Source of the DNA: Mytilus californianus
Lineage: Eukaryota
Assembly: GCF_021869535.1 (NCBI RefSeq)
Contig: NW_026262734.1
Span: 25,730,001-25,794,000 of the forward strand
Reading direction: 5' to 3'
Length of the DNA stretch: 64,000 nucleotides
Shown here: one piece after another, positions 1-64,000 of the stretch
Position numbering within the stretch: the stretch's first letter is position 1
How the letters are laid out: the number at the start of each line of letters is the position of its first letter
Notes under the pieces: generated by a model
Database searches by the model: none
What the model was told of the DNA's origin: nothing
The model's input: only the letters and a program-made list of their open reading frames with translations
Made by a program: the position numbers and the translations under genes

Positions 1-140
1 TTCTTTCATTTTAAAAAAAAGTGCATTTCAATTCAAGAATTAACTATTTGTTAACATCCTCAATCTCAAAAGACTGTCAATAGCTCATTTCATTATTCCG
101 TTTTTATTCATTGTTAGGCTGGTGTTAATGCAACATTTTC

Positions 141-146
141 TTTATT
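141..146 (-). promoter_or_regulatory. candidate polyadenylation signal of TIMP-A
   Basis: AATAAA on the minus strand about 140 nt after the stop codon. Confidence 0.45.
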
Positions 147-287
147 CGTATTCAAACCCGACTGAGTAGAAAAACAAATAACTGGAGTGGCCTGTCATAC
201 CTTTTCAAATTTTATAAAAACATGAAAACAAAGACAAAAATCTTTATAATGAGTAGCTGTTGTAATATGTAATGTGCTTTAATACGA

Positions 288-418
288 TTAACATTGAGCA
301 TAAGTTCCCGTTTCTAGTGCTGTTTGTGTATGACTGCCAACTCCCTGCCAATTTTGAAACCAATTGCAGAGATCTGTATAGTAAAATGTTCCAGTTGTCC
401 GTCCAGTCACTGCTGCTC
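288..418 (-). CDS. TIMP: TIMP-A coding exon 4 (...DLCNW...YAQC*)
   Basis: 131 nt; tttcag| acceptor; TAA at 290-288. Confidence 0.9.
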
Positions 419-3400
419 CTGAAAATTAAACAAAAAACACCTCTATATATTTCTATATAAAAACAAGAAAATGTGGTATGATGCCATTAAGACAACTATC
501 AATCAAAGTCAAAATGAAGTGAATGAAGCGATTAAAGGTAACCGTACAACAATGAGAAAAGAGAAAAGAGAAAAGACATACTGTATAGTTGCCTATAGAA
601 GGCCTCGACATGAAAAAATGTGTAACAAATAAATTGAGAAATTTCACCGCCTAATATATAACTAAACAATTTACGAAAAACACATATGACAGACATGAAC
701 CAACGTAAACCACTGAACTAGAGGCTCCTGATTCGGGGCAGGCACATACAGATTGTGGTGGGGTGAAACATGTCTGAAAGCGCAAACCCTTCATCTAACT
801 TGGTACATTGGTGCAACGGCACAACTTAAGAACAAGCTACAAAACTATTAGCAAAAATCAAACACGAAAAACAACAATATACAACAACCACTCGAGTACA
901 GGCTTCTGACTTTGGACAGGCACATATAGCATGTGGCGGGGTTAAACATGTTGTTGTTTTTGCTTCCGTATGTATCAGCAGTTTTGTATAAAAGTCTTTT
1001 AAAAGTAACTTCGCTTAAACACTGATTTATTTTATATTTAAACGAAAATGCAGAAATGGACATTACTTTGTAAATTTAGCTGGCTGAGATATTGCAATTT
1101 TATAATGAGGTTCAAATGTCGAATTATTGTATGATGATAAAGTCATCATTTTTATCTTCCATATTGACATAGTTTGCCTGTTTTTGTACCAAAAAGTAAA
1201 ATCACAAATATACTGAACTCCGAGGAAAATTCAATCGGACAGTTCCTAATCACATGGCAAAATCAAATGGCAAAACACATCAAACGAATGGACAACAACT
1301 GTCATATTCCTGACTTGGTACAGGCATTTTCAAATAGAAAATGGTGGATTGAACCTGGTTTTATAGCGCTAAACCTCTCATCAAATTTAATAATATTGAT
1401 AATGATGCGTGAACAAAACAAACAGACACAATAGGTAAAAATGTCACAAATAAAGGTAAGAAGTCTAATTCGGTAGGTCACATTCGGGAAAAGGGAACGG
1501 GATTGCAGTTACGACATAAGGAACATATCTGATATCATCCATATAACAGACATTCCATAATGGTCAACCAACTCGTGATGGCGTCCGTAAAATTTACGAA
1601 GTGATGATTTCAGCTTCCCAATACCAACAGTCATAAAAAAAAACTCTTTTTTTTTCTCTGAATGTTAAAAATGCATTAAACAGTGAAACTTTATAAAGAA
1701 GAAATAGAAATACTCACCTGCAATTAAATATTCAGTTCCTGTGTCTAGATGTACTCCACATGAATTATTCGGAGACCGAGAACGAAGTTTTATTGTATTA
1801 TTCACTATCATCTGTATTTATGGAAAAAAGAACAAATTACGAATAATGAAATTAAACAAATATCGTTTTATTACTACCAATCACAAATCGACCTGCTAAC
1901 AAATACCATATTTTATTGATGTATATCTCAAAAATGATTTTGAACCTTCTATCTCAGTTTTAACGAAATGGGTGTAAATCCAATATTTTGGGGTTTTGCT
2001 GTTGTGTGTCTCATTTGCTTTTTATGGTTTTGTTTATGCAAATGCAACTTCCATAGTATGGTGCAGTCCGTTGGATCCGTGCACTTAAGACGTTTGGCTT
2101 TACTTTACTGTGCTTATCCTGAAGGCTTTGGCCTATCACAATACCAATTGATCAAACAGTTTACCAAATTGCAGTTTGAATTCATCTCAACAAACATGAT
2201 CAACTGGTAAAATATTTTAGCAAATTGCATCAGTTGTTAGTATGAAGTGAGTGCAGTGAAGTAAAAGTAATGCTTATCATCCAACTATATTTACTTAATG
2301 TCTGTGCAATGGAAGTGAAATAAAATAATCACCTACTATCATGACTATATTATAAGGCACTGGTCTGAAGTTATTGTGTTATAAACTTCATAGTCTTGTT
2401 ACTCAGTCTTTAGTTTTCTTTGTTGTATTTTGTGTGCTGTTGTTTGTCTTTTGGCCTTGTTGTGTTATTGCCATGACGTTGTCAGTTCATGTTCGACTTG
2501 AATGTCTTTTTGGTATTTTTCACCTTGCTTTCTCTATCATATAATGTGTCGAATCTCTGTGGCATCAGCTTTTAGAAACATTGTCTTCATTTATGGGTCT
2601 CTGACGACCAAGTTTAAATTGCAGAGGTGAATGATTTAATTCGGAATATTCCCATATAAATGTTCATTCCGCTTTGAACTCGCGACCCCACAGACATTTT
2701 CTACTAATTATAAAAAAGAAGATGCGTTATGATTCATAAAACTGTTAAACGACAATTGTTCACTAGAGACCAGGTCACTCTACGCCAATTAAAGATGAGC
2801 AACTCTAACTACTTACTGCATAATTGTATAATACCTTAAAATTATCTTCCACATTCACATCATACTCAATATCACCGCTTGCAAGGGTCCTGTTGTTTTG
2901 GGCAATTCCTCGTATAACTTAATTAGCAAAAAAAAAATGATTTTGTTCTAAAGGTTTCCAGTAGGCAGACACAAAATAAAAGTGTAATAAATTCAAACAA
3001 ACAAGAATCTGACAATGCCAATGATACTCCCCGTAAAACATGTGATATTACTGCTTATTTTTCAATTGTATAATTGTGTAACTTATGGGTGACGTTTCAT
3101 CCCCAGGGTATTACCATTCCAGTAGTTAGTTCCATCTATACTTTGACACACCAAATATCACTGATATGTTCATTTTTTTTTTAATTGAATGTTTTATAAA
3201 TTTTTGAATTATTCTAAGCATCAAGGTTTTTGTAACACCGGGTTTAGGGTGTCCAACTCGTATTTGGCACATTTTTTTTTTCAATTTTGCGTTTTTTAAT
3301 GGTTATTGTATTTGGTTTGGCTTAATCACTGTTTCGATTCGAATGCAGCTGATGAGTATAATGTACATGTATATGCTCAGGGACAATACAATGTCAGATT

Positions 3401-3596
3401 CCTGGGAAAATAGTCACTAATACTTTTTTCAGAGTCACAAGATACATAAATTCATAACATTTAATTCTTTAAACTTACCGAAATCAGCGTTACAGAATGA
3501 ATTTATTTGTGTAAAGTTACTACATCTACATCCATATGCCTCAGAAATGAAGTTCATCAACATCAGACAAAACAAACTCACTATGGTTGTCTTCAT
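288..3596 (-). CDS. TIMP: TIMP-A: secreted single-domain (N-domain-only) TIMP-like protein, 141 aa, 4 coding exons
   Basis: join(3596-3479, 2917-2835, 1811-1718, 418-288), all GT-AG, phases 1/0/1. Protein MKTTIVSLFCLMLMNFISEAYG-CRCSNFTQINSFCNADFVIRGIAQNNRTLASGDIEYDVNVEDNFKMIVNNTIKLRSRSPNNSCGVHLDTGTEYLIAGAAVTGRTTGTFYYTDLCNWFQNWQGVGSHTQTALETGTYAQC*. Signal peptide, mature C-X-C start, FC..DFVIRG, VEY-like, FK, SCG and EYLIAG motifs, six mature Cys as in the TIMP N-domain. Confidence 0.9.
1718..1811 (-). CDS. TIMP: TIMP-A coding exon 3 (...NNSCGVHLDTGTEYLIAG)
   Basis: 94 nt; tacag| acceptor, G|gtgagt donor. Confidence 0.9.
2835..2917 (-). CDS. TIMP: TIMP-A coding exon 2 (VIRG...DNFK)
   Basis: 83 nt, same length as exon 2 of B, C and D; aag| acceptor, AAG|gtatt donor. 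Confidence 0.88.
3479..3596 (-). CDS. TIMP: TIMP-A coding exon 1 (signal peptide + CRC...FCNADF)
   Basis: 118 nt; ATG preceded by acceptor ttcag|gataacc; donor G|gtaag. Confidence 0.9.
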
Positions 3597-6500
3597 GGTT
3601 ATCCTGAAGGAAGACATACAAAATGTTTTCATCCTGCTATTGACCTTTCTACTATACATATACCGAGTAGCAGATAACATGAACCGAAAAACGTACACTA
3701 GACGTTTGTAGTCGCCTGGTATCCTGCTTCTGTTGCGAACGAACGGTTATGTACAAATTACCGTTTGCGTGACAGTCCAATTTTGAGTCCTCATTGCGGT
3801 CCGCGTTGAAGTCATGTCGATCTCATTAGCCAACGAATTTGATGGGAGAAAACTAAACGTTTACGCCTAATGTTAAATTGCCGAATGAAACAATATTCGC
3901 ACATTGAAGGAAATACAAAATTTAAAGGTACTTGCTACGTGATAGCAGAAAAGCTCGGCAAGCCTCACTTTTCTCTCTGTTTCTAACGCTCTTCTAATAA
4001 GTTTAGTATTTTAGCATGTTTAGGTAGAAAGCATCAATACTTCATATATCAGATTTTAAATATCAGTTGTATTTTGGGTAAAACATCTAAATAGCTATTA
4101 AACAGTAAAAATAATAGTTATTGTTCTTTGTAATTTTAGATTATTAACAATAGTTAAAAAATAGTGACATAGTCGTTATACTTATATTTGAATTCAGGAA
4201 TGTATTTTTTTTTTTTGTGTTTTTTAGCAGTTAAAGTCATAATGAATTGAGTTTCCTGTAATTTTAATGTTATCGAAATTATTGAATCAATGCATTCATA
4301 TATACTAAACCAAGTCCTTTATGCACGTTTTTTATATTATTACGAAACATATTATTCACAAATGATATATCATTCAGTGATTGTTAATCGGCAGCTAAGT
4401 AAATTTCGAGTTTCTTACCAATGATTACCGGATCGCGACATTGATACACAGTCAACGCAGTGCATATGGAGCACGTAACAAATAAATAAGTGAATGAACA
4501 GAGCCATGATATTTACATTTTCCATGCGTTACCTTTTGTTAATTTAAGTTTTCTTTAACAGCTGTTAAATGATTTGTTGTATTACATGTGCTCTTTAAGA
4601 ATCAGTTATTACTATTTACCTTCCAGTGTACAAATGTTGACATTCTTTCATCACGGTTTTCCCCTCGCATTTGCGCTGTATGGTGGCCGAAGTTCTAACG
4701 AGACGTCTCGTAGTTAAGGTCACTGCATACGTGAACATATCGGATAATAAGTGTACGGGAAGACAATAATTAAATAGCAGTACAGTTAAGAAAATTTTAA
4801 GAATATAAAGGGTGTTTGTCTAAAAGAAAGTACACTTGTTACAAAGTAAAACTTAGCTATTCAAGTATATAAAACATATTTATTTTTTAAATTTGAAGTT
4901 TCATATGATTTTCCTAAGAAAGTAGTAAAAAAACACATTTGTCAGCTTTGTGCATGGCGTCAATATTTTGTTGGGTGAATTATGGTGAATTATTGACCTT
5001 CTACCATAACTAATTTAATGTGATACAAAAATGTACTAATGATATTTGACTGATGTGAATTGGAATACTGAAAACAATGACTGATTGACTGGAAGAAGAC
5101 AGACGACAGGACAAGTCTAGTTTATATTGAATGAACGGTCACTCTGCAAGTGCTTAAAATACAATACAATACACAATATAATTTAATAGAAATACAATAA
5201 ACACTAAGATGCAATATGAATACAATAATCAACACAATTTTTAACAATGATACATTTAAATTACTGAAAAATGTATCGTGTTAAGCAAAAACCACATTAA
5301 ATATATATGTCCCGTTTCTTTTTCTTGGTGAATTTTGGTTTTTAATTACCATGCCTATCGATTCTGCAGAAAATATTTCTGAACTTTGATCACTCAAAAT
5401 AAAAATTTGTGCTGAGACGAAATATTACTCATATTGCTTTTCAGGTGTTGAACATATAAATGAAATCACAAATAGCCAGCCACAATAGAATATAAATAGC
5501 AGAACTTAAAAAGCAGAAAAAAATGATAGGTCCGTGTCCTTGTTTTTGAGATGTAAGCCGTAGAAAATTTGGCGGGAAATGATTCTCTCTAGATCTTTCA
5601 TAGAGTTAGCATTTGCAACTTTATTCTTTCAAAAACTATGAAAAAATAACAAGGATTTTATAAGATTTAAGAAAATGGCTTTCTAAACTTTATTTAATGA
5701 AATTATGAAAAGAAAAGTAGGGTTTAACGGGCAAAATTATTATTGGCACTACATGGATAAAACTAGAATATCTGAATTTCTGACAAAAAGTCAAAAACAA
5801 GAGTAGCAAACATCCTTACCATTTAAAATACAAACTTTGATTGATAAGACAGAAGAGAAATATACTTTGTTACTTGCAGATTCTTTTGATTATTTGAACC
5901 CTTAATAATGCTTTGAAAATGTAACAATCACGCGCTACATTTAGTATTTAAGAAGCTTAGACAATTAATTGACTCTATTAGATTTAGAGATAATCAGTTT
6001 CTGAATGATTTACGATATTAAATTTCACTGAATGTAATATAAATCAACTTTATACATGTACTTGAAATATTAAATGGGCATCAACTGTCAAATTCCTGTC
6101 CACCGATATGACCCAAATTTTAAAATTGTATTCATAAAATACAATAACGTATATCTTAATTGCAAAAAGTCCAAAAGGAACAATGTATCATCATTTCGTA
6201 CGTATTTTTGAACTCACGCCACCTTATTATCAATCGAGATAGAGATTGCATGTATAAGAATGATATTTTTGTAGGCAGGATCAGTCAAAAAAGTGTTTAT
6301 TCGCAATGGCTCCCTTATTCTACTTTTCAAAGTTGATATGTTTTTCTTTTTAATGAATAAACCACATAATGGACACATGTGCATCATTTGCACTAAATGT
6401 CAAATCAAAAGGTTCCATAAATACGGATTTAAATGAGTTGAATTGTTGACTTGTACGGCAATAAAGGCAACAGTAGTATACCGCTGTTCAATAGTCATAT

Positions 6501-8039
6501 ATCGATTAAGCGAAAACAAATCCGAGTCACAACCAAAACCGAGGGAAACACATCAACTAGAAGAGGAACACAACGGAACAACAGAAACACTGAACTGCAA
6601 CAAAAATAAACGTAAACAATAATATATCATCGATATTTTCTAAGCTTATTTAGACGAAATTGAACCAAATTTATTGCAAATAGCGGAATATAATTTCTAT
6701 ATTCCGCTTAATGAATATTTGAAGAAAAAACATCATGTTTTAATCTGTTGTCTTTCTCGTATTAAACGCCGCTTTAATTAATTATCAAAATGTGTGTACC
6801 TACCTGGAAATAGACAGGCGATAACAATAATGAAGTTTGTTAACTGAAAAATACTTTGCAAGTGACTACAAATGCCACAAAACATACCAAAGTCATGTGA
6901 CTTTATTTCCCGGTGAGGTACGGTACAGGTTTATTACTTGATTTGACAAAGACCGTAATAAGTGAGACACCTTTACAGTCCTCATTTGAGATCACACAAA
7001 TCTGTCGCATGATGTTAATTTTGTATAAGCGTTTATTGAAATGACTGAGGGTTTATCATTGTTACGTAAGAAAAGCTTAAGAACTATGCTCAGCTGTGAC
7101 CATCTATTATTTATCAAAACTTTTATTCTAGAACAGATTTCCGCCTTTGAAAAAACTTAATAGTTATTTACAACACAAAAAGCTTTGCATACAAAAATCT
7201 GTTTTTTTTTTTTTAAATCGAGATATTTATTTCTTTAATCAATTTGTCATTAAATTATTAGATTTATCATTTGCCCATCAATTTATTTGTAAATGGCATG
7301 TTAAACAAACAGGTATGTAAACTGTCATCCTATAACATATATCCTTCCCCCCGAGATTGTGTTTTTATTTCAAAAACAAGATTGCAAACCGTAGATATAC
7401 CATAGACATATAGGATGAAAGCATTGTATCATGATCAGCCATTGTTTAGGCTGATTGATAACTGTTTCTAGAAAAAAATATTTATATGGAGTGCAAGGCG
7501 ATTGATATCTTTAACTGTGGCAGTTCCAAAGATGATTTTTGAAATTAAAAAAAATAACATCTGTAGCTTTGTATCTTTCATTCAATATGTACATTTTCTT
7601 ATTGGAACAAGTTGGTGAATGGTATCAACAGTTTTATTTACATTGGATGATAAATGTGCCCGCACTACAGATAATGGGATATCGCATGTTTGAAAATATA
7701 AAAGTGATGATGAACAATATCACCTAAGATGTGTTGTTCATCTTCTGATTTCCTTAGATTTGGAACATGAAATGTGTTATCAGAATTTTTGTGCAAAAGA
7801 GAGGCGAAAGATATCAAAGCAACATGCAAGCACACATGTTGGAAAAAAACTGGCAATGCCATGGCAATTAACGAAAATAGACCACCAACAACACTACACA
7901 AAACACAACATAGAAAAACAAAGGACTGAGTATCACGAACCCTACCAAAAACCGGGGATGATCTTAAGTGCTCCGAAATGATAAGCAGATCCGGCTCCAC
8001 TAGTGGCACCTTCGTGTTGCTCATGTAAGTAGGAACCCA

Positions 8040-8330
8040 TGATAATTCTAATCCGATAAGTCACATTCGGGACAACAGAACATATTCGTCGTCATATGTA
8101 GAACAAATATTCCATAACGGTCAACCAAATCGTGATGGCTTCCGTAAAATTTTTGAAGGGATGATTTCAACATTACGACTTAGAATTCTTGGTTTAATAG
8201 CTTCCTTGTGAGCAACAACAGACTATTAAGGATATCAAAAATGAAATATGTCTTTTTGGAGAAAACAACTCCATAATATCTGAGCTGCACACTTTGCCTC
8301 GTTGGCTCAAATTGGTGAAAGCAAAACAGC
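8040..8330 (-). mobile_element. short 3' fragment of the same Penelope-like family (another at about 1480-1620)
   Basis: LLLTRKLLNQEF and DNA similarity to 60860-61010. Confidence 0.6.
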
Positions 8331-10251
8331 AATACCCAGATAATTGTGGCATAACTTGAAGCGCCTAAAAAAACCAATTTAGATTTTAGTAGGTAATGAG
8401 TACATGTGTGGTGATAGGGGCAACTAGTTCATTATAGCATTAACAACATGAATTTACGCATCTTTTTGACACCATTGCACATTCTTAATAAAAGAGGAAG
8501 AGATGGAACTATACATGATCTAAGATATGCAGTTACGATGAAAATCACATCATGTTGAAAGTAACATCAGATTTGAGAGATATTGAGTGTGACTGATTAA
8601 AATGATGAATCGTACAGATAAACAATTGAGATTTGTTATGTTATAAACAAATACTTTACACATTTGATATCAACCAATATGACTATTGACTTAAAATATA
8701 ACATATATAAAATTATGATCTTACACTGGTCAAGTTGATGACGACGTATGAGTTCCTGTAAAAGACAATGCCGTTATTTGAATAATAAGTTGAAACAGTA
8801 TTGTATTCACGCGAATTGAATTGGATTGAGCAATAGGCCAATCCTATGTAAGTCCTCCCCATGATAAGTCGAAATGATAATTACCCATGATTTGTTAGGC
8901 GACTAAAAAAATATCTACAACTAGTCGGAATGAGAACGTTCCATAATTTGTAAGGTGACAAGGTAAAAAGACAATGACCTACGACTGGTCGAAATAATAT
9001 TGAGCAATGACAGGTCCTGAGATAGATAAAAATAACCATGACCCAGAACTAATCCATATAAACTAGGGATGTCAACTCGGTGAACAATTACTAGTCGAGT
9101 TCTCGTTGGTTTTATCAAGCGATACTCGATTACTCGTTCGGAAATATATCTTCAACACAGAAACACAAAAATACGTACTCTATATTCAGTGGGTTGTTGT
9201 TCAACGGACGAAAAACCATCTACATAAGTATCTAGGACAAAGAATTACACGACATAATTAATAGCTCATTAACTACAACTATTTATTAAGTAAAAAACAA
9301 TAATCTGATAAATATAGATTAAAGAACATATTTTATAAAATGTTTCAAGGGAAACCAAATCAATCAAGTGTAATGTGTACAAAAGCATAAGGATTAGAAG
9401 TTTAACTATTCACTGAGGGTCACCATAGGATGTAACGAATTTGTTTTATTTGGAAACACTTTCTTGTCGGTTAGGTATACATGGTATATACCTAATGTAT
9501 TCTAACATATATTAGACCAAAGACTGGTCGAAATTACAGTACCTTACATCTGATAGACATGCAAATGACCTATAGCTGATCGATTTATACTGACTAATTA
9601 TTGGCTCGATAATCTTTGACAGAACAATAAGGACTTTAAACTTAACACAAAAGAGTACATCATATATGACATTGATTGGCAGAACAACAACAAAAGGCTG
9701 AAAACTTTGGAAGAACCATGTGGATTTAATCTTGAGAAAGAACATCTCATTTTTGTTGCAACATACTCAATTGAATCGCAATAAAGAAATATAATTCTCA
9801 CACCGTAACAATAGGCAACAAATAAGTCGACAGTTGTTTAACGATGCTCAAATCTCGTAAATCGATGAATATAAAAAAAAATTAAAAAAAAAAACACAAC
9901 GTAAGGTGAAAATATTCAAACAGTGAGTCAAGAACCAACAACACCCTAAAAGTGTTAATGTTTTTATTTACATGGCATAAAAAAAATTCAAATGTCGAAT
10001 CTTGATGTGCGGATATTGTTTACACATTGAAAAAAATAAGGGTTACTGGTTTTTGTTTTAAGCATTGACTTAGAAAAGGTTGACAGATAGTAAAGATGTA
10101 CTTTAGTAAGGACAAATTGAAAATGTAAGTAACAACAATTTATCAAATTATAAAAATATTTTAACAGTTAGATACAACACATTCTATTATATCTTATTAA
10201 ACATGGAAACAAAATTCTATATTATATACTGAAGCAAAACAGTTATCTTAC

Positions 10252-10392
10252 CTTAGGTTATTGAATAAATAGATGTGTCTTTGTCTGAATTATTTAAATG
10301 TTTATATATACACTTGTGAACCGGATTTCGTAATAAATAATTCATATCATTCACTCTTAAAACATCCTTTATATGACAGAGTTGTGTTGTTG
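10252..10392 (-). promoter_or_regulatory. predicted promoter and non-coding first exon of TIMP-A
   Basis: Minus strand: CAACAACACAACTCTGTCATATAAAGG (10392-10366), AAATCCGGTTCA (10328-10317), TATATATAAA (10310-10301), then donor CTAAG|gtaaga at 10251. Same module lies upstream of B, C and D. Confidence 0.65.
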
Positions 10393-12774
10393 CACATCAC
10401 TTGTTTGTCAAAAATCTTTGTTACCTTCTTAAAATGATAAGTTGTGTTGTATATTGATGAAGGTTATTTCCCCTTTATGGTTTTTAAAGAAGTCAAACGC
10501 ATTTATTATATAATTTCTGCATCTATGTCCTTACATAATATTTAAAAAAATAAACACAGGTACATCACTATAAGGATGCATATTGTACAAAGGACCGGTA
10601 GATACATTCTGTTTTGTAATTTCTTATTTCATCTTTTAAGAATAAGAAGATGTGATATGAATGCGAATGAGACAACTCTCTACCACATATCAAATGCCAT
10701 CGAAGTTTACAACTATAAGTCATTGTGTTGTCTTCAACAATAAGCAAAACCCACACCGTAATCAGCTATAAAAGATTCCGAAATAACATATGTAACATTT
10801 CTCAGTTCCAAGTTGGCATTTATAAAGGCGACAATAGCTTACATGGTCGTTTGCTCAAATCTTGCAACTCGATTAGAAAAAGACACATCAAAGTGACAAA
10901 CAACAACTGAGTGAATTGCATGAACCCCAAATATACCGAGACAGGGTGCGTTTACAGGGTAAGCTTTTCCTGCTATCTATGTTACGTCCAAGTTGGTCAT
11001 TGTCTCAGTTTTAAGTTGACTTTTTCATTTACAAGTTGATATTTCTCACATCCAGCTTTACATTTCTGACTTCTAAATGTCAATCAGAAATTTTAACTTG
11101 ACATTAAAAAAAACCGACTTGAATGTAATAAATGTCAATTTGGAACTGAAAAATAACTTATGCTGACAGCGAGAGGAATAATCAAAACAATGAAGGGCCA
11201 TTACCTAATGTTACACTGCACAACTGTTACTTTCCCCTCGAATTCCTTGTTCATAACATAGGAATCTTTGGAAATAAAAAGAAACCGTAAACGCAATTTT
11301 AATTTCTAAATATCTTAGGATTTTTTTTTTTAGGGTTTGTGTCTGATTAAAGCGCTCAAATCCTTTGCTACTGCAAAATGCTATTTTCGCAATTTCAATT
11401 ACTGATTTAATTATATTGACTGTATACAAAACCGTATTATATTAATTTATTAGATTTCCGTATAATATTTTTGTATCCCGAAGGAAAACAGGACTTTTGA
11501 TTTTTAAATCGTCCACTTCAAAACTAAAATTAGACGATATAAGTCCAATAATTTAGCTTATGAATGTTGCATTTTAAACGAAATAACCTTGACAAGGGGC
11601 GATGAGGGCCGTTTTTGGTCCCACCACCATATATGCTTAATATGATGTGTTTCCCTCGGTTTTAGTTTGTTACTCGGATTTGTTTTTTGCTAAATCGAAT
11701 TATGACTATTGAACAGCGGTATACTACTGTTGCCTTTAATATACAGCTTGAATCTATTAATGTTTCAGATTCAACCTGTTCAATAGCGAATGTATACATT
11801 TATACACTGAATAAATGAACAACAATTTAATGCACATTTGTTTGACAAAATTATTGTAATTGTTTCCTAGCAACCAAACTTTTTTCCATAGCAACGATGA
11901 TTTATTTACTATTTTATAAGATTCAACTTATTTAGTTTGCATTGAAACAGAAAATTTAAGATACACCGTTTAAAAAGTACTATAAACGTTAAGGATGAAA
12001 ATCAATGCTCAGTATCATCAACAAACCAAACTACAGACAAACAACTATAATTTATTCAAAAGAGTTTGGTAAGGCAATGCACTTCAAGAGTTCCTCTGTG
12101 GAATTAAATATATCCCATTGCTCTCATGGTGAAATCACTCATCATTACATTTGTTTCTTTAATTAATACACGTACACCATACAATCTTTTAATTATACAT
12201 CGTATTGATGATATTTTCAGATTTTGTTTCTCATGCTGGGTGGAGTCTCTTAAATATTTGTTATGCTTGGTGTGTATACTCGTACTTTTTATACAGTTAT
12301 GGCATACTTTTCAATCTGATGTGAAATTATTCAATTCTTCTCTTTTGACCTATTTGTTTATTAACAGTGGTGTTCAAACGAATATGTAACCGAATTATTT
12401 CATCTATTCATACACTATTTCGACCGAAAAAGTGTTTTTGTAATTTGTTGATATTATTCAGCAACTTTGTTCTTGATTGCCCTGATCGACAGTGCTAGGG
12501 ACCTTGCTATTGTAATAAAATATGGGCTGATGCTTTTTTGTTATTTAATGTTTACTTATTTAGCTTTAATTCTCGTTTCTCTATTTTTATACATACCAGC
12601 TTTGATAAGTGTTTGGTATGACTATAAATTTTCACTTCTGTTCTCGTACTATGAACAACAACATTATTGATTTTGTAAAAAAAACATCTCACCCCTTTTT
12701 TTATTGATTTTGTATTTACATTGTGTCATAGATCTAATGTATTCCTTCAGTGTATGTTCACTTGTTTGTGTTAA

Positions 12775-13190
12775 TATGTCTTTTGATTGAGTTACGCCAT
12801 TTCAATTGATATTTTATAGTGTGTCTTTCTATGTTGTGATGCTACACTATTGTTTCAGGTAAGGGAGAAGGTTGGTACCTATTTAAACGTTTAAACCCGC
12901 TGCGTTTGTTTGCACCTGTCTCAAGTCAGGAACCTGATGTTCAGTGGTTGTCGTTTGTTGATGTGGTTCATAAGTGTTTCTCGCTTTTTTATATAGATTA
13001 GACCGTTGGTTTTCCTGTTTGAATGGTTTTACACTAGTAATTTTTGGGGCCCTGTATAGCTTGCTGTTCGGTGTGAGCCAAGGCTCCGTGTGGAAGACCG
13101 TACTTTGACCTATAATGGTTTACTTTTCCAAATTGTGACTTGGATGGATAGTTGTCTCATTGTCACTCATACCTCATCTTCTTATATCTA
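12775..13190 (-). mobile_element. abundant about 400-bp SINE-like interspersed repeat
   Basis: ...GGAGAGTTGTCTCATTGGCAATCATACCACATCTTC terminus. Related copies or fragments at ~466-840, 10641-10790, 27089-27174, 30255-30490, 30800-30940, 34920-35330, 38030-38215, 39300-39340, 41100-41240, 47990-48045, 48480-48530, 58690-59100. Family class is inferred. Confidence 0.75.
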
Positions 13191-16100
13191 TATGTGATAG
13201 TATGTTTTGATTTCTTTATGAATGTTTATCCTGCAAAGCAATACCCATTCCAAGGGAATAGTTAAAACAATGTGTCGAGAGAACAAAATACAGTATTTGT
13301 AAGGAAAATAATACATCGCTGGAAAAAAATACACTTGTTTCTGGTGTTTTTTCATTTACCGTATCCTTACTCCTGAACCATCTATATGTGTACATTGAAA
13401 TTTTGGCATACAAGAAACTAATGGCCAAATGTCGGTTAGAAATTTATTCCACTGAAATCACTGGAAATATACACTTGCTAATTTGCATTCAACTAAAGGT
13501 AAACTACAGCAATAACTTAAAAAAAAACAATATCAGTACAGCACCTGATCCAATATGGAAAAATATATAAGAGCAAATAAGAAATGAGAACGGTCTTAGG
13601 CATGTATTTTTTATGAATTTTTTCTCATTACTATTTGTTTAACTTTGTTTTTAAGGCGAATGATAAAACAATTAGAAAATGCATCAATTTTTCAGAATAT
13701 ATGTAAATGTATATGCGAATTATTCATCAAAAGAGAAATATGGTATGGAAGCAACATTTAGTAAGGATTTGATAATTCATGTTTAACAACTACATTGTGA
13801 AAAACAGAAATTTTGTCCTTATAAACACAAGCGTATACTGGAAACGAAAGTTTATTTTTTGAAACAGATATTGAGAAACTTGATTAGAATTAGAATTATA
13901 GAAATAGTAAAAAGAACAACACAGGTACAAAGTACGGGGGTTGAAGCATACATTTTTATACCTAACAAGGAAATGTGAACCTGATAAAACTCATAGCAAC
14001 TAGAGTATGTTATATTGTATCTAAGAATGATTAGTTACTCACATAGAACTGCGTGTGGATAAACTTCGTTCCATATTTGTTAGGGAATAATCTTTATTTG
14101 TAGACCATAAATAAAGAACATGATGACCTGGCCATACAATGGCGGATTGGTGACACTGTTTTCAAGCTTGAAAATAAAGAATAACATTGCCAACACATTG
14201 ACAGAAAAATATCAAATCAAATATTATTTATGTTTAATAACTACTTCTTTTAGTTGGTTTTACTTTAATATGCATAACAAACGTCATGTATATTGGGGTA
14301 TTTTTTTATTTGCATATTTTTAGATTCTTCAAATTTTGAGGAAATCGTCAAAATGTTGAAAAAGCCTTCAAATAAGACGTCATATTTGTTGTAAAAAGTA
14401 GCTGCTGTTATTTTTATTGTCACTGTTGTTGTTAAAATTTCAAGGATTTCTTTTTTATTATTATTTAAGTCAACGACTGTTTTACTATTTAGGTCTACAC
14501 GGGTTTTAAACTTAATGAGGCTCATGTGTTGCTGGTTTTGATAGTGTAAGCAGTGACGCTGTGTATGAACTTCACAGATTTTGCCATACAAAACTGCTCC
14601 CGCATTTGTGGTTCAATAAAATATTTAATGCTAACTTTAAACTGCCATTCCTTTCTCGTTTGCAGAAGTTTAAAGTTGATCCACGATTGCGGAGAGCGTT
14701 AATTTAAAACTTGTTCACAGAATTTGAAACAAAAAATGTCATTTTAGGTACATACATGTAGTTATATGCTACGTACGTCATTGCATTGAATCGAAATCAA
14801 ACAAAATAAGAACATGAAGAATGTTTTATTGCAGAAAATATCCAAACCATTACAAGCAATCTGGCGTCTGTTGATATATACCTTGTTAATAAATTCATTA
14901 CTTGTAGGTAAAACAACCGTCCCATCACCCTTGTCTTTTGTTTACTGTAGATAAAAATAGAACGGGACTTTCCGCGATTGTTACCTATCCCAGCACCAAG
15001 AAAGAGTTTCATGAATGTGTATCAGAGCTTCAGGTGCTCATTGTAAAGAAGTTATATTTTGATAAACAAAAACAAAAAAGATTTACAACTGCAAGCTTTC
15101 ATCCTTCGTCTGTTAATTTGTAATATCATTTACAAACTACGAAATATCTGATCACGACGACCTTTATGGGACCTAGTAAAAATCACCTACTTGATATTTC
15201 TAACGATATAATGTGCTTTAGAGGTGTATTACATCATTATACCTGATTAGACATTTGTTAGAGGTTTTTATTTAAAGTCTCAAAATGTTGGATCTTTGTT
15301 TTCAACAGTATTGTAATCGAATACTTCTCAAGGAAGCTTTATAAAAGGCTTTATCGTGTGTACGGCAAGAACACGTTTTGTCTACCGTATAATTTATATC
15401 TTCTGCTAGCATGTGCAAAAATACATTTTGCTATTTCCTTTCTTTAGTGTTTATCTGTTTACAGATCAAAGGAATTTTTGGCACATGCCTGCGGAGGGTA
15501 TGAATGTTTATAAAATATCACGAAAAACTATTTTTTTTTTGCCATTTTGACAGATAATGGCGTTTTCGTGCTCCTATTATGACGTCATAGAATGTGCCTT
15601 TCGCAAAAACAACATTTATTCTATAATTATTCATAACAAGATATATTTTAGTGAGTAATATATAACTCCTTAATTCTGAATTTTTGGTATAAATGGGGCC
15701 GACTTTGGCCCTTATTGCCCCTACTCCATTGTTTGTTCTCCGTACGAAAAAGGATAACAACTACTGGTTATCTGGATGTCAGCAGTTAAACGAATTATTT
15801 TGGTACACTATGTTACTGTCCAATGCATAGAAAATATCGATTCCATCCATTCTTCGTAATACGTCTCGTCATATTTGTGTAGTGTAACGTCAGATGGAAC
15901 GAATAGATTATGAAATTGGCACCGATGATTAGTATTTTGTACAATGAGAGGACATTGGAGTTTTACGTAATTGTCAGAAAATTGACAAGTAAAGACAAAT
16001 ATGACACTCTATCATGGTGATGCATTCGACGAGGATTCACATCTCAGGAAAACCTTTTGGTTTACAACTGCTACATATAAGCCGGTGATTTAAACATCGA

Positions 16101-17759
16101 ACAAGACATGTTCTCTGAAGTTGATATTTCTGTTAGTAATTAAAACAATTAAATACTGTAGATATTTTGGTTCGTCTTAATATCAGTAATCATATTTATC
16201 CTTCAAAAAACCATATAGCAGGAAAAAAAATGATCATATTAAATTAGTGCCCATTGCTAGTCACTATGTCATATATCTGATATAAAACTGTATAAATTCA
16301 GGTTTTAACCATCAAAATCACATTGACTGGAAACGTCTGATATATATGTATTGGCATTTAGGATTTAACACGGAGTAAAACTGTAGTACACTGTTCATTA
16401 ATGTATTGTTAAAAAAAAGTAAAACAGGAAAATTTTAAAAGGGGAAAATCCTTGGAACTGACAAAATCAAACGTTAGACGTTATAAATCAAAGAAACGAA
16501 GAGAAAACAAATGCATATTCCTAATTTGGTACAGGCTTTTTTCCCTAACAAATGGTTGAGTACACCTGGTTTTATTACTAGCTAAACCTCCCTGTTGTAT
16601 GACAGTTGTTTGTTAAGTTGCTGTTATTCATATTATTGTTTAAGAGAAATGCTGATATAGCAAACTTTGATTATTGTAATAGCTTAAACATTGTGGTTTT
16701 GATGATTGAAAGCGTACTCGGGCATCTGTTTCATAAAGTCGGATTTACAATATTCAATAAAGTTTTTAAATACGTTTGCAAGAAAAGCTTATTTACTATA
16801 CGCCTATTTCTTACGTCATTATGTTTGATGAGTAAACTGGATCCCAGCATCCTTGAACTGACAATGACATTGTGTCCTCTTGATATATTCCAGGCACCTG
16901 TCTGTATTCCTATAGGTACACATGCATACAGACATATATATTAATTCTATTAATAATACAAGCCGCGATAAGATAATAATCCTAATTAAAATTTTCATCC
17001 CCTTGCCCAAATGCAGAAACATGTCGTCTAAAACGAAATGACAGAGAGATACAGATGTGTTTCAAGTGTATTAAAAAACCGGCGTTGCGAAGTTAAGAAA
17101 TAGGGAACGTTAACTAATTCACTACCGTATTGATTATACAGTTCTCCGCTCATACGATATTCAAGAACTTGCAGTTATACTCAGACTGTGTAAACGTCAC
17201 CGAAAGACGAGCAAAAAATTAAAGAGCCAGGGTTTTGTAAAAAAATGATTCTCCATAAAAAAAGCATCAAAAGGTACCAGGACCTATTAGAAACATATCT
17301 AGTGTCAACATCACAAATAATGCATGATGGTTTGACGTTATATATTCTAGGTATTGACGTTGTGTATCATTTTTTTACTTTTGCAGTTTTACCTTGATTT
17401 GTCTGTATTATTATATAAATAATGGTCGTAGTAATCTTGACATGACTCGGTACGTTTTGTTTGATTCCAGGGTCCATATGCATAAAATATCTTTAGTGAT
17501 ACTGTGAACTCTCGTATGAACTTTATCTGGAATATGTGTATAGGTCATTATGATCTACTATACTGTACTTCATTAAATTTGCTATAAACTACAAAAATGT
17601 TTTTTGTTGACGTCTTTGTTAGATTTAATTGTATATTTGTTTGGAATATCTAATTTTGTTATGTTGCATATCTATGCTCTTTGATTACACAATTGTGGCT
17701 GCTGGATCCGATTTATATCACGTTAACCAATAATGGCTGTCTAGGTTGGTAACACAAAT

Positions 17760-19260
17760 TTGTCAATATAACTGAAATATATACTACTGGCATACAACAT
17801 TGTGTTTTAAACAATCCATACTGAGTTAACAAAACTACTGATTTACCATAGCGCTAAATAATTTTAATAATTAAGTGCAATAATTGTCAGTTTTGTTTGA
17901 TGCTTGCAACTATTCTTGTTATACAAACCATCCTAAGATATAAAAAGTAGTGAAATTTAGTGACGGTTTAGTATTCTGAAAAAAAAAGAAGAATATTGGC
18001 ACTCTAATTTAATGCGCAAATGATTTATAGTGATTATATGTCAATAATGCTGTCATTTAAATCAAAAAGTCCGTCTTGAGTTATCAAATTGAATGATTTA
18101 TGACATTTTTATAATGTAAAACAAATATGGTAAATTTTGGTTGATATGCACAAATTGTTTGCCATAGAAACCATCCTGAGATATGAAAACTACTGATTTT
18201 TTTTATTATGCTTCAGTATTTTATTTTGAATAAAAAAAGAAAAAGCTGGCACTCTAAATTGATTACAAAAAAATGTGTAGTAATTGTGTACCAATATTGA
18301 TGTCATTTGTAATATACATCTATTCTGAGTTAAACTATTTACTGATTTATGATACTGCTATATCAATCGAACAATAAAGTACAATTATGGTCAGTTTTGA
18401 TTGATGAGGGCAAATAATTTCGTTATACAAACCATCTTAGTGACGGTTTAGTATGTCGAATAAAAAGAGGAAATGTTGGCACTCTAAATTGCTGCGTAAA
18501 AAATATGTGTACTCATTGTGTTCCAATATTGCTGTCATAAGTATTATAAAAACCATTCTGTGTTCATTAATTCATTAATTTATCATACCAGCATATCATT
18601 TAAATAATAAAGTGCAATGATGGTAATTTTTAGTTGATGCAGGCAAAAATTTCTGTTATTCAAACCATCCTGAGATGTAAAAACATTAAACAAAATATTT
18701 TAGTGACGGTTCAGTATTTTGAATAAAGAAGAAATGCTGGCATTCTAAGCTGATTTGAAAAAAAAATGAATTCATTGTGTACCGATATTGCTGCCATTTG
18801 ATTACTACAATTCATCATGAGTTAATAAATGTACTGATTTATGATACGTCTATTCAACTTTTATCATAAATAACAAATTTGTGGTAGATGCAGACAAAAT
18901 ATGTTGTTATACTAACACCCCAGTAATATGAAACTTCTGATTTGTAATGACGGTTCAGTATTTTGACTAAAAAGATAAAAGGCTTGCACTCAACATTGAT
19001 GTGGGCAACATTTTGTTTACTATAAAGTACAAACATGGTATGTTTTGATTGATGCGAAACCATTGTTCATACAAACCAACTTTGCATGTATCAAGACTAC
19101 TGATTTTTGGTGGAGGTTCAGTTTTTTAGATAAAAAGGAGAAATGTAGGAACTTTGAATTAAAGGCGACCATTGATTTTCTAAGCTGTACACCAATATTT
19201 AGATTTTTCATTATTACTATTATTTTTAAAAATCTACGTTTCCTGGTATGTTGCCATTGT
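17760..19260. repeat. degenerate tandem array, about 245-bp unit, about 6 copies
   Basis: AAACCATCC anchor at 17924, 18167, 18428, 18661, ~18912, 19072; recurring TGACGGTTYAGTATT and TTGGCACTCTAAATT. Confidence 0.75.
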
Positions 19261-19562
19261 TAATTAAAGCAAAGCCTATCTGATAACAAAGTGTTTAAGC
19301 TTACAACTGTACGTGGACTGCTACATTTTAAAACTTAAACATTTTGTATAAAATATAAATGACTAGAAGAATTTGATATTTATTGAACTATACAATTTAC
19401 GCAAGCTGTTTTTTTAACTGGGGTTCGATATTTCTATCTAATTAAAGTTTTATGCGTACTATATTTATTAAAACTTTATCGGGTATATCAAGAAACAAAG
19501 ACATTTTAGAATTATCAATCGATGTAAAATGTCAAACTCACAAGTTGAAAAAGTGTTGAGCA

Positions 19563-19803
19563 GACCTGCACAAAGGTAACTTTAGAACAGGTTTGGTTCA
19601 ATCGGAGTTGTCAAAGTCGAAGTTAGCTTATTGAAGGACTGGTTTCTAAGTTAACTTCAGTAGTGAACCTGCCTAAAATTAACTTTTTCGGCAGTCATAA
19701 AAACAGTCCTAGGACCAAGTTTGCTTTTTAAATCAACTTGATGTTGGTCCTAGGACCGGACGCAGCAGTCCTAAAACCAGTCCCAGGTTATCTTTGAACA
19801 GTC
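19563..19803. mobile_element. MITE-like element with imperfect TIRs
   Basis: GACCTGCACAAAGGTAAC..GGTTT vs reverse complement of AAACCAGTCCCAGGTTATCTTTGAACAGTC; internal GGTCCTAGGACC palindrome. Confidence 0.5.
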
Positions 19804-20076
19804 AAAATGACTAGTTATCAAGTTAATGTTCTGTACAGGTTAGAACTGCACCAATCTGTACAATAATGCATCTATTCTCGTTTCTTTGGTTAATTATTTA
19901 AAGTAATCTGTCAGTCCTACTTTTATAACCCTACTGCCTTTTCTTCATTTGGAATGACTCATCGACAGTTTAAAAAAATCTAAAGGAGTTTTCTTACCGA
20001 GAATCCAATCATTAGTTATATTAATCCCGAAATACTCCAGTTATTGAACGACACGTGAACATAGCTTTAAACATAT

Positions 20077-20210
20077 CGCGTAAAATCTTATAACTTTTGC
20101 ATGGCAAATCGTAAAATTGCATAACTCTTGCATGGCAAATCGTAAAATTTCATAACTCTTGCATGACAAATCGTAAAATCTTATAACTCTTGCATGGCAA
20201 ATCGGAAAAT
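20077..20210. repeat. 31-bp minisatellite, about 4.3 copies
   Basis: ATCGTAAAATCTTATAACTCTTGCATGGCAA at 20108, 20139, 20170, 20201. Confidence 0.9.
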
Positions 20211-20682
20211 GTCAGAATCCAAAGAACGTTCACTTTAGGATTATCTTAGTGGTATTTGGCAAAACCTTTATGAATTTTGGACCTCAATGATCTTCAACTT
20301 CGTACTTTATTTGAACTTTTAATTCTTTTGATTCGAGCGTCACTGATGTATCTTTTGTAGACGAAACGCCCAACTGCATACAAAATTTTGATCGCGATAT
20401 CTATGAGTTTATTATACAATCGAAAACAGCTTAAACATTCCAGAAAATTGATCTTAGCATACTCGAGCTGACGTGCGATATGAAAAAACGATTGATCAAA
20501 ATATGTCGATCACAGTCTCGTTACTTTGGAATTATAAAAGGAACAAAGTTTAAAATCGAAAGAAACTTTCATCCATTGACTTAATTACTTCTTTCAAATT
20601 ACATAATAATTTATAAATGCATTTTCTAACTTACGTGAATTACGTAATTACTTGAAAATTATGTACAAATACTGCTAGTAAA

Positions 20683-20887
20683 TACTGTAAACCAACTTAT
20701 TTTCGCGGATACTTTATTTCGCGTTGTACCCTTTCTTGACCTCTTCGCGGCTATTTAATTTCGCTATTTTCTGATTTACTTGATGAAGTTTATGAAGGAA
20801 AGATCCAAGTTTTACATATTCGCGACGATTTATATTCGCGTTATTTTGCTACTCGCGAAAGTCGCGAAAATAAGTTGGTTTACAATA
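20683..20887. mobile_element. MITE with about 25-bp TIRs
   Basis: TACTGTAAACCAACTTATTTTCGCG ... CGCGAAAATAAGTTGGTTTACAATA; TA at both ends; TTCGCG-rich interior. Confidence 0.8.
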
Positions 20888-21015
20888 ATCATTCAGGCAT
20901 ATTATACGATAAAATGGTGCAGAGTGTGCCTTAAACCTATTTTATTTGTAGAATTCGACCAAACAATAATCATAAACAATAATTATGTAGCAGTGTTTAA
21001 TGTTTTTAATTTTAA

Positions 21016-22192
21016 TTAGGTCTTTCCACTTTTCTGTGGAAAGACCTATTGTATTTGTTCTGATTATAATTTTTTTCTTCCGCCAAATTTTGTTATCGCG
21101 TAAAATTTTTGTTTCGCAATATGTCGCTAAGATATTTCTTATACAGTATCATACAGTTTATGCGCTTTTTATTTTCACCCATTCTAAGCCGAACAATTTT
21201 TTTGTAAGAGTTATCTCCCTATTCACTGTTTATCAAGTGTGTGCATCTCCTTCGTAACAAAAAAAGATATCGACCAAATTTTTTTTCTAAATTGTTCGTT
21301 ACATCCTCAGGAATTTTTGGCTAATTTGGATCGAAGCGATTCGATGAAATATTAAAGTAGTTATCTACCTTTACCAAATAAATTTGTCGGTATGTTTTTT
21401 AACTCATAAACCGTTAACCGTATAACCCTGGAATCATTTTATTTGAGGTCCCTAGGTCCTAACTTAGAAAATGATGTCAAGGTCAAAGGTCAAGGTCAAG
21501 TTCTCAATTTTGACTTTTCCTTGTTTTTGCATTTTCTCAAACAATTTTAAAGATATATATGAAACAACAAGTGCAAAATGTTTGCTTTACTGTAATAAAG
21601 ATATGTTACATTTGGTCTGAAACAATCTAATGGTATCTTATAGGAGTAAGTGTCCCTGAAATGTCCAATTATAAGGATAATTGATTATTAATTCAACTTG
21701 GTTCATTATAAAGCCATATGATCTTTTACAAAAGGTTGGATGACATATGACCTTGAAAAATGACAACCGGAAGTGACCTTGGGAAAACCGGAAGTAGCCA
21801 TTTTTGCACTTTATTCATGGAAAAGTACTCGGAATCCATATATTTTGTAATTTTAATACATTAACTTATCACTGAAGACTAGAAATGACTTTCAATAACC
21901 CGGAAGTGGCCAATTATCTCCTGGTTTACAAGCAAAAGTATATAGAAACTATATATTTTTGGAATCAGTGTGAAAGAAACCGGAATTGACATTTATTTCA
22001 CCGGAAGTAGCTAATTATCTCCCTTATTTCACTCAGAAGTATATAGAAACCACTTATTTATCGCATCAGTATGAAGAACCTGATGATAAGATGCCAATTT
22101 TAACTTTGAGTAAACACGAACTAGCTTCTTTTCAATAAATTTAAAAGTTGCTGTGGAAAGACCTTCAATTGTTCTCTGAACAATTGGTTTTT
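21016..22192 (+). mobile_element. non-autonomous Helentron/HINE (DINE-1-like) element
   Basis: 5' TT + AGGTCTTTCCAC with inverted copy GTGGAAAGACCT (21036-21047); 3' GTGGAAAGACCT (22153-22164), hairpin CAATTGTTC-tct-GAACAATTG, T-run. Empty site in the paralogous region near 47790. Confidence 0.8.
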
Positions 22193-22440
22193 AATTGTAT
22201 TTGTTTTACTTCTTCAATTCCTTACAAATGCAATACATCATAATTCCTGTTAACATGTGTTTGCGTATGAGAATATCCTTGAAGGACAGTATAACAAGGA
22301 TATATCAGATAAATTACTTGACAATTGTTTGAAACTTTTCAACCAGGAAACTGTCTACCACATGTAACCGGACTTCTTAACATATTTAGTAACAAATGCA
22401 TATGGCCAATGGTGGTGTATTGTTTACCAGAATTGGTGCA

Positions 22441-22575
22441 CAACAACACAACTCCGTGATATAAAGGTCGGGTTTTAAATTACACGTAGAGACTATGGTT
22501 ACAAAATCCGGTTCATAAGTATATTAATAAACGATTTCATATTAAGATCGTGATAATATTTCCATCTTGAACCAG
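22441..22575 (+). promoter_or_regulatory. predicted promoter and non-coding first exon of TIMP-C
   Basis: CAACAACACAACTCCGTGATATAAAGG (22441-22467), AAATCCGGTTCA (22504-22515), donor CCAG|gtaaaa at 22576. Confidence 0.6.
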
Positions 22576-25500
22576 GTAAAATATTTGTTATGTTCACTGT
22601 TGATTTAGAATTTTGTTCTATTTTTAAAAGATGTTAAGACCTCAAATTTTTAACTTTTCCTTAATATGTTGTAACCCTATAAGCTTTAAACATTTCCGTG
22701 AATTAAAATCTGTTGGTCACTACTCCTTAATTTCTCAATATATTTTGAACAAAATGGCACATCTCGATTACTTTTCTTTCTATATAACTTTAAATTCACG
22801 TTTTTTGTCTTTTATATGTTTCATAAAGTTTACTCGACTTCTATTTGTCTGCATACAAATCTTCGCAATAACTTGGGGACATCAATGTTACCGCCAAGTG
22901 TTTTTTTTTTATCTAAAAAAAAAGGACCGTACAAACCAATTCCTTATAAACAAAAGCACTTCTATTATAAAATATAAAAATGATGTAATTTTGAACATTA
23001 TCAGCGATTATATCTAAATATGTTGTTATGCTTCTAAAGGTTTATAACTTGATGTTTCATACTGTTTGAGACATTTTTGACTAACTAATTTATAATTTTT
23101 GATATTCAACTTATGTGTAAGTTTCATTTATCATTTGGGTTTACTGAAATGACTTCAAAGCACATTCACACATGAAATTATTAATCCTTGTTTCTTTTCT
23201 AACCATTATTATAATTAGTATACCCGAGATACCCGATATTTCATTTATTTGGCATTCTGTTCAAAAACGAAAGAGATATAATCATCCAAAATGTAAAACT
23301 ATTTTCTTATTAAATACTTACTAGCAACACATCAATACTTTATATGTCAGAACCAATATCAATTAGATTTAGGTCCAATTTTTTTTCGATTTATACTTAA
23401 GAGATGATTGATAATATAATTTACAATTATGACCAAATGTTCATATTATTTATTTTCATAATGAATATGTAAAACAGTGATTATCGATTGTTATGTATTT
23501 CAGAATATTCGGATTATGTTGATTATTTTTAAGATTTCATACGTTTTATTGTACGCACTTAGTAATTAACTATGTGAGAAAATTTCCATACTGCGTGCAT
23601 TTTTGTTACTGTGGGATCAGAAATCGTAAAAGTGTCATATAGTAAAGGAAACATTATGAACGTCGTAAAGATTCATTTCTCTCATGTAGGTTAATTTTTT
23701 TATAGTTAGGTCCGTTTTATCTATACAAAAACTCATCAAAGATACCAGGCTTATTTTTTATCACACCAGACGCGCGTTTTGTCTACAAACGATTTATCAG
23801 TTACGCCCGAATGAAAACAGTTGGAAGGCCAAATCAAATATGAGGTTGCAGAGCAAATTCTAAAAAGTTGTGAAAAATACAGCTCAGTCATTCTATGCGT
23901 CGGGATAAAAAAAAAATTATCGTTTCTAAAACATTTGTTTGCAATTCAACGTTTTATGAGCAGTAAATTCAAAGACAATGAACATGTCAGTGATATTTCA
24001 TGTCAACACAAAAGTGCTGACTACTGGGAAGGTGATATATTATCGTAAAATAAAACACAAAAAGCAGTTATTTTACATCTTAAGTTGGGTACAAAGGGGG
24101 ACCGTATGAAAACAATGCAGTACAAATAAATTCGTTAAAACTATAAGTTTAAAGAGTGCAAGATATAAGAATAAAGTATGTATTGTTCATGCATCAACCA
24201 GGAATATAGCTATATCGTACTGAAAATATTAGCTCTTTTATGCGTACTACTTGCTTCAATAAAGTAGCAAGAAATACAAAGCTTTGACTTACAATTTACG
24301 ATGTCTACAAGATAGAAAATTCATTATCAGATGAGCATTATGGCGAGGTCATAAAATAATGCTTAGCTCATGTTAGGAGTTGAAAAAGTTATTAAGTTTT
24401 ATCAATTATTTAACTACTCGAATCTGTCTTCCGATAAAATGTCCCTAATGTTTTCGAATTGCCTAAATGTTATAATTTTGTAAATATGAATTACAGGAGA
24501 TATGGGGTACATGTCATATATGTGTCACAAATGAGCATTTAAAGATAAAGAGGTTGCATTTGATATAACTGTTATAAGAAACCTTAATGTTTGTCTATAT
24601 TACAAAATACTCGTACTGCAGTATCGCGGTCTCGTCTGGAGCAAGTTTTATAAGTCCTCGACATCGTTTTGAAACATGACCATGATGCTGGCTTGAAGAC
24701 ACTTTTCTGCCTCCCAGAATTTATAGTTTATTCATATTTGGTATAATTTCTGTTGAATCTTTGTTTTTAAAGCTCTTCCCTTCGTGAATTTTTAGCCATC
24801 TGTTTTGAATCGAACGTAACTAATGCGTCTTTTATAGATACAGCTCACGTCTGGCGTGCTTACTCGTTAAACTGGTTTCTTCAATGAGTTTTTCTTATTA
24901 CATAAGGATGAAGGAAAAGAGATATATTGTATATGTCAATGCGAAAGTAACACAAAACATAGTTGACAAAATGACATGCAGATTTCATCATTAAAACAGA
25001 AAAACAAGTGTCTCTACATTATTCCATTACCTAAACCGAAATAGTAAATGTATATGTCTACAAGACACGCTCAAAGCCAAAGATATATAATACCGTTTGG
25101 AGCTTTATGATAATAGCCAAATATATTTTAAGTCAAATTTCGATTAAGGAGTTGGAACCTTAGTCTCGTAATAATTATGAAAGTTATGACATATACGTTA
25201 TGCATAATGTACTGACTTTTAATGCATGCTATGACTGAAACTTATACACATGGAAAATATTGGGAAGTGCAAGACGCCATTTAATGTTGGGGTCAAAGGT
25301 TAGAGATCAAATTCAATGTTACCGCAAATAGAATTAGTCAAATGATGGAAGATGTTATTAAAAATAGATAATTTTGTAAAACAAGTTTCGGGATGGTACC
25401 TTTAGTTTCCTTGATAAGTTTATAATGAAATATCCTGACACGAAATGTTCGTATCTACAAATATACTGTTGACTTTAAGCCTCCAGACCTAGAATATTAG

Positions 25501-25855
25501 CAATGGTCAAGAGAACTCGTGCCACATTTGTGTTTATTGTATGCATAAAAGGGTTTTTATATATATTGGGACTGTGAAGAAAGTATTGTTTAATTTTTTT
25601 GTTTTTAGACAAATACATGTAACTTTGTATAGTTCCTTGAAAATGATCAAGTATCTTATTGTGAATTGTTACCCTTTTTTACAGGTTGAAAGTTAGCAAT
25701 AATGGTTTCTGTTTCTTTTTGCGTCCAAGCGTACTAGTATTTTGAACTATTGAAGTAAAATGGTAAATTTTCAATAAAGATGCAGTTTGAGGAGCCACAC
25801 AGGATTTTGTTTTGAACACTATATAGTTTCATAGACTATGCTTTTCATTTTAAAG

Positions 25856-25938
25856 TATCACGAGGAATTGTCAAAAACAAGAGAATCTTTGCAAGCCGTA
25901 AAGTTGAATATAACGTGGAAGTGAAAGATAATTTTAAG
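25856..25938 (+). pseudogene. TIMP: TIMP-C exon 2 remnant
   Basis: 83 nt, aag| acceptor, AAG|gtagt donor, open frame. Confidence 0.8.
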
Positions 25939-26469
25939 GTAGTATATACAATGTAATATATAGTATTACTATATACAGTATAAGTTTTGCTCATCGTTTA
26001 ATTACGTACGGTGAAATATTTATTTACACCCTCGTCATTTTGTCTCTCATAGATGTTTTCGTTAGCAATCATGCCACATTTCCTTCTTTTTTTTTATAAA
26101 TATAAGATCACTTTTTGGTCCCATGAATTCAGAAGTCCAAAAGTATTATGAAACTACCAAATATCATTCTTGACATTTTCACAAATCTTCAGTTTGCCAA
26201 TATCAATATTTATTATTTGAATTGATGTGTAAATTTTGACGTCAAAGTAAGTATCTGTACTTAATTGACAAGATGTAATTATAGTCTTCATTTGTCGATC
26301 AAATTAACATTATATATTGTATGCAGAGACTCGGGAAGAGTTTACTTTTTGTATGGTGTCAGTGCTACAAATTTGCTCTAACTGTACTCTCCCCTTCTTT
26401 AGAAAAAAGAGTTATGAAATGTCATTATTTTACAAACAGTATCCAATTATATATACATACATGTATGTT

Positions 26470-28997
26470 GCACAAACAACATTTTCCAAAAGACCAAAAA
26501 AGGTGATAGGTATATTTTAACAAAAGGCATTTGACTAACAGGTCGAACAAAAAATGTTCTTAAACCCTGCTGACTGCCATTGGCGATTGCCAAATAAACG
26601 GATCACAAGATGTAACAAATGGATCTTTATAATAATTTAATACCAAACAGAAAACAATAAACTTGCAGAAAAGATGGTATACCGCAAACAAAAGGTGCAA
26701 ACATTTTTTAGTACACCATATCCGGATTTCGACAATTTATGTCTCTTCAGTGATGTTAGGAATCGAACGGTATTTGGAAGGCCATATAATTTACCTCAAT
26801 TTAGGATAGACTCTTGAATTTTGAAGAGTCGAAATAAGATGAACGGATCATATTAACCCGAAGGCAAATATAATACAAGCCCAAACGAAAAAATATAACC
26901 AAGTCTAAATTGAAAACAAATCCGGATATGGTGTACTAAAAACATTTTTGCACCTTTTGTTTGCGATATACCATCTTTTCCGCAAGTTTATTGTTTTCTG
27001 CTTGGTATTAAATTATTATAAAGATCCATTTGTTACATCTTGTGATCCGTTTATTTGGCAATTGCCAATGGCAGTCAGCAGGGTTTAATAGATATAGGAA
27101 GATGTGGTATGAGTGCCAATGAGACAACTCTCCATCCAAGTTACAATTTATAAAAGTAAACCATTCTAGGTCAAGAACATTTATTGTTCGACCTGTTAGT
27201 CAAATGCGTTTTGTTAAAATATTCTTTTTTTACTTTTTTTTGTCTTTTGGAAAATGTTGTTTGTGCTGTATTTAGACCCCTCTACCAAGAAATTTGTTTT
27301 GCATGCACACGTATAAAAATTGCGGTTTTTATCCAACGCAATCATAGGTTTGAACGTTGTTTTCAATTTAGACTTGTTTATATTTTTTCGTTTGAGCTCG
27401 TATTATATTTGCCTTTGGATTTATATGACCCGTTCATCCTATTTCGACTCTTCAAAATTCAAGAGTCTTTCCTAAATTGAGGTAAATTATATGGCCTTCC
27501 AAATACCGTTTCGATTCCTAACATCACTGAAGAGACATAAATTGTCGAAATTCGGATATGGTGTACTAAAAACATTTTTGCACCTTTTGTTTGCGGTATA
27601 CCATCTTTTCCACAAGTTTATTGTTTTCTGTTTGGTATTGAATTATTATAAAGATCCATTTGTTACATCTTGTGATCTGTTTATTTGGCAATTGCCAATG
27701 GCAGTCAGCAGGGTTTAAGAACATTTTTTGTTCGACCTGTTAGTCAAATGCGTTTTGTTAAAATATACTTTTTCACTTTTTTGGTCTTTTGGAAAATGTT
27801 GTTTGTGCTGTATTTAGACCCCTCTACCAAGAAATTTGTTTTGCATGCACACGTATAAAAATTGCGGTTTTTATCCAACGCAATCATAGGTTTGAACGTT
27901 GTTTTCAATTTAGACTTGTTTATATTTTTTCGTTTGAGCTCGTATTATATTTGCCTTTGGATTTATATGACCCGTTCATCCTATTTCGACTCTTCAAAAT
28001 TCAAGAGTCTTTCCTAAATTGAGGTAAATTATATGGCCTTCCAAATACCGTTTCGATTCCTAACATCACTGAAGAGACATAAATTGTCGAAATTCGGATA
28101 TGGTGTACTAAAAACATTTTTGCACCTTTTGTTTGCGGTATACCATCTTTTCCACAAGTTTATTGTTTTCTGTTTGGTATTGAATTATTATAAAGATCCA
28201 TTTGTTACATCTTGTGATCTGTTTATTTGGCAATTGCCAATGGCAGTCAGCAGGGTTTAAGAACATTTTTTGTTCGACCTGTTAGTCAAATGCGTTTTGT
28301 TAAAATATACTTTTTCACTTTTTTGGTCTTTTGGAAAATGTTGTTTGTGCTGTATTCAGACCCCTATACCAAGAAATTTGTTTTGCATGCACACGTATAA
28401 AAATTGCGGTTTTTATCCAACGCAATCATAGGTTTGAACGTTGTTTTCAATTTAGACTTGTTTATATTTTTTCGTTTGGGCTTGTATTATATTTGCCTTT
28501 GGGTTTATATGACCCGTTCATCCTATTTCAATTCTTCAAAATTCAAGAGTCTTTCCTAAATTGAGGTAAATTACATGGCCTTCCAAATACTGTTTCGATT
28601 CCTAACATCACTGAAGAGACATTAATTTTCGAAATCCGGATATGGTGTACAAAAATCTTTGCACCTTTGTTTGCGGTATGGCATCTTTGCCGCAATTTTA
28701 TTGTTTTCTGTTTGGTATTAAATTTATAATTAAGATCCATTTATTACACCTTGTGATCCGTTTATTTGGCAATCGCCAATGCCAGTCGGCAGGGTTTAAG
28801 AACATTTGTTGTTCGACCTGTTAGTCAAATGCGTTTTGTTAAAATATACTTTTCCACTCTTTTGGTCTTTTGGAAAATGTTGTTTGTTCTGTATTTAGAC
28901 CCCTCTAACAAGAAATTTGTTTTGCATGCACACGTATAAAAATTGCGGTTTTTATCCAACGCAATCATAGATTTGAACGTTGTTTTCAATTTAGACT

Positions 28998-28999
<2 letters not shown>
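26470..28999. repeat. 542-bp satellite array: one inverted partial unit (26470-26918) followed by about 3.8 direct units
   Basis: Identical ORFs recur at 27491/28033 and 27789/28331 (period 542); 26470-26918 is the reverse complement of about 449 bp of the unit; absent at the paralogous site near 56030. Confidence 0.92.

Positions 29000-29029
<30 letters not shown>
29000..29029. repeat. (TA)n microsatellite
   Basis: about 15 TA units directly after the satellite. Confidence 0.95.
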
Positions 29030-29034
<5 letters not shown>

Positions 29035-30254
29035 TGATAAAGGTTAAAAGTACTTGTTTTAAAACATAGTGTTATGACTCAATTCATAGACGTCTTTGAA
29101 AAGCCAACAATTTAACAAAAATATACAAAAGAAAAACGCAAGGTCAGATATGACAACACAATTTCTTAAATTTTATATACTGTATTGTTGTTGATGTCAG
29201 TCATTTCCAAATGAATTTTACAGATTATCACCCAAGTATGTCAACTGATTAATGTTTATTCCAAAGGTTCACAATTGACAAATCCAATTCTTATAATATA
29301 GTTCTCCAGCAGACTTTCCATAGATAATGTTAAATCCACAGTTAATACAATTTAATCATTAAATTATTAAATTCATTTATTGTATTACTTATCAAAACTA
29401 AGCAAGCCTAATTTTTACACATTGCTATCATTAATTATATTCAGGTAAAAAATATACAATGTCTACAATTTACACAAGGCCATTAGGTTTCCCACTAAAT
29501 GTTAGCACGAGTTTCTTGCTATTAAATTCGATTAGACATAAAAAAAAAAAAAAAGCAGTTTCAATGTAGCATATTGTTAGTTGTTGGAAAATCATCAAGG
29601 AGTTTGGACGGAAAAACCCTCCCATCCCTCCCTTTAAACATATTTCTGCTGTTTCTGAATTTATTTTACAGGTTGCAGTTCTCATTAATATTTTGGACAT
29701 TCAATCCATGTACATGATAAGAAGATCATCAAAAATCGTCATGGAAGAACCTTCTTGGACTTAATTGATTATTGAGATGGCGGATTTATCAAAGCTCACT
29801 GCTTTGGTTGACCCAGCAGAGACAATTGTTACACACTGACTGGTACACCCGTCAGTGTTTGATAGTCAACTGTTGATAATTTATGTTATTTGCTTGAAGA
29901 AAACTAAATTGCCATGACAAATAAGCAGCCAAAAAACTAATCAAGTTGTTGTTGTTTATTGTATCAATGAATAATAAGAACCTACAAATCTTAAATAATA
30001 TCTTTGCTTAGTTTGATATTCATTGTTCATTCTAAACCAGATCAAGCGAACGTATTTCCGTATAACAAGCATTAAACAATTTCTTTTACACACATCAATT
30101 ATATACAATAATAATGAATAACATAAATTCCTTCGACATTCAAACCTCTTTCTTTTATAAAACTGCAATATCTTAGCCATGCTAATATAAAATGTAATGA
30201 CGGTTTTTGCATTTTTTTTCCAATCTGAAATAAATCACTAATTATGCGAACTTT

Positions 30255-30490
30255 CTTTAACGGAACCTGATGTTTCTCGTTTCTCGTTTTTTTATATAGA
30301 TTAGACCGCTGGTTTTCCTGTTTGATTGGTTTTACACTAGTCATTTGTGGGGCCCTTTATAGCTTGCTGTTTGGTGTGAGCCAAGTCTCCGTGTTGAAGT
30401 CCGTACTTCAACCTATAATTGATTACTTTTACAAATTGTGACTTGGATGGAGTGTTTTCTCATTGGCACTCATACTACATCTTCTCATAT
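30255..30490 (-). mobile_element. truncated SINE-like repeat copy, specific to TIMP-C intron 3
   Basis: terminal half of the repeat; absent at the matching point in TIMP-A intron 3 (about 1000). Confidence 0.7.
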
Positions 30491-30984
30491 CTATTTCATA
30501 GAAAACTGCAGATACTCAGGGAAACAAACAAACAAACAACATGTTTAACCCTGCCACGTTCTATATGTGCCTGTTCCAAGTCAGAAAACTGTAATTGAGT
30601 GGTTGTTGTATATTGCTGTTTCTCATATTTGTCTTTCGCTATGTTTTGTAGTTAGTTCCTATGTTGTGCCATTCCACCACTATCCCAGATAAGAGGGAGG
30701 GTTGGCGCCTTCCGACATGTTTAACCCCATTACATTCTGTATGTGCCTGTCCCTAGTCTGCAGCCTATAGTTCAGTGGTTAGGCTGTGATTTTTTTCAAT
30801 TTAATTGTTTCATATTTTTCAAGTCGGGGCCTTTTATAGCCAACTATACGGCATGCTTTTTCTCACTGTTGAAGGCCGTACAGTTACCTATAATCGTTTC
30901 ATCCACTTCATTTTAACTTTGATGGATAGTTGTCTCTTGTTTTTATATAGAAATATATAGAGATGTTATTAATTCATATTTCAG

Positions 30985-31115
30985 GAGTAGTAGGGAGCGG
31001 TCCACAAAATGGAACATTTTACCAAATACATCTCTGCGATTGGATTCAACCTTGGCAGGGTATTCCAACGGATACAAAAACAGCACTAGAAACGGGGACT
31101 TTTGCTCAATGTTAA
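30985..31115 (+). pseudogene. TIMP: TIMP-C exon 4 remnant
   Basis: 131 nt, tttcag| acceptor, ends TGT TAA as in A. Confidence 0.82.
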
Positions 31116-32989
31116 TCGTTATTAAGCACATTTGTTAAGTGACTCTAAATTGCAACAGCTACTTATCATAAATGCAAGATTTTTTTCTTTTTGTTTTCAT
31201 GTTTTTATAAAATTTGAAAAGGTATGACAGGCCACTACAATTATTTGTTTTTCTACTCAGTCTAGATTTAAAAATGATTAAAAAAAATCTGGGATTTACA
31301 TAAAAGGCGGCAGCAGCCTAACAAATAACATGAATTAAAACGGCATAATAAAATGAGCTATTGGGAGTCTTTTGAGATTTAGGATGTTAACTTATATCTA
31401 GTAAATTCCAAATTGAATAAACGAACAGATGGAAAAAAAAAACTGAGGAAATTAATTAACTCAACACTGACTTAAACCGAGTGCCCCAACAGCGTAAACG
31501 TATCATTATACATGTAATAAGTATTCGGCACCCTCAATCGCGAGTTGAGGCATAGACACATAGCTTTAGACAACCAATAAACGGTGACAAGCGAAAAACG
31601 TACTAATATTTTTTTTCTTTAGGACATCATCATTATATGGGAACATGAAATTAAAGAACCTGGCACGATTTTTTTCATTTTAGCCTTGAGAATGTTTTGT
31701 ATGAATTTTGCATCATCATAATACAGAAACCGGTAGGAGTGTGCAATTAGTACAGCATTATGTAACTGATCAAAAGGTCCATTATTTTGATGATATCATC
31801 TAGAAAATAGTAGTGATTAATTTAGCAACATCGTCACACATGACTTGGTCTAACGCGATATTTATTACTGCAAAACGCCATATTTCAAAACACATGACTG
31901 AATAAAGTTAGCAATCAAAAATCACAAATCGAAGAAGAATTGCCTACAATATGACCATTATAACATCTTCACAACAGTTTACGAGAAAACACACATGCAG
32001 TTCAATATTGAGAACAACTAACCCCTAAGCAAAACCGAAGATAGGTGTTATAGGAAAGTTTAAGAAGTTTGTTACACTTAGTTTATACACTTAGAAACTG
32101 ATTTGAACGGTTTAAAAAATAGTAGAAGACATGGAAAACAACATTTTTATAATACAAAAACTACAAGAATTCCATACTCATTCATACGTTCTACCAGATA
32201 TCGTATCTTCAATTATTCTAGACGATTTTATGAGGTTTCTTTATTTTTTCCTGAAAAGGGAACTAAATGTTATACAACAATTGACATGAGTTCAGGGTTA
32301 GCTATAATTATCTCGTCTGTACCTATTCTACGTGGTTTTTTTTTAAATTGACATCCCCATTAGAGCGTCAAAGGTTTGAGGTGAGGTTGACATTCTTGAA
32401 CTTCTGCCAAGTTTGCTTAATTAGCAGCTGGTACAACATATTGCCTTTTACTTGTCAATGGGAATAAGTCTGTCCATCGAATTACGAATCCTAATAAGAA
32501 AGGCGTTTTCTTTTCTGATAATTCTGTATTAGATTCTGTTCAAATGAAGGAGCTACCAAAAGAGAGGCGAAACAGAAAATAAACTGACAATGGATAAAAA
32601 AGAAAAAGACAAAAAAGCAAAGACACAATATAGAACATAAAAAATGGAGTAGCACACCACAAAAACTGAGGGTGATATTAGGTGCTCAGGAAGGGTAAAC
32701 ATGTGGCACCCGTAGTGTTTTTCATGTAATTATGAACCCAGTAATAAGTCTAGTTCGGTAGGTACTAAAATATGACATTATTCAGAAATCAAAAGGTGAA
32801 TTGGAGGCAGTATATGTAGTAGTTTTGTGCCTCAAGATAACATAACAGCTTCAGTTTTGTGGCGATTTTCGCTCACTGAACCAGGTCTAATCCACTATTT
32901 TATTCTTTTCTCTCGTTGTGGCGATATCTTTCTACTGCTTATAAATCTGCCTTTGTAAAACCTAGGTGAAAATATCAGTAGAGGAGACT

Positions 32990-33880
32990 TCCGTTTGGAA
33001 CAGCTTCAGCACTGATTCAATTCGGTATATGCTTACAGATGTGTTACATGATCTTAATTTCCAAATAGCTTTCAGTAGAAACTTTGACGACCATAGGAAC
33101 ATATTAAACATCTACAGTTGGTTTTTGGTAGACTTAACTCTGGAACCAGGCAAATGTGAGTTTCCACAAAAAGAGATTCTCTACCTTGGTCAATATTGCC
33201 TAGTCTCAACATTGACTGAACATATCTTACTTGACTGCAACCGAAGTGTCTGGCCAGTACTGAATTTACCGCAGTGGATTAGTCTGACAATTAACTGAAA
33301 GCCTAAAAATTACTTATAAACTTGTTGGTCAGTCAGATTTGTACCGTTCATATTGACCGTTTCAGATCTAAATTGGGTAACTAGGGTGCTTATAGTCAAT
33401 TCGAAATCCACACCGACCATGAGGCTCTCAAATGGCTCTCAAGTAAAAAACATTCTACGGGTAGATTGGCTCGCTGGTCTGTCTTATTACAATGGTGTGA
33501 CTATTCAATTTGTTCTCGTAAAGGCCTACGAACACACATGCAGACTTTCTGGTAGAGAGAAACTATAATCTGACAATAATCGTCAAGAACCAGACAACAG
33601 TTTTCCCTCGATTGACTGATGAAGTAATTTTGTTCTTCCCAGAAACCCCATCTTTCAAAACCCGTTTAGTCTATCTGGACACTCACACGGAATTCAACAT
33701 CAGCAATGAAAACATTAAGAGATGCTAAAAAAGAATATCCAGTTTTTAAGGACCTGTATATATATTTCTCAGATGATATTCTATTTGAAGACAAAAAAAC
33801 GAGCTGTCAAGGTAAAACATGACTTCCAACAGTATTGCATACTAGATGGAGTCCTGTGTCATTTCTCCCAACTAATGTCA
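32990..33880 (+). mobile_element. decayed Ty3/Gypsy LTR-retrotransposon pol fragment (RT end, RNase H, linker)
   Basis: MLTDVLHDLNFQIA|FSRNFDDH and LTLEPGKCEFPQKEILYLG (RT); in another frame FEIHTDHEALKWLSSKKHSTGRLARWSVLLQ (RNase H TDH/RLARW motifs from 33400); EDKK..QQYCILDGVLCH linker. Frameshifts and deletions present. Confidence 0.85.
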
Positions 33881-34239
33881 ATTGTCATTTTAGAAGAAAC
33901 TCTTATATGACGGAGCGCTGTTTTTTTCATTTTGCATCAATTTTTGTATATTTGTAGTCAGATGTATTTATCTTTAGTTATTGCCTATTATTTTTTTAAT
34001 ATGTAAAGTTATTCTGTAATGTTTTACACCTATGCCCTTTCTGATTATTCATAAACATAAAAACATGCACTCATGCATTAGGATTTATTTCGTCCATAGC
34101 TAGTTGTAAAATATAACAGTGTATTTTTTTACACCACTTTGTATTTGACACATCTGCTACGAATTCCGACCATTCCTCGTACATGATGATCTTGAAAACA
34201 ACAGGCCCCTTAAAGAGTTGTGCAAGGGAAACTTAACTT

Positions 34240-34400
34240 GCTGAGAGCATGGCACTTTCCATACACGAGGCATCGGATTTAACGTCCACATGTCTGCATA
34301 TTTATTCATCCTAACAACCAATAGATTCACCGCTTAAACAAAGGTGTACTTTTGGATGGGAGAAGTCCAGGGATGACTCTTTTTCCATACCCCAGTCAAT
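34240..34400 (+). mobile_element. possible Meta-core-type SINE remnant
   Basis: ACACGAGGCATCGGATTTAACGTCC and CCCCAGTCA resemble the conserved core as I recall it; unverified. Confidence 0.3.
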
Positions 34401-34919
34401 TATTTCGTCTTAATGAAATAAGATATGGGAAATGCTTTAATGATTTAGAGGTCAATGTACAACAATACACAGCATATTTAACAGAATATCAAACTCTAAA
34501 CTGGCTTATGCTTGAGTAGAAGGTAATAAATTAAGCTAAATTTACCATCAAATGTATGTCAATCAAGCCATTTGACCACGACCACAATAAAACTATATAA
34601 CAAAAAGAAGCCGTTGACACAAATATGTGGTATTGAGGAAAACGTTCAAACTCTCGTTTTGATCTTGATCGGGGTAATTTTAAATGGCTTATCAAAGCAT
34701 ATACAATGGATATCTTATCCTCAAAAGAACTCTATATTAACGTTTGTTAACACATGTGAAAGCAAAACAACAATAAGCAATACAATTTCATAGAATGCCC
34801 GTGAGGTCAAAGCACCAAACCTGATAATAAAACTATACTCTAATATCGATATTCAATGTAGATTTCATACTTCAAAGTCAAACATTATTACATGTAAACA
34901 GTACTTGTTTTTGTTTAAA

Positions 34920-35330
34920 TGTCTTTTTGATTACGTTTTGCCATTTCAATGTATATTTTATAGTGCGTCTTATTATGTTGTAATGTTACACAACTGTCTC
35001 AGGTTATGGTGAAGGTTAGCGCCTGTTTAAAAGTTTAAACCCGATGCATTTTTATGCACCTGTCCTAACCCAGTAGCCTTTTGTTCAGTGGTTGTCGTTT
35101 ATTGGTGTGGTCCATAGGTGTTTTTCGTTTCTCGTTTTTTATGTAGATTAGACGAGTGGTTTTTCCTGTGTTACAATAGTTATTTTGGGCCCTTTATAGC
35201 TTGCTGTTCGCTGTAAGCCAAGGCTGTGTGTTGAAGGCCGTACTTTGACCTATAATTTTTAACCTTTCATACATTGTGACTTGGATGGATAGTTGTCGCA
35301 TTGGCACTCATACCACATCTTCTTATTCAT
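34920..35330 (-). mobile_element. SINE-like interspersed repeat copy
   Basis: collinear with 12775-13190 and 58690-59100. Confidence 0.75.
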
Positions 35331-36429
35331 ATATTTATCTTACCTACTATACATTTTTAGGACTATGATTGGTTAAAAGCAACCTCGTGGAGACTGTGTA
35401 TATTTCATATGGGGTTAGTAGGCGAGGTTTATTTCAGTACACGGTTAATAGTGGTGTTACGTTCCTTTTTAAAAACAACACAGTGATGAGGAAAATTCTA
35501 AAAGGTTTCAACAGACCAAGAAATTGACGATGAAAGATTGAAATAAATTCTAAAACACATTTAAAGCTAACAAGTTGTTTTTGTTGGCATTTGTTTTTTG
35601 TATGGACCAATGGAAGTAGGTCCTTAATACTAAGTATTGAAGACGTGATCACTTTGATAGTCCACTAGTCTGAATACCACATGTTAAGATAGTCCGTTTA
35701 GATAATTTCGTTACACAGTGTGCTAGTGACCTAATACGATATAGCACACTATTTAACATGTTTAACTAATAATATATATCAACCTGTTTATCAACATGTA
35801 TCTTATTATTCCATTTCGATTTAAAATCGTTCATTCTAACATGTCTAAGGAATAACAGAAAGACGAAAGATACAAAATGGATATTCTAACTCATAAGTAA
35901 AAAACAAAAAAACCTGACAATACCATGACACAAAACGTCAAAAGATGAAAAGACAAACATCAGTACACAGAGCACAACATTGAAAATTAAAGACTGAAAA
36001 ACACAAACCCTACCAAACCCGGGGAATAAAGGGATATACAAGTTTTTTTCTATGTTTTACTAGTATATCTAACGGTTTGTAAGCCAGTATAGGTTCAATG
36101 ATACACGCAAAGATCTCTTCACTAAAAGGGTTTTTGATTTTCGGCGGAGATCTTTCAAAGTCAACATTAAATTATAATTGAATTTTTACTATTAAAAACA
36201 GTGACCGAAACCAATACAAATGTAATACATTGATTTATTTGCATTGTATATACTGAATTATAATTTATATTAATATATATACAATATGATACATCAACAT
36301 CTCCCCGAATTTTGAATTTAATGGCAACCAGAGCATTAACCACTTAGCTTCAGTTTTGTTTAGGTGATGGCGGTTCTATACTCTGTGGTTTACATGTTGT
36401 AATGTACAATTATAGTATTTATTTATGTA

Positions 36430-36775
36430 TTTCTCTGTGTGTTCTTGCGTTTGTTTGTACAGTATTTTTGTCACGTAGTGTTGTCATTTTAGCGATATTT
36501 TTAACATTGCCATATGAGCGGAAGGTTTGGCTAGCCATAAAACCAGATTCAACCCACCATTTTTTCTTAAAATGTCCTGTATGGCAGTTGTTATTAAATA
36601 GTACGTTTCTATGTATGTTGGTGTAGGTTTTTGTTTGCTGTTAAGTGTTTCTGTTGTTCCGTTGTTTTCCTCTTATAGTTGGTGTGTTTCCCTCGATTTT
36701 AGTTTTTTACCCGGATTTGTTTTCGCTTAATAGATTTATGACTATTGAACAGCGGTATACTACTGTTGCCTTTAT
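36430..36775 (-). mobile_element. second interspersed repeat family (AAGGCAACAGTAGTATACCGCTGTTCAATAGTC end)
   Basis: also at 6459-6620 (+) and 11640-11740 (-). Confidence 0.7.
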
Positions 36776-37455
36776 TTACCATGTGTTCTTTTTTGTGCTC
36801 TAATATGATTTTCATAAATAAAATATCAATATCATTATGCCAATTCTTATTCGACTTGTTATTTTCACTGCCTCGTTAATCTCGACAATATTGTGTGAGA
36901 ACAAATCTTAATTGACAATGTTAATAAGTTAGACAAAGTAATGTTTTACTAATTAAATATATTCAAATATTGCACAAAGGTGTTTTAACTCTCTCAATGT
37001 AATTACTTTAACTGATATTGAAAATATATGATTTTATCTTATAGATGCCTTTTTGATACGTGGGTTGATCTCGCTGGCGTTTATAAAATTTGTATTGCAA
37101 AACTATGTGTTTGCATGTTTGTCTTAGATGCAAATTTCTGTGACTTTGACTATTTCATGCCGGATATTTATTTTATACTGAAAAAGCCCTCTTTCCCGAA
37201 GAAAATTACCTCCTATTGGCAGGAAACTAAAAGTAGCTATCCTTATTAATTGATATCGTAGTACAAAAACACCTCTCCAAGAACAGGACTTGAAACCCGA
37301 ACCTCAAAAATGACAGGGAAATGATTACAGAGGATGAACAACTTAGACACTTTAGCCGATGAGACCCTATGAAAAATCGGAGTAACCTTTTGTATCCTAT
37401 CAACTCAAACCGTTGGCATATATTTGACAAATAATGATTGCAGTTTTGAAAATCT

Positions 37456-37461
37456 TTTATT
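37456..37461 (-). promoter_or_regulatory. candidate polyadenylation signal of TIMP-B
   Basis: AATAAA on the minus strand about 115 nt after the stop. Confidence 0.35.
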
Positions 37462-37575
37462 TTATAAAAAAATGAATACTTTTTTGAAAGATTTATCTAT
37501 TTTGCATGACTTTGTGTTATATATTATTATAGCATTCGACAGAATGTTTTGATAAAAGACTTTGTGATATTACGA

Positions 37576-37691
37576 CTAACAATTATTAAATTGTCCACCC
37601 AAGAGTTTTGTTCGTGTATCAGAGCTTATATCCTGCCATTTATGATTCCACTGGCAACTAGTTGTATGGTATGTTGAACCACTTACAGCTC
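37576..37691 (-). CDS. TIMP: TIMP-B coding exon 4
   Basis: 116 nt; attcatatttcag| acceptor identical to C and D; ends TGT TAG. Confidence 0.86.
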
Positions 37692-40600
37692 CTGAAATAT
37701 GAATAAGTCATGCAATGATACATTTATGTTTTTTTTTCCGCCGTGTTTTTCTTATTTTGTTTGATAAATGGACACCTCAATTCTTTTAAAATCCCTCTCC
37801 GAACTACTATCAAGTTTATCCTTCTTGTTGCAATTATTCTGTGTTTCTATATGATAAGTTTTTTTATTAAACTTTAAACAAATGCTTAGCAACATAGCTT
37901 CATAACGCTTTCCGAAACCATTCGTTATTACAGTATAACAGAAAAGTGGTAAGAATTCCAATGAGACATCTAGCCAGTAATGCAAAATTACTTGTATTTA
38001 AGCAGCTACATATCCCTGTAAGGATGTTAAAATAGATATTGTATAGTCAGCTGTAAAATGCCTCGACATGACAAAATGTGAAACAATTTAAACGGAAAAA
38101 TCAGTTATCCAATTTATCATAACCAATATAAAAAAGAAATGATAAAGAGCAACGAACGACAACCACTAAATCACTTGGATCAGGCACATAAATAATGTGA
38201 TGGGGTTAAACATGGTTTAAGCTTCCACGTATGTTAGTTTTGCTCACGCATTGTACTAAATATAATGGAATGTTATGCAACTGTCATACAAGCGAGAGGT
38301 TTAGGTAGCTATACAACCAGGTTGGATCCACCATTTTCTACATAAGGAAATGCCTGTACCGAGTCAGGAATATGACAGTTGTTTTCAATTCGTTTGATGT
38401 GTTTCAACTTCAGATTTTGTCGTTTGTTAAGAAACTTTCCGTTGGGGTTCGGTCTTTTTGTTATTGTTTTTGTTGATACAAACTTAGCGAAAAAAGATAA
38501 AAAAACGATATGCATGGCTATGAGAAGTAACTGTTGTCTTCAAACACAACAAAAAATGTACAATATATATATGCAGAGTAGCGTGCCATCTTGTAACGGT
38601 ACGTAAGTCAAAATACAAACCCCCATCACTGAGCTATTGTATTATGATTAATGATATTAAAATGTTGACGAGGTTCATTTGTAAGTTCGGAATAATGATT
38701 TCTTGTTTTGCACATTGTCATAGATTACATAATTCACATTGTATTCATATCAACGATATAAACAAGGTTTTTTTATTCATCTAAAAAATCATTACTAATG
38801 ATTATTGATTATGCAGGTATTGATTATGCAGGTACAAAAATTAATAATTGAGAAAAAATCACATATAAACTTTAATGAATTGCTTACTAGTTATACTACC
38901 GCTGTAAACATAATAAGGTTGATGAGCGATATTACATGATACTCTGATTCTGATCTGTAGTTCAATTGGAAACTGCGATAAACATCATTTCCTTTACGGA
39001 GAGAAGTATACACATAACCACCCCTACCTAACAAGGAATATAATCAAAGTACTCACCTGACAACAAATATACAACTCCTTTCTTAAAATTGACCGCACAC
39101 GTAGCTGAACTTCTGGCGGATCGAACTTTAAGTGTGTTTGAAACCTTGATCTGTGACATAAAAAAAGACATAAACAGATTGATAAGGTATGATAAGGTAT
39201 GATTTCAGTTTTCTTTTAAATTTATAATCGATTTGTTACTTAACACTATCTTTGCTTTTCGTTTATATCCCGAAAATTTCTACAGTTTTTGGTTGAATAT
39301 AAAGATAAGGAGCTGTGGTATGATTGCCAATGAGACAGCGATTGATGAATTTCATTGGAGGTTGTTTAACATGAAGTTGTGTTTTTGTTCTTTATTTTGA
39401 GATCGTTTGGAAGAAAAGAAGTATTGTCAATGGTTTTTTTAATCATACAATAAACATGATAAAAAGGTTAAATGGGACGAAAGCAAATTTCCTGATTTCC
39501 AATTTTCTTCAGGTCTACAAACCAACTACTAATGTTCAAAAATTACAACAACAAAAAACATTTTGATTAACAAATCAAATATCTATCTACGTTGAGTATA
39601 TGCCTCTTTCTGCTCCTGTAAACAAAACACTTGATTGTGTATCTCAATAGATTTAGTATATAGGGGTTTACAAACCATGAATACATAATATAAAACGAAG
39701 ATGAAGAATGATTTAATTCCGATGAATGCCAATGAATCAACTATCTATCCGAGTCTTAATGATGCTGAATTCAGCACGCTTAACTAGTTCAAATATGAGC
39801 AAAACCCCTACCGTATAAACAGCTAAACAAGATTTCGTCATGAACAAGTCTAAACAATTCAAACGAAAAAACCAACGACCTGATTAATAACAAAAATATA
39901 AACGAAAAACAAATGCAACAGACAGCAATCAAAGACAACCATTGAACTACAGACTCTTGACTTTAGACAGGCACCAGGTATTTTTTAAGCACATTATTAC
40001 TTGGATCGTTCAATATATGTCGCAATGCTTTAGTCTTTTTAGTATGAGATTTGTCAAGTATGGCAATAAAAACGCTATTAGTTTCTTGTTTAAATCAATA
40101 TACGGACTATTGTCCATTGGAAACTCTTTTACAATTAATTTACGGACTATTGTCAATTGGAAACTCTTTTACAGAGCAAATTAAAGTTGGTGTTCTTATC
40201 TCTATGTCTTTGAATGTGTGATAGTGTGTTTTGTCATGCATATACATTTAAAACTCTAAAACGTGACGTGTAGTGTCGATCATTGTCGCTCTTAGTGGTT
40301 ACCCTGCTTGAGTAGTTTTGCGTTTTGAACATATCTGTGATAGAGAACTCCGTAACAAGAGAACTAACAGATGCTAAACGTATCATTTAAAAATTAAAAA
40401 ACATTTTTAAAAAAATGTCACACGATTGTCGAATACACACATCGGCTTTACATACATGAATGCAGACCGTCTAGTTCGGTGATCTCTTCAATGTCAAAAA
40501 GCAGAAACCTACTCTTCTTGAAAGCTAGAGGTAATTTTTTTCTTTTTAGTGCTAGAAGTATTTTTAATGCAACACTGCCGACTGTTATGCTTGTTTTTAA

Positions 40601-42947
40601 CCTTTCAAAGGTACCAGAATGTAATATGAGTCACAGAATTATCCAAAAAATGTTAAATCGACACTAACATATTTTAATAAGATTACTAAATGCAAAACAT
40701 TGTCTGAATTAAAGCTGTTGCACTCATCTAAATATTGTTAACAAGAATTAAGATATAAAGTTTTGAAGTTTTTTAAAATGTTGTTTGAAGGGATAAAATT
40801 AAATATCTATAACGAAATTAGGATACTGATATTTTACAGAATATTTCTTGTGAACAATTGATGGATATTATTCCAATTTCATTGAACAAAACAATCGCCT
40901 TATAAACTTCCTCTGCATGAACCTCTGCAACGCATCTTAACGTGTATTTTAAGACTCATATTATATATTACCTTAAAATTATGGTTCACGGCCACTGTGT
41001 ATTCAACTTGATCTGCGCTCAGGTTCTTAATTCCTGTAACCTTTCCTCGTGAAACTAAAAATATAATCAAAGCTTTTCAAAAACTGGCGACCAAAACCTG
41101 TAGTTATAAATAAGAAGATGTGGTATGAGTGCCAATGAGACAACTCTCCATCCAAGTCACAATGTATTAAAAGTAAACAATTATAGGTCAAAGGACGGCC
41201 TTCAACACGGAGCCTTGGCTCACACCGAACAGCAAACACTATAGTGTTTGTATATAAGTAAAACTGAATAGAGGAAGTAGTAACGGTAAGTAATACAAGA
41301 CAGCTTAATGCTTTGTGTTGATAAAACAAGATTAATTTGAAGAAAAAAAATAGGCATTGATTTTCTATTGATTTTTCTTTATTCCATAGTCTTTTAAATT
41401 CTATATTTTTATAACGATCAAAAGGTACTCAATTCAACATAGAACATAAAAGGGCATTAGCTGTCAAATTCATGTTCACCGATTTAACTCAAATTCTGAT
41501 ATTTGATTTATAACATACTAAAACTTATAAAAATTAAAAATAAACAATTAACAATGCATGGACTCGATAATATGTATTAACATTTCAAGGCGTATTTTTG
41601 TCTAGACGTCAATTAATTAACCATCGAGACAACCTCCGAAGACTGCCTACGGTTATAAAACGATACAAACATAGTTGTAAATATAAATAGATAGCTACCA
41701 CGTGGAACTGGGTTTTTCGAGGTCTGTATTGTAGGTTAAAAAGTATGTTTAGCATCGTTTTTACTTGAAACATGCGTAACCCATCTCCAGCACAGGGGTT
41801 AAATAGATTGTCACATAAATATCGATTCAATGAGGTGAATAATTTATCAGCGATGGGTTTTGTTTTAGCTTATTTTGACAAAATTGAAGCAAACTGGCTG
41901 CTAAAAGCTAATTATTATTTCACTATTCCACTTTCATAAATGATTGAACAGAAAAAAACCGTATTCTATTTTTTTTTCATAACTCGTATCTAATGCCCTT
42001 TTAAGGTAAAATGAAAAAAGTTGCAATAATTATCATTCTCATGAAAGTAAAAGATGATTGCAGAATAAGAACAAATTAACCTTTGTAGAAACATTGAAAA
42101 AAATATAGAAATTGGTTCATTTAATGAGATGCAAATTTTTGTTTAGGGTTTCAATATTCACCAAAGAGATGGTTTATTGCAAATGATACGTGACTACATT
42201 TCAACTGCATTAATATATCATCATAACGAAGTTGTTGCATGTCCTACAATTTTGAATACTAATTATTGATTGGTTTTTTCAAGGGTGCTTAACGTCCGCG
42301 GGAGATAAGATACAAGTAGGACAATAAAATGCCAAAGGTATTTGTTCTCCATACGTAAAATATGTGTAAATGATCTGCTTTGTATTATGCACGATGAGTT
42401 GTGTTGTTTTTTAAAAGCCAGCTCTGAATTGGCTAGACGGTGAAAAACGGATCTATCTGAAAAAATACCTGATTTATTTCGTGCGTCTGAAGCACTTGTC
42501 TGAAATATATTTCATCTGCAAAGCTCAAACCTAGACAGAATAGCCATGTTCATGTAATTTATATTTTCGGGTTTGTCACGGAATGAAAATAAAAACCTTT
42601 ATTTAATAGTATTCGAGGCATAGATATGTTGTAGTGATGTAGTAAGTACAATATGCAAGACGACCTTAATGTTAAATAGAGACACATCAAGTTTTATAGA
42701 TTTCCGTTTTCCAACTGAATTATTTGTATTAAGTGTCCTATACAATTATAGACATCCAAATTATGTTAAAATTGAAGAATTTATAAAATCGAAATCTTTT
42801 TAATATCTGCATATATATACGGCTATTACCGAATTTAGCGCTACAGAACAATTCTTGATTTGTACCACCAGAACATGTACATCCATAGGCCTCGGAAATG
42901 ACATTTATCAGCACAAGACAAACGATGATTACTATCGTTAGCTTCAT
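37576..42947 (-). CDS. TIMP: TIMP-B: secreted single-domain TIMP-like protein, 136 aa, 4 coding exons
   Basis: join(42947-42830, 41054-40972, 39150-39057, 37691-37576), GT-AG, phases 1/0/1. Protein MKLTIVIIVCLVLINVISEAYG-CTCSGGTNQELFCSAKFVSRGKVTGIKNLSADQVEYTVAVNHNFKIKVSNTLKVRSARSSATCAVNFKKGVVYLLSGAVSGSTYHTTSCQWNHKWQDISSDTRTKLLGGQFNNC*. CTC start, SSATC and YLLSG motifs, six mature Cys. Confidence 0.9.
39057..39150 (-). CDS. TIMP: TIMP-B coding exon 3
   Basis: 94 nt; cacag| acceptor, G|gtgagt donor. Confidence 0.88.
40972..41054 (-). CDS. TIMP: TIMP-B coding exon 2
   Basis: 83 nt; tttag| acceptor, AAG|gtaata donor. Confidence 0.88.
42830..42947 (-). CDS. TIMP: TIMP-B coding exon 1
   Basis: 118 nt; ttcag|aataaccATG; G|gtaata donor. 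Confidence 0.9.
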
Positions 42948-43680
42948 GGTTATTCTGAAATAAAGACTACTGTATTTTATTCAGTAAATGAGCCGTCATT
43001 TTACCTTATAAATGTTTCAGAAAACATGTTTTACGAAAAATGAAATATCACTTATACTGACTATAATAGCAGATACGCTTAAAAAAACGAGTATGTTTAG
43101 ATTAGCTGAGTTTGTTGTTTACAGTAGACATAAAAGACGAATTTAATTTTCTTTGATTGACAAATAGGAAATATGAACAACGCAAAATATATATAAAATG
43201 TATAACTCAGTTGAATCGCAATAAAGAAATAAAATCCTCACACCATAACAATATGCAAAAATTATGGCGACAGTTGTTTAACGATGTTCAAATCTGGTAA
43301 ATCGATGAGGAAAAATAAATTAAAAAAAAAACACAACGTAAGGTATAAATATTCAAACAGCGAGACAAGAACCAACAAAACCCCTAACGTGTTGAAGTTC
43401 TTATCAACATGGCATAAAAATTTAAAAAAAAATCAAATGTGGAATCAGGGCATATATTTTTTAAACATTGAAAATGATAGAGGTTACTGGTTTTTGTTTT
43501 AAGCATTGACTTAAAAAAAGTGGAAGGATGCCAATATATTAAGGAAGAGATGAAAATATAAGGAACTACAATTTATCAAATTATAACAGATTTTAACAGT
43601 TAGATACAACACATTTCATATCTTATTAATCATGGAAACAAAATTATATATTATATAGTGAAGCACAACAAGTATCTTAC

Positions 43681-43820
43681 CTTTAGTTATTGAATAAATA
43701 GACGTGCCTTGTCTGAATTATCAAACCGTTTATATATACACTTGTGAACCGGATTTCGTTATAATTAATCCATATTATTAACTCTTAAAACAACCTTTGT
43801 ATGACAAGGTTGTGTTGTTG
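43681..43820 (-). promoter_or_regulatory. predicted promoter and non-coding first exon of TIMP-B
   Basis: Minus strand: CAACAACACAACCTTGTCATACAAAGG (43820-43794), AAATCCGGTTCA (43756-43745), TATATATAAA (43738-43729), donor TAAAG|gtaaga at 43680; closely collinear with 10252-10392. Confidence 0.65.
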
Positions 43821-44044
43821 CGCATCCATTATTTGTCAAAAAAATCTGTTTTATCTTCTTAAAATGATAAGTTGTGTTGTAAATATTTGAAGATTATTTC
43901 TCCTTTATGGTTTGTAAAGAAGTCAAACTCGTGTAATATATAATTTATGCATCTATGTCCTTTCAGAATATTTTGAAAAATAAAAATAAAAATAGGTACA
44001 TCAATATAAAATATATATTACACAAAGGACTGGTAAATACATTG

Positions 44045-44630
44045 TCATTTATAATTTCTCATTTCAAACTTAACATTTCTCATTTCAAATTTAACATTTC
44101 TCAGTTCCAACTTGGCATATCTCAGTTCCAAGTTGACATTTTTCAATTCTAAGTTAACATTTCTCAGATTCAAGTTGGCATTTATTAAGGCGACTATCGC
44201 TTACGTATGCTAAAATTTTGCAAATCGATTAGAAAGTACAAACAACAGCTGAGTGAATCACATGAACTCCAAAAATATCGAGAATGGATGCGTCGACAGG
44301 ATACACTTCTCCTGCTATCAACTTCCAGATCAAAGTTGGCATTTCTAAGTTTCAAGTTGACATTTCTCATTTACAAGCTGACTTTTCTCAGTTTCAAGTT
44401 GACATTTCTCAGTTACAAATTGATATTTCTCAGTTTCAAGTTGACACTTCTTATATCCAACTTTTCATTTCTGACTTCTAAGATGGAAATCAGAAGTTTC
44501 AACTTGAAATTTAAAAACGCCGACTTGAAAGTAAGAAATATCAACTTATGGATATTGATATGGAACTGGAAAATAACAAATTTAACTAAACAATGTCAAT
44601 TTGACAGTAATAAATGCTATAATGGAAATG
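44045..44630. repeat. 21-bp minisatellite-bearing element (TTTCAAGTTGACATTTCTCAG), with inverted units at the right end
   Basis: Explains the KLxFLSF / ISQFQVD ORFs; shorter paralogous version at 10790-11160. Confidence 0.85.
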
Positions 44631-46504
44631 AAAATTTATAAAACTTAAACATCCCAACAGTCTTTTGTTATATTATACTTACAGCGAGAGGAATAATCAA
44701 AACAATACCCAATGTCACTCTAAGCAACAGTTACTTTCCTCCCACATTCCTTGTTGAGGATGACATTGAAACCCTTGCAAATAAAAACATATTGTAAATT
44801 CAACATTTAATTTCAAAATATCTAATGATTATGTTTTTCGTAGGGTTGGTGTCTCACTTAGGCGCTCGAATCCTTTTCTACTGCAACCATGCTATTTGCA
44901 CATTTTCATTTCCTGATTTAATTGTATTGACATTTTGTACAATGAAAGCACGTTATGGTACGTAACTGTCAGAAAATCAACCATTAAAGATAAGTTTGAT
45001 TCAATCGACACAGATTCAAATCTCAGGAAAACATTTTGGTGTACAACTTATACATATGCAATGTAAGTAATTAAATCATCGAAGAGATTTTCTGAAACCC
45101 TGATTTTTCCTTTATCATTTAGAATAATGAAATACACCGACTTTGCTATTTTGGTTTGTGTTGTCATCACTGTTCATATTAATCCTTCAAAGAACCATAT
45201 AGTAGAAATATTTGATCATATTGAAGTAGTGTCCATTGTAAGTCACTATGTCATTAGTCTAATATATAAAATCTACTTTTTATCATCATAATCACATTAA
45301 CTGGAAACGTAGAACTACTTGTATTGACTCAGTTTGAAAGTCTTGCTACGCATGTATGATTTTCCAGAGATTCCGACGTCTACTAAAACAAGCAATATGA
45401 CACAACCGTTAATAAGTTCTGATCTTTATTTCTTGGCTTTTAGCATTGCACACATAGTAAAACTGTAATACACTGTTTTGACGTGTATTGCTAAAAAAAT
45501 ATGAAAAAAATACCGAACTCCAAGATAAATTCAAAAAGGGTGAAATCGTTTAGAATTAACAAAATAAAAAAATAGACTATATCGACAATAGAAACAAATG
45601 AGAAACAATGACATATTCCTAAATTGGTACAGCCATTTCTTAGGCAATTGCTGTGTTAAACCTGGTTTTATAACTCGTTAAACCTCCCACTTGTATGACA
45701 GTTGTTCTAAAGTTGCTCATAACTATTCATATTATTGTTTAAGAGAAATACTGGTACAACAAAATTTTGGTTATTGTTGTATAACTTATACAGTATAGTT
45801 TTGATGGTTGAAAGCGCACTCAACCATTTTTTTTAATATGTTGGATTAACAATAGTCAATAAAGTCATATTTGTTTCATTGCTAGAAATACTCATTTACT
45901 GTACGCTAATTTCTGACGTCATTTTGTTTTATGGGCACACTGGATCCCTGCATCTTTGACCTGACAATGTCATCATGTTCTGCTAATATATTCCGATCAT
46001 CTGTGTTTTATTTAACCTTTGATACAGAAATGTATTAACTCTATCATTTATCTAAGCTGCGATATTAATATAATCCTATTAAGAAATTCGTCCCTTTGAT
46101 CAACGTACAAAAGACGTAAAAAATATCGTCTAAACAAAATGACAGAGACAGATAACGATTATATTCAAGTGCATTGGGAATGTCAACAATTATTGTTTTG
46201 ATTGCTTAAACACTGTTTTCCCAATTTTGGCTTATATTGAATATCCAAACTTGCTGTTTTTACTTAATATAGAGAGAGGAATCCGATTAGAATTGACAGA
46301 CTGAGAGAGATCGTCATTGGTATTCAAGGTCGTTACACTACTCCATATGACCTCTAACCAGCATGCTTGTTATAAAATGAAATATCATGTGTACTGTGCA
46401 TTTAATTTTTATCAAATCTTCTCACCGTTTTAATTTGAGTGCTATCGATGAGTCTTATGTAGACGGAACGCGTGTATTGAGTATAAGCCTGGTATACTTG
46501 ATGA

Positions 46505-46636
46505 TTATTAGTAGGAGTATTAGTAGAAATGGTAGAAGTAGAGTTTGATTATTAGAAGTAGAATTTGATTAGTAGAGGTAGAAGAAGTTGTAGTAGAAGT
46601 AGTAGTGCTAGTAGTAGTAGTAGAAGTAGTAGTGCA
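46505..46636. repeat. (GTA/GAA)n low-complexity microsatellite
   Basis: AGTAGTAGAAGTAG tract. Confidence 0.8.
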
Positions 46637-48088
46637 AATTGTCGAGAAATCTTTTGATCAAATTTGTATCTAAGCCTTACCAATCTTATCAATATATATT
46701 TGCAATGAACGATCAGAAAAGCTTCACAATTGCTTTAAGCAGTCTCAGGAAGTATTTTAATATTAAACTGATCCTTAAGAGGCCTACATATTTTTCGCCT
46801 AGTATATCCGCTGTTGACCGTAGAATGAATAAAATTGATATTTTTTCAACATTGTACATGTATACTTGTTATCTTGGAATTATTTGGTATTAACTGATAT
46901 AAAGTATTACTAACTTCAATGATTCTTGCTATAAGATGCTTTATGAACTATTGCATTTTGATAAAAAGAAGGCAGACATTACATCGTCGATTACATCCAC
47001 GATAACAATGGAAATGGCAGAATAATACTGAAGTGACATTCCTCGTTAAAAGAACTTACTGCCGTAGTTTAATGTTACAATCCTGGAATGTATGATATAT
47101 TAACCTGGTCTATTTAAACTTTCATTGCTTCTCTTTTTATTCTAGTTGTCTGAAAAGTGTGTATAACTACTATTATGAAATAAACATTCAGTAAGCTATT
47201 GAAGGTTTACAGCTTGATGTTTCGTCCTTTTTAAGAAATACTCTATTAACTGTTAAAAAAGTTTTGATATTTAACGTGTTTGTTTTTTATTTGTTTTTTT
47301 GCCATGTTAGTTTTTTGTTTGTTTGTTACCATATTAGTTTTATTGAAATGAATTCAGAAAACAGAGTCATTAATTCGTGCTTCTTTTCTGACCGACATAT
47401 CATATCATACATCTGATATAAGTCATTCTGCAAATTATGTGTTAAAATGAAAAGGATATTGTCACCCCAGATTTCAAACTATTTTTCGTTTTTAATTAAA
47501 ACTATCAAAAACATCAAAACCTTAAATTTTCAGAATTCAAATATCAGTTGTCTTTTGGGTAAAGAACAAATTGTTTAAAACTTAACAATTCATCGAAAAA
47601 TATAATTTTAACAGTTATGACCCAATTTTCATTTCATATAAAATATTTTCCAAACTGTGGATATCTATTGTTATGTTTAATAGCTAGGCGAAAGATACCA
47701 AAGAGACATTATTTTTTTAGTCAGGCATATTCTACAAAAAAACTATTTTTCTTGTAGAATCCGACTAAACATTGATTTGGTAGTAGTGTTTAATTATTAT
47801 TTAGAATATTATTTTTTTACTTCATCAATTATTAAAAAATGCAATACATTATAATTCCTGTGTGTTTACGTCTGAGAATATACTTGTCGGACATACCATC
47901 TAGTATACCAGATAGATTAATTTAACAATTATTTGAAACCTTTCAACAGGTATATGTCACGTGTCTACCATATTTATTAGTAAATCTTAACATATTTAGT
48001 AACACATGCATTTGTCTCATTGGCAATCATACCACATCTTCATATTTTTGTATTTGACAAATGTTGTATTTTTCCTAGAATTGGGACA

Positions 48089-48225
48089 CAACAACACGAC
48101 TCCGTGATATAAAGGTCGGGTTAAGACATAATAATCAGACAGTAAGTGTTACAAAATCCGGTTCATTAGTTTATCTATGCACGATTTCATAATTAGAATT
48201 TGATAATATTTCCATCCTAAACAAG
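48089..48225 (+). promoter_or_regulatory. predicted promoter and non-coding first exon of TIMP-D
   Basis: CAACAACACGACTCCGTGATATAAAGG (48089-48115), AAATCCGGTTCA (48154-48165), donor CAAG|gtaaga at 48226. Confidence 0.62.
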
Positions 48226-49189
48226 GTAAGATAGTTGTTATGTTCACTGGTCAGTTGGAATTTTGTTCTATATTTAAACGATGTTTAAATCTCACATATT
48301 TAACTTTAATATGTTGAAACCCTTTAATCTTCTTTAGAATGTCACAAGCAGTAGCTTTTATCTATCCCATATTTCAAAATGAAATCGTTTTGTGAATAAT
48401 TTGAAATTGTCTCTGAATCTGTAATTAATTTTAACTGCATTAAAGAGAATGTCAAATTATTTTACCTTTCCCAGGCTATTATAGTGGAGAGTTGTCTCAT
48501 TGGCAATCGTACCACATCTTCTTTTTTATATTAGAACTTTTATAATTCTATTAATAATATATCTGTCAGGAGTTTCCGTTATATAGATACAATGGATAAG
48601 CGTGGATCCATTGTATCTATAACTTAAACTATTGTGTTAATTTCTTTTCAAAATTAAAGCCTTTTCTTAATTAGAAGGTATTGTAAGTGAGTTTAAATAA
48701 CCATGTTATCGTGTCCAACGATGCATTGATAAATCTCAGATCACAATTAATTGGATAACAAATTACAAATATAACACTTCTACCTTGAAAGATCTTTATA
48801 TTATCAGGCATCTGAATATTATCTATTTTTACAAAATAAGACATATTCGAACTTATTTCTAATAAAATTGAGAATGGAAATGGGGAATGTGTCAAAGAGA
48901 CAACAACCCGACCAAAGAGCATATGTAAAGTATATATAATAAGTATGTTACCAAAATTTCTAGCACTCTAGGCACATCACGATTTTCTCGTATAGGAATT
49001 TGCGAACAAACATTTGTAAAATTATGTAGTAAAAAAGATGAAATCATACTATATTTATTCAACAAAAAATGACAAATAAAATGTAATCATTTTTGTTTCA
49101 AACACGTGAAATAGCCAATAATAATAAAAAAAATAAACGGTAAAACTAGCTATTATTACAAAAATATCCATTATAACATGCAAAATCAG

Positions 49190-49340
49190 AAAAAAAAAAA
49201 GAATTTGAACAACAGAGATAATACAGGGATTCGAACCTAAACCGACAAATCCCTATCTTTTAACTCGTTGATTTTAAGCATGCTAACCTCGCGGCTACCA
49301 ACTTATACTATACGACTGCCCATTGTGTATATATAAAGGT
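49190..49340 (-). other. tRNA-related Pol III promoter remnant (SINE-head-like), not a functional tRNA
   Basis: Minus strand: TATATA, A-box-like TAGCCGCGAGG (49297-49287), B-box GGTTCGAATCCC (49237-49226), T-run at 49200-49190; no clean cloverleaf. Confidence 0.4.
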
Positions 49341-50200
49341 ACAACCCATGTATGTCCGATGTTCATTTATATATATAAAATAGACATCTAATTTGTAATC
49401 CATTGGCATCCGAGAGGTTTTGTCGATGTGTTCATGTCAGTCATTCATAACATATTTCAAGGAAGGATTCGATTCCCAGTGAAGGCATATACAAATTACA
49501 AAATTAAAGGTAAGTTTTTAAATTAATTCCATTAGTGAACAGAAATCAGTAAATTAGCCAATTCAAACTTAATGAAATTAGACACACAAAGGAAACAATT
49601 GAATATAATTTGGTGGGTCCATTTCAGCGACAGATTTAGGAAGCGTTGATTCTAGAAAAAGAATCCACGATAAATGAATAGGCTGACGTCACCACAATGT
49701 TTAAAATTTAAACATTGTATTAATGTACATTTGCATGCTAATTAGTTTATGAAAACAACTCCTCATTAAAATAAATTTCAAATAGCCTCGGGGATCCTTT
49801 GCAAGCCTTTGTTTGTATGATCACTCATGCAAAAAATTGTAAATATTTAAATTGTTTTGATTGTTATCGATCGATTTTTACAGGTAACTTTTTGATACAC
49901 ATTCAATAATGAGCCTCCAAAAAACGTTCGGAATTCAGTATTGGCAGGGTTCGGTTTGTTCAGGTTGAATTAACGTTAATTAATGAGGAAATTTCATGGG
50001 ACTTTGGAAATTGTTCGTTATAAAGTAAAATTCGGTTTTATCAGGGTTCGATTTCCCCATGTTTCAATGTATATGAAAAACGGGCATACAAATCAATATA
50101 AGTTTTACCTTTAGATTGATGTGTGAAATATGAAAAGGATGTTATTCTGAACATTAACAACAGTCACTTTAAATTATTTAAAGCTATTGAAGGTTTCTTG

Positions 50201-50642
50201 AGGTTGCACTTTGTAAATACAGCTGTTTCACAAGCCACGCCTCTTTTGGGGAGATATATAATATTCATAGATATGTTAATTTGTTAACGTACTGGTTCCC
50301 AGATATGATCTCTGTGTTTCATCTCATAGAGACATAACTTGGGAATGTTACCAGTAAAGAAAATCATGGTAGCGCCTAAATTTTAATTCTAAGAAGGCCC
50401 AAAAGTGGAGGTAGGGATAGTATAGAATTTTAGTATAAGTTTAAACTCTTAGAAGTCCAGGGCATATAAATGCTGAAAATATGCCGCACAGCCCTATTTT
50501 TTTACCTTTGAATAAAATAGTAGTGCATATCAACTTTCCGTTGGATATAACTTTTCACGAAACTTCATAGTAAAAGTGGCACAGTCTTAGCCGTAAAAGG
50601 AGTTCCTACGGAAAATTGTCTATATTTACAGAATTGCATCCT
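50201..50642. mobile_element. about 445-bp TIR-bounded element, copy 1 (TIMP-D intron 1)
   Basis: AGGTTGCACTTTGTAAATA ... TATTTACAGAATTGCATCCT; highly similar to 51859-52308. Confidence 0.65.
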
Positions 50643-51858
50643 ATATAGGGTGAAAAAAGAGAACATATAGAATTTCACCAAATCTGGTTTATCTTAAGAG
50701 ATTTAAATGAAATTAACTCAAATACAAATTTTATGAATATTTCATGAAGATTGAGAAAATCCTGGGCCTTAACTATGATGACTCAGCATAAATTCACAGT
50801 TTACAGTATGCATAGTTTACTTAAAGGTCTGAATTCAAAATAAATCCTTAATGTATGCATATTTGTAATTTGAATTGTTTAGAAGTGCTTATGTTTACTC
50901 TTCGCAGTCATTGAAAATCATAGATCCTTCCTGAATATTGTTTTTGGGGTGTTTTTGTTCTGTCGATAACCCAAAAGTAAGCCGTAACACCTGAATGTGA
51001 TTTTTGTGACCGCGGCATGAAAAAATAAAAGCTAGAAATACAAAAAATACCAAAATAAAACTAACAATAGTGTGTTCTATCCTAGATATGTACTGAATAT
51101 TCCATATTCACAGAAAAAGCAGAATAATTAAGCAAATGTGAGGCCCCAGTGGCTAAAAAAACCCAAAAAAATGCCTACCCCCTGGGTCACAAAACAGATA
51201 ATTTAGTTATTTTAAAGGTCTTTTGTATAGAAAACAATAACTATTGTTTGAAATTATGCAAAAAACAGATGCTAGCAGTCAGTTCTATTAAACTTTTAGT
51301 GAAGTCATACATTAGACTGGTAACTTCATACATACAACTTTTGAAAATATGGCTTTGTTTAAACACGTCTAGTTCATATATTATCTAAATTATGTTAGAT
51401 ATATGGTTAGAGATGATATTGTTGTGACAACATTTCTACACTGACTATTTGAGGTAGAAATTGTTAACTTTAATTGACAAATAGACATAAAGTAAGGTGT
51501 GGACTGGAGACAAAGGCAGGATTGGATACTTCATATAATCTTGAATGTTGGAATGATTAACTACTAAACTTTACATTTATCGTATCCTGAAATGCTTTTA
51601 AATTGTTATAAGAATAGTTTCAAACAGGTTCTAGACATTTCATGTCAATAAAAATGCACATAGGGTAAGCTGACAATAATTAAAGTCTTGTTTTCAAATT
51701 CTTTAAAAAATTGAAACAGGGGTGGGGGTATAAAATTTATTGTAAAAGAAAAGTTAGAGTATATGCAGTGATTTCTTTACGGCTTTAATTCTGATAAATA
51801 AGTATTGTTGTGAGAAAAAGTGTTTTTCAACATTTTCTATTTGCATAAATGTTTGTAT

Positions 51859-52308
51859 AGGTTGCATTTTGTAAATACTGCTGTTTCACAAGCCACGCCT
51901 CTTTTGGGGAGATATATAATATTCATAGATATGTTAATTTGTTAACGTACTGATTCCTAGATATGATCTCTGTGTTTCATCTCATAGAGACATAACTTGG
52001 AAATGTTACCAGTATAGAAAAACATGGTAGCGCATACAATTTATTTCTTAGAAGGTCCAAAAGTGGAGGTAGGGGTAGTATAGAATGTTAGTATAAGTTT
52101 TAACTCTTAGAAGATCAGGGCATATAAATGCTGAAAATATGCCGCACAGCCCTATATTTTGACCTTTGAATAAATTAGTAGTGCATATCAACTTTCCGTT
52201 CTGGATTATAATTTTTCCTGAAACTTCATTGTAAAAATGGCACAGTTTTAGCCGCAAAGGGAGTTCCCAAGGGAAATTGCATTGTCTATATTTACAGAAT
52301 TGCAACCT
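51859..52308. mobile_element. about 450-bp TIR-bounded element, copy 2
   Basis: AGGTTGCATTTTGTAAATA ... TATTTACAGAATTGCAACCT; direct repeat of 50201-50642. Confidence 0.68.
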
Positions 52309-53964
52309 TGATTGATATTTCATACTGTTATTTTCATTTGCCATCTTTATTTATTGAAATGAATTCGGAGCACATTCACACATGAAATATTAACCCGTGT
52401 TTCTTTTCTGACCGTAATCATGATAATATACACGATTTTGCACTCTGTTCCGAATTTCCTATAAAAATGAAAAGAACACTTTCATCAAAAATTTAAAACT
52501 ATTTTTCTTATTTAGTATTCACTAACAACCCATCAATACCTTATATTTTAGAATCAAATACAAAGTGTGTTTGGAGTCGAAATGTGTTTTAATTAATACT
52601 TAACAGATGAATGGAAATATCATTTAACAACAATGATCAAATTTTCGTATTATCTATTTTTATATCAATTATTTACATTACAGTTGATACATTTATGGAT
52701 TGTTATGTATTTGAAACATGAGGATTAAGGTAATTATGTTAAAGATTTGATACGTTTTAATATACGAAATGGTGACTCACTTCATGAGATGACAACATTT
52801 TTAATATTGCATGTATTTTTGTGACGGGGGATCAGAAATTCTAAAAGTGTCATATATAGACAGAAACGTTTGGAACGCCAGCAGTAAAAGATTGATTTCT
52901 CTAATGAAAGTTCATTTGTCACATTTAGGTTCGTTTTATATATATAAAAACTCATCAAAGATATCAGGCTTAATATTTGTCACGCCAGACGCGCGCGTCT
53001 ACATACGAATCACTAGTGGCGCCCAAATCAAAACGGTCGGAAGGCTAAATCAAATATGTAGTTGAAGAGCATTAAAAACAACAATTCCGAAAAAGGTGTA
53101 CCAAATACAGTTCAATAGATCTATGCGTCGTTGTAGGAACACCAAATGTTTCGAATAAAGCAACGTTTCATGATCAGTAAATTTACAGACAATGAACATA
53201 TCAATGATATTTCATGTCACAAAAAGTGATGTCTACTGGGAGTTAATATATATATATCGTAAAATAAAACCCAAGAAAAACTGTTATTTCACATCTAGAA
53301 TTTCTTCCTCGGGGGACCTGACGAAAACAATTCAGTGTAACTAAATGCGTAAAAACTAATATCATAAAGTATAAAGAATAAAAAATTTAAGAAAAAATTG
53401 TTTTTTGTTCATGAATCAACAAGGAAACTGGCTATATTGCAATGGAAATATTAGCTCTTTTATGCTTACTTCTTACTTAGATATAGTAACAAGAAATATA
53501 AGGCTTTAATATACAATCAAAGATATCCACAAGATAGAAAATGAAATATGAGATCGTGATGGCGAGGCCATAAGATAATGACAAGTTCATTTTAGAAGTC
53601 AAAAATTCATTTTCTTTTTACAGTTATTTTACTACTCGAATCTGTCTTCCGTCAAAATCATGAACATATACCTAATGTTTTCATACTGTCTAAGTTTATA
53701 ATTTGTAAATATAAAGTAAATGACATATAAGGTATATGTCATATATGTTACACAAACCAGCATTTAAAGATAAACAGATTGCACTAAATACGGGTGGACA
53801 ATAAAACTTTAGTGTTTGTCTATTACAAGTTACTCGTATTGCATTACCGCGGTCTCGTCTCGAGCATGCCCTATGAGTCCCATAAATTGCTTTGTAACCT
53901 GACAATAATGACAGCTTCAAAACGTGATTAATAAAGTTGTAGTCTATCTTCTTTCAGAATAACT

Positions 53965-54088
53965 ATGAAGACACCTATAGTGACTTTGTTTGGTCTTCTG
54001 TTGATTAATTTACTTTCTGAGGCGTATGGATGTGTATGCATTGACCGAAATCGTACAAACAAAAAGGATTTCTGTAAAGCTACTTTCG
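53965..54088 (+). CDS. TIMP: TIMP-D coding exon 1 (not in ORF track)
   Basis: 124 nt; tttcag|aataactATG; G|gtaag donor. Confidence 0.9.
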
Positions 54089-57000
54089 GTAAGATTTAGG
54101 AATTTAATTTTATGCTTTTCTGATTTTTCACATAGGATGACAATCTCCATTTGCAAATGAAAAGAACGCTTCATAACTTTTATTTGTAAGAAGCGCTTTT
54201 CCTGATTTATCATGCATGTTCAAACCCAGATATGGTATTTGAAATAAGAAGAAACGTTAAGAGTAATATGACCAAAACAGCAACACACATTAGAATTGGA
54301 TATACATTTTTGTTAAATGTAAAACGAGAAACGAATTACGAGATAAATTATAAAAAAAAATCAACCTTTATTGAATCTTTGTTTTAATGTCCCTCACCAT
54401 CGTTATCGTTGTTGCCTTCTGTTTTGAATCGAGTGTAACTAAATGTAGACACAACTCGTGTCTTGAGTGCTTATAAGACTGATCACTTTGACGAGTTTTA
54501 ATTGTTACATAAGGATGAAGAAAAAAAAGATGTCGGGTCAATGTCAAGTTTACAACGACACATCGACATAGTTGACCAAAAGACATCCAGAACTTAAGAT
54601 TGGTTTTTCATACAGAAAACCAGGTGTCGTTATAGTGTAGCAAGACATAATTTGCCACTAGTAGGTTTATATCCAACAGGAACGCTCAAATCCAAGGATA
54701 TTTAAATGCTTGAGTACTTTGGAAGCTTTATGACAAAAAGGCATCTTAAAATAATAGCCAAATCTACTTGATGAACTTTTCATTAGGGATTTGGAACCTT
54801 AGTTTCATATTGATTTAAACATTTACCAACGCAGAATTATGACAAGTATGTTATTATTCATGCAATGACTCAGCGCTAATGATTTTCCTGGAGACGATCA
54901 TTTCATTTTTTGAGGATTAGATTCGGTTCGAAATCTATCTTGCTTGATAGGCTGAAACCTATACACATGGATATTAAAGAAGAAGCCTATTGACTTTAGA
55001 GATCAACAGGCAAGAGGTCAGTTAAATGTTACTGCATACCGAATGTTCTTGGGAACAGTAAGTTTTTGGATGGTAACGTTAGTTTCCTTTATAGGTTTAG
55101 TAGGACATCTATTGAAATGAAACATATTTTCTTATCTTCAACAATATAATTGGCCTTGAGTTCCGGGACCTGGCAGGTTAGCAATGGTAAAGAAAAACCC
55201 TGTCCAATTTGTGGTAAGTGTTTGCCTTCTTATATGTATATTGGTTCTCTGAAAAAAGTATTGGTAACAATGTTGGTTTTCAGTTACCTGACTTTGTATA
55301 CTCTCTAGATCATACAGTCCTTGCTTAGTTGTTTTTTTCCATAATAGTCAAGCATCCTATTGTAAAATGTAACGCATTTATACAGGTAAAAATAAGCAAT
55401 ATATGAACATGTTTTTTGTCGTCCAAGGATACTTGTATTTTGAACTAAAAATGTATTCATTCACTTAATGTGCAGTTCGGGAAGCATCATTCGTTGTGCC
55501 AGCTTTTCGTTTGTTTGAATATACTACACTGCTATTTGTCGCTGCACACAGGAAACATTTTGAACAAAATAATTTCATCGACTTCGTTTTTTATTAAAGT
55601 AGTACGAGGAATTGTCAAAAGCAGAAAGGACTGTGGAGCTGCTGAAGTTGAGTATAAAGTGAAAGTGAAAGATACTTTTAAGGTAGTGTACACTGTGATA
55701 TATAGTATTACTGAACGGTATGAGTTTTGTCCATCGTTGAATGACGTTTGGCGACCTATAGCTATTTACATCCTCGTCATTTTATCTCTGGTGTATAATT
55801 GTCTCTTTGGTAATCATGCCTCATCTCCTTATTATCGAATTCAGCAGTCCATTATGAAATTACCAAATAACATTCTTTACATGCGTCCAAGTATTTTCCT
55901 GCACTTAAGTGACATATTTTAATCATCGTGTACATCAATAGATCAAATTAACATGATAATGCAGGTTTTTAATGTTTACAACGTAAGGGCTACATTATTT
56001 CTCTAACTGTGCCTCATTCTTAATAAAATATGATATTTAAATTCTTTATTGTAAAACATAGTGTCTTCTGATTCAATTAATAGTTGCATTAGAAAAGCAC
56101 GAAGCACACAATCAATAAAAAAAGATATTTATGTTCACAATATATAAAGGAGAAACGCAGGGTCAGATATGATAAGAAAATATCTTAATTATTGTAGACT
56201 ACATAGTGTGTTGATGCCAATCATTTTCAAATGAATTTTACAGATTATAATCAAAGCACGACAACTGAATAAAGCTAATTCAAAAGGTTCACATTTGGAA
56301 TTCAATACTTAAAATACTGTTCTCCAGCAGACTGTCCATATATAATATTAAATCTAACATCTATTATAAAATCTTAAAAGTAAGTAAGTATGCCCAACGA
56401 TTAGATTTACTGATGAATATTTCCAATCTTTAAAATTATAGCACAGAATAATATCAAAAACCTTTTTTCTGAGTGTATTGATATACTGACCAAAATAGAA
56501 AGGTTTAGACTTGAAATTTTACATATTATTTAAAGCTCTAATACGATGTATATTAGATATTTCTGGAAAATTCAATAACTATTTTCATTGTTAACCATTT
56601 ATTATCAGCAAAATGTAATCAAACGTAATTTTTTGAGACATATTTCGGTGCAGCGTTACATATTAATTTGTTATCACTACCAGATTAAAAACAATATCAA
56701 GATTTTTACTTGGAGAACTAAACTGTTGAACAATAAATGATGCAATAGCTATCACTGATATTAATCTTACATATTTTGCAGAAAAAAAATGTGTACACAC
56801 TAAAAATACAACTCATTAAGAACTATGATAGTTGAATATGCAAAAGAAAACACAAAAAGCAAATGAGGCATACAAAAGCACATCAAACAAATGCGATTAA
56901 CACCCATTTTGTTAAAAAAACAGAGATTCAAGGTTGGTAAGCTTTTTTTGGCATAGACCAATAAGATATGCAGCATTTAGTAGCAGGTCGATGATGAGTA

Positions 57001-60000
57001 GTGATAACACATATCTAGATCTGTTTAATTTCATTATTTGTATATTTTTTCTCTTCTTTTTGCAAAGTTACAGAAAAAAGTGAAGAAAATAATGAAGATT
57101 CGTTCTCCGGTCCATTCATGTGATCCGTTTCTTGCGATAGGATCTGAATATTTAATTTCAGGTAAGCATTTCAATTCGTTCTTTAAAAAAAAATCATGTT
57201 TTAAAGCATTTTTATCATTAGCAAAACCAGTGATTCGCGATGCGTTAAAGACCCATTGGTGGCCTCGGGCTGGTTCCTATTCGTTAGTCGGGTTGTTGTC
57301 TCTTTGAAAATTCCATGCTTCTATTATTTATTCTATTGGTTACAGAATTTGATTTTAGTGCCGTGTGGAGATAGTAGAGTGCCTTTGCGTTCTTAAGGTG
57401 TATGCTCTTACAAATTACAAAATAATATAGTATGTAAGTCCGAGCAAGAACTTCTCTCTGTTCATGACTTTAGGCATATTTATCTAAAACTCATATTCAA
57501 TTATGAAATCGTCCAAAGTATGATTGCTTACTGATATTTTAAACTGTTTCCCATAACTGATCGACCTGAATATTAAAAACAAACTGTTTTGTAAATCAAA
57601 TATGTAAATAAAGGTTGTGATTTTAAAAATATTGCCGGTATTCTTAATGATCGTGCTGTAAAAGAACAAATTCCTGATTATTTTGGTGATACTGAGCTCC
57701 CTCTTATTTGTTATGTTTACCAAAAATTTGCCCCCCCTTCCCCCCGAAATACGTTTTTAATCATAGCGATGTGTGTAAGATTTAAATATCAGTAACAACA
57801 CCTATGTCATGAAATTGTAGAAATTAAATTTACATTTATGGCCCCAGTTCCGATGTGATAACCAGAGATCTTTACATTGTCAAGGACCGAGAGTTAAAAT
57901 TATTCCTTCGAAAAGGACAAAAATATCGTCACTGGTCAATAATAAATTGGAATGAGTGTCGTGACATCATCAACGTTTCACTACATACTTACTGTATACA
58001 ATGGATAAAACGGAAAAAGCTGCTGAAAAGAAAACCTTAGATTTTTTTTTTTCAATTCAGTACTGAAATTATTTGATATTCGGATTTAACATTTCAAAGA
58101 ACATTTGACTCCTAGCAACAACTATAATCATGGCCATATTTGACGTTTCAAATTTAAGCTAAATGAACTCAGCAAGACATTTGTTTTCGTCCCGGCTGAT
58201 AAGGCTGTAATTAATATCATTATTGTCTGACGTAAATTTTATATTGAGGTTCTGCAAAAGGAAATTACATATTCACCAACATTTCAACTGACTAAATTTT
58301 CGGAAAATGACATCGTTATCAAACTTACACTTGTTGCTACTTATTTACAATCAGAACTGAATAACATGATAGTTCTAACTATGAGCTGGCTTCCGACGCT
58401 GCAAAAAACCTGACAATAAAATTTTCAAAAAAGGTCTACAAAAATAGTGGAATTCATTACTTTTGGAGTGCCAATGATTCGTTTGAAGTACTTGATAAAT
58501 TGCCAGCTCATTTTGGTGCTTTCGAAACTGCCTACCCTATATACCACTTTGTTTCATAAACGCCATTTTGTACCAGGTTATATTTGTCTTTTTGACATTG
58601 TTTTAAAACTTTTTTTATTAAATTTGTATTTATATTTTGTCATAGATCAAATTTATTCGTACAGTGTATGTTTACTTGTTTTTGTAAATATGTCTTTTTG
58701 ATCGACTTAAGCTATTTCAATTGCTATTTTGTCTCTGTTTATGTTGTAATGTTACACTATTGTTTCAAGTTAGGGTGAAGGTTGGCGCCTGTTAAACATT
58801 TAAACCCGTATTTGTATGCACCTGTCCTAAGACAGGAGCCTGTTTAGTGGTTGTCGTTTGTTGATGTGGTTCATAAGTGTTTCTCGTTTCTGTTTTTTTA
58901 TATAGATTAGACTGTTGGGTTTTCCTGTTTTAATTGTTTTACACTAGTCATTTTGGGGCCCTTTATAGCTTGCTGTTCGGTGTGAGCCAAGGCTCCGTGT
59001 TGAAGGCCGTACTTTGACCTATCATTGTTTACTTTTTACACATTGTGACTTGGATGGAGAGTTGTCTCATTGGCATTCATACCACATCTTCTTATTTCTA
59101 ATTATTCACAAGGAATATAGTTGATACTGTTACTGATACTGTCAAGTCATTACAAAAATAATTAATATTGATTCACTCATAGGGTCTTTGCTTTGGAAAT
59201 GAACACATTTATTTAAAACCAGTTGTTGGCATGATACGGGATATGTTCCTCTCGTATAAGTTATAATGGTATCATACTGAACCCTTAACGGGAGTTAATC
59301 TTGTTCATTTTTATATGATGATGACATAATCTTTCAATCAGTTTAATTGAAGTCTAAATATGTCTTGAATGTCAGTAACTGTTCGTAGTCCTTTGTATAT
59401 TTGTGTTAATCATTGTCATTTTGCTTAATTTCTATGTTACCTATTCTATCATCAGATTCGGACTTCTTTTAAACCGAGTTTTACATTGCGTTTCACTGTG
59501 TGTTTCTTTATTCTACATACGGTACAGGTATAGGAGAAGGATTGAGGAGATCTAACAACACATGTTAACTCCCACTCCTTCCCCCGTATTTTCGCGCCTG
59601 TTCCATGTAAGGTACATCTGGCCTTTGTTAGTCTTGTGTGTTGTTTTTAGTTTTGGATCATTGAATGTTTAAGAGTTGAGAGTGCTGTCCATTTCGATAA
59701 GCTATTATATATTTTTTTAGGGGCCAGCTGAAGCCTGCCTCCGGGTGCAGGATTGTATCGCTGTATTAAAAACCAGTTGGCCTTGGGATGTTTTCTGCTC
59801 TTTACATCGGTTGTGGCCTCTTTGACACATTCACCTTTATCATTTTCTATTTTATTTTTTGATAAAAAAAAAATGTTTACGGTTGTTGTTGAACAAAAAA
59901 GGTAAAATATGTTAATATGGAAACAACTAAGGTTATAACTTGTTTATCATACAAAGCAAAGCATCACGTCGATATTTGAACCTGCTATATAAAAAATGAA

Positions 60001-60295
60001 ATTACTCAGCCAAGAAGAAATGCTAAGTTATGTCCATGTTTCTGCCTGCACTACACTGTTGTTCGAAAATTAAAAAAAAAGTGGTTCAAGCGAATTAAAC
60101 GGACTTGTGAACAATACAGAAACAAACAAACAGAAATGCATTACAAAGTTGTTATTTATTCATATTTCAGGAGTCATAAGGGGAGAATTTTACTATACAG
60201 ATTACTGCTATTGGTATCAAATTTGGCAGACTATTCCAAAGGATACACAAACAGCACTAGAAACGGGAACTTTTGCTCAATGTTATTCACTATAA
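53965..60295 (+). CDS. TIMP: TIMP-D: secreted single-domain TIMP-like protein, 139 aa (141 with the upstream alternative acceptor), 4 coding exons
   Basis: join(53965-54088, 55600-55682, 57074-57161, 60171-60295). Protein MKTPIVTLFGLLLINLLSEAYG-CVCIDRNRTNKKDFCKATFVVRGIVKSRKDCGAAEVEYKVKVKDTFKKKVKKIMKIRSPVHSCDPFLAIGSEYLISGVIRGEFYYTDYCYWYQIWQTIPKDTQTALETGTFAQCYSL*. Seven mature Cys. Confidence 0.88.
55600..55682 (+). CDS. TIMP: TIMP-D coding exon 2
   Basis: 83 nt; aag| acceptor, AAG|gtagt donor. Confidence 0.88.
57074..57161 (+). CDS. TIMP: TIMP-D coding exon 3
   Basis: 88 nt from ttacag| (aligns with the A acceptor atacag|); in-frame alternative AG at 57066-57067; G|gtaag donor. Confidence 0.85.
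57570..58560 (+). mobile_element. Penelope-like retroelement relic, N-terminal RT half (TIMP-D intron 3)
   Basis: VITRDLYIVKDRELKLFLRKGQKYR, FVFVPADKA (58195-58203), WLPTLQKN, YFWSANDSFEVLDKL and LPTLYTTL resemble the PLE RT motifs ITGDL..KGPKYR, VPADKA, YWLPKLHK and LYTT; many stops and frameshifts. Confidence 0.7.
58690..59100 (-). mobile_element. SINE-like interspersed repeat copy (interrupts the PLE relic)
   Basis: collinear with 12775-13190. Confidence 0.75.
60171..60295 (+). CDS. TIMP: TIMP-D coding exon 4
   Basis: 125 nt; tttcag| acceptor; ends ...AQCYSL*. Confidence 0.9.
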
Positions 60296-60848
60296 CGAAG
60301 ACTTGTTAAGTGACTGTAAATTGCATCGACTTCTTATTGGAAATTCAAAATAGATATTTCACTCAAAATATAATTCATTTCAACTATGATCATTAATTCC
60401 AGCAAAACGTATTCGATAATAGCTGAATTTGTAGGTATAATGTCGGTTTCATGTCTTGGTGTAATTTGATAAAGTATAATATGCTATCATTTATTTTAAG
60501 AAAATGTGGGTTTGACACAATAGACAGTAGTTCTACAAATTAAAACGGTATATATCAGATAGGGACATTCAAACTCATAAGACGTTGACAAACGCCATGG
60601 CAAAAAAGACTAAAAAAGACTACAAGATAAACAGCAGTATACAAAACACAACATACAAAATCAAAGACTGAGCCAGAAGAACCTCACGAAAAACTGGTGG
60701 TGATCACATGTGTTCCGGAAGGGTAAGCAGATCCAATCCTGCTAAATACATGGCAACCGTCTGCTCCTGTAAGCAAACGATCGTTGATAAGACTTATTTT
60801 GTTATGTCACATTCGACGAAAAGAGGATGGAAAAAAGTAAATTAATGT

Positions 60849-61870
60849 TTAAGACAATTTGAACATATCCGTTTTCATAGGTGAAAAAGATATTCCATAA
60901 CGACCAACTAACTCGAGATTGCGTCCGTAAAATGTTCGAAAGGACGATTTCACCTTAACCACTTGGAACTCATGGTTTGATAGCTTCCTTGTAAGCAGCA
61001 TTCCTCTATCGAGGAAATTATGATAGGAAATGCAACCGCTGGTATATCGTTTCCCTTCGGAAATGTACATTCAATATGCAGGCGCTTCTGGAATGTTGCT
61101 TCATGAAAATGGAAAGTTCAAAAATAATCTGCTGAAAGCATATTTTTTACATAAATGTTTGTTCTCAATCGACCCTTGTACATCTACTTCTACTATTAGG
61201 CGGCCACCAATAATACACTGATTATTCAGCCAGTATTGGATTCACATGGAAGTTATTGATAAGCAATTTAATTGTATCTGTTGTACTGTAGAATAATTTA
61301 TTCTCGTGGATACCAGTTTTCTTTTATTAAGGAAACATGTATTTTCGTTGATATTGGATTTCGTGGTTGTACCAAAATGTGTATGCAAGCCTTAAGAAAA
61401 TTTGCTCTTTGTTGGACATTTAAATACTTGGTTAGCCTTCACCCACTACCACCCAAAAAACAAACGGTATCCCACAAATAATGTGATGAATCAACAGTAT
61501 CTTTTATTTCATAATCGATGGGATAAGTCTAAGTAACATCCTTTAAATTTTTTGGTTAAAGTAAATTATCTATATAGCGGAAAATGAAGTTAAGGATTAA
61601 TGCTAGCTCCTTTTCATTCCCCATAAGAAACTCCTGTATGAAGTATGCGTCAAATGAACACAGGAACAAGTCGACTAGAAGAAGAGCATAGTTAGTTCCA
61701 ATAGGAATGCCGACTTTGTGTTTACTAGAACGTCCTCCAAACGTAACAGTCCTTTCAGTCAGGAAATCAAGCATCATGATAATGTCAGTATTAGGGTATG
61801 TTTTGTTTGAAACAGAGCAATCGTTACAAAACACTATTTGTCCTTTCCTGGAAAAGATAATTTTTTTCAA
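60849..61870 (-). mobile_element. Penelope-like retroelement relic, C-terminal RT half
   Basis: GIPIGTNYALLLVDLFLCSFDAYFIQ...FRYIDNLL (cf. GIPMGTNCAPLLADLFL...RYIDD) and FLDRGMLLTRKLSNHEFQVVKVKSSFRTFYGR. Confidence 0.78.
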
Positions 61871-63327
61871 TGTTGGCTATTTTGTTTTATGAGACAAAGT
61901 AAAACCACTTCTTTCAATTTGTCTTTAAGTTTGGAATTATAAACAATCATGTAAAGGGTAGAAAACTCAAACATTTATACTATTGTAACAATTCGATTAT
62001 ATGTGCTCAGACAGGTCTTTGAAATGTTTAAAATGTCCACATCTGATTCACGCCGTCACTAGATAGTTTCTCAATAACTCTTATGCCCGGCTTCGGTGAC
62101 TGATAGAATCGATGTAAATAATTTGAAAGAAATTTGGTGGATTACTGGGAAAACCCAACAATATAACATTGTTTGTAGGGTAAAATTCATGCATTGAAAA
62201 GGCACTGTACAATATACCAATGGAAGAATTAAGACAATGGTTGTGTATATTTCAAGAATTACAATGTAGAGGAAAATGTTGTTTACCAATGTTCAAAACA
62301 TGTAAATCCTTCCTGAATAAACAAACCGATATAAATAAAACCTGAGGGAATTGCAGATCCTCCAAAGTAAAAATAAAACTGAGTGCGCCAACAGAGTAAG
62401 CGTATGATAATCATGCATCACCTTTTATACGATCAAAGAATCAATAAATAATGTTCATGAAAATTAGATAAATGACCAAGAAAACAATATGCAAATGATT
62501 TGAGACACAAACAAATCGTATTTGTCAACTAGTACGCGGAAGTGACCGCGAAATTTGTGTCGAGTCGAATTAAGTAGTTCTTCTTTATGACATCATAATA
62601 ATAAGGATATGTGAATGTTAAGTTGTTGAGAAGGTTTTGCATACATTCTGCCTCATTTCAATACAAACGCAAGTCGACCAGTACAGATATACAATCAATA
62701 CAATTATGTAGTCAAAAAGAATTCGTTTGGCAGTATGTTCTCACAGCACATGGTTTAACGCGATTACATATATTTCAAACCATATTACTGAATAAATTAA
62801 TAAAAAAAATATCAAAGAATTAATTGAAAAAAACAAATCGAAAAAGAATTGCCTTCACTATGACCCCAACAACACCCACACAACATTCTAAAAAGAAAAA
62901 AGAAAACCCACACAATTGATTTAATATTGAGAACCACGAGCACCCTATCAAAACCGGACACGGGTGTGGGCTTTTCGCTATACATGACGAAGCACATAGC
63001 GTTTTGGAAAAGAGTTAAATGTCTTTCAGCAGACTGTTTCTTTTCGAGGTAGCATGCCTAAAATCTGGTTAAGCCTATCAGTGCATAGTGTTTGCTATTT
63101 GATATAAAGTCACCTTCATTCATTGAATCAGAAAAATTAACTTGTGATTTGCTTGTTTATTTGCAAATTATATTATGTTCAATAACATGGATAAATTTGC
63201 CACACCATTGTGTAATCATAACCAAATTTAAATACAAGTTTTATAGGTCTTGTTATATCATGTCATGTATGTGTAACCAATAAGAGTTAAAATACTGATT
63301 ATATTCCATAAATAACACTTTTGATTG

Positions 63328-64000
63328 TTGTCGAGTCTGCGACTTCTGTCGCAGAAAGCGAAATATAGGGATAGTGATCCGGCGGTGGTAGCGTTAACTA
63401 ATTACTTAAAAGCCTAACATTTCGGAAGGCAGAAGACCTGGATGCTTCGTACTTTGTATATAGATGGGTCATGTTATGAAGTTTCCGTCTATTATATGTC
63501 CATTGTCCTTGATCTCATGTTCTTGGTTCAGTGATTACTTTACCAAAAAGTTAGAATTGTTTGTAATGTTAATTTCTCACTTATTATGACTAATAGGATA
63601 ACTATATTTGGTATGTGCCAACTTGCAAGGTCTTCATGCATGTCAAACAGTGTTTTTTTTACCTCGACTTCATTTCATTAATCAGTGAACAAGGTTAAGT
63701 TTTCGTAATCAAGTAATGATTGCAAGGTGTAAATGTCCAACCGGCAGGTGTCATCTGACCCTGATCGCATTTTCATGGTTCATTTGTTAAAGTTAAATTT
63801 TTGTGTTTTAGTATGTTTTTCAAATACTAATAGCAATAGGTCAGCTATATTTAGTGTATGGAATAATTGTAAGCTGTACATGTCTGTCTGGCAGGATTCA
63901 TATGACCTTAATCTCTTTTTCGTAGTTCATTGTTCATTGGCGTATGATTAGTTTTCGTAATTTTGTCATTTGTCATATACTGTAAGCAATAAATCAACTA
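63328..64000 (+). mobile_element. Helentron/HINE-like element, 5' part running off the window
   Basis: TTGTCGAG start, hairpin TCTGCGAC-ttct-GTCGCAGA (63336-63355), GATCCGGCGGTGG tract, internal degenerate GACCTTGA..CATTTTCATGGTTCA repeats. Confidence 0.55.

What the first reader, a model, noticed from the sequence alone, without database searches (positions are those of the whole stretch)
288..60295. Hidden cluster of minimal, N-domain-only TIMP genes
Seen: three intact spliced genes and one broken copy with identical exon architecture (non-coding exon plus about 118/83/94/120 nt coding exons, phases 1/0/1). Each encodes signal peptide + C-X-C and ends at or just after the sixth Cys. Established: vertebrate TIMPs have 12 Cys in two subdomains; the six-Cys N-domain alone inhibits metzincins through Cys1 coordinating the zinc; single-domain TIMPs are known in some invertebrates such as nematodes. 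Inference: a lineage-specific expansion of compact, divergent secreted inhibitors, possibly for defence against pathogen metalloproteases or for shell/byssus matrix protection. Whether it is already annotated cannot be judged from sequence alone.
Basis: partly seen in the sequence, partly recalled or inferred. Interest (0 to 1): 0.75.

Follow-up and report, generated by a model that had tools for sequence, protein, structure and literature searches.

The report
Single-domain TIMP gene cluster in mussel
The window holds three intact genes and one decayed copy of a fast-evolving, mussel-specific family of small secreted proteins that match only the inhibitory half of TIMP metalloproteinase inhibitors; the family is already annotated in Mytilus, though these three genes seem to have no protein record.

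Summary
Genes A (288-3596, minus), B (37576-42947, minus) and C (53965-60295, plus) each have four GT-AG coding exons in phases 1/0/1. Each encodes 136-141 residues: a signal peptide, Cys-X-Cys, and a stop at or 3 residues after the sixth conserved Cys. Copy D (about 22.5-31.1 kb) keeps the promoter, exon 2 and exon 4 but lacks coding exons 1 and 3.

The window is Mytilus californianus (GCA_021869535.1, JAKFGE010000008.1, from about 25.73 Mb). TIMP homology holds by proxy:
- A 94.6%-identical paralogue just outside the window scores 47 bits on Pfam TIMP (cut-off 23.1).
- It matches N-TIMP-2/3 in the PDB.
- Its AlphaFold model (pLDDT 91) has TIMP-1/2/3 as the top 18 structural matches.

No C-domain exon was found in the window. 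Annotated relatives in five Mytilus species stop at the same Cys.

The family is not new. RefSeq calls its members "NTR domain-containing protein-like" or "metalloproteinase inhibitor-like". One M. coruscus relative is named "Protease inhibitor-like protein-A". TIMP expansion in pteriomorph bivalves is published.

What is new is small: A, B and C have no protein record, and the mature peptide evolves fast behind a conserved signal peptide.

The scan noted a different atypical TIMP elsewhere in this genome.

The parts
288..418 (-). Gene A coding exon 4 (131 nt including TAA); ends ...TGTYAQC*
   Evidence: exon-level Pfam TIMP hit E=0.058 at profile positions 92-129
1718..1811 (-). Gene A coding exon 3 (94 nt; holds the S-C-G 'connector' Cys and EYLIAG)
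2835..2917 (-). Gene A coding exon 2 (83 nt; VIRGIAQ...)
3479..3604 (-). Gene A coding exon 1 (ATG at 3596; 8-nt leader after an AG acceptor): signal peptide, C-R-C, FCNADF
10252..10328 (-). Gene A promoter block (AAATCCGGTTCA, TATATATAAAC at 10310-10300) and inferred short non-coding leader exon ending at 10252 before GTAAG
   Evidence: inferred from conservation, no RNA evidence
22504..22575 (+). Copy D promoter block and leader-exon homologue (donor after 22575)
25856..25938 (+). Copy D exon-2 homologue, open frame with AG/GT borders
26918..29149 (.). 542-bp satellite (4 or more copies) in the interval where D's exon 3 is missing
30985..31115 (+). Copy D exon-4 homologue, open frame ending ...TGTFAQC*
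   Evidence: Pfam TIMP E=0.0091
37576..37691 (-). Gene B coding exon 4 (ends ...GQFNNC*)
39057..39150 (-). Gene B coding exon 3
40972..41054 (-). Gene B coding exon 2
42830..42955 (-). Gene B coding exon 1 (ATG at 42947): signal peptide, C-T-C
43681..43756 (-). Gene B promoter block and inferred leader exon (donor after 43681)
48154..48225 (+). Gene C promoter block and inferred leader exon (donor after 48225)
53957..54088 (+). Gene C coding exon 1 (ATG at 53965): signal peptide, C-V-C
55600..55682 (+). Gene C coding exon 2 (holds the extra, subfamily-conserved Cys in KDCG)
57074..57161 (+). Gene C coding exon 3
60171..60295 (+). Gene C coding exon 4 (ends ...TFAQCYSL*)

Best explanation
The window is part of an array of at least 330 kb on a Mytilus californianus chromosome that carries a Mytilus-specific subfamily of TIMP (tissue inhibitor of metalloproteinase) genes. 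These genes encode only the N-terminal, netrin-like (NTR, OB-fold) inhibitory domain.

Shown here: three genes (A, B, C) are intact. Each has a conserved TATA promoter block and four coding exons, and encodes a pre-protein of 136-141 residues. The signal peptide ends ...SEAYG, so the predicted mature protein starts with Cys1-X-Cys3. It carries the six N-domain cysteines at the TIMP positions and stops at or just after the sixth.

Inferred: a tiny non-coding leader exon precedes the coding exons. The roughly 115-residue, three-disulfide proteins are secreted. They bind metzincin proteases as TIMPs do, with the free amino group and carbonyl of Cys1 chelating the catalytic zinc and residue 2 entering the S1' pocket.

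The paralogues keep the signal peptide and the scaffold (Cys, G, Y, W, the EYLISG motif). They diverge fastest in the segment right after Cys1; residue 2 is R, T, V, K, S or E across the family. This suggests diversification of target specificity.

The likely site of action is extracellular matrix made by mantle or foot (shell matrix, byssus) and/or haemolymph defence. Copy D is a dead member. The array grew by local and inverted duplication.
For: Gene models, splice sites and phases.

Organism and position: L001 bases 22780-27299 equal window bases 1-4520 at 100% identity.

Family membership:
- P0001 is 94.6% identical to A. It scores Pfam TIMP E=2.8e-12 (47.2 bits against a 23.1 cut-off) and NTR E=6.7e-7. 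It matches PDB N-TIMP-2 (2tmp) at 5.9e-6 and N-TIMP-3 (3cki_B) at 1e-5, with C1, C3, C13, the S-x-C-G connector, EYLIAG and L-C-x-W aligned.
- P0003 (70% identical to B), P0080 and P0081 (66-69% to B), and P0085 and P0077 (63% and 61% to C) all score 38-46 bits on PF00965, over profile positions 3 to about 130 of 183 only.
- Exon 4 of A and of D hit the same profile stretch on their own, at E=0.058 and 0.0091.

Fold: the AlphaFold2 model of P0001 has pLDDT 91.2. Its 18 best Foldseek PDB matches are TIMP-2, N-TIMP-3 and TIMP-1 (TM up to 0.73 by target length), followed by other NTR modules.

N-domain only: tblastn with 18 C-domain halves finds nothing, polyadenylation signals follow the stops, and relatives annotated in five Mytilus species stop at the same Cys.

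Selection:
- With the observed differences placed at random, the open frame survives in 1% of trials or fewer.
- The signal peptide has dN/dS 0.2-0.44 and the mature region 0.75-1.57. For A against C the bootstrap median is 1.66, with a 95% interval of 0.93-2.88.
- Column entropy is lowest in the signal peptide (0.66) and highest in mature residues 1-12 (1.51).

Matrix link: P0085 is named 'Protease inhibitor-like protein-A [Mytilus coruscus]'. Sister entries with that name (PILP-B1, B2, B3) are M. coruscus shell-matrix proteins (PMC5623705). NTR/TIMP-type proteins occur in the Perna shell proteome and the M. coruscus byssus proteome (PMC6641155).
Against:
- No protein record for A, B or C was found although four paralogues in the same array are annotated. 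That could mean low or no expression.
- Mature-region dN/dS near 1 also fits relaxed constraint.
- Charged residue 2 (Arg in A; Lys and Glu in relatives) is atypical for MMP-inhibiting TIMPs, as was noted for helminth single-domain TIMPs (PMC3679795).
- A scallop byssal TIMP-like protein showed no inhibitory activity (PMC5975577).
- The spliced A, B and C models themselves were not run against Pfam, the PDB or a structure predictor. Membership rests on exon-level hits and on relatives that have protein ids.
Confidence: 0.7

Rival explanations
1. Same fold and origin, but the proteins are no longer protease inhibitors. They would be structural or cross-linking components of shell matrix or byssus, as proposed for the scallop byssal TIMP-like protein Sbp8-1. 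This applies most to the C-type subfamily, which has a conserved seventh, unpaired Cys.
For: C, P0077 and M. coruscus PILP-A (P0085) all carry an extra Cys in the motif KDCG. Sbp8-1 has extra free Cys, polymerises and showed no inhibitory activity (PMC5975577 abstract). PILP-A carries the name used for M. coruscus shell-matrix proteins. Residue 2 is Arg, Lys or Glu in several members.
Against: The signal peptide followed directly by Cys-X-Cys, which is the feature needed for zinc chelation, is strictly kept in A, B, C and ten relatives. A and B have exactly six Cys. The two roles do not exclude each other, since inhibitors are embedded in shell matrices.
Confidence: 0.2
2. A, B and C are unexpressed or dying duplicates (young pseudogenes) in a birth-and-death array. 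Only the annotated paralogues would be functional.
For: No protein record was found for A, B or C and no RNA holder was listed. Mature-region dN/dS is about 1. Dead or damaged copies lie next door: D lacks two exons, and A' has a premature TAA and a triplicated exon-3 segment.
Against: Open frames, the ATG, all 8 splice dinucleotide pairs per gene, six Cys and the promoter block are kept despite 26-40% nucleotide divergence. The chance of that under random substitution is 1% or less for the frame alone and under 0.03% with the Cys included. The signal peptide is under clear purifying selection, with dN/dS 0.2-0.44.
Confidence: 0.07
3. They are ordinary two-domain TIMP genes whose C-domain exons were missed.
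For: Only 287 nt lie downstream of gene A inside the window, and no reads could be laid.
Against: An in-frame stop follows the sixth Cys in A, B, C, D and A'. The 6.4 kb downstream of B and the 3.7 kb downstream of C hold no C-domain-like frame. RefSeq and cDNA-derived relatives of 135-146 aa end at the same place. The duplicate A' has 5 kb of downstream sequence (L001), and nothing further is called there.
Confidence: 0.03

Closest known systems
Mytilus 'NTR domain-containing protein-like' / 'metalloproteinase inhibitor 1-like / 3-like' RefSeq proteins. Examples: M. trossulus XP_063397353.1 (P0003), M. californianus XP_052072495.1 (P0077), plus P0001, P0080 and P0081; also M. edulis and M. 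galloprovincialis members.
   Same: The same family. They have 135-146 aa, the same four coding exons, the same ...SEAYG|C-X-C start, six Cys and a stop at the sixth Cys. P0001, P0080, P0077 and P0081 lie in the same chromosomal array as the window.
   Different: A, B and C are distinct paralogues. A is 94.6% identical to P0001, B is 70% identical to its nearest relative, and C is 63%. None has a protein record of its own. The annotated twin of A (P0001) is the copy with a premature stop.
Mytilus coruscus 'Protease inhibitor-like protein-A' (UniProt A0A0K0YB15; P0085)
   Same: It is the closest named relative of gene C (63% identity). It is single-domain, has seven Cys including the KDCG Cys, and matches Pfam TIMP and NTR.
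   Different: It is the orthologue of P0077 rather than of C (tree). Its place in the shell proteome is inferred from its name series; I could not read the original paper.
Vertebrate TIMP-1 to TIMP-4 (PF00965; PDB 2tmp, 3cki, 1uea, 2e2d)
   Same: The N-domain matches: Cys1-X-Cys3 directly after the signal peptide, Cys13, the S-x-C-G connector, EYLI(A/S)G, the L-C-x-W region, the OB fold and three disulfide positions. The isolated N-domain of vertebrate TIMPs is an active inhibitor (established knowledge; restated in PMC3679795).
   Different: There is no C-terminal domain, so 6 Cys rather than 12. Identity is 18-29%. Residue 2 is often not Ser or Thr. The AB loop is shorter.
Single-domain TIMPs of nematodes and other helminths (C. 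elegans CRI-2, hookworm TMPs) and of cnidarians
   Same: They are N-domain-only, secreted, often have atypical residue 2 (Lys, Arg, Gln) and form lineage-specific expansions (PMC3679795; PMC4860685). A 141-aa Steinernema protein was among the hits (P0032).
   Different: These are independent lineages at 30% identity or less. In the tree they lie outside the Mytilus clade on long branches.
Bivalve two-domain and atypical TIMPs (oyster Cg-TIMP, scallop Sbp8-1, the expanded Pteriomorphia TIMP repertoire of Ma et al. 2023)
   Same: They are tandemly expanded in pteriomorph bivalves, are linked to immunity, shell and byssus, and usually have five exons (PMC10755359; PMC5975577).
   Different: Those studied have a C-domain or extra Cys-rich tails. 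The paper does not single out an N-domain-only Mytilus array.

Membership tests
TIMP (Pfam PF00965) | Significant match to the TIMP profile | tested here: met
   Met by proxy and by exon. P0001 (94.6% identical to A) scores 47.2 bits, P0003 (70% to B) 45.5 bits, and P0077 and P0085 (61% and 63% to C) 42.6 and 38.6 bits, against a cut-off of 23.1. Exon 4 of A and of D alone give E=0.058 and 0.0091 at profile positions 92-129. The joined A, B and C models were not submitted.
TIMP (Pfam PF00965) | Mature N-terminus is Cys1-X-Cys3 directly after the signal peptide, leaving a free alpha-amino group on Cys1 for zinc chelation | tested here: met
   A, B, C and ten relatives read ...(S/H)(E)A(Y/H)G|C-X-C. 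Small residues at -1 (Gly) and -3 (Ala) fit the signal-peptidase rule. No signal-peptide predictor was available and the cleavage site is not experimentally known.
TIMP (Pfam PF00965) | Six N-domain cysteines at conserved positions (C1, C3, C13, connector Cys, EF-loop Cys, C-terminal Cys) | tested here: met
   Cys columns are nearly invariant in the 52-sequence alignment. They align with TIMP-2 C1, C3, C13, C72 and C101. The sixth Cys is the last or fourth-last residue. Actual disulfide pairing was not determined.
TIMP (Pfam PF00965) | OB-fold (NTR) N-domain structure | tested here: met
   The AlphaFold2 model of P0001 has pLDDT 91.2 and pTM 0.78. Foldseek PDB ranks 1-18 are TIMP-1/2/3, with E down to 1.5e-6.
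TIMP (canonical two-domain form) | C-terminal domain with six further Cys | tested here: not met
   A stop codon comes at or 3 codons after the sixth Cys. Pfam matches end at about profile position 130 of 183. No C-domain-like exon was found in the window. These are therefore N-domain-only members, like helminth TIMPs, and not canonical TIMPs.
TIMP (functional definition) | 1:1 tight-binding inhibition of metzincin proteases | not testable with these tools
   Needs recombinant protein and enzyme assays.
NTR / C345C module (Pfam PF01759) | Match to the NTR profile | tested here: met
   P0001 scores 29.5 bits, P0080 30.6, P0081 26.4 and P0085 30.0, against a cut-off of 21.9. P0003 has no NTR hit and P0077 is just under the cut-off. 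Complement C345C, PCOLCE NTR and agrin appear below the TIMPs in the fold search.

The most novel reading that the evidence does not exclude
The Mytilus N-domain-only TIMP array may be an arms-race family. A conserved secretion signal and cysteine scaffold would carry a hypervariable inhibitory edge (residue 2 is R, T, V, K, S or E), diversified by positive selection to cover different pathogen or endogenous metzincins. Gene birth and death, including intact but unannotated copies, would supply the variation. That would make it a protease-inhibitor counterpart of mussel antimicrobial-peptide families.
Probability: 0.25. Interest if true: 0.55.

Novelty: new member of a known kind. Interest (0 to 1): 0.3.

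Why it matters
The report adds three intact, apparently unrecorded members and one pseudogene to a Mytilus-specific single-domain TIMP family, and places them in an array of at least 330 kb.

If these genes are expressed, they offer naturally minimised TIMP scaffolds of about 115 residues with varied P1' residues. Those are useful for studying how inhibitor specificity evolves, and for work on mussel shell, byssus and immune biology.

There is also an annotation lesson: the annotated twin of gene A is the copy with a premature stop, while the intact copy has no protein record.

Nothing here changes what is known about TIMPs in general.

Tried and rejected
- Single exons against Pfam: only exon 4 of A and D gave weak TIMP hits. 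Exon 1 of B gave a spurious 'Conotoxin' signal-peptide hit at E=0.21.
- Single exons against the PDB: exon 4 of A matched designed 'Pizza' beta-propeller repeats, because weak repeat scores were summed (each stretch about 4.5 bits). I rejected this as an artefact. Exon 1 gave nothing.
- Word search with P0001 found only P0001 itself. The family became visible only through the exhaustive HMMER search and a profile that included the B and C exons.
- Exons 1 and 3 of copy D: not found by tblastn or blastn-short at permissive thresholds.
- C-domain exons: none found.
They were assembled only inside sandbox scripts from window.fa, for local alignment, identity, dN/dS, simulation and tree work.
- Positive selection: the pairwise NG86 intervals include 1, so it is not claimed.
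Full report
**1. What is in the sequence**

A scan for signal-peptide-plus-C-X-C frames found three candidates. Translated self-comparison then linked each to three further short exons. Exact borders were read from the sequence.

| Gene | Strand | Coding exons | Protein |
|---|---|---|---|
| A | minus | 3479-3596, 2835-2917, 1718-1811, 288-418 | 141 aa |
| B | minus | 42830-42947, 40972-41054, 39057-39150, 37576-37691 | 136 aa |
| C | plus | 53965-54088, 55600-55682, 57074-57161, 60171-60295 | 139 aa |

All introns are GT-AG and the phases are 1/0/1. Each product has a hydrophobic leader ending ...SEAYG, then C-X-C (CRC, CTC, CVC), FC-x-A-x-F | V-x-RG across the first intron, S/T-C-G/A/D, EYL(I/L)(A/S)G, a C-x-W...W block, and a final Cys. 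A and B stop right after that Cys; C stops three residues later.

Each ATG is preceded at -8 by an AG acceptor. Roughly 0.7-6.7 kb upstream, all four copies share a block: AACAACAC-AC...GT-ATA-AAAGG, then AAATCCGGTTCA, then a TATA-like box, then AAG|GTAAG 54-59 nt after the box. This argues for a leader exon of only about 25-30 nt. That exon is inferred from conservation, not seen in RNA.

Copy D (plus strand) keeps this block (22504-22575), an open exon-2 homologue (25856-25938) and an open exon-4 homologue (30985-31115). Its similarity to C's first intron ends exactly where coding exon 1 should begin, and the acceptor and ATG are gone. No exon 3 is detectable. A 542-bp satellite occupies 26918-29149. 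D is a pseudogene.

**2. Where the window comes from**

The stop-free frame around A's exon 1, scored over the exon only, found one protein. This was P0001, 'metalloproteinase inhibitor 3-like [Mytilus californianus]'.

Its locus (L001; GCA_021869535.1, JAKFGE010000008.1:25,707,222-25,734,520) overlaps window bases 1-4520 at 100% identity. The window is therefore M. californianus, starting at about 25,730,001.

P0001 is not gene A. It is A', an inverted, tail-to-tail duplicate just left of the window, 96-98% identical in DNA and 94.6% in protein. A' carries a CAA-to-TAA change that removes the last 12 residues, including the sixth Cys. It also has three tandem copies of the exon-3 segment.

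Further members of the same array, all on the same contig, are:
- P0080 at 25.864 Mb
- P0077/P0011 (LOC127710584) at 25.934 Mb
- P0081 (LOC127711925) at 26.038 Mb

All have the same four coding exons, and more family exons without protein records lie in their flanks.

**3. Is it a TIMP?**

I did not submit the joined proteins to any search, family, structure or look-up tool.

Exon-level results are weak but point the right way. Exon 4 of A and of D hit PF00965 at profile positions 92-129, with E=0.058 and 0.0091.

The decisive evidence comes from relatives that have protein ids:
- P0001 scores TIMP 47.2 bits and NTR 29.5 bits.
- P0003, P0080, P0081, P0077, P0085 and P0002 score 38-46 bits on TIMP. 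The match always covers profile positions 3 to about 130 of 183, which is the N-domain only.
- P0001 matches the N-domains of TIMP-2 and TIMP-3 in the PDB, with the cysteines and the FCNAD-VIR, CGV-LD and EYLIAG motifs aligned.
- An AlphaFold2 model of P0001, built on a 52-sequence family alignment, has pLDDT 91.2.
- Its 18 best Foldseek matches in the PDB are TIMP-1/2/3. Other NTR modules (complement C345C, PCOLCE, agrin) follow.

**4. N-domain only?**

- The C-halves of 18 two-domain TIMPs from the exhaustive search find nothing in the window (best E=0.18).
- Downstream frames show no Cys-rich exon, and AATAAA/ATTAAA signals lie 115-250 nt after the stops.
- Relatives of 135-146 aa annotated in M. 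trossulus, M. edulis, M. galloprovincialis, M. coruscus and M. californianus end at the same Cys.
- Direct read evidence could not be obtained.

**5. Is it hidden?**

The family is not hidden. RefSeq names its members 'NTR domain-containing protein-like' or 'metalloproteinase inhibitor 1-like / 3-like', and UniProt has 'Protease inhibitor-like protein-A' from M. coruscus.

A, B and C themselves do look hidden:
- No protein 85% or more identical to them appears, apart from A' for gene A. This holds for a word search seeded with A's exon 1, for a profile holding the B and C exons, and for local comparison with all 85 fetched proteins.
- The called-gene table for L001 lists nothing over gene A.

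That table may not be complete, so this point is likely rather than proven.

**6. Evolution**

A, B and C are 44-53% identical to each other. In a maximum-likelihood tree:
- B pairs with M. trossulus P0003.
- C is sister to the pair P0077 + M. coruscus PILP-A.
- A and A' group with M. coruscus P0002.
- Short TIMP-like proteins from other bivalves, a crinoid and a nematode fall outside on long branches.

The signal peptide is conserved (dN/dS 0.2-0.44). The mature part is not (0.75-1.57; for A against C the bootstrap interval is 0.93-2.88).

Column entropy is lowest in the signal peptide and highest in mature residues 1-12, the TIMP inhibitory edge. Residue 2 is R, T, V, K, S or E.

Random placement of the observed substitutions keeps an open frame in 1% of trials or fewer, and the six Cys as well in under 0.03%. 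The genes are therefore maintained. Positive selection is plausible but not shown.

The C-type subfamily has a conserved seventh Cys.

**7. Function**

The best-supported reading is a secreted, three-disulfide, N-TIMP-like inhibitor that works through the Cys1 wedge. That mechanism is established for TIMPs; applying it here is inference.

A matrix role is suggested by several lines:
- PILP-A's name series. The sister entries PILP-B1, B2 and B3 are M. coruscus shell-matrix proteins (PMC5623705).
- NTR/TIMP-type proteins in the Perna shell proteome and the M. coruscus byssus proteome (PMC6641155).
- The link between pteriomorph TIMP expansion and immunity, shell and byssus (PMC10755359).

A non-inhibitory, cross-linking role, as proposed for scallop Sbp8-1 (PMC5975577), is the main rival, especially for C.

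Single-domain TIMPs with atypical residue 2 are already known in helminths and cnidarians (PMC3679795; PMC4860685).

**8. Verdict**

Novelty is low: these are new members of a known, already annotated family. The minor points of interest are the apparently unrecorded intact copies, the fast-evolving inhibitory edge and the array structure.

My data agree in part. A's promoter region is 82% identical to B's over 883 bp, while its 3' part matches D and its protein groups with C rather than B.

The scan also noted a different atypical TIMP on another piece of this genome (s1-312196). I did not test it.

Noticed in passing
window 1-9764 and L001 3831-17623 (just left of the window): Gene A and its surroundings form one arm of a large inverted, tail-to-tail duplication, 96-98% identical with a spacer of about 5 kb. 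The other arm carries A' (P0001), which has a premature TAA, a 2.9-kb insertion and three tandem copies of the 574-bp exon-3 segment. The annotated copy is the damaged one. This could also be a haplotype assembly artefact.
   Followed up: partly
window 26918-29149: A satellite of 542-bp units (4 or more copies, 96-99% identical) lies inside the pseudogene D, where exon 3 is missing.
   Followed up: partly
window 9765-11420 versus 43205-44931; window 145-1075 versus 30494-31278: Gene A looks mosaic. Its upstream region is B-like (82% over 883 bp), while its 3' end and downstream region are D-like and its protein groups with the C type.
   Followed up: partly
window 10328-10317, 43756-43745 (minus strand); 48154-48165, 22504-22515 (plus strand): An invariant 12-mer, AAATCCGGTTCA, lies about 6 nt upstream of the TATA-like box in all four copies. 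A further invariant AACAACAC block lies about 60 nt upstream of it. Both are candidate shared regulatory sites.
   Followed up: no
window 55600-55682 (gene C exon 2): An extra Cys in the motif KDCG is conserved in C, P0077 and M. coruscus PILP-A. It gives the C-type subfamily an odd, probably unpaired cysteine.
   Followed up: partly
L002 931-3341, L003 23086-25527, L004 28399-28515, L005 9-4616: More exons of the family lie in the flanks of annotated members, both in M. californianus and in M. trossulus. No matching protein was among those fetched, so unrecorded copies may be common in these arrays.
   Followed up: no
window 20079-20214: A 31-bp minisatellite, 4.4 copies.
   Followed up: no

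What the first reader, a model, noticed from the sequence alone, without database searches (positions are those of the whole stretch)
288..10392. TIMP-A looks chimeric: B-type promoter fused to a C/D-type gene body
Seen: A's promoter, first exon and about 490 bp of intron 1 (9765-11420) are collinear with B (43205-44930), and the similarity stops near 9765. A's coding exons resemble C and D (TQTALETGT.AQC, EYLI.G, MKT.IV.LF) more than B. A's intron 3 (about 420-1150) and 3' UTR match C (30130-31260) in inverted orientation, including the same repeat insertions. A, C and D share a repeat remnant just after exon 2 and B does not. A's intron 1 is 6.6 kb against 0.72 kb in B. Inference: an inverted duplicate or conversion tract of the plus-strand gene was placed under the minus-strand promoter, a promoter swap that could give a C-like protein B-like expression while C decayed.
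Basis: partly seen in the sequence, partly recalled or inferred. Interest (0 to 1): 0.7.

Follow-up and report, generated by a model that had tools for sequence, protein, structure and literature searches.

The report
Chimeric mussel TIMP gene by inverted duplication
In a California mussel cluster of protease-inhibitor (TIMP) genes, one gene has the promoter of one subfamily and the body of the other, because an 11-kb inverted copy of its left-hand neighbour lies behind an older promoter; this is a clear but ordinary kind of new-gene origin, and neither the junction nor its expression is confirmed outside this assembly.

Summary
A's promoter, about 30-nt non-coding exon 1 and first 487 bp of intron 1 (9765-11420) match B (82% over 883 columns). 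A's coding exons belong with C and D.

The donor lies outside the window. Window 9764 down to about -1071 is a 96-98.4% identical inverted copy of a plus-strand gene, A' (C154:25711052-25725916; RefSeq XP_052072492.1). The copy ends exactly at 9764|9765, where the similarity to B starts, with no shared bases at the join.

Trees disagree strongly:
- Promoter tree: A+B 100/100.
- Coding tree: A+A' with C, D and G (99/98).
- A with B for the coding exons is rejected (AU p 1.65e-5).

A' sits in its native context and is the source, but it is decayed: no core promoter or exon 1, a nonsense codon, exon 4 in three copies and a 2.9-kb insertion. A is intact.

Limits:
- No contig listed from other samples spans the junction.
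- The arms differ by 1.4-2.9%, no more than alleles do here (2.73%), so a polymorphic variant or an assembly error is not excluded.
- Expression is not shown, and A's 141-aa product is not in the protein collection searched.

Verdict: a new member of a known kind (a duplication-made chimeric gene), of moderate interest.

The parts
288..418 (-). A exon 5 (last coding exon, ends in TAA). It carries ...TQTALETGTYAQC with the sixth Cys.
   Evidence: The acceptor is TTTTCAG. It is C/D-type by motif and by tree.
1718..1811 (-). A exon 4 (MIVNNTIKLRSRSPNNSCGVHLDTGTEYLIAG).
   Evidence: A has one copy; A' has three.
2835..2917 (-). A exon 3 (VIRGIAQNNRTLASGDIEYDVNVEDNFK).
3479..3603 (-). A exon 2: 7 nt of 5' UTR, ATG at 3596, signal peptide, then the Cys-Arg-Cys mature N-terminus.
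1..9764 (-). The in-window part of the right arm of the inverted duplication. The arm runs on to about 1,071 bases left of the window start. It is a copy of A' (C154:25711052-25725916) and holds A exons 2-5 and 6.16 kb of intron 1.
   Evidence: 2501-9764 matches L002 8315-1052 at 98.4% over 7,275 columns; 96-97% for the rest; 99 substitutions in 7,272 columns.
9764..9765 (.). Breakpoint. A follows A' up to ...TTGCAACAT and follows B from ACTCAATTGAATCGC. There are no shared bases at the join.
   Evidence: three-way view; three B-type genes stay collinear with each other across the point and A does not; all five further cluster copies of this module, besides B, begin to match A at 9765-9768.
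9765..10251 (-). First 487 bp of a B-type intron 1, with donor GTAAG at 10251-10247. It holds a high-copy short repeat at about 9818-9906.
10252..10285 (-). Predicted non-coding exon 1, about 30 nt. The 3' end is fixed by the conserved donor. The 5' end is inferred from the TATA box.
   Evidence: No RNA evidence.
10286..11420 (-). B-type promoter. TATATATAAA lies at 10310-10301 and AAATCCGGTTCA at 10328-10317, with ATATAAAGG and CAACAACAC upstream. The region is collinear with B to 11420, and again at 15934-17072.
   Evidence: A+B 100/100, 85% over 513 columns.
37579..44931 (-). Gene B, the intact B-type comparison gene. Coding starts at the ATG at 42947 (exon 2) and ends with the last Cys codon at 37579 (exon 5); exons 3 and 4 lie near 41055-40969 and 39150-39056. 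Exon 1 donor at 43680. Promoter runs to 44931.
22195..31112 (+). C, a C/D-type pseudogene. Core promoter at 22504, exon 3 at 25855-25944, exon 5 ending at 31112. Exon 2 is deleted, exon 4 is not detectable, and a tandem array lies at 26470-29006.
47810..60289 (+). D, an intact C/D-type gene. Core promoter at 48154. Coding pieces at 53965-54087, 55599-55688, 57092-57163 and 60164-60283, with the stop a few codons further on.

Best explanation
Gene A is a young chimeric gene in a TIMP-like cluster of Mytilus californianus that spans about 400 kb. The cluster holds two old subfamilies.

1. A minus-strand B-type gene ('A-old') once stood tail-to-tail with the plus-strand C/D-type gene A' and head-to-head with C, just as B stands between C and D today. 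This earlier layout is inferred.
2. A 10.8-kb stretch of A' was copied in inverted orientation. It runs from about 1.7 kb inside intron 1 to 1.36 kb past the stop codon.
3. The copy was joined bluntly to A-old's intron 1, 487 bp below its exon 1. It replaced A-old's whole body (inferred).
4. The result has a B-type promoter, a TATA box, a non-coding exon 1 of about 30 nt and a canonical donor. These are followed by A'-derived intron sequence, a canonical acceptor and four intact coding exons.
5. The product is a 141-aa secreted protein with only the N-terminal domain of a TIMP, of the C/D type.

Shown: the two parental sequences, the exact breakpoint, which arm is the copy, the intact reading frame and the intact splice signals.

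Inferred: the mechanism (end-joining or a replicative template switch between nearby inverted sequences), the loss of the A-old body, and that the captured promoter drives the gene.

The source copy A' is now defective. It has no core promoter or exon 1, a Q130* stop that removes the last cysteine, exon 4 in three copies and a 2.9-kb insertion. A is therefore probably the only working member of this sub-branch.
For: - **Inverted repeat.** Window 2501-9764 matches C154:25718315-25711052 at 98.4% over 7,275 columns. The remainder matches at 96-97% down to about -1071.
- **Coincident edges.** The repeat ends at 9764 and the B-type similarity begins at 9765.
- **The edge belongs to A.** Besides B, all five further copies of this 5' module in the cluster start to match A at 9765-9768, and where their exon 2 is known about 255 bp of their own sequence still lies before it. 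B and the B-type genes in L015 and L012 align with each other across the point.
- **A' is in native context.** Its distal upstream (25709136-25709340) is C/D-type. Its downstream flank stays collinear with the flanks of C and of the gene in L008 for about 750 bp past the arm's end. Both ends of A's arm abut unrelated sequence.
- **Incongruent trees.** The promoter, exon 1 and 5' intron tree gives A+B 100/100, then a third B-type gene 100/99, against a C/D-type clade at 98/96. The coding tree gives A+A' 98/98 inside the C/D/G clade at 99/98. Forcing A and A' with B and B2 costs 49 lnL, AU p 1.65e-5.
- **Intact gene.** A's reading frame and all splice sites are intact.
- **Family.** The A' product is a TIMP by Pfam (PF00965, 47.2 bits, E 2.8e-12) and matches N-TIMP-2 from its Cys1.
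- **Assembly quality.** The region has no N. It comes from a 45x HiFi hifiasm assembly with contig N50 of 16 Mb, and a blunt join between unlike sequences has to be carried by reads (inference).
- **Independent sample.** Run X2 has a 348-nt contig (9403-9750) carrying all five A-type bases that separate A from A' there. X2, X6 and X9 all hold A's own promoter.
Against: - No listed contig from X2, X6 or X9 crosses 9764|9765. Contigs stop at 9750 and restart at 10043 or 9910, next to a high-copy repeat.
- The arms differ by 1.4-2.9%, no more than two alleles of this species do (heterozygosity 2.73%). Age cannot be read from this, and a retained haplotype is not excluded by divergence alone.
- At many sites that separate A from A', the other samples' contigs show one base, in a mosaic of both types. 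Arm depth is not clearly twice promoter depth. Contigs collapse variants, so this is not proof, but it gives no support for two fixed copies.
- Another species' run (X9) has the promoter at 96-99% identity but next to nothing at 8300-8900 and 9500-9700.
- No transcript evidence: the RNA run X11 gave 0 reads at 9900-10499.
- A's 141-aa product is absent from the protein collection, while A' is annotated.
- A against A' shows 7 missense changes, 1 nonsense change and 2 synonymous changes, so there is no sign of purifying selection.
Confidence: 0.7

Rival explanations
1. Assembly artefact. The right arm is the second haplotype of A', wrongly placed in inverted orientation, so A does not exist as a gene in the animal.
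For: - Arm divergence of 1.4-2.9% plus large indels is what two alleles look like in a species with 2.73% heterozygosity.
- Other samples' contigs show a mosaic of A-type and A'-type bases and no clear doubling of depth.
- No listed contig spans the junction.
- RefSeq has a protein for A' but none for A.
Against: - Both arm ends are blunt joins between unlike sequences inside an N-free stretch of a HiFi contig. Overlap assembly cannot create these without reads that carry them (inference).
- The 3-kb spacer is not itself a palindrome, so a U-turn in the assembly graph is unlikely.
- A haplotig of 10.8 kb would be shorter than the 14-kb read N50.
- A misjoin would have to fall by chance inside intron 1 of both genes, in the one orientation that keeps a spliceable gene.
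- Logan contigs collapse variants, so the mosaic and the depth are weak evidence.
Confidence: 0.17
2. The direction is reversed. A is the original complete gene, and A' is a promoter-less inverted copy of its body.
For: A is intact while A' lacks a core promoter and exon 1 and carries a stop codon, as a dead-on-arrival partial copy would.
Against: - A' keeps C/D-type distal upstream sequence and a downstream flank collinear with C and the L008 gene beyond the arm's end. A's arm is bounded by unrelated sequence at both ends.
- The end of the repeat would have to coincide by chance with the point where B and all five further cluster copies of the 5' module stop matching A.
- A's coding exons are C/D-type, while every other gene that has this promoter type and a known body has a B-type body.
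Confidence: 0.06
3. No chimera. A and B are whole-gene duplicates and B's body simply diverged fast, or A's body was overwritten by gene conversion from C or D.
For: Coding identities are low all round. A against B is 34-59% per exon and A against D is 37-60%. Long branches could mislead a tree.
Against: - B's body is 85-87% identical to that of its close paralogue B2, and it groups with six other B-type bodies, so it is not an orphan long branch.
- C and D keep alignable introns at about 73%, while A and B have none left of 9765.
- A's body is 96-98.4% identical to A', introns and transposon remnants included, over 10.8 kb with non-homologous ends. That is far beyond a conversion tract.
Confidence: 0.03

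Closest known systems
Chimeric genes made by duplication that recruits a neighbour's 5' regulatory region and first exon. This is the class described in Drosophila, for example jingwei and the chimeras formed by tandem duplication (from my own knowledge, not looked up here).
   Same: Two identifiable parents, a sharp breakpoint inside introns, a new pairing of promoter plus untranslated exon with a foreign coding body, a young age, and a parent copy that decays.
   Different: Both parents belong to one gene family, so the protein itself is not chimeric and only the promoter and the 5' UTR change. The copy is inverted and local (3-kb spacer) and seems to have replaced the recipient's body. Transcription is not shown.
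Tandem-duplication expansion of TIMP genes in pteriomorph bivalves (PMC10755359).
   Same: The same family in the same kind of animal, in a dense cluster that grows by local duplication. M. californianus was one of the species in that study's phylogenomic tree.
   Different: The terms 'chimer' and 'single-domain' do not occur in that paper's main text. It reports copy numbers and tandem duplications, mapped in Pteria penguin and Magallana gigas. The two-subfamily head-to-head layout and this rearrangement were not among the passages I read.
Large inverted repeats (palindromes) carrying gene pairs, such as those on sex chromosomes (from my own knowledge).
   Same: Two arms of at least 10 kb in inverted orientation around a short spacer, each carrying a copy of one gene.
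   Different: The arms here are 1.4-2.9% apart and differ by kilobase indels, so there is no sign of the arm-to-arm conversion that keeps classical palindromes nearly identical. One arm is fused to a foreign promoter.
Vertebrate TIMP-1 to TIMP-4, and the N-TIMP-2 structure 2tmp.
   Same: A signal peptide followed by Cys-X-Cys, the FCNADxVIRG motif, six cysteines of the NTR fold, and a Pfam TIMP match.
   Different: There is no C-terminal domain (141 aa in all), and identity is low (E about 1e-5 to solved structures). Protease inhibition is untested.

Membership tests
TIMP (Pfam PF00965), NTR fold | A profile match above the curated threshold. | tested here: met
   The A' product P0001 (XP_052072492.1) scores 47.2 bits against a cut-off of 23.1, E 2.8e-12, over profile positions 3-116 of 183. 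It also matches NTR PF01759 at 29.5 bits. A differs from it at 7 residues and has 12 more at the C-terminus. A itself was scanned exon by exon only, and exon 5 gave TIMP at E 0.058. The joined A protein was not sent to any search tool.
TIMP (Pfam PF00965), NTR fold | The mature N-terminus starts with Cys-X-Cys straight after the signal peptide. A free Cys1 amine chelates the protease zinc. | tested here: met
   The sequence reads ...ISEAYG|CRCSNF in A. P0001 residue 23 aligns with Cys1 of N-TIMP-2, 2tmp. The signal-peptide cleavage site is inferred and was not predicted with a tool.
TIMP (Pfam PF00965), NTR fold | Six N-domain cysteines forming three disulfides. | tested here: met
   A has Cys at positions 23, 25, 35, 85, 117 and 141 of the precursor. 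A' loses the last one through Q130*.
TIMP (Pfam PF00965), NTR fold | A C-terminal domain with six more cysteines, as in canonical two-domain TIMPs. | tested here: not met
   The reading frame ends at residue 141 and the Pfam match covers only profile positions 3-116. These are N-domain-only TIMP-like proteins.
TIMP (Pfam PF00965), NTR fold | Inhibits metalloproteinases. | not testable with these tools
   This needs a recombinant protein and an enzyme assay.
Duplication-made chimeric gene (promoter capture) | Two parental sequences and a discrete breakpoint. | tested here: met
   The breakpoint is 9764|9765, with A' to the left and the B-type module to the right.
Duplication-made chimeric gene (promoter capture) | Different histories on the two sides of the breakpoint. 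| tested here: met
   The promoter tree gives A+B 100/100. The coding tree puts A with C, D and G at 99/98, and the AU test rejects A with B at p 1.65e-5.
Duplication-made chimeric gene (promoter capture) | An intact reading frame and usable splice signals across the join. | tested here: met
   The exon 1 donor is AAG|GTAAG at 10252|10251. The exon 2 acceptor is TTCAG|G at 3604|3603. The other sites are canonical.
Duplication-made chimeric gene (promoter capture) | The junction is present in independent DNA, so it is not an assembly product. | tested here: inconclusive
   In one search, both flanks are present in X2, X6 and X9, but no listed contig bridges 9750-9910.
Duplication-made chimeric gene (promoter capture) | A transcript that starts at the captured exon 1 and splices to the foreign exon 2. 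| tested here: inconclusive
   RNA run X11 gave 0 reads at 9900-10499. Exon 1 is about 30 nt, and exon 2 lay outside the 6,000-letter stretch allowed.

The most novel reading that the evidence does not exclude
The inverted duplication is a structural variant still segregating in M. californianus. It rescued a dying gene. A' had already lost its core promoter, and the copy that landed behind the neighbour's B-type promoter became the only expressed, full-length member of this TIMP sub-branch. That copy has since taken several amino-acid changes, including a new N-glycosylation site (N-R-T). Animals with and without the variant would then be a natural promoter-swap experiment.
Probability: 0.2. 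Interest if true: 0.55.

Novelty: new member of a known kind. Interest (0 to 1): 0.42.

Why it matters
Bivalve TIMP families are known to have grown by local duplication, and mussels are known for large gene presence/absence differences between animals. What this locus adds is one such event resolved to the base. The donor, the recipient, the breakpoint and the direction can all be read. The protein stays the same kind while its promoter changes, and the donor copy decays.

If the junction is confirmed and the gene is transcribed, it becomes a clean case for asking how much a promoter swap between sister subfamilies changes expression. If it proves to be an assembly error, the reference assembly needs correcting at this place.

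Tried and rejected
- **Fetching the cluster.** Half of the cluster is therefore not held. The missing pieces around A' were recovered as loci of the genome search.
- **Reads.** Contigs break beside it and exon 2 lay outside the stretch, so neither the junction nor splicing was settled. I first read the one-base-per-site mosaic and the depths as a single locus in other animals. I withdrew that reading because Logan contigs collapse variants and the tool says depth is not copy number.
- **Contig look-up.** The look-up of encoding contigs on P0001 found nothing.
- **Protein searches.** Word searches with A's exon 2 open frame and with P0001 returned only P0001. No orthologues were obtained, so there is no comparison with other species.
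- **Pfam by exon.** Scanning exon by exon is too weak; the best result was E 0.058.
- **First AU test.** My first test was badly posed. It only asked whether C, D and G form a clade, gave p 0.19 and tests nothing. It was replaced by the test.
- **Gene conversion and fast divergence of B.** Both were considered and rejected, as set out under the rival explanations.
- **Heterozygous inversion plus a haplotype switch in the assembly.** Considered as a source of the pattern. It needs a palindromic spacer, which is not there.
- The joined (spliced) A protein was not sent to any search, family or structure tool. It was built only inside local scripts, from window coordinates, for alignments and trees. 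The large representative-protein search and structure prediction were not run, because the family assignment was not in doubt.

Full report
**Where we are.** The window is G000:C154:25730001-25794000. It is AT-rich (about 32% G+C) and has no N. The product of the neighbouring gene is RefSeq XP_052072492.1, 'metalloproteinase inhibitor 3-like [Mytilus californianus]', on a contig of the same length as C154. The assembly size and contig count fit xbMytCali1. Earlier notes of this scan had already called the genome a Mytilus.

**The observation.**
- 9765-10631 matches 43205-44066 at 82.3%.
- Three further collinear blocks run to 11420 and 44931 at 75-83%.
- After a 4.5-kb insertion on A's side, 15934-17072 matches 44932-46175.
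- Left of 9765, A and B share only exon 2, at 72%.

A's coding sequence on the minus strand is 3596-3479, 2917-2835, 1811-1718 and 418-288. It encodes 141 aa and all splice sites are canonical. A's 3' part 50-993 matches C 31391-30494 inverted at 72.5%, and both carry a remnant of the same repeat at the matching place. Intron 1 is 6,648 bp in A and 726 bp in B. B and D are intact. C has lost exon 2, and no exon 4 is detectable.

**What the window hides.** Searching the whole assembly with A's exons found a plus-strand twin just left of the window. Its exon 2 is at 25717222-25717338 (92% amino-acid identity) and its exon 5 at 25724422-25724553 (93%, with an in-frame TAA). I call this gene A'.

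DNA comparison gives the following.
- Window 2501-9764 is the reverse complement of C154:25718315-25711052 at 98.4% over 7,275 columns, with 99 substitutions.
- The rest of A, and 1,071 bases beyond the window start, match 25721186-25725916 at 96-97%.
- The two arms are about 10.8 kb (A) and 14.9 kb (A'), around a 3-kb spacer.
- A' is longer because it has a 2.87-kb insertion at the point matching window 2502, and the segment matching 1260-1827 occurs three times, so it has three copies of exon 4. The two extra copies have AT in place of the GT donor.

**The junction.** The inverted repeat ends at 9764 and the B-type similarity starts at 9765. A reads ...TTGCAACAT|ACTCAATTGAATCGC. A' goes on with CTTTTTATG, and B comes in from ...AAATGTATA. 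There is no shared base at the join.

The edge belongs to A and not to B. Besides B, all five further copies of this 5' module in the cluster begin to match A at 9765-9768. Where their exon 2 is known, about 255 bp of their own sequence still lies before it. B and the genes in L015 and L012 align with each other straight across the point.

**Which arm is the copy.** A' keeps C/D-type distal upstream sequence (25709136-25709340, matching C 22195-22410). Its downstream flank stays collinear with the flanks of C and of the L008 gene for about 750 bp beyond the arm's end. A's arm is bounded by unrelated sequence at both ends: the B-type intron on one side and transposon remnants on the other. So A' is in place and A's arm is derived.

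By analogy with the order C, then B on the minus strand, then D, the ancestor was probably A', then a B-type gene on the minus strand, then C. The B-type body has been replaced by the inverted copy. No B-type exon remnant is left between the arms. This step is inferred.

**Windowed trees.**
- I used 570 bases of core promoter, exon 1 and 5' intron from nine genes. A groups with B (100/100, 85% identity), then with another B-type gene (100/99). C, D and three further genes form the other clade (98/96).
- For coding exons 2-5, aligned exon by exon and concatenated, A+A' (98/98) sit with C, D and G (99/98), and eight B-type bodies form the other side.
- Forcing A and A' with B and B2 costs 49 log-likelihood units, AU p 1.65e-5.

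**The cluster.** In the roughly half of 25.67-26.08 Mb that I hold there are exons of at least 16 TIMP-like genes or pseudogenes, of two subfamilies, often head to head. Window 30494-61658 is duplicated at 25900313-25944000, at 77-93% by block. All core promoters share CAACAACAC, ATATAAAGG, AAATCCGGTTCA and a TATA box.

**State of the two copies.**
- A: intact.
- A': no core promoter, exon 1 or donor can be found between the distal upstream homology and the arm. It also has Q130*, which removes the last cysteine.
- The coding sequences differ at 10 of 426 bases: 2 synonymous, 7 missense and 1 nonsense.
- By comparison with the paralogues, at least four missense changes look derived in A (T7S, K31I, K32N and I50T, the last creating N-R-T). 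This is inferred and the sample is small.
- This is not the pattern of purifying selection.

**Family.** P0001 matches Pfam TIMP (47.2 bits, E 2.8e-12, N-domain positions only) and N-TIMP-2 from its Cys1. These are N-domain-only TIMP-like proteins.

**Is it real?** The arms differ by less than or about as much as two alleles of this species (2.73% heterozygosity). A retained haplotype therefore had to be considered.

I laid three DNA runs and one RNA run on 4500-10499.
- All three DNA runs hold both flanks.
- X2 has a 348-nt contig (9403-9750) with all five A-type bases.
- No listed contig bridges 9750-9910, where a high-copy repeat sits.
- At many diagnostic sites the contigs show one base, in a mosaic of both arm types, and depth is not clearly doubled. 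Because these contigs collapse variants, I draw no copy-number conclusion.
- X9, which carries another species label, has the promoter at 96-99% identity but almost nothing at 8300-8900 and 9500-9700. This fits a promoter older than the fusion.

Several points argue against an artefact.
- Both arm ends are blunt joins between unlike sequences inside an N-free part of a HiFi contig (45x coverage, read N50 14 kb, contig N50 16 Mb).
- The spacer is not a palindrome.
- The join falls in intron 1 of both parents, in the one orientation that keeps a gene.

I put the artefact at about 0.17.

**Expression.** It is unknown. RNA run X11 gave no reads at 9900-10499, but exon 1 is only about 30 nt, and exon 2 could not be in the same 6,000-letter stretch. 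A's 141-aa product is absent from the protein collection. The 90% cluster of XP_052072492.1 has one member, so A seems to lack a RefSeq protein.

The spliced A protein was never sent to a search, family or structure tool. Exons were searched one by one by reference. The joined sequence was made only inside local scripts, from coordinates.

**Known context.** Expansion of bivalve TIMPs by tandem duplication is published (PMC10755359). Chimeric genes made by duplication are a known class (my own knowledge).

**Verdict.** This is a well-resolved new example of that class, with the junction and the expression still to be confirmed.

Noticed in passing
C154:25670001-26084000 (window plus L001-L018): There is a cluster of at least 16 N-domain-only TIMP-like genes and pseudogenes of two subfamilies, often in head-to-head pairs. 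Window 30494-61658 is duplicated at 25900313-25944000, at 77-93% by block.
   Followed up: partly
window 26470-29006; L015 7066-9980: A tandem array with a period of about 542 bp (copies 92-96% alike, one part inverted at 26470-26919) fills an intron of pseudogene C. It recurs beside another TIMP gene 280 kb away.
   Followed up: no
C154:25698656-25698781 and 25678518-25678646 (L001, L018): Two cluster members have extra residues ahead of the Cys-X-Cys (…AFGGCQKC, …AYGRRCQKC). That would bury the free N-terminal cysteine a TIMP needs.
   Followed up: no
C154:25922891-25923031 (L009), 26015218-26015337 (L014), 25962920-25963039 (L011): In-frame stop codons lie in exon 4 or exon 5 of three B-type copies, including B's closest paralogue B2. 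Several cluster members are pseudogenes.
   Followed up: no
window 1191-1622: A repeat of about 430 bp in A's intron 4 is present in many copies genome-wide at 80-93% identity. It forms tandem arrays on C97 (1955347-1958200). The segment present three times in A' overlaps it.
   Followed up: no
window 9818-9906: A high-copy short interspersed repeat lies 54 bp from the breakpoint, on the B-type side. B has it at the matching place, so it predates the rearrangement. It is the reason short-read contigs break next to the junction.
   Followed up: partly
L003 (25798177, minus), L007 (25883053, minus), L013 (25997427, plus): These are C/D-type core promoters with no detectable coding exons in the sequence I hold downstream of them. 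The exon 1 donor GT is lost in L007 and shifted and doubtful in L013. They are probably solo promoter remnants.
   Followed up: no
window 2808-2834 and 40945-40968: The first 24-30 bases of the intron after exon 3 stay open in frame and are alike between subfamilies (VLYNYAVS in A, VIYNMSLKI in B). This may be an old alternative donor or a conserved splicing element.
   Followed up: no
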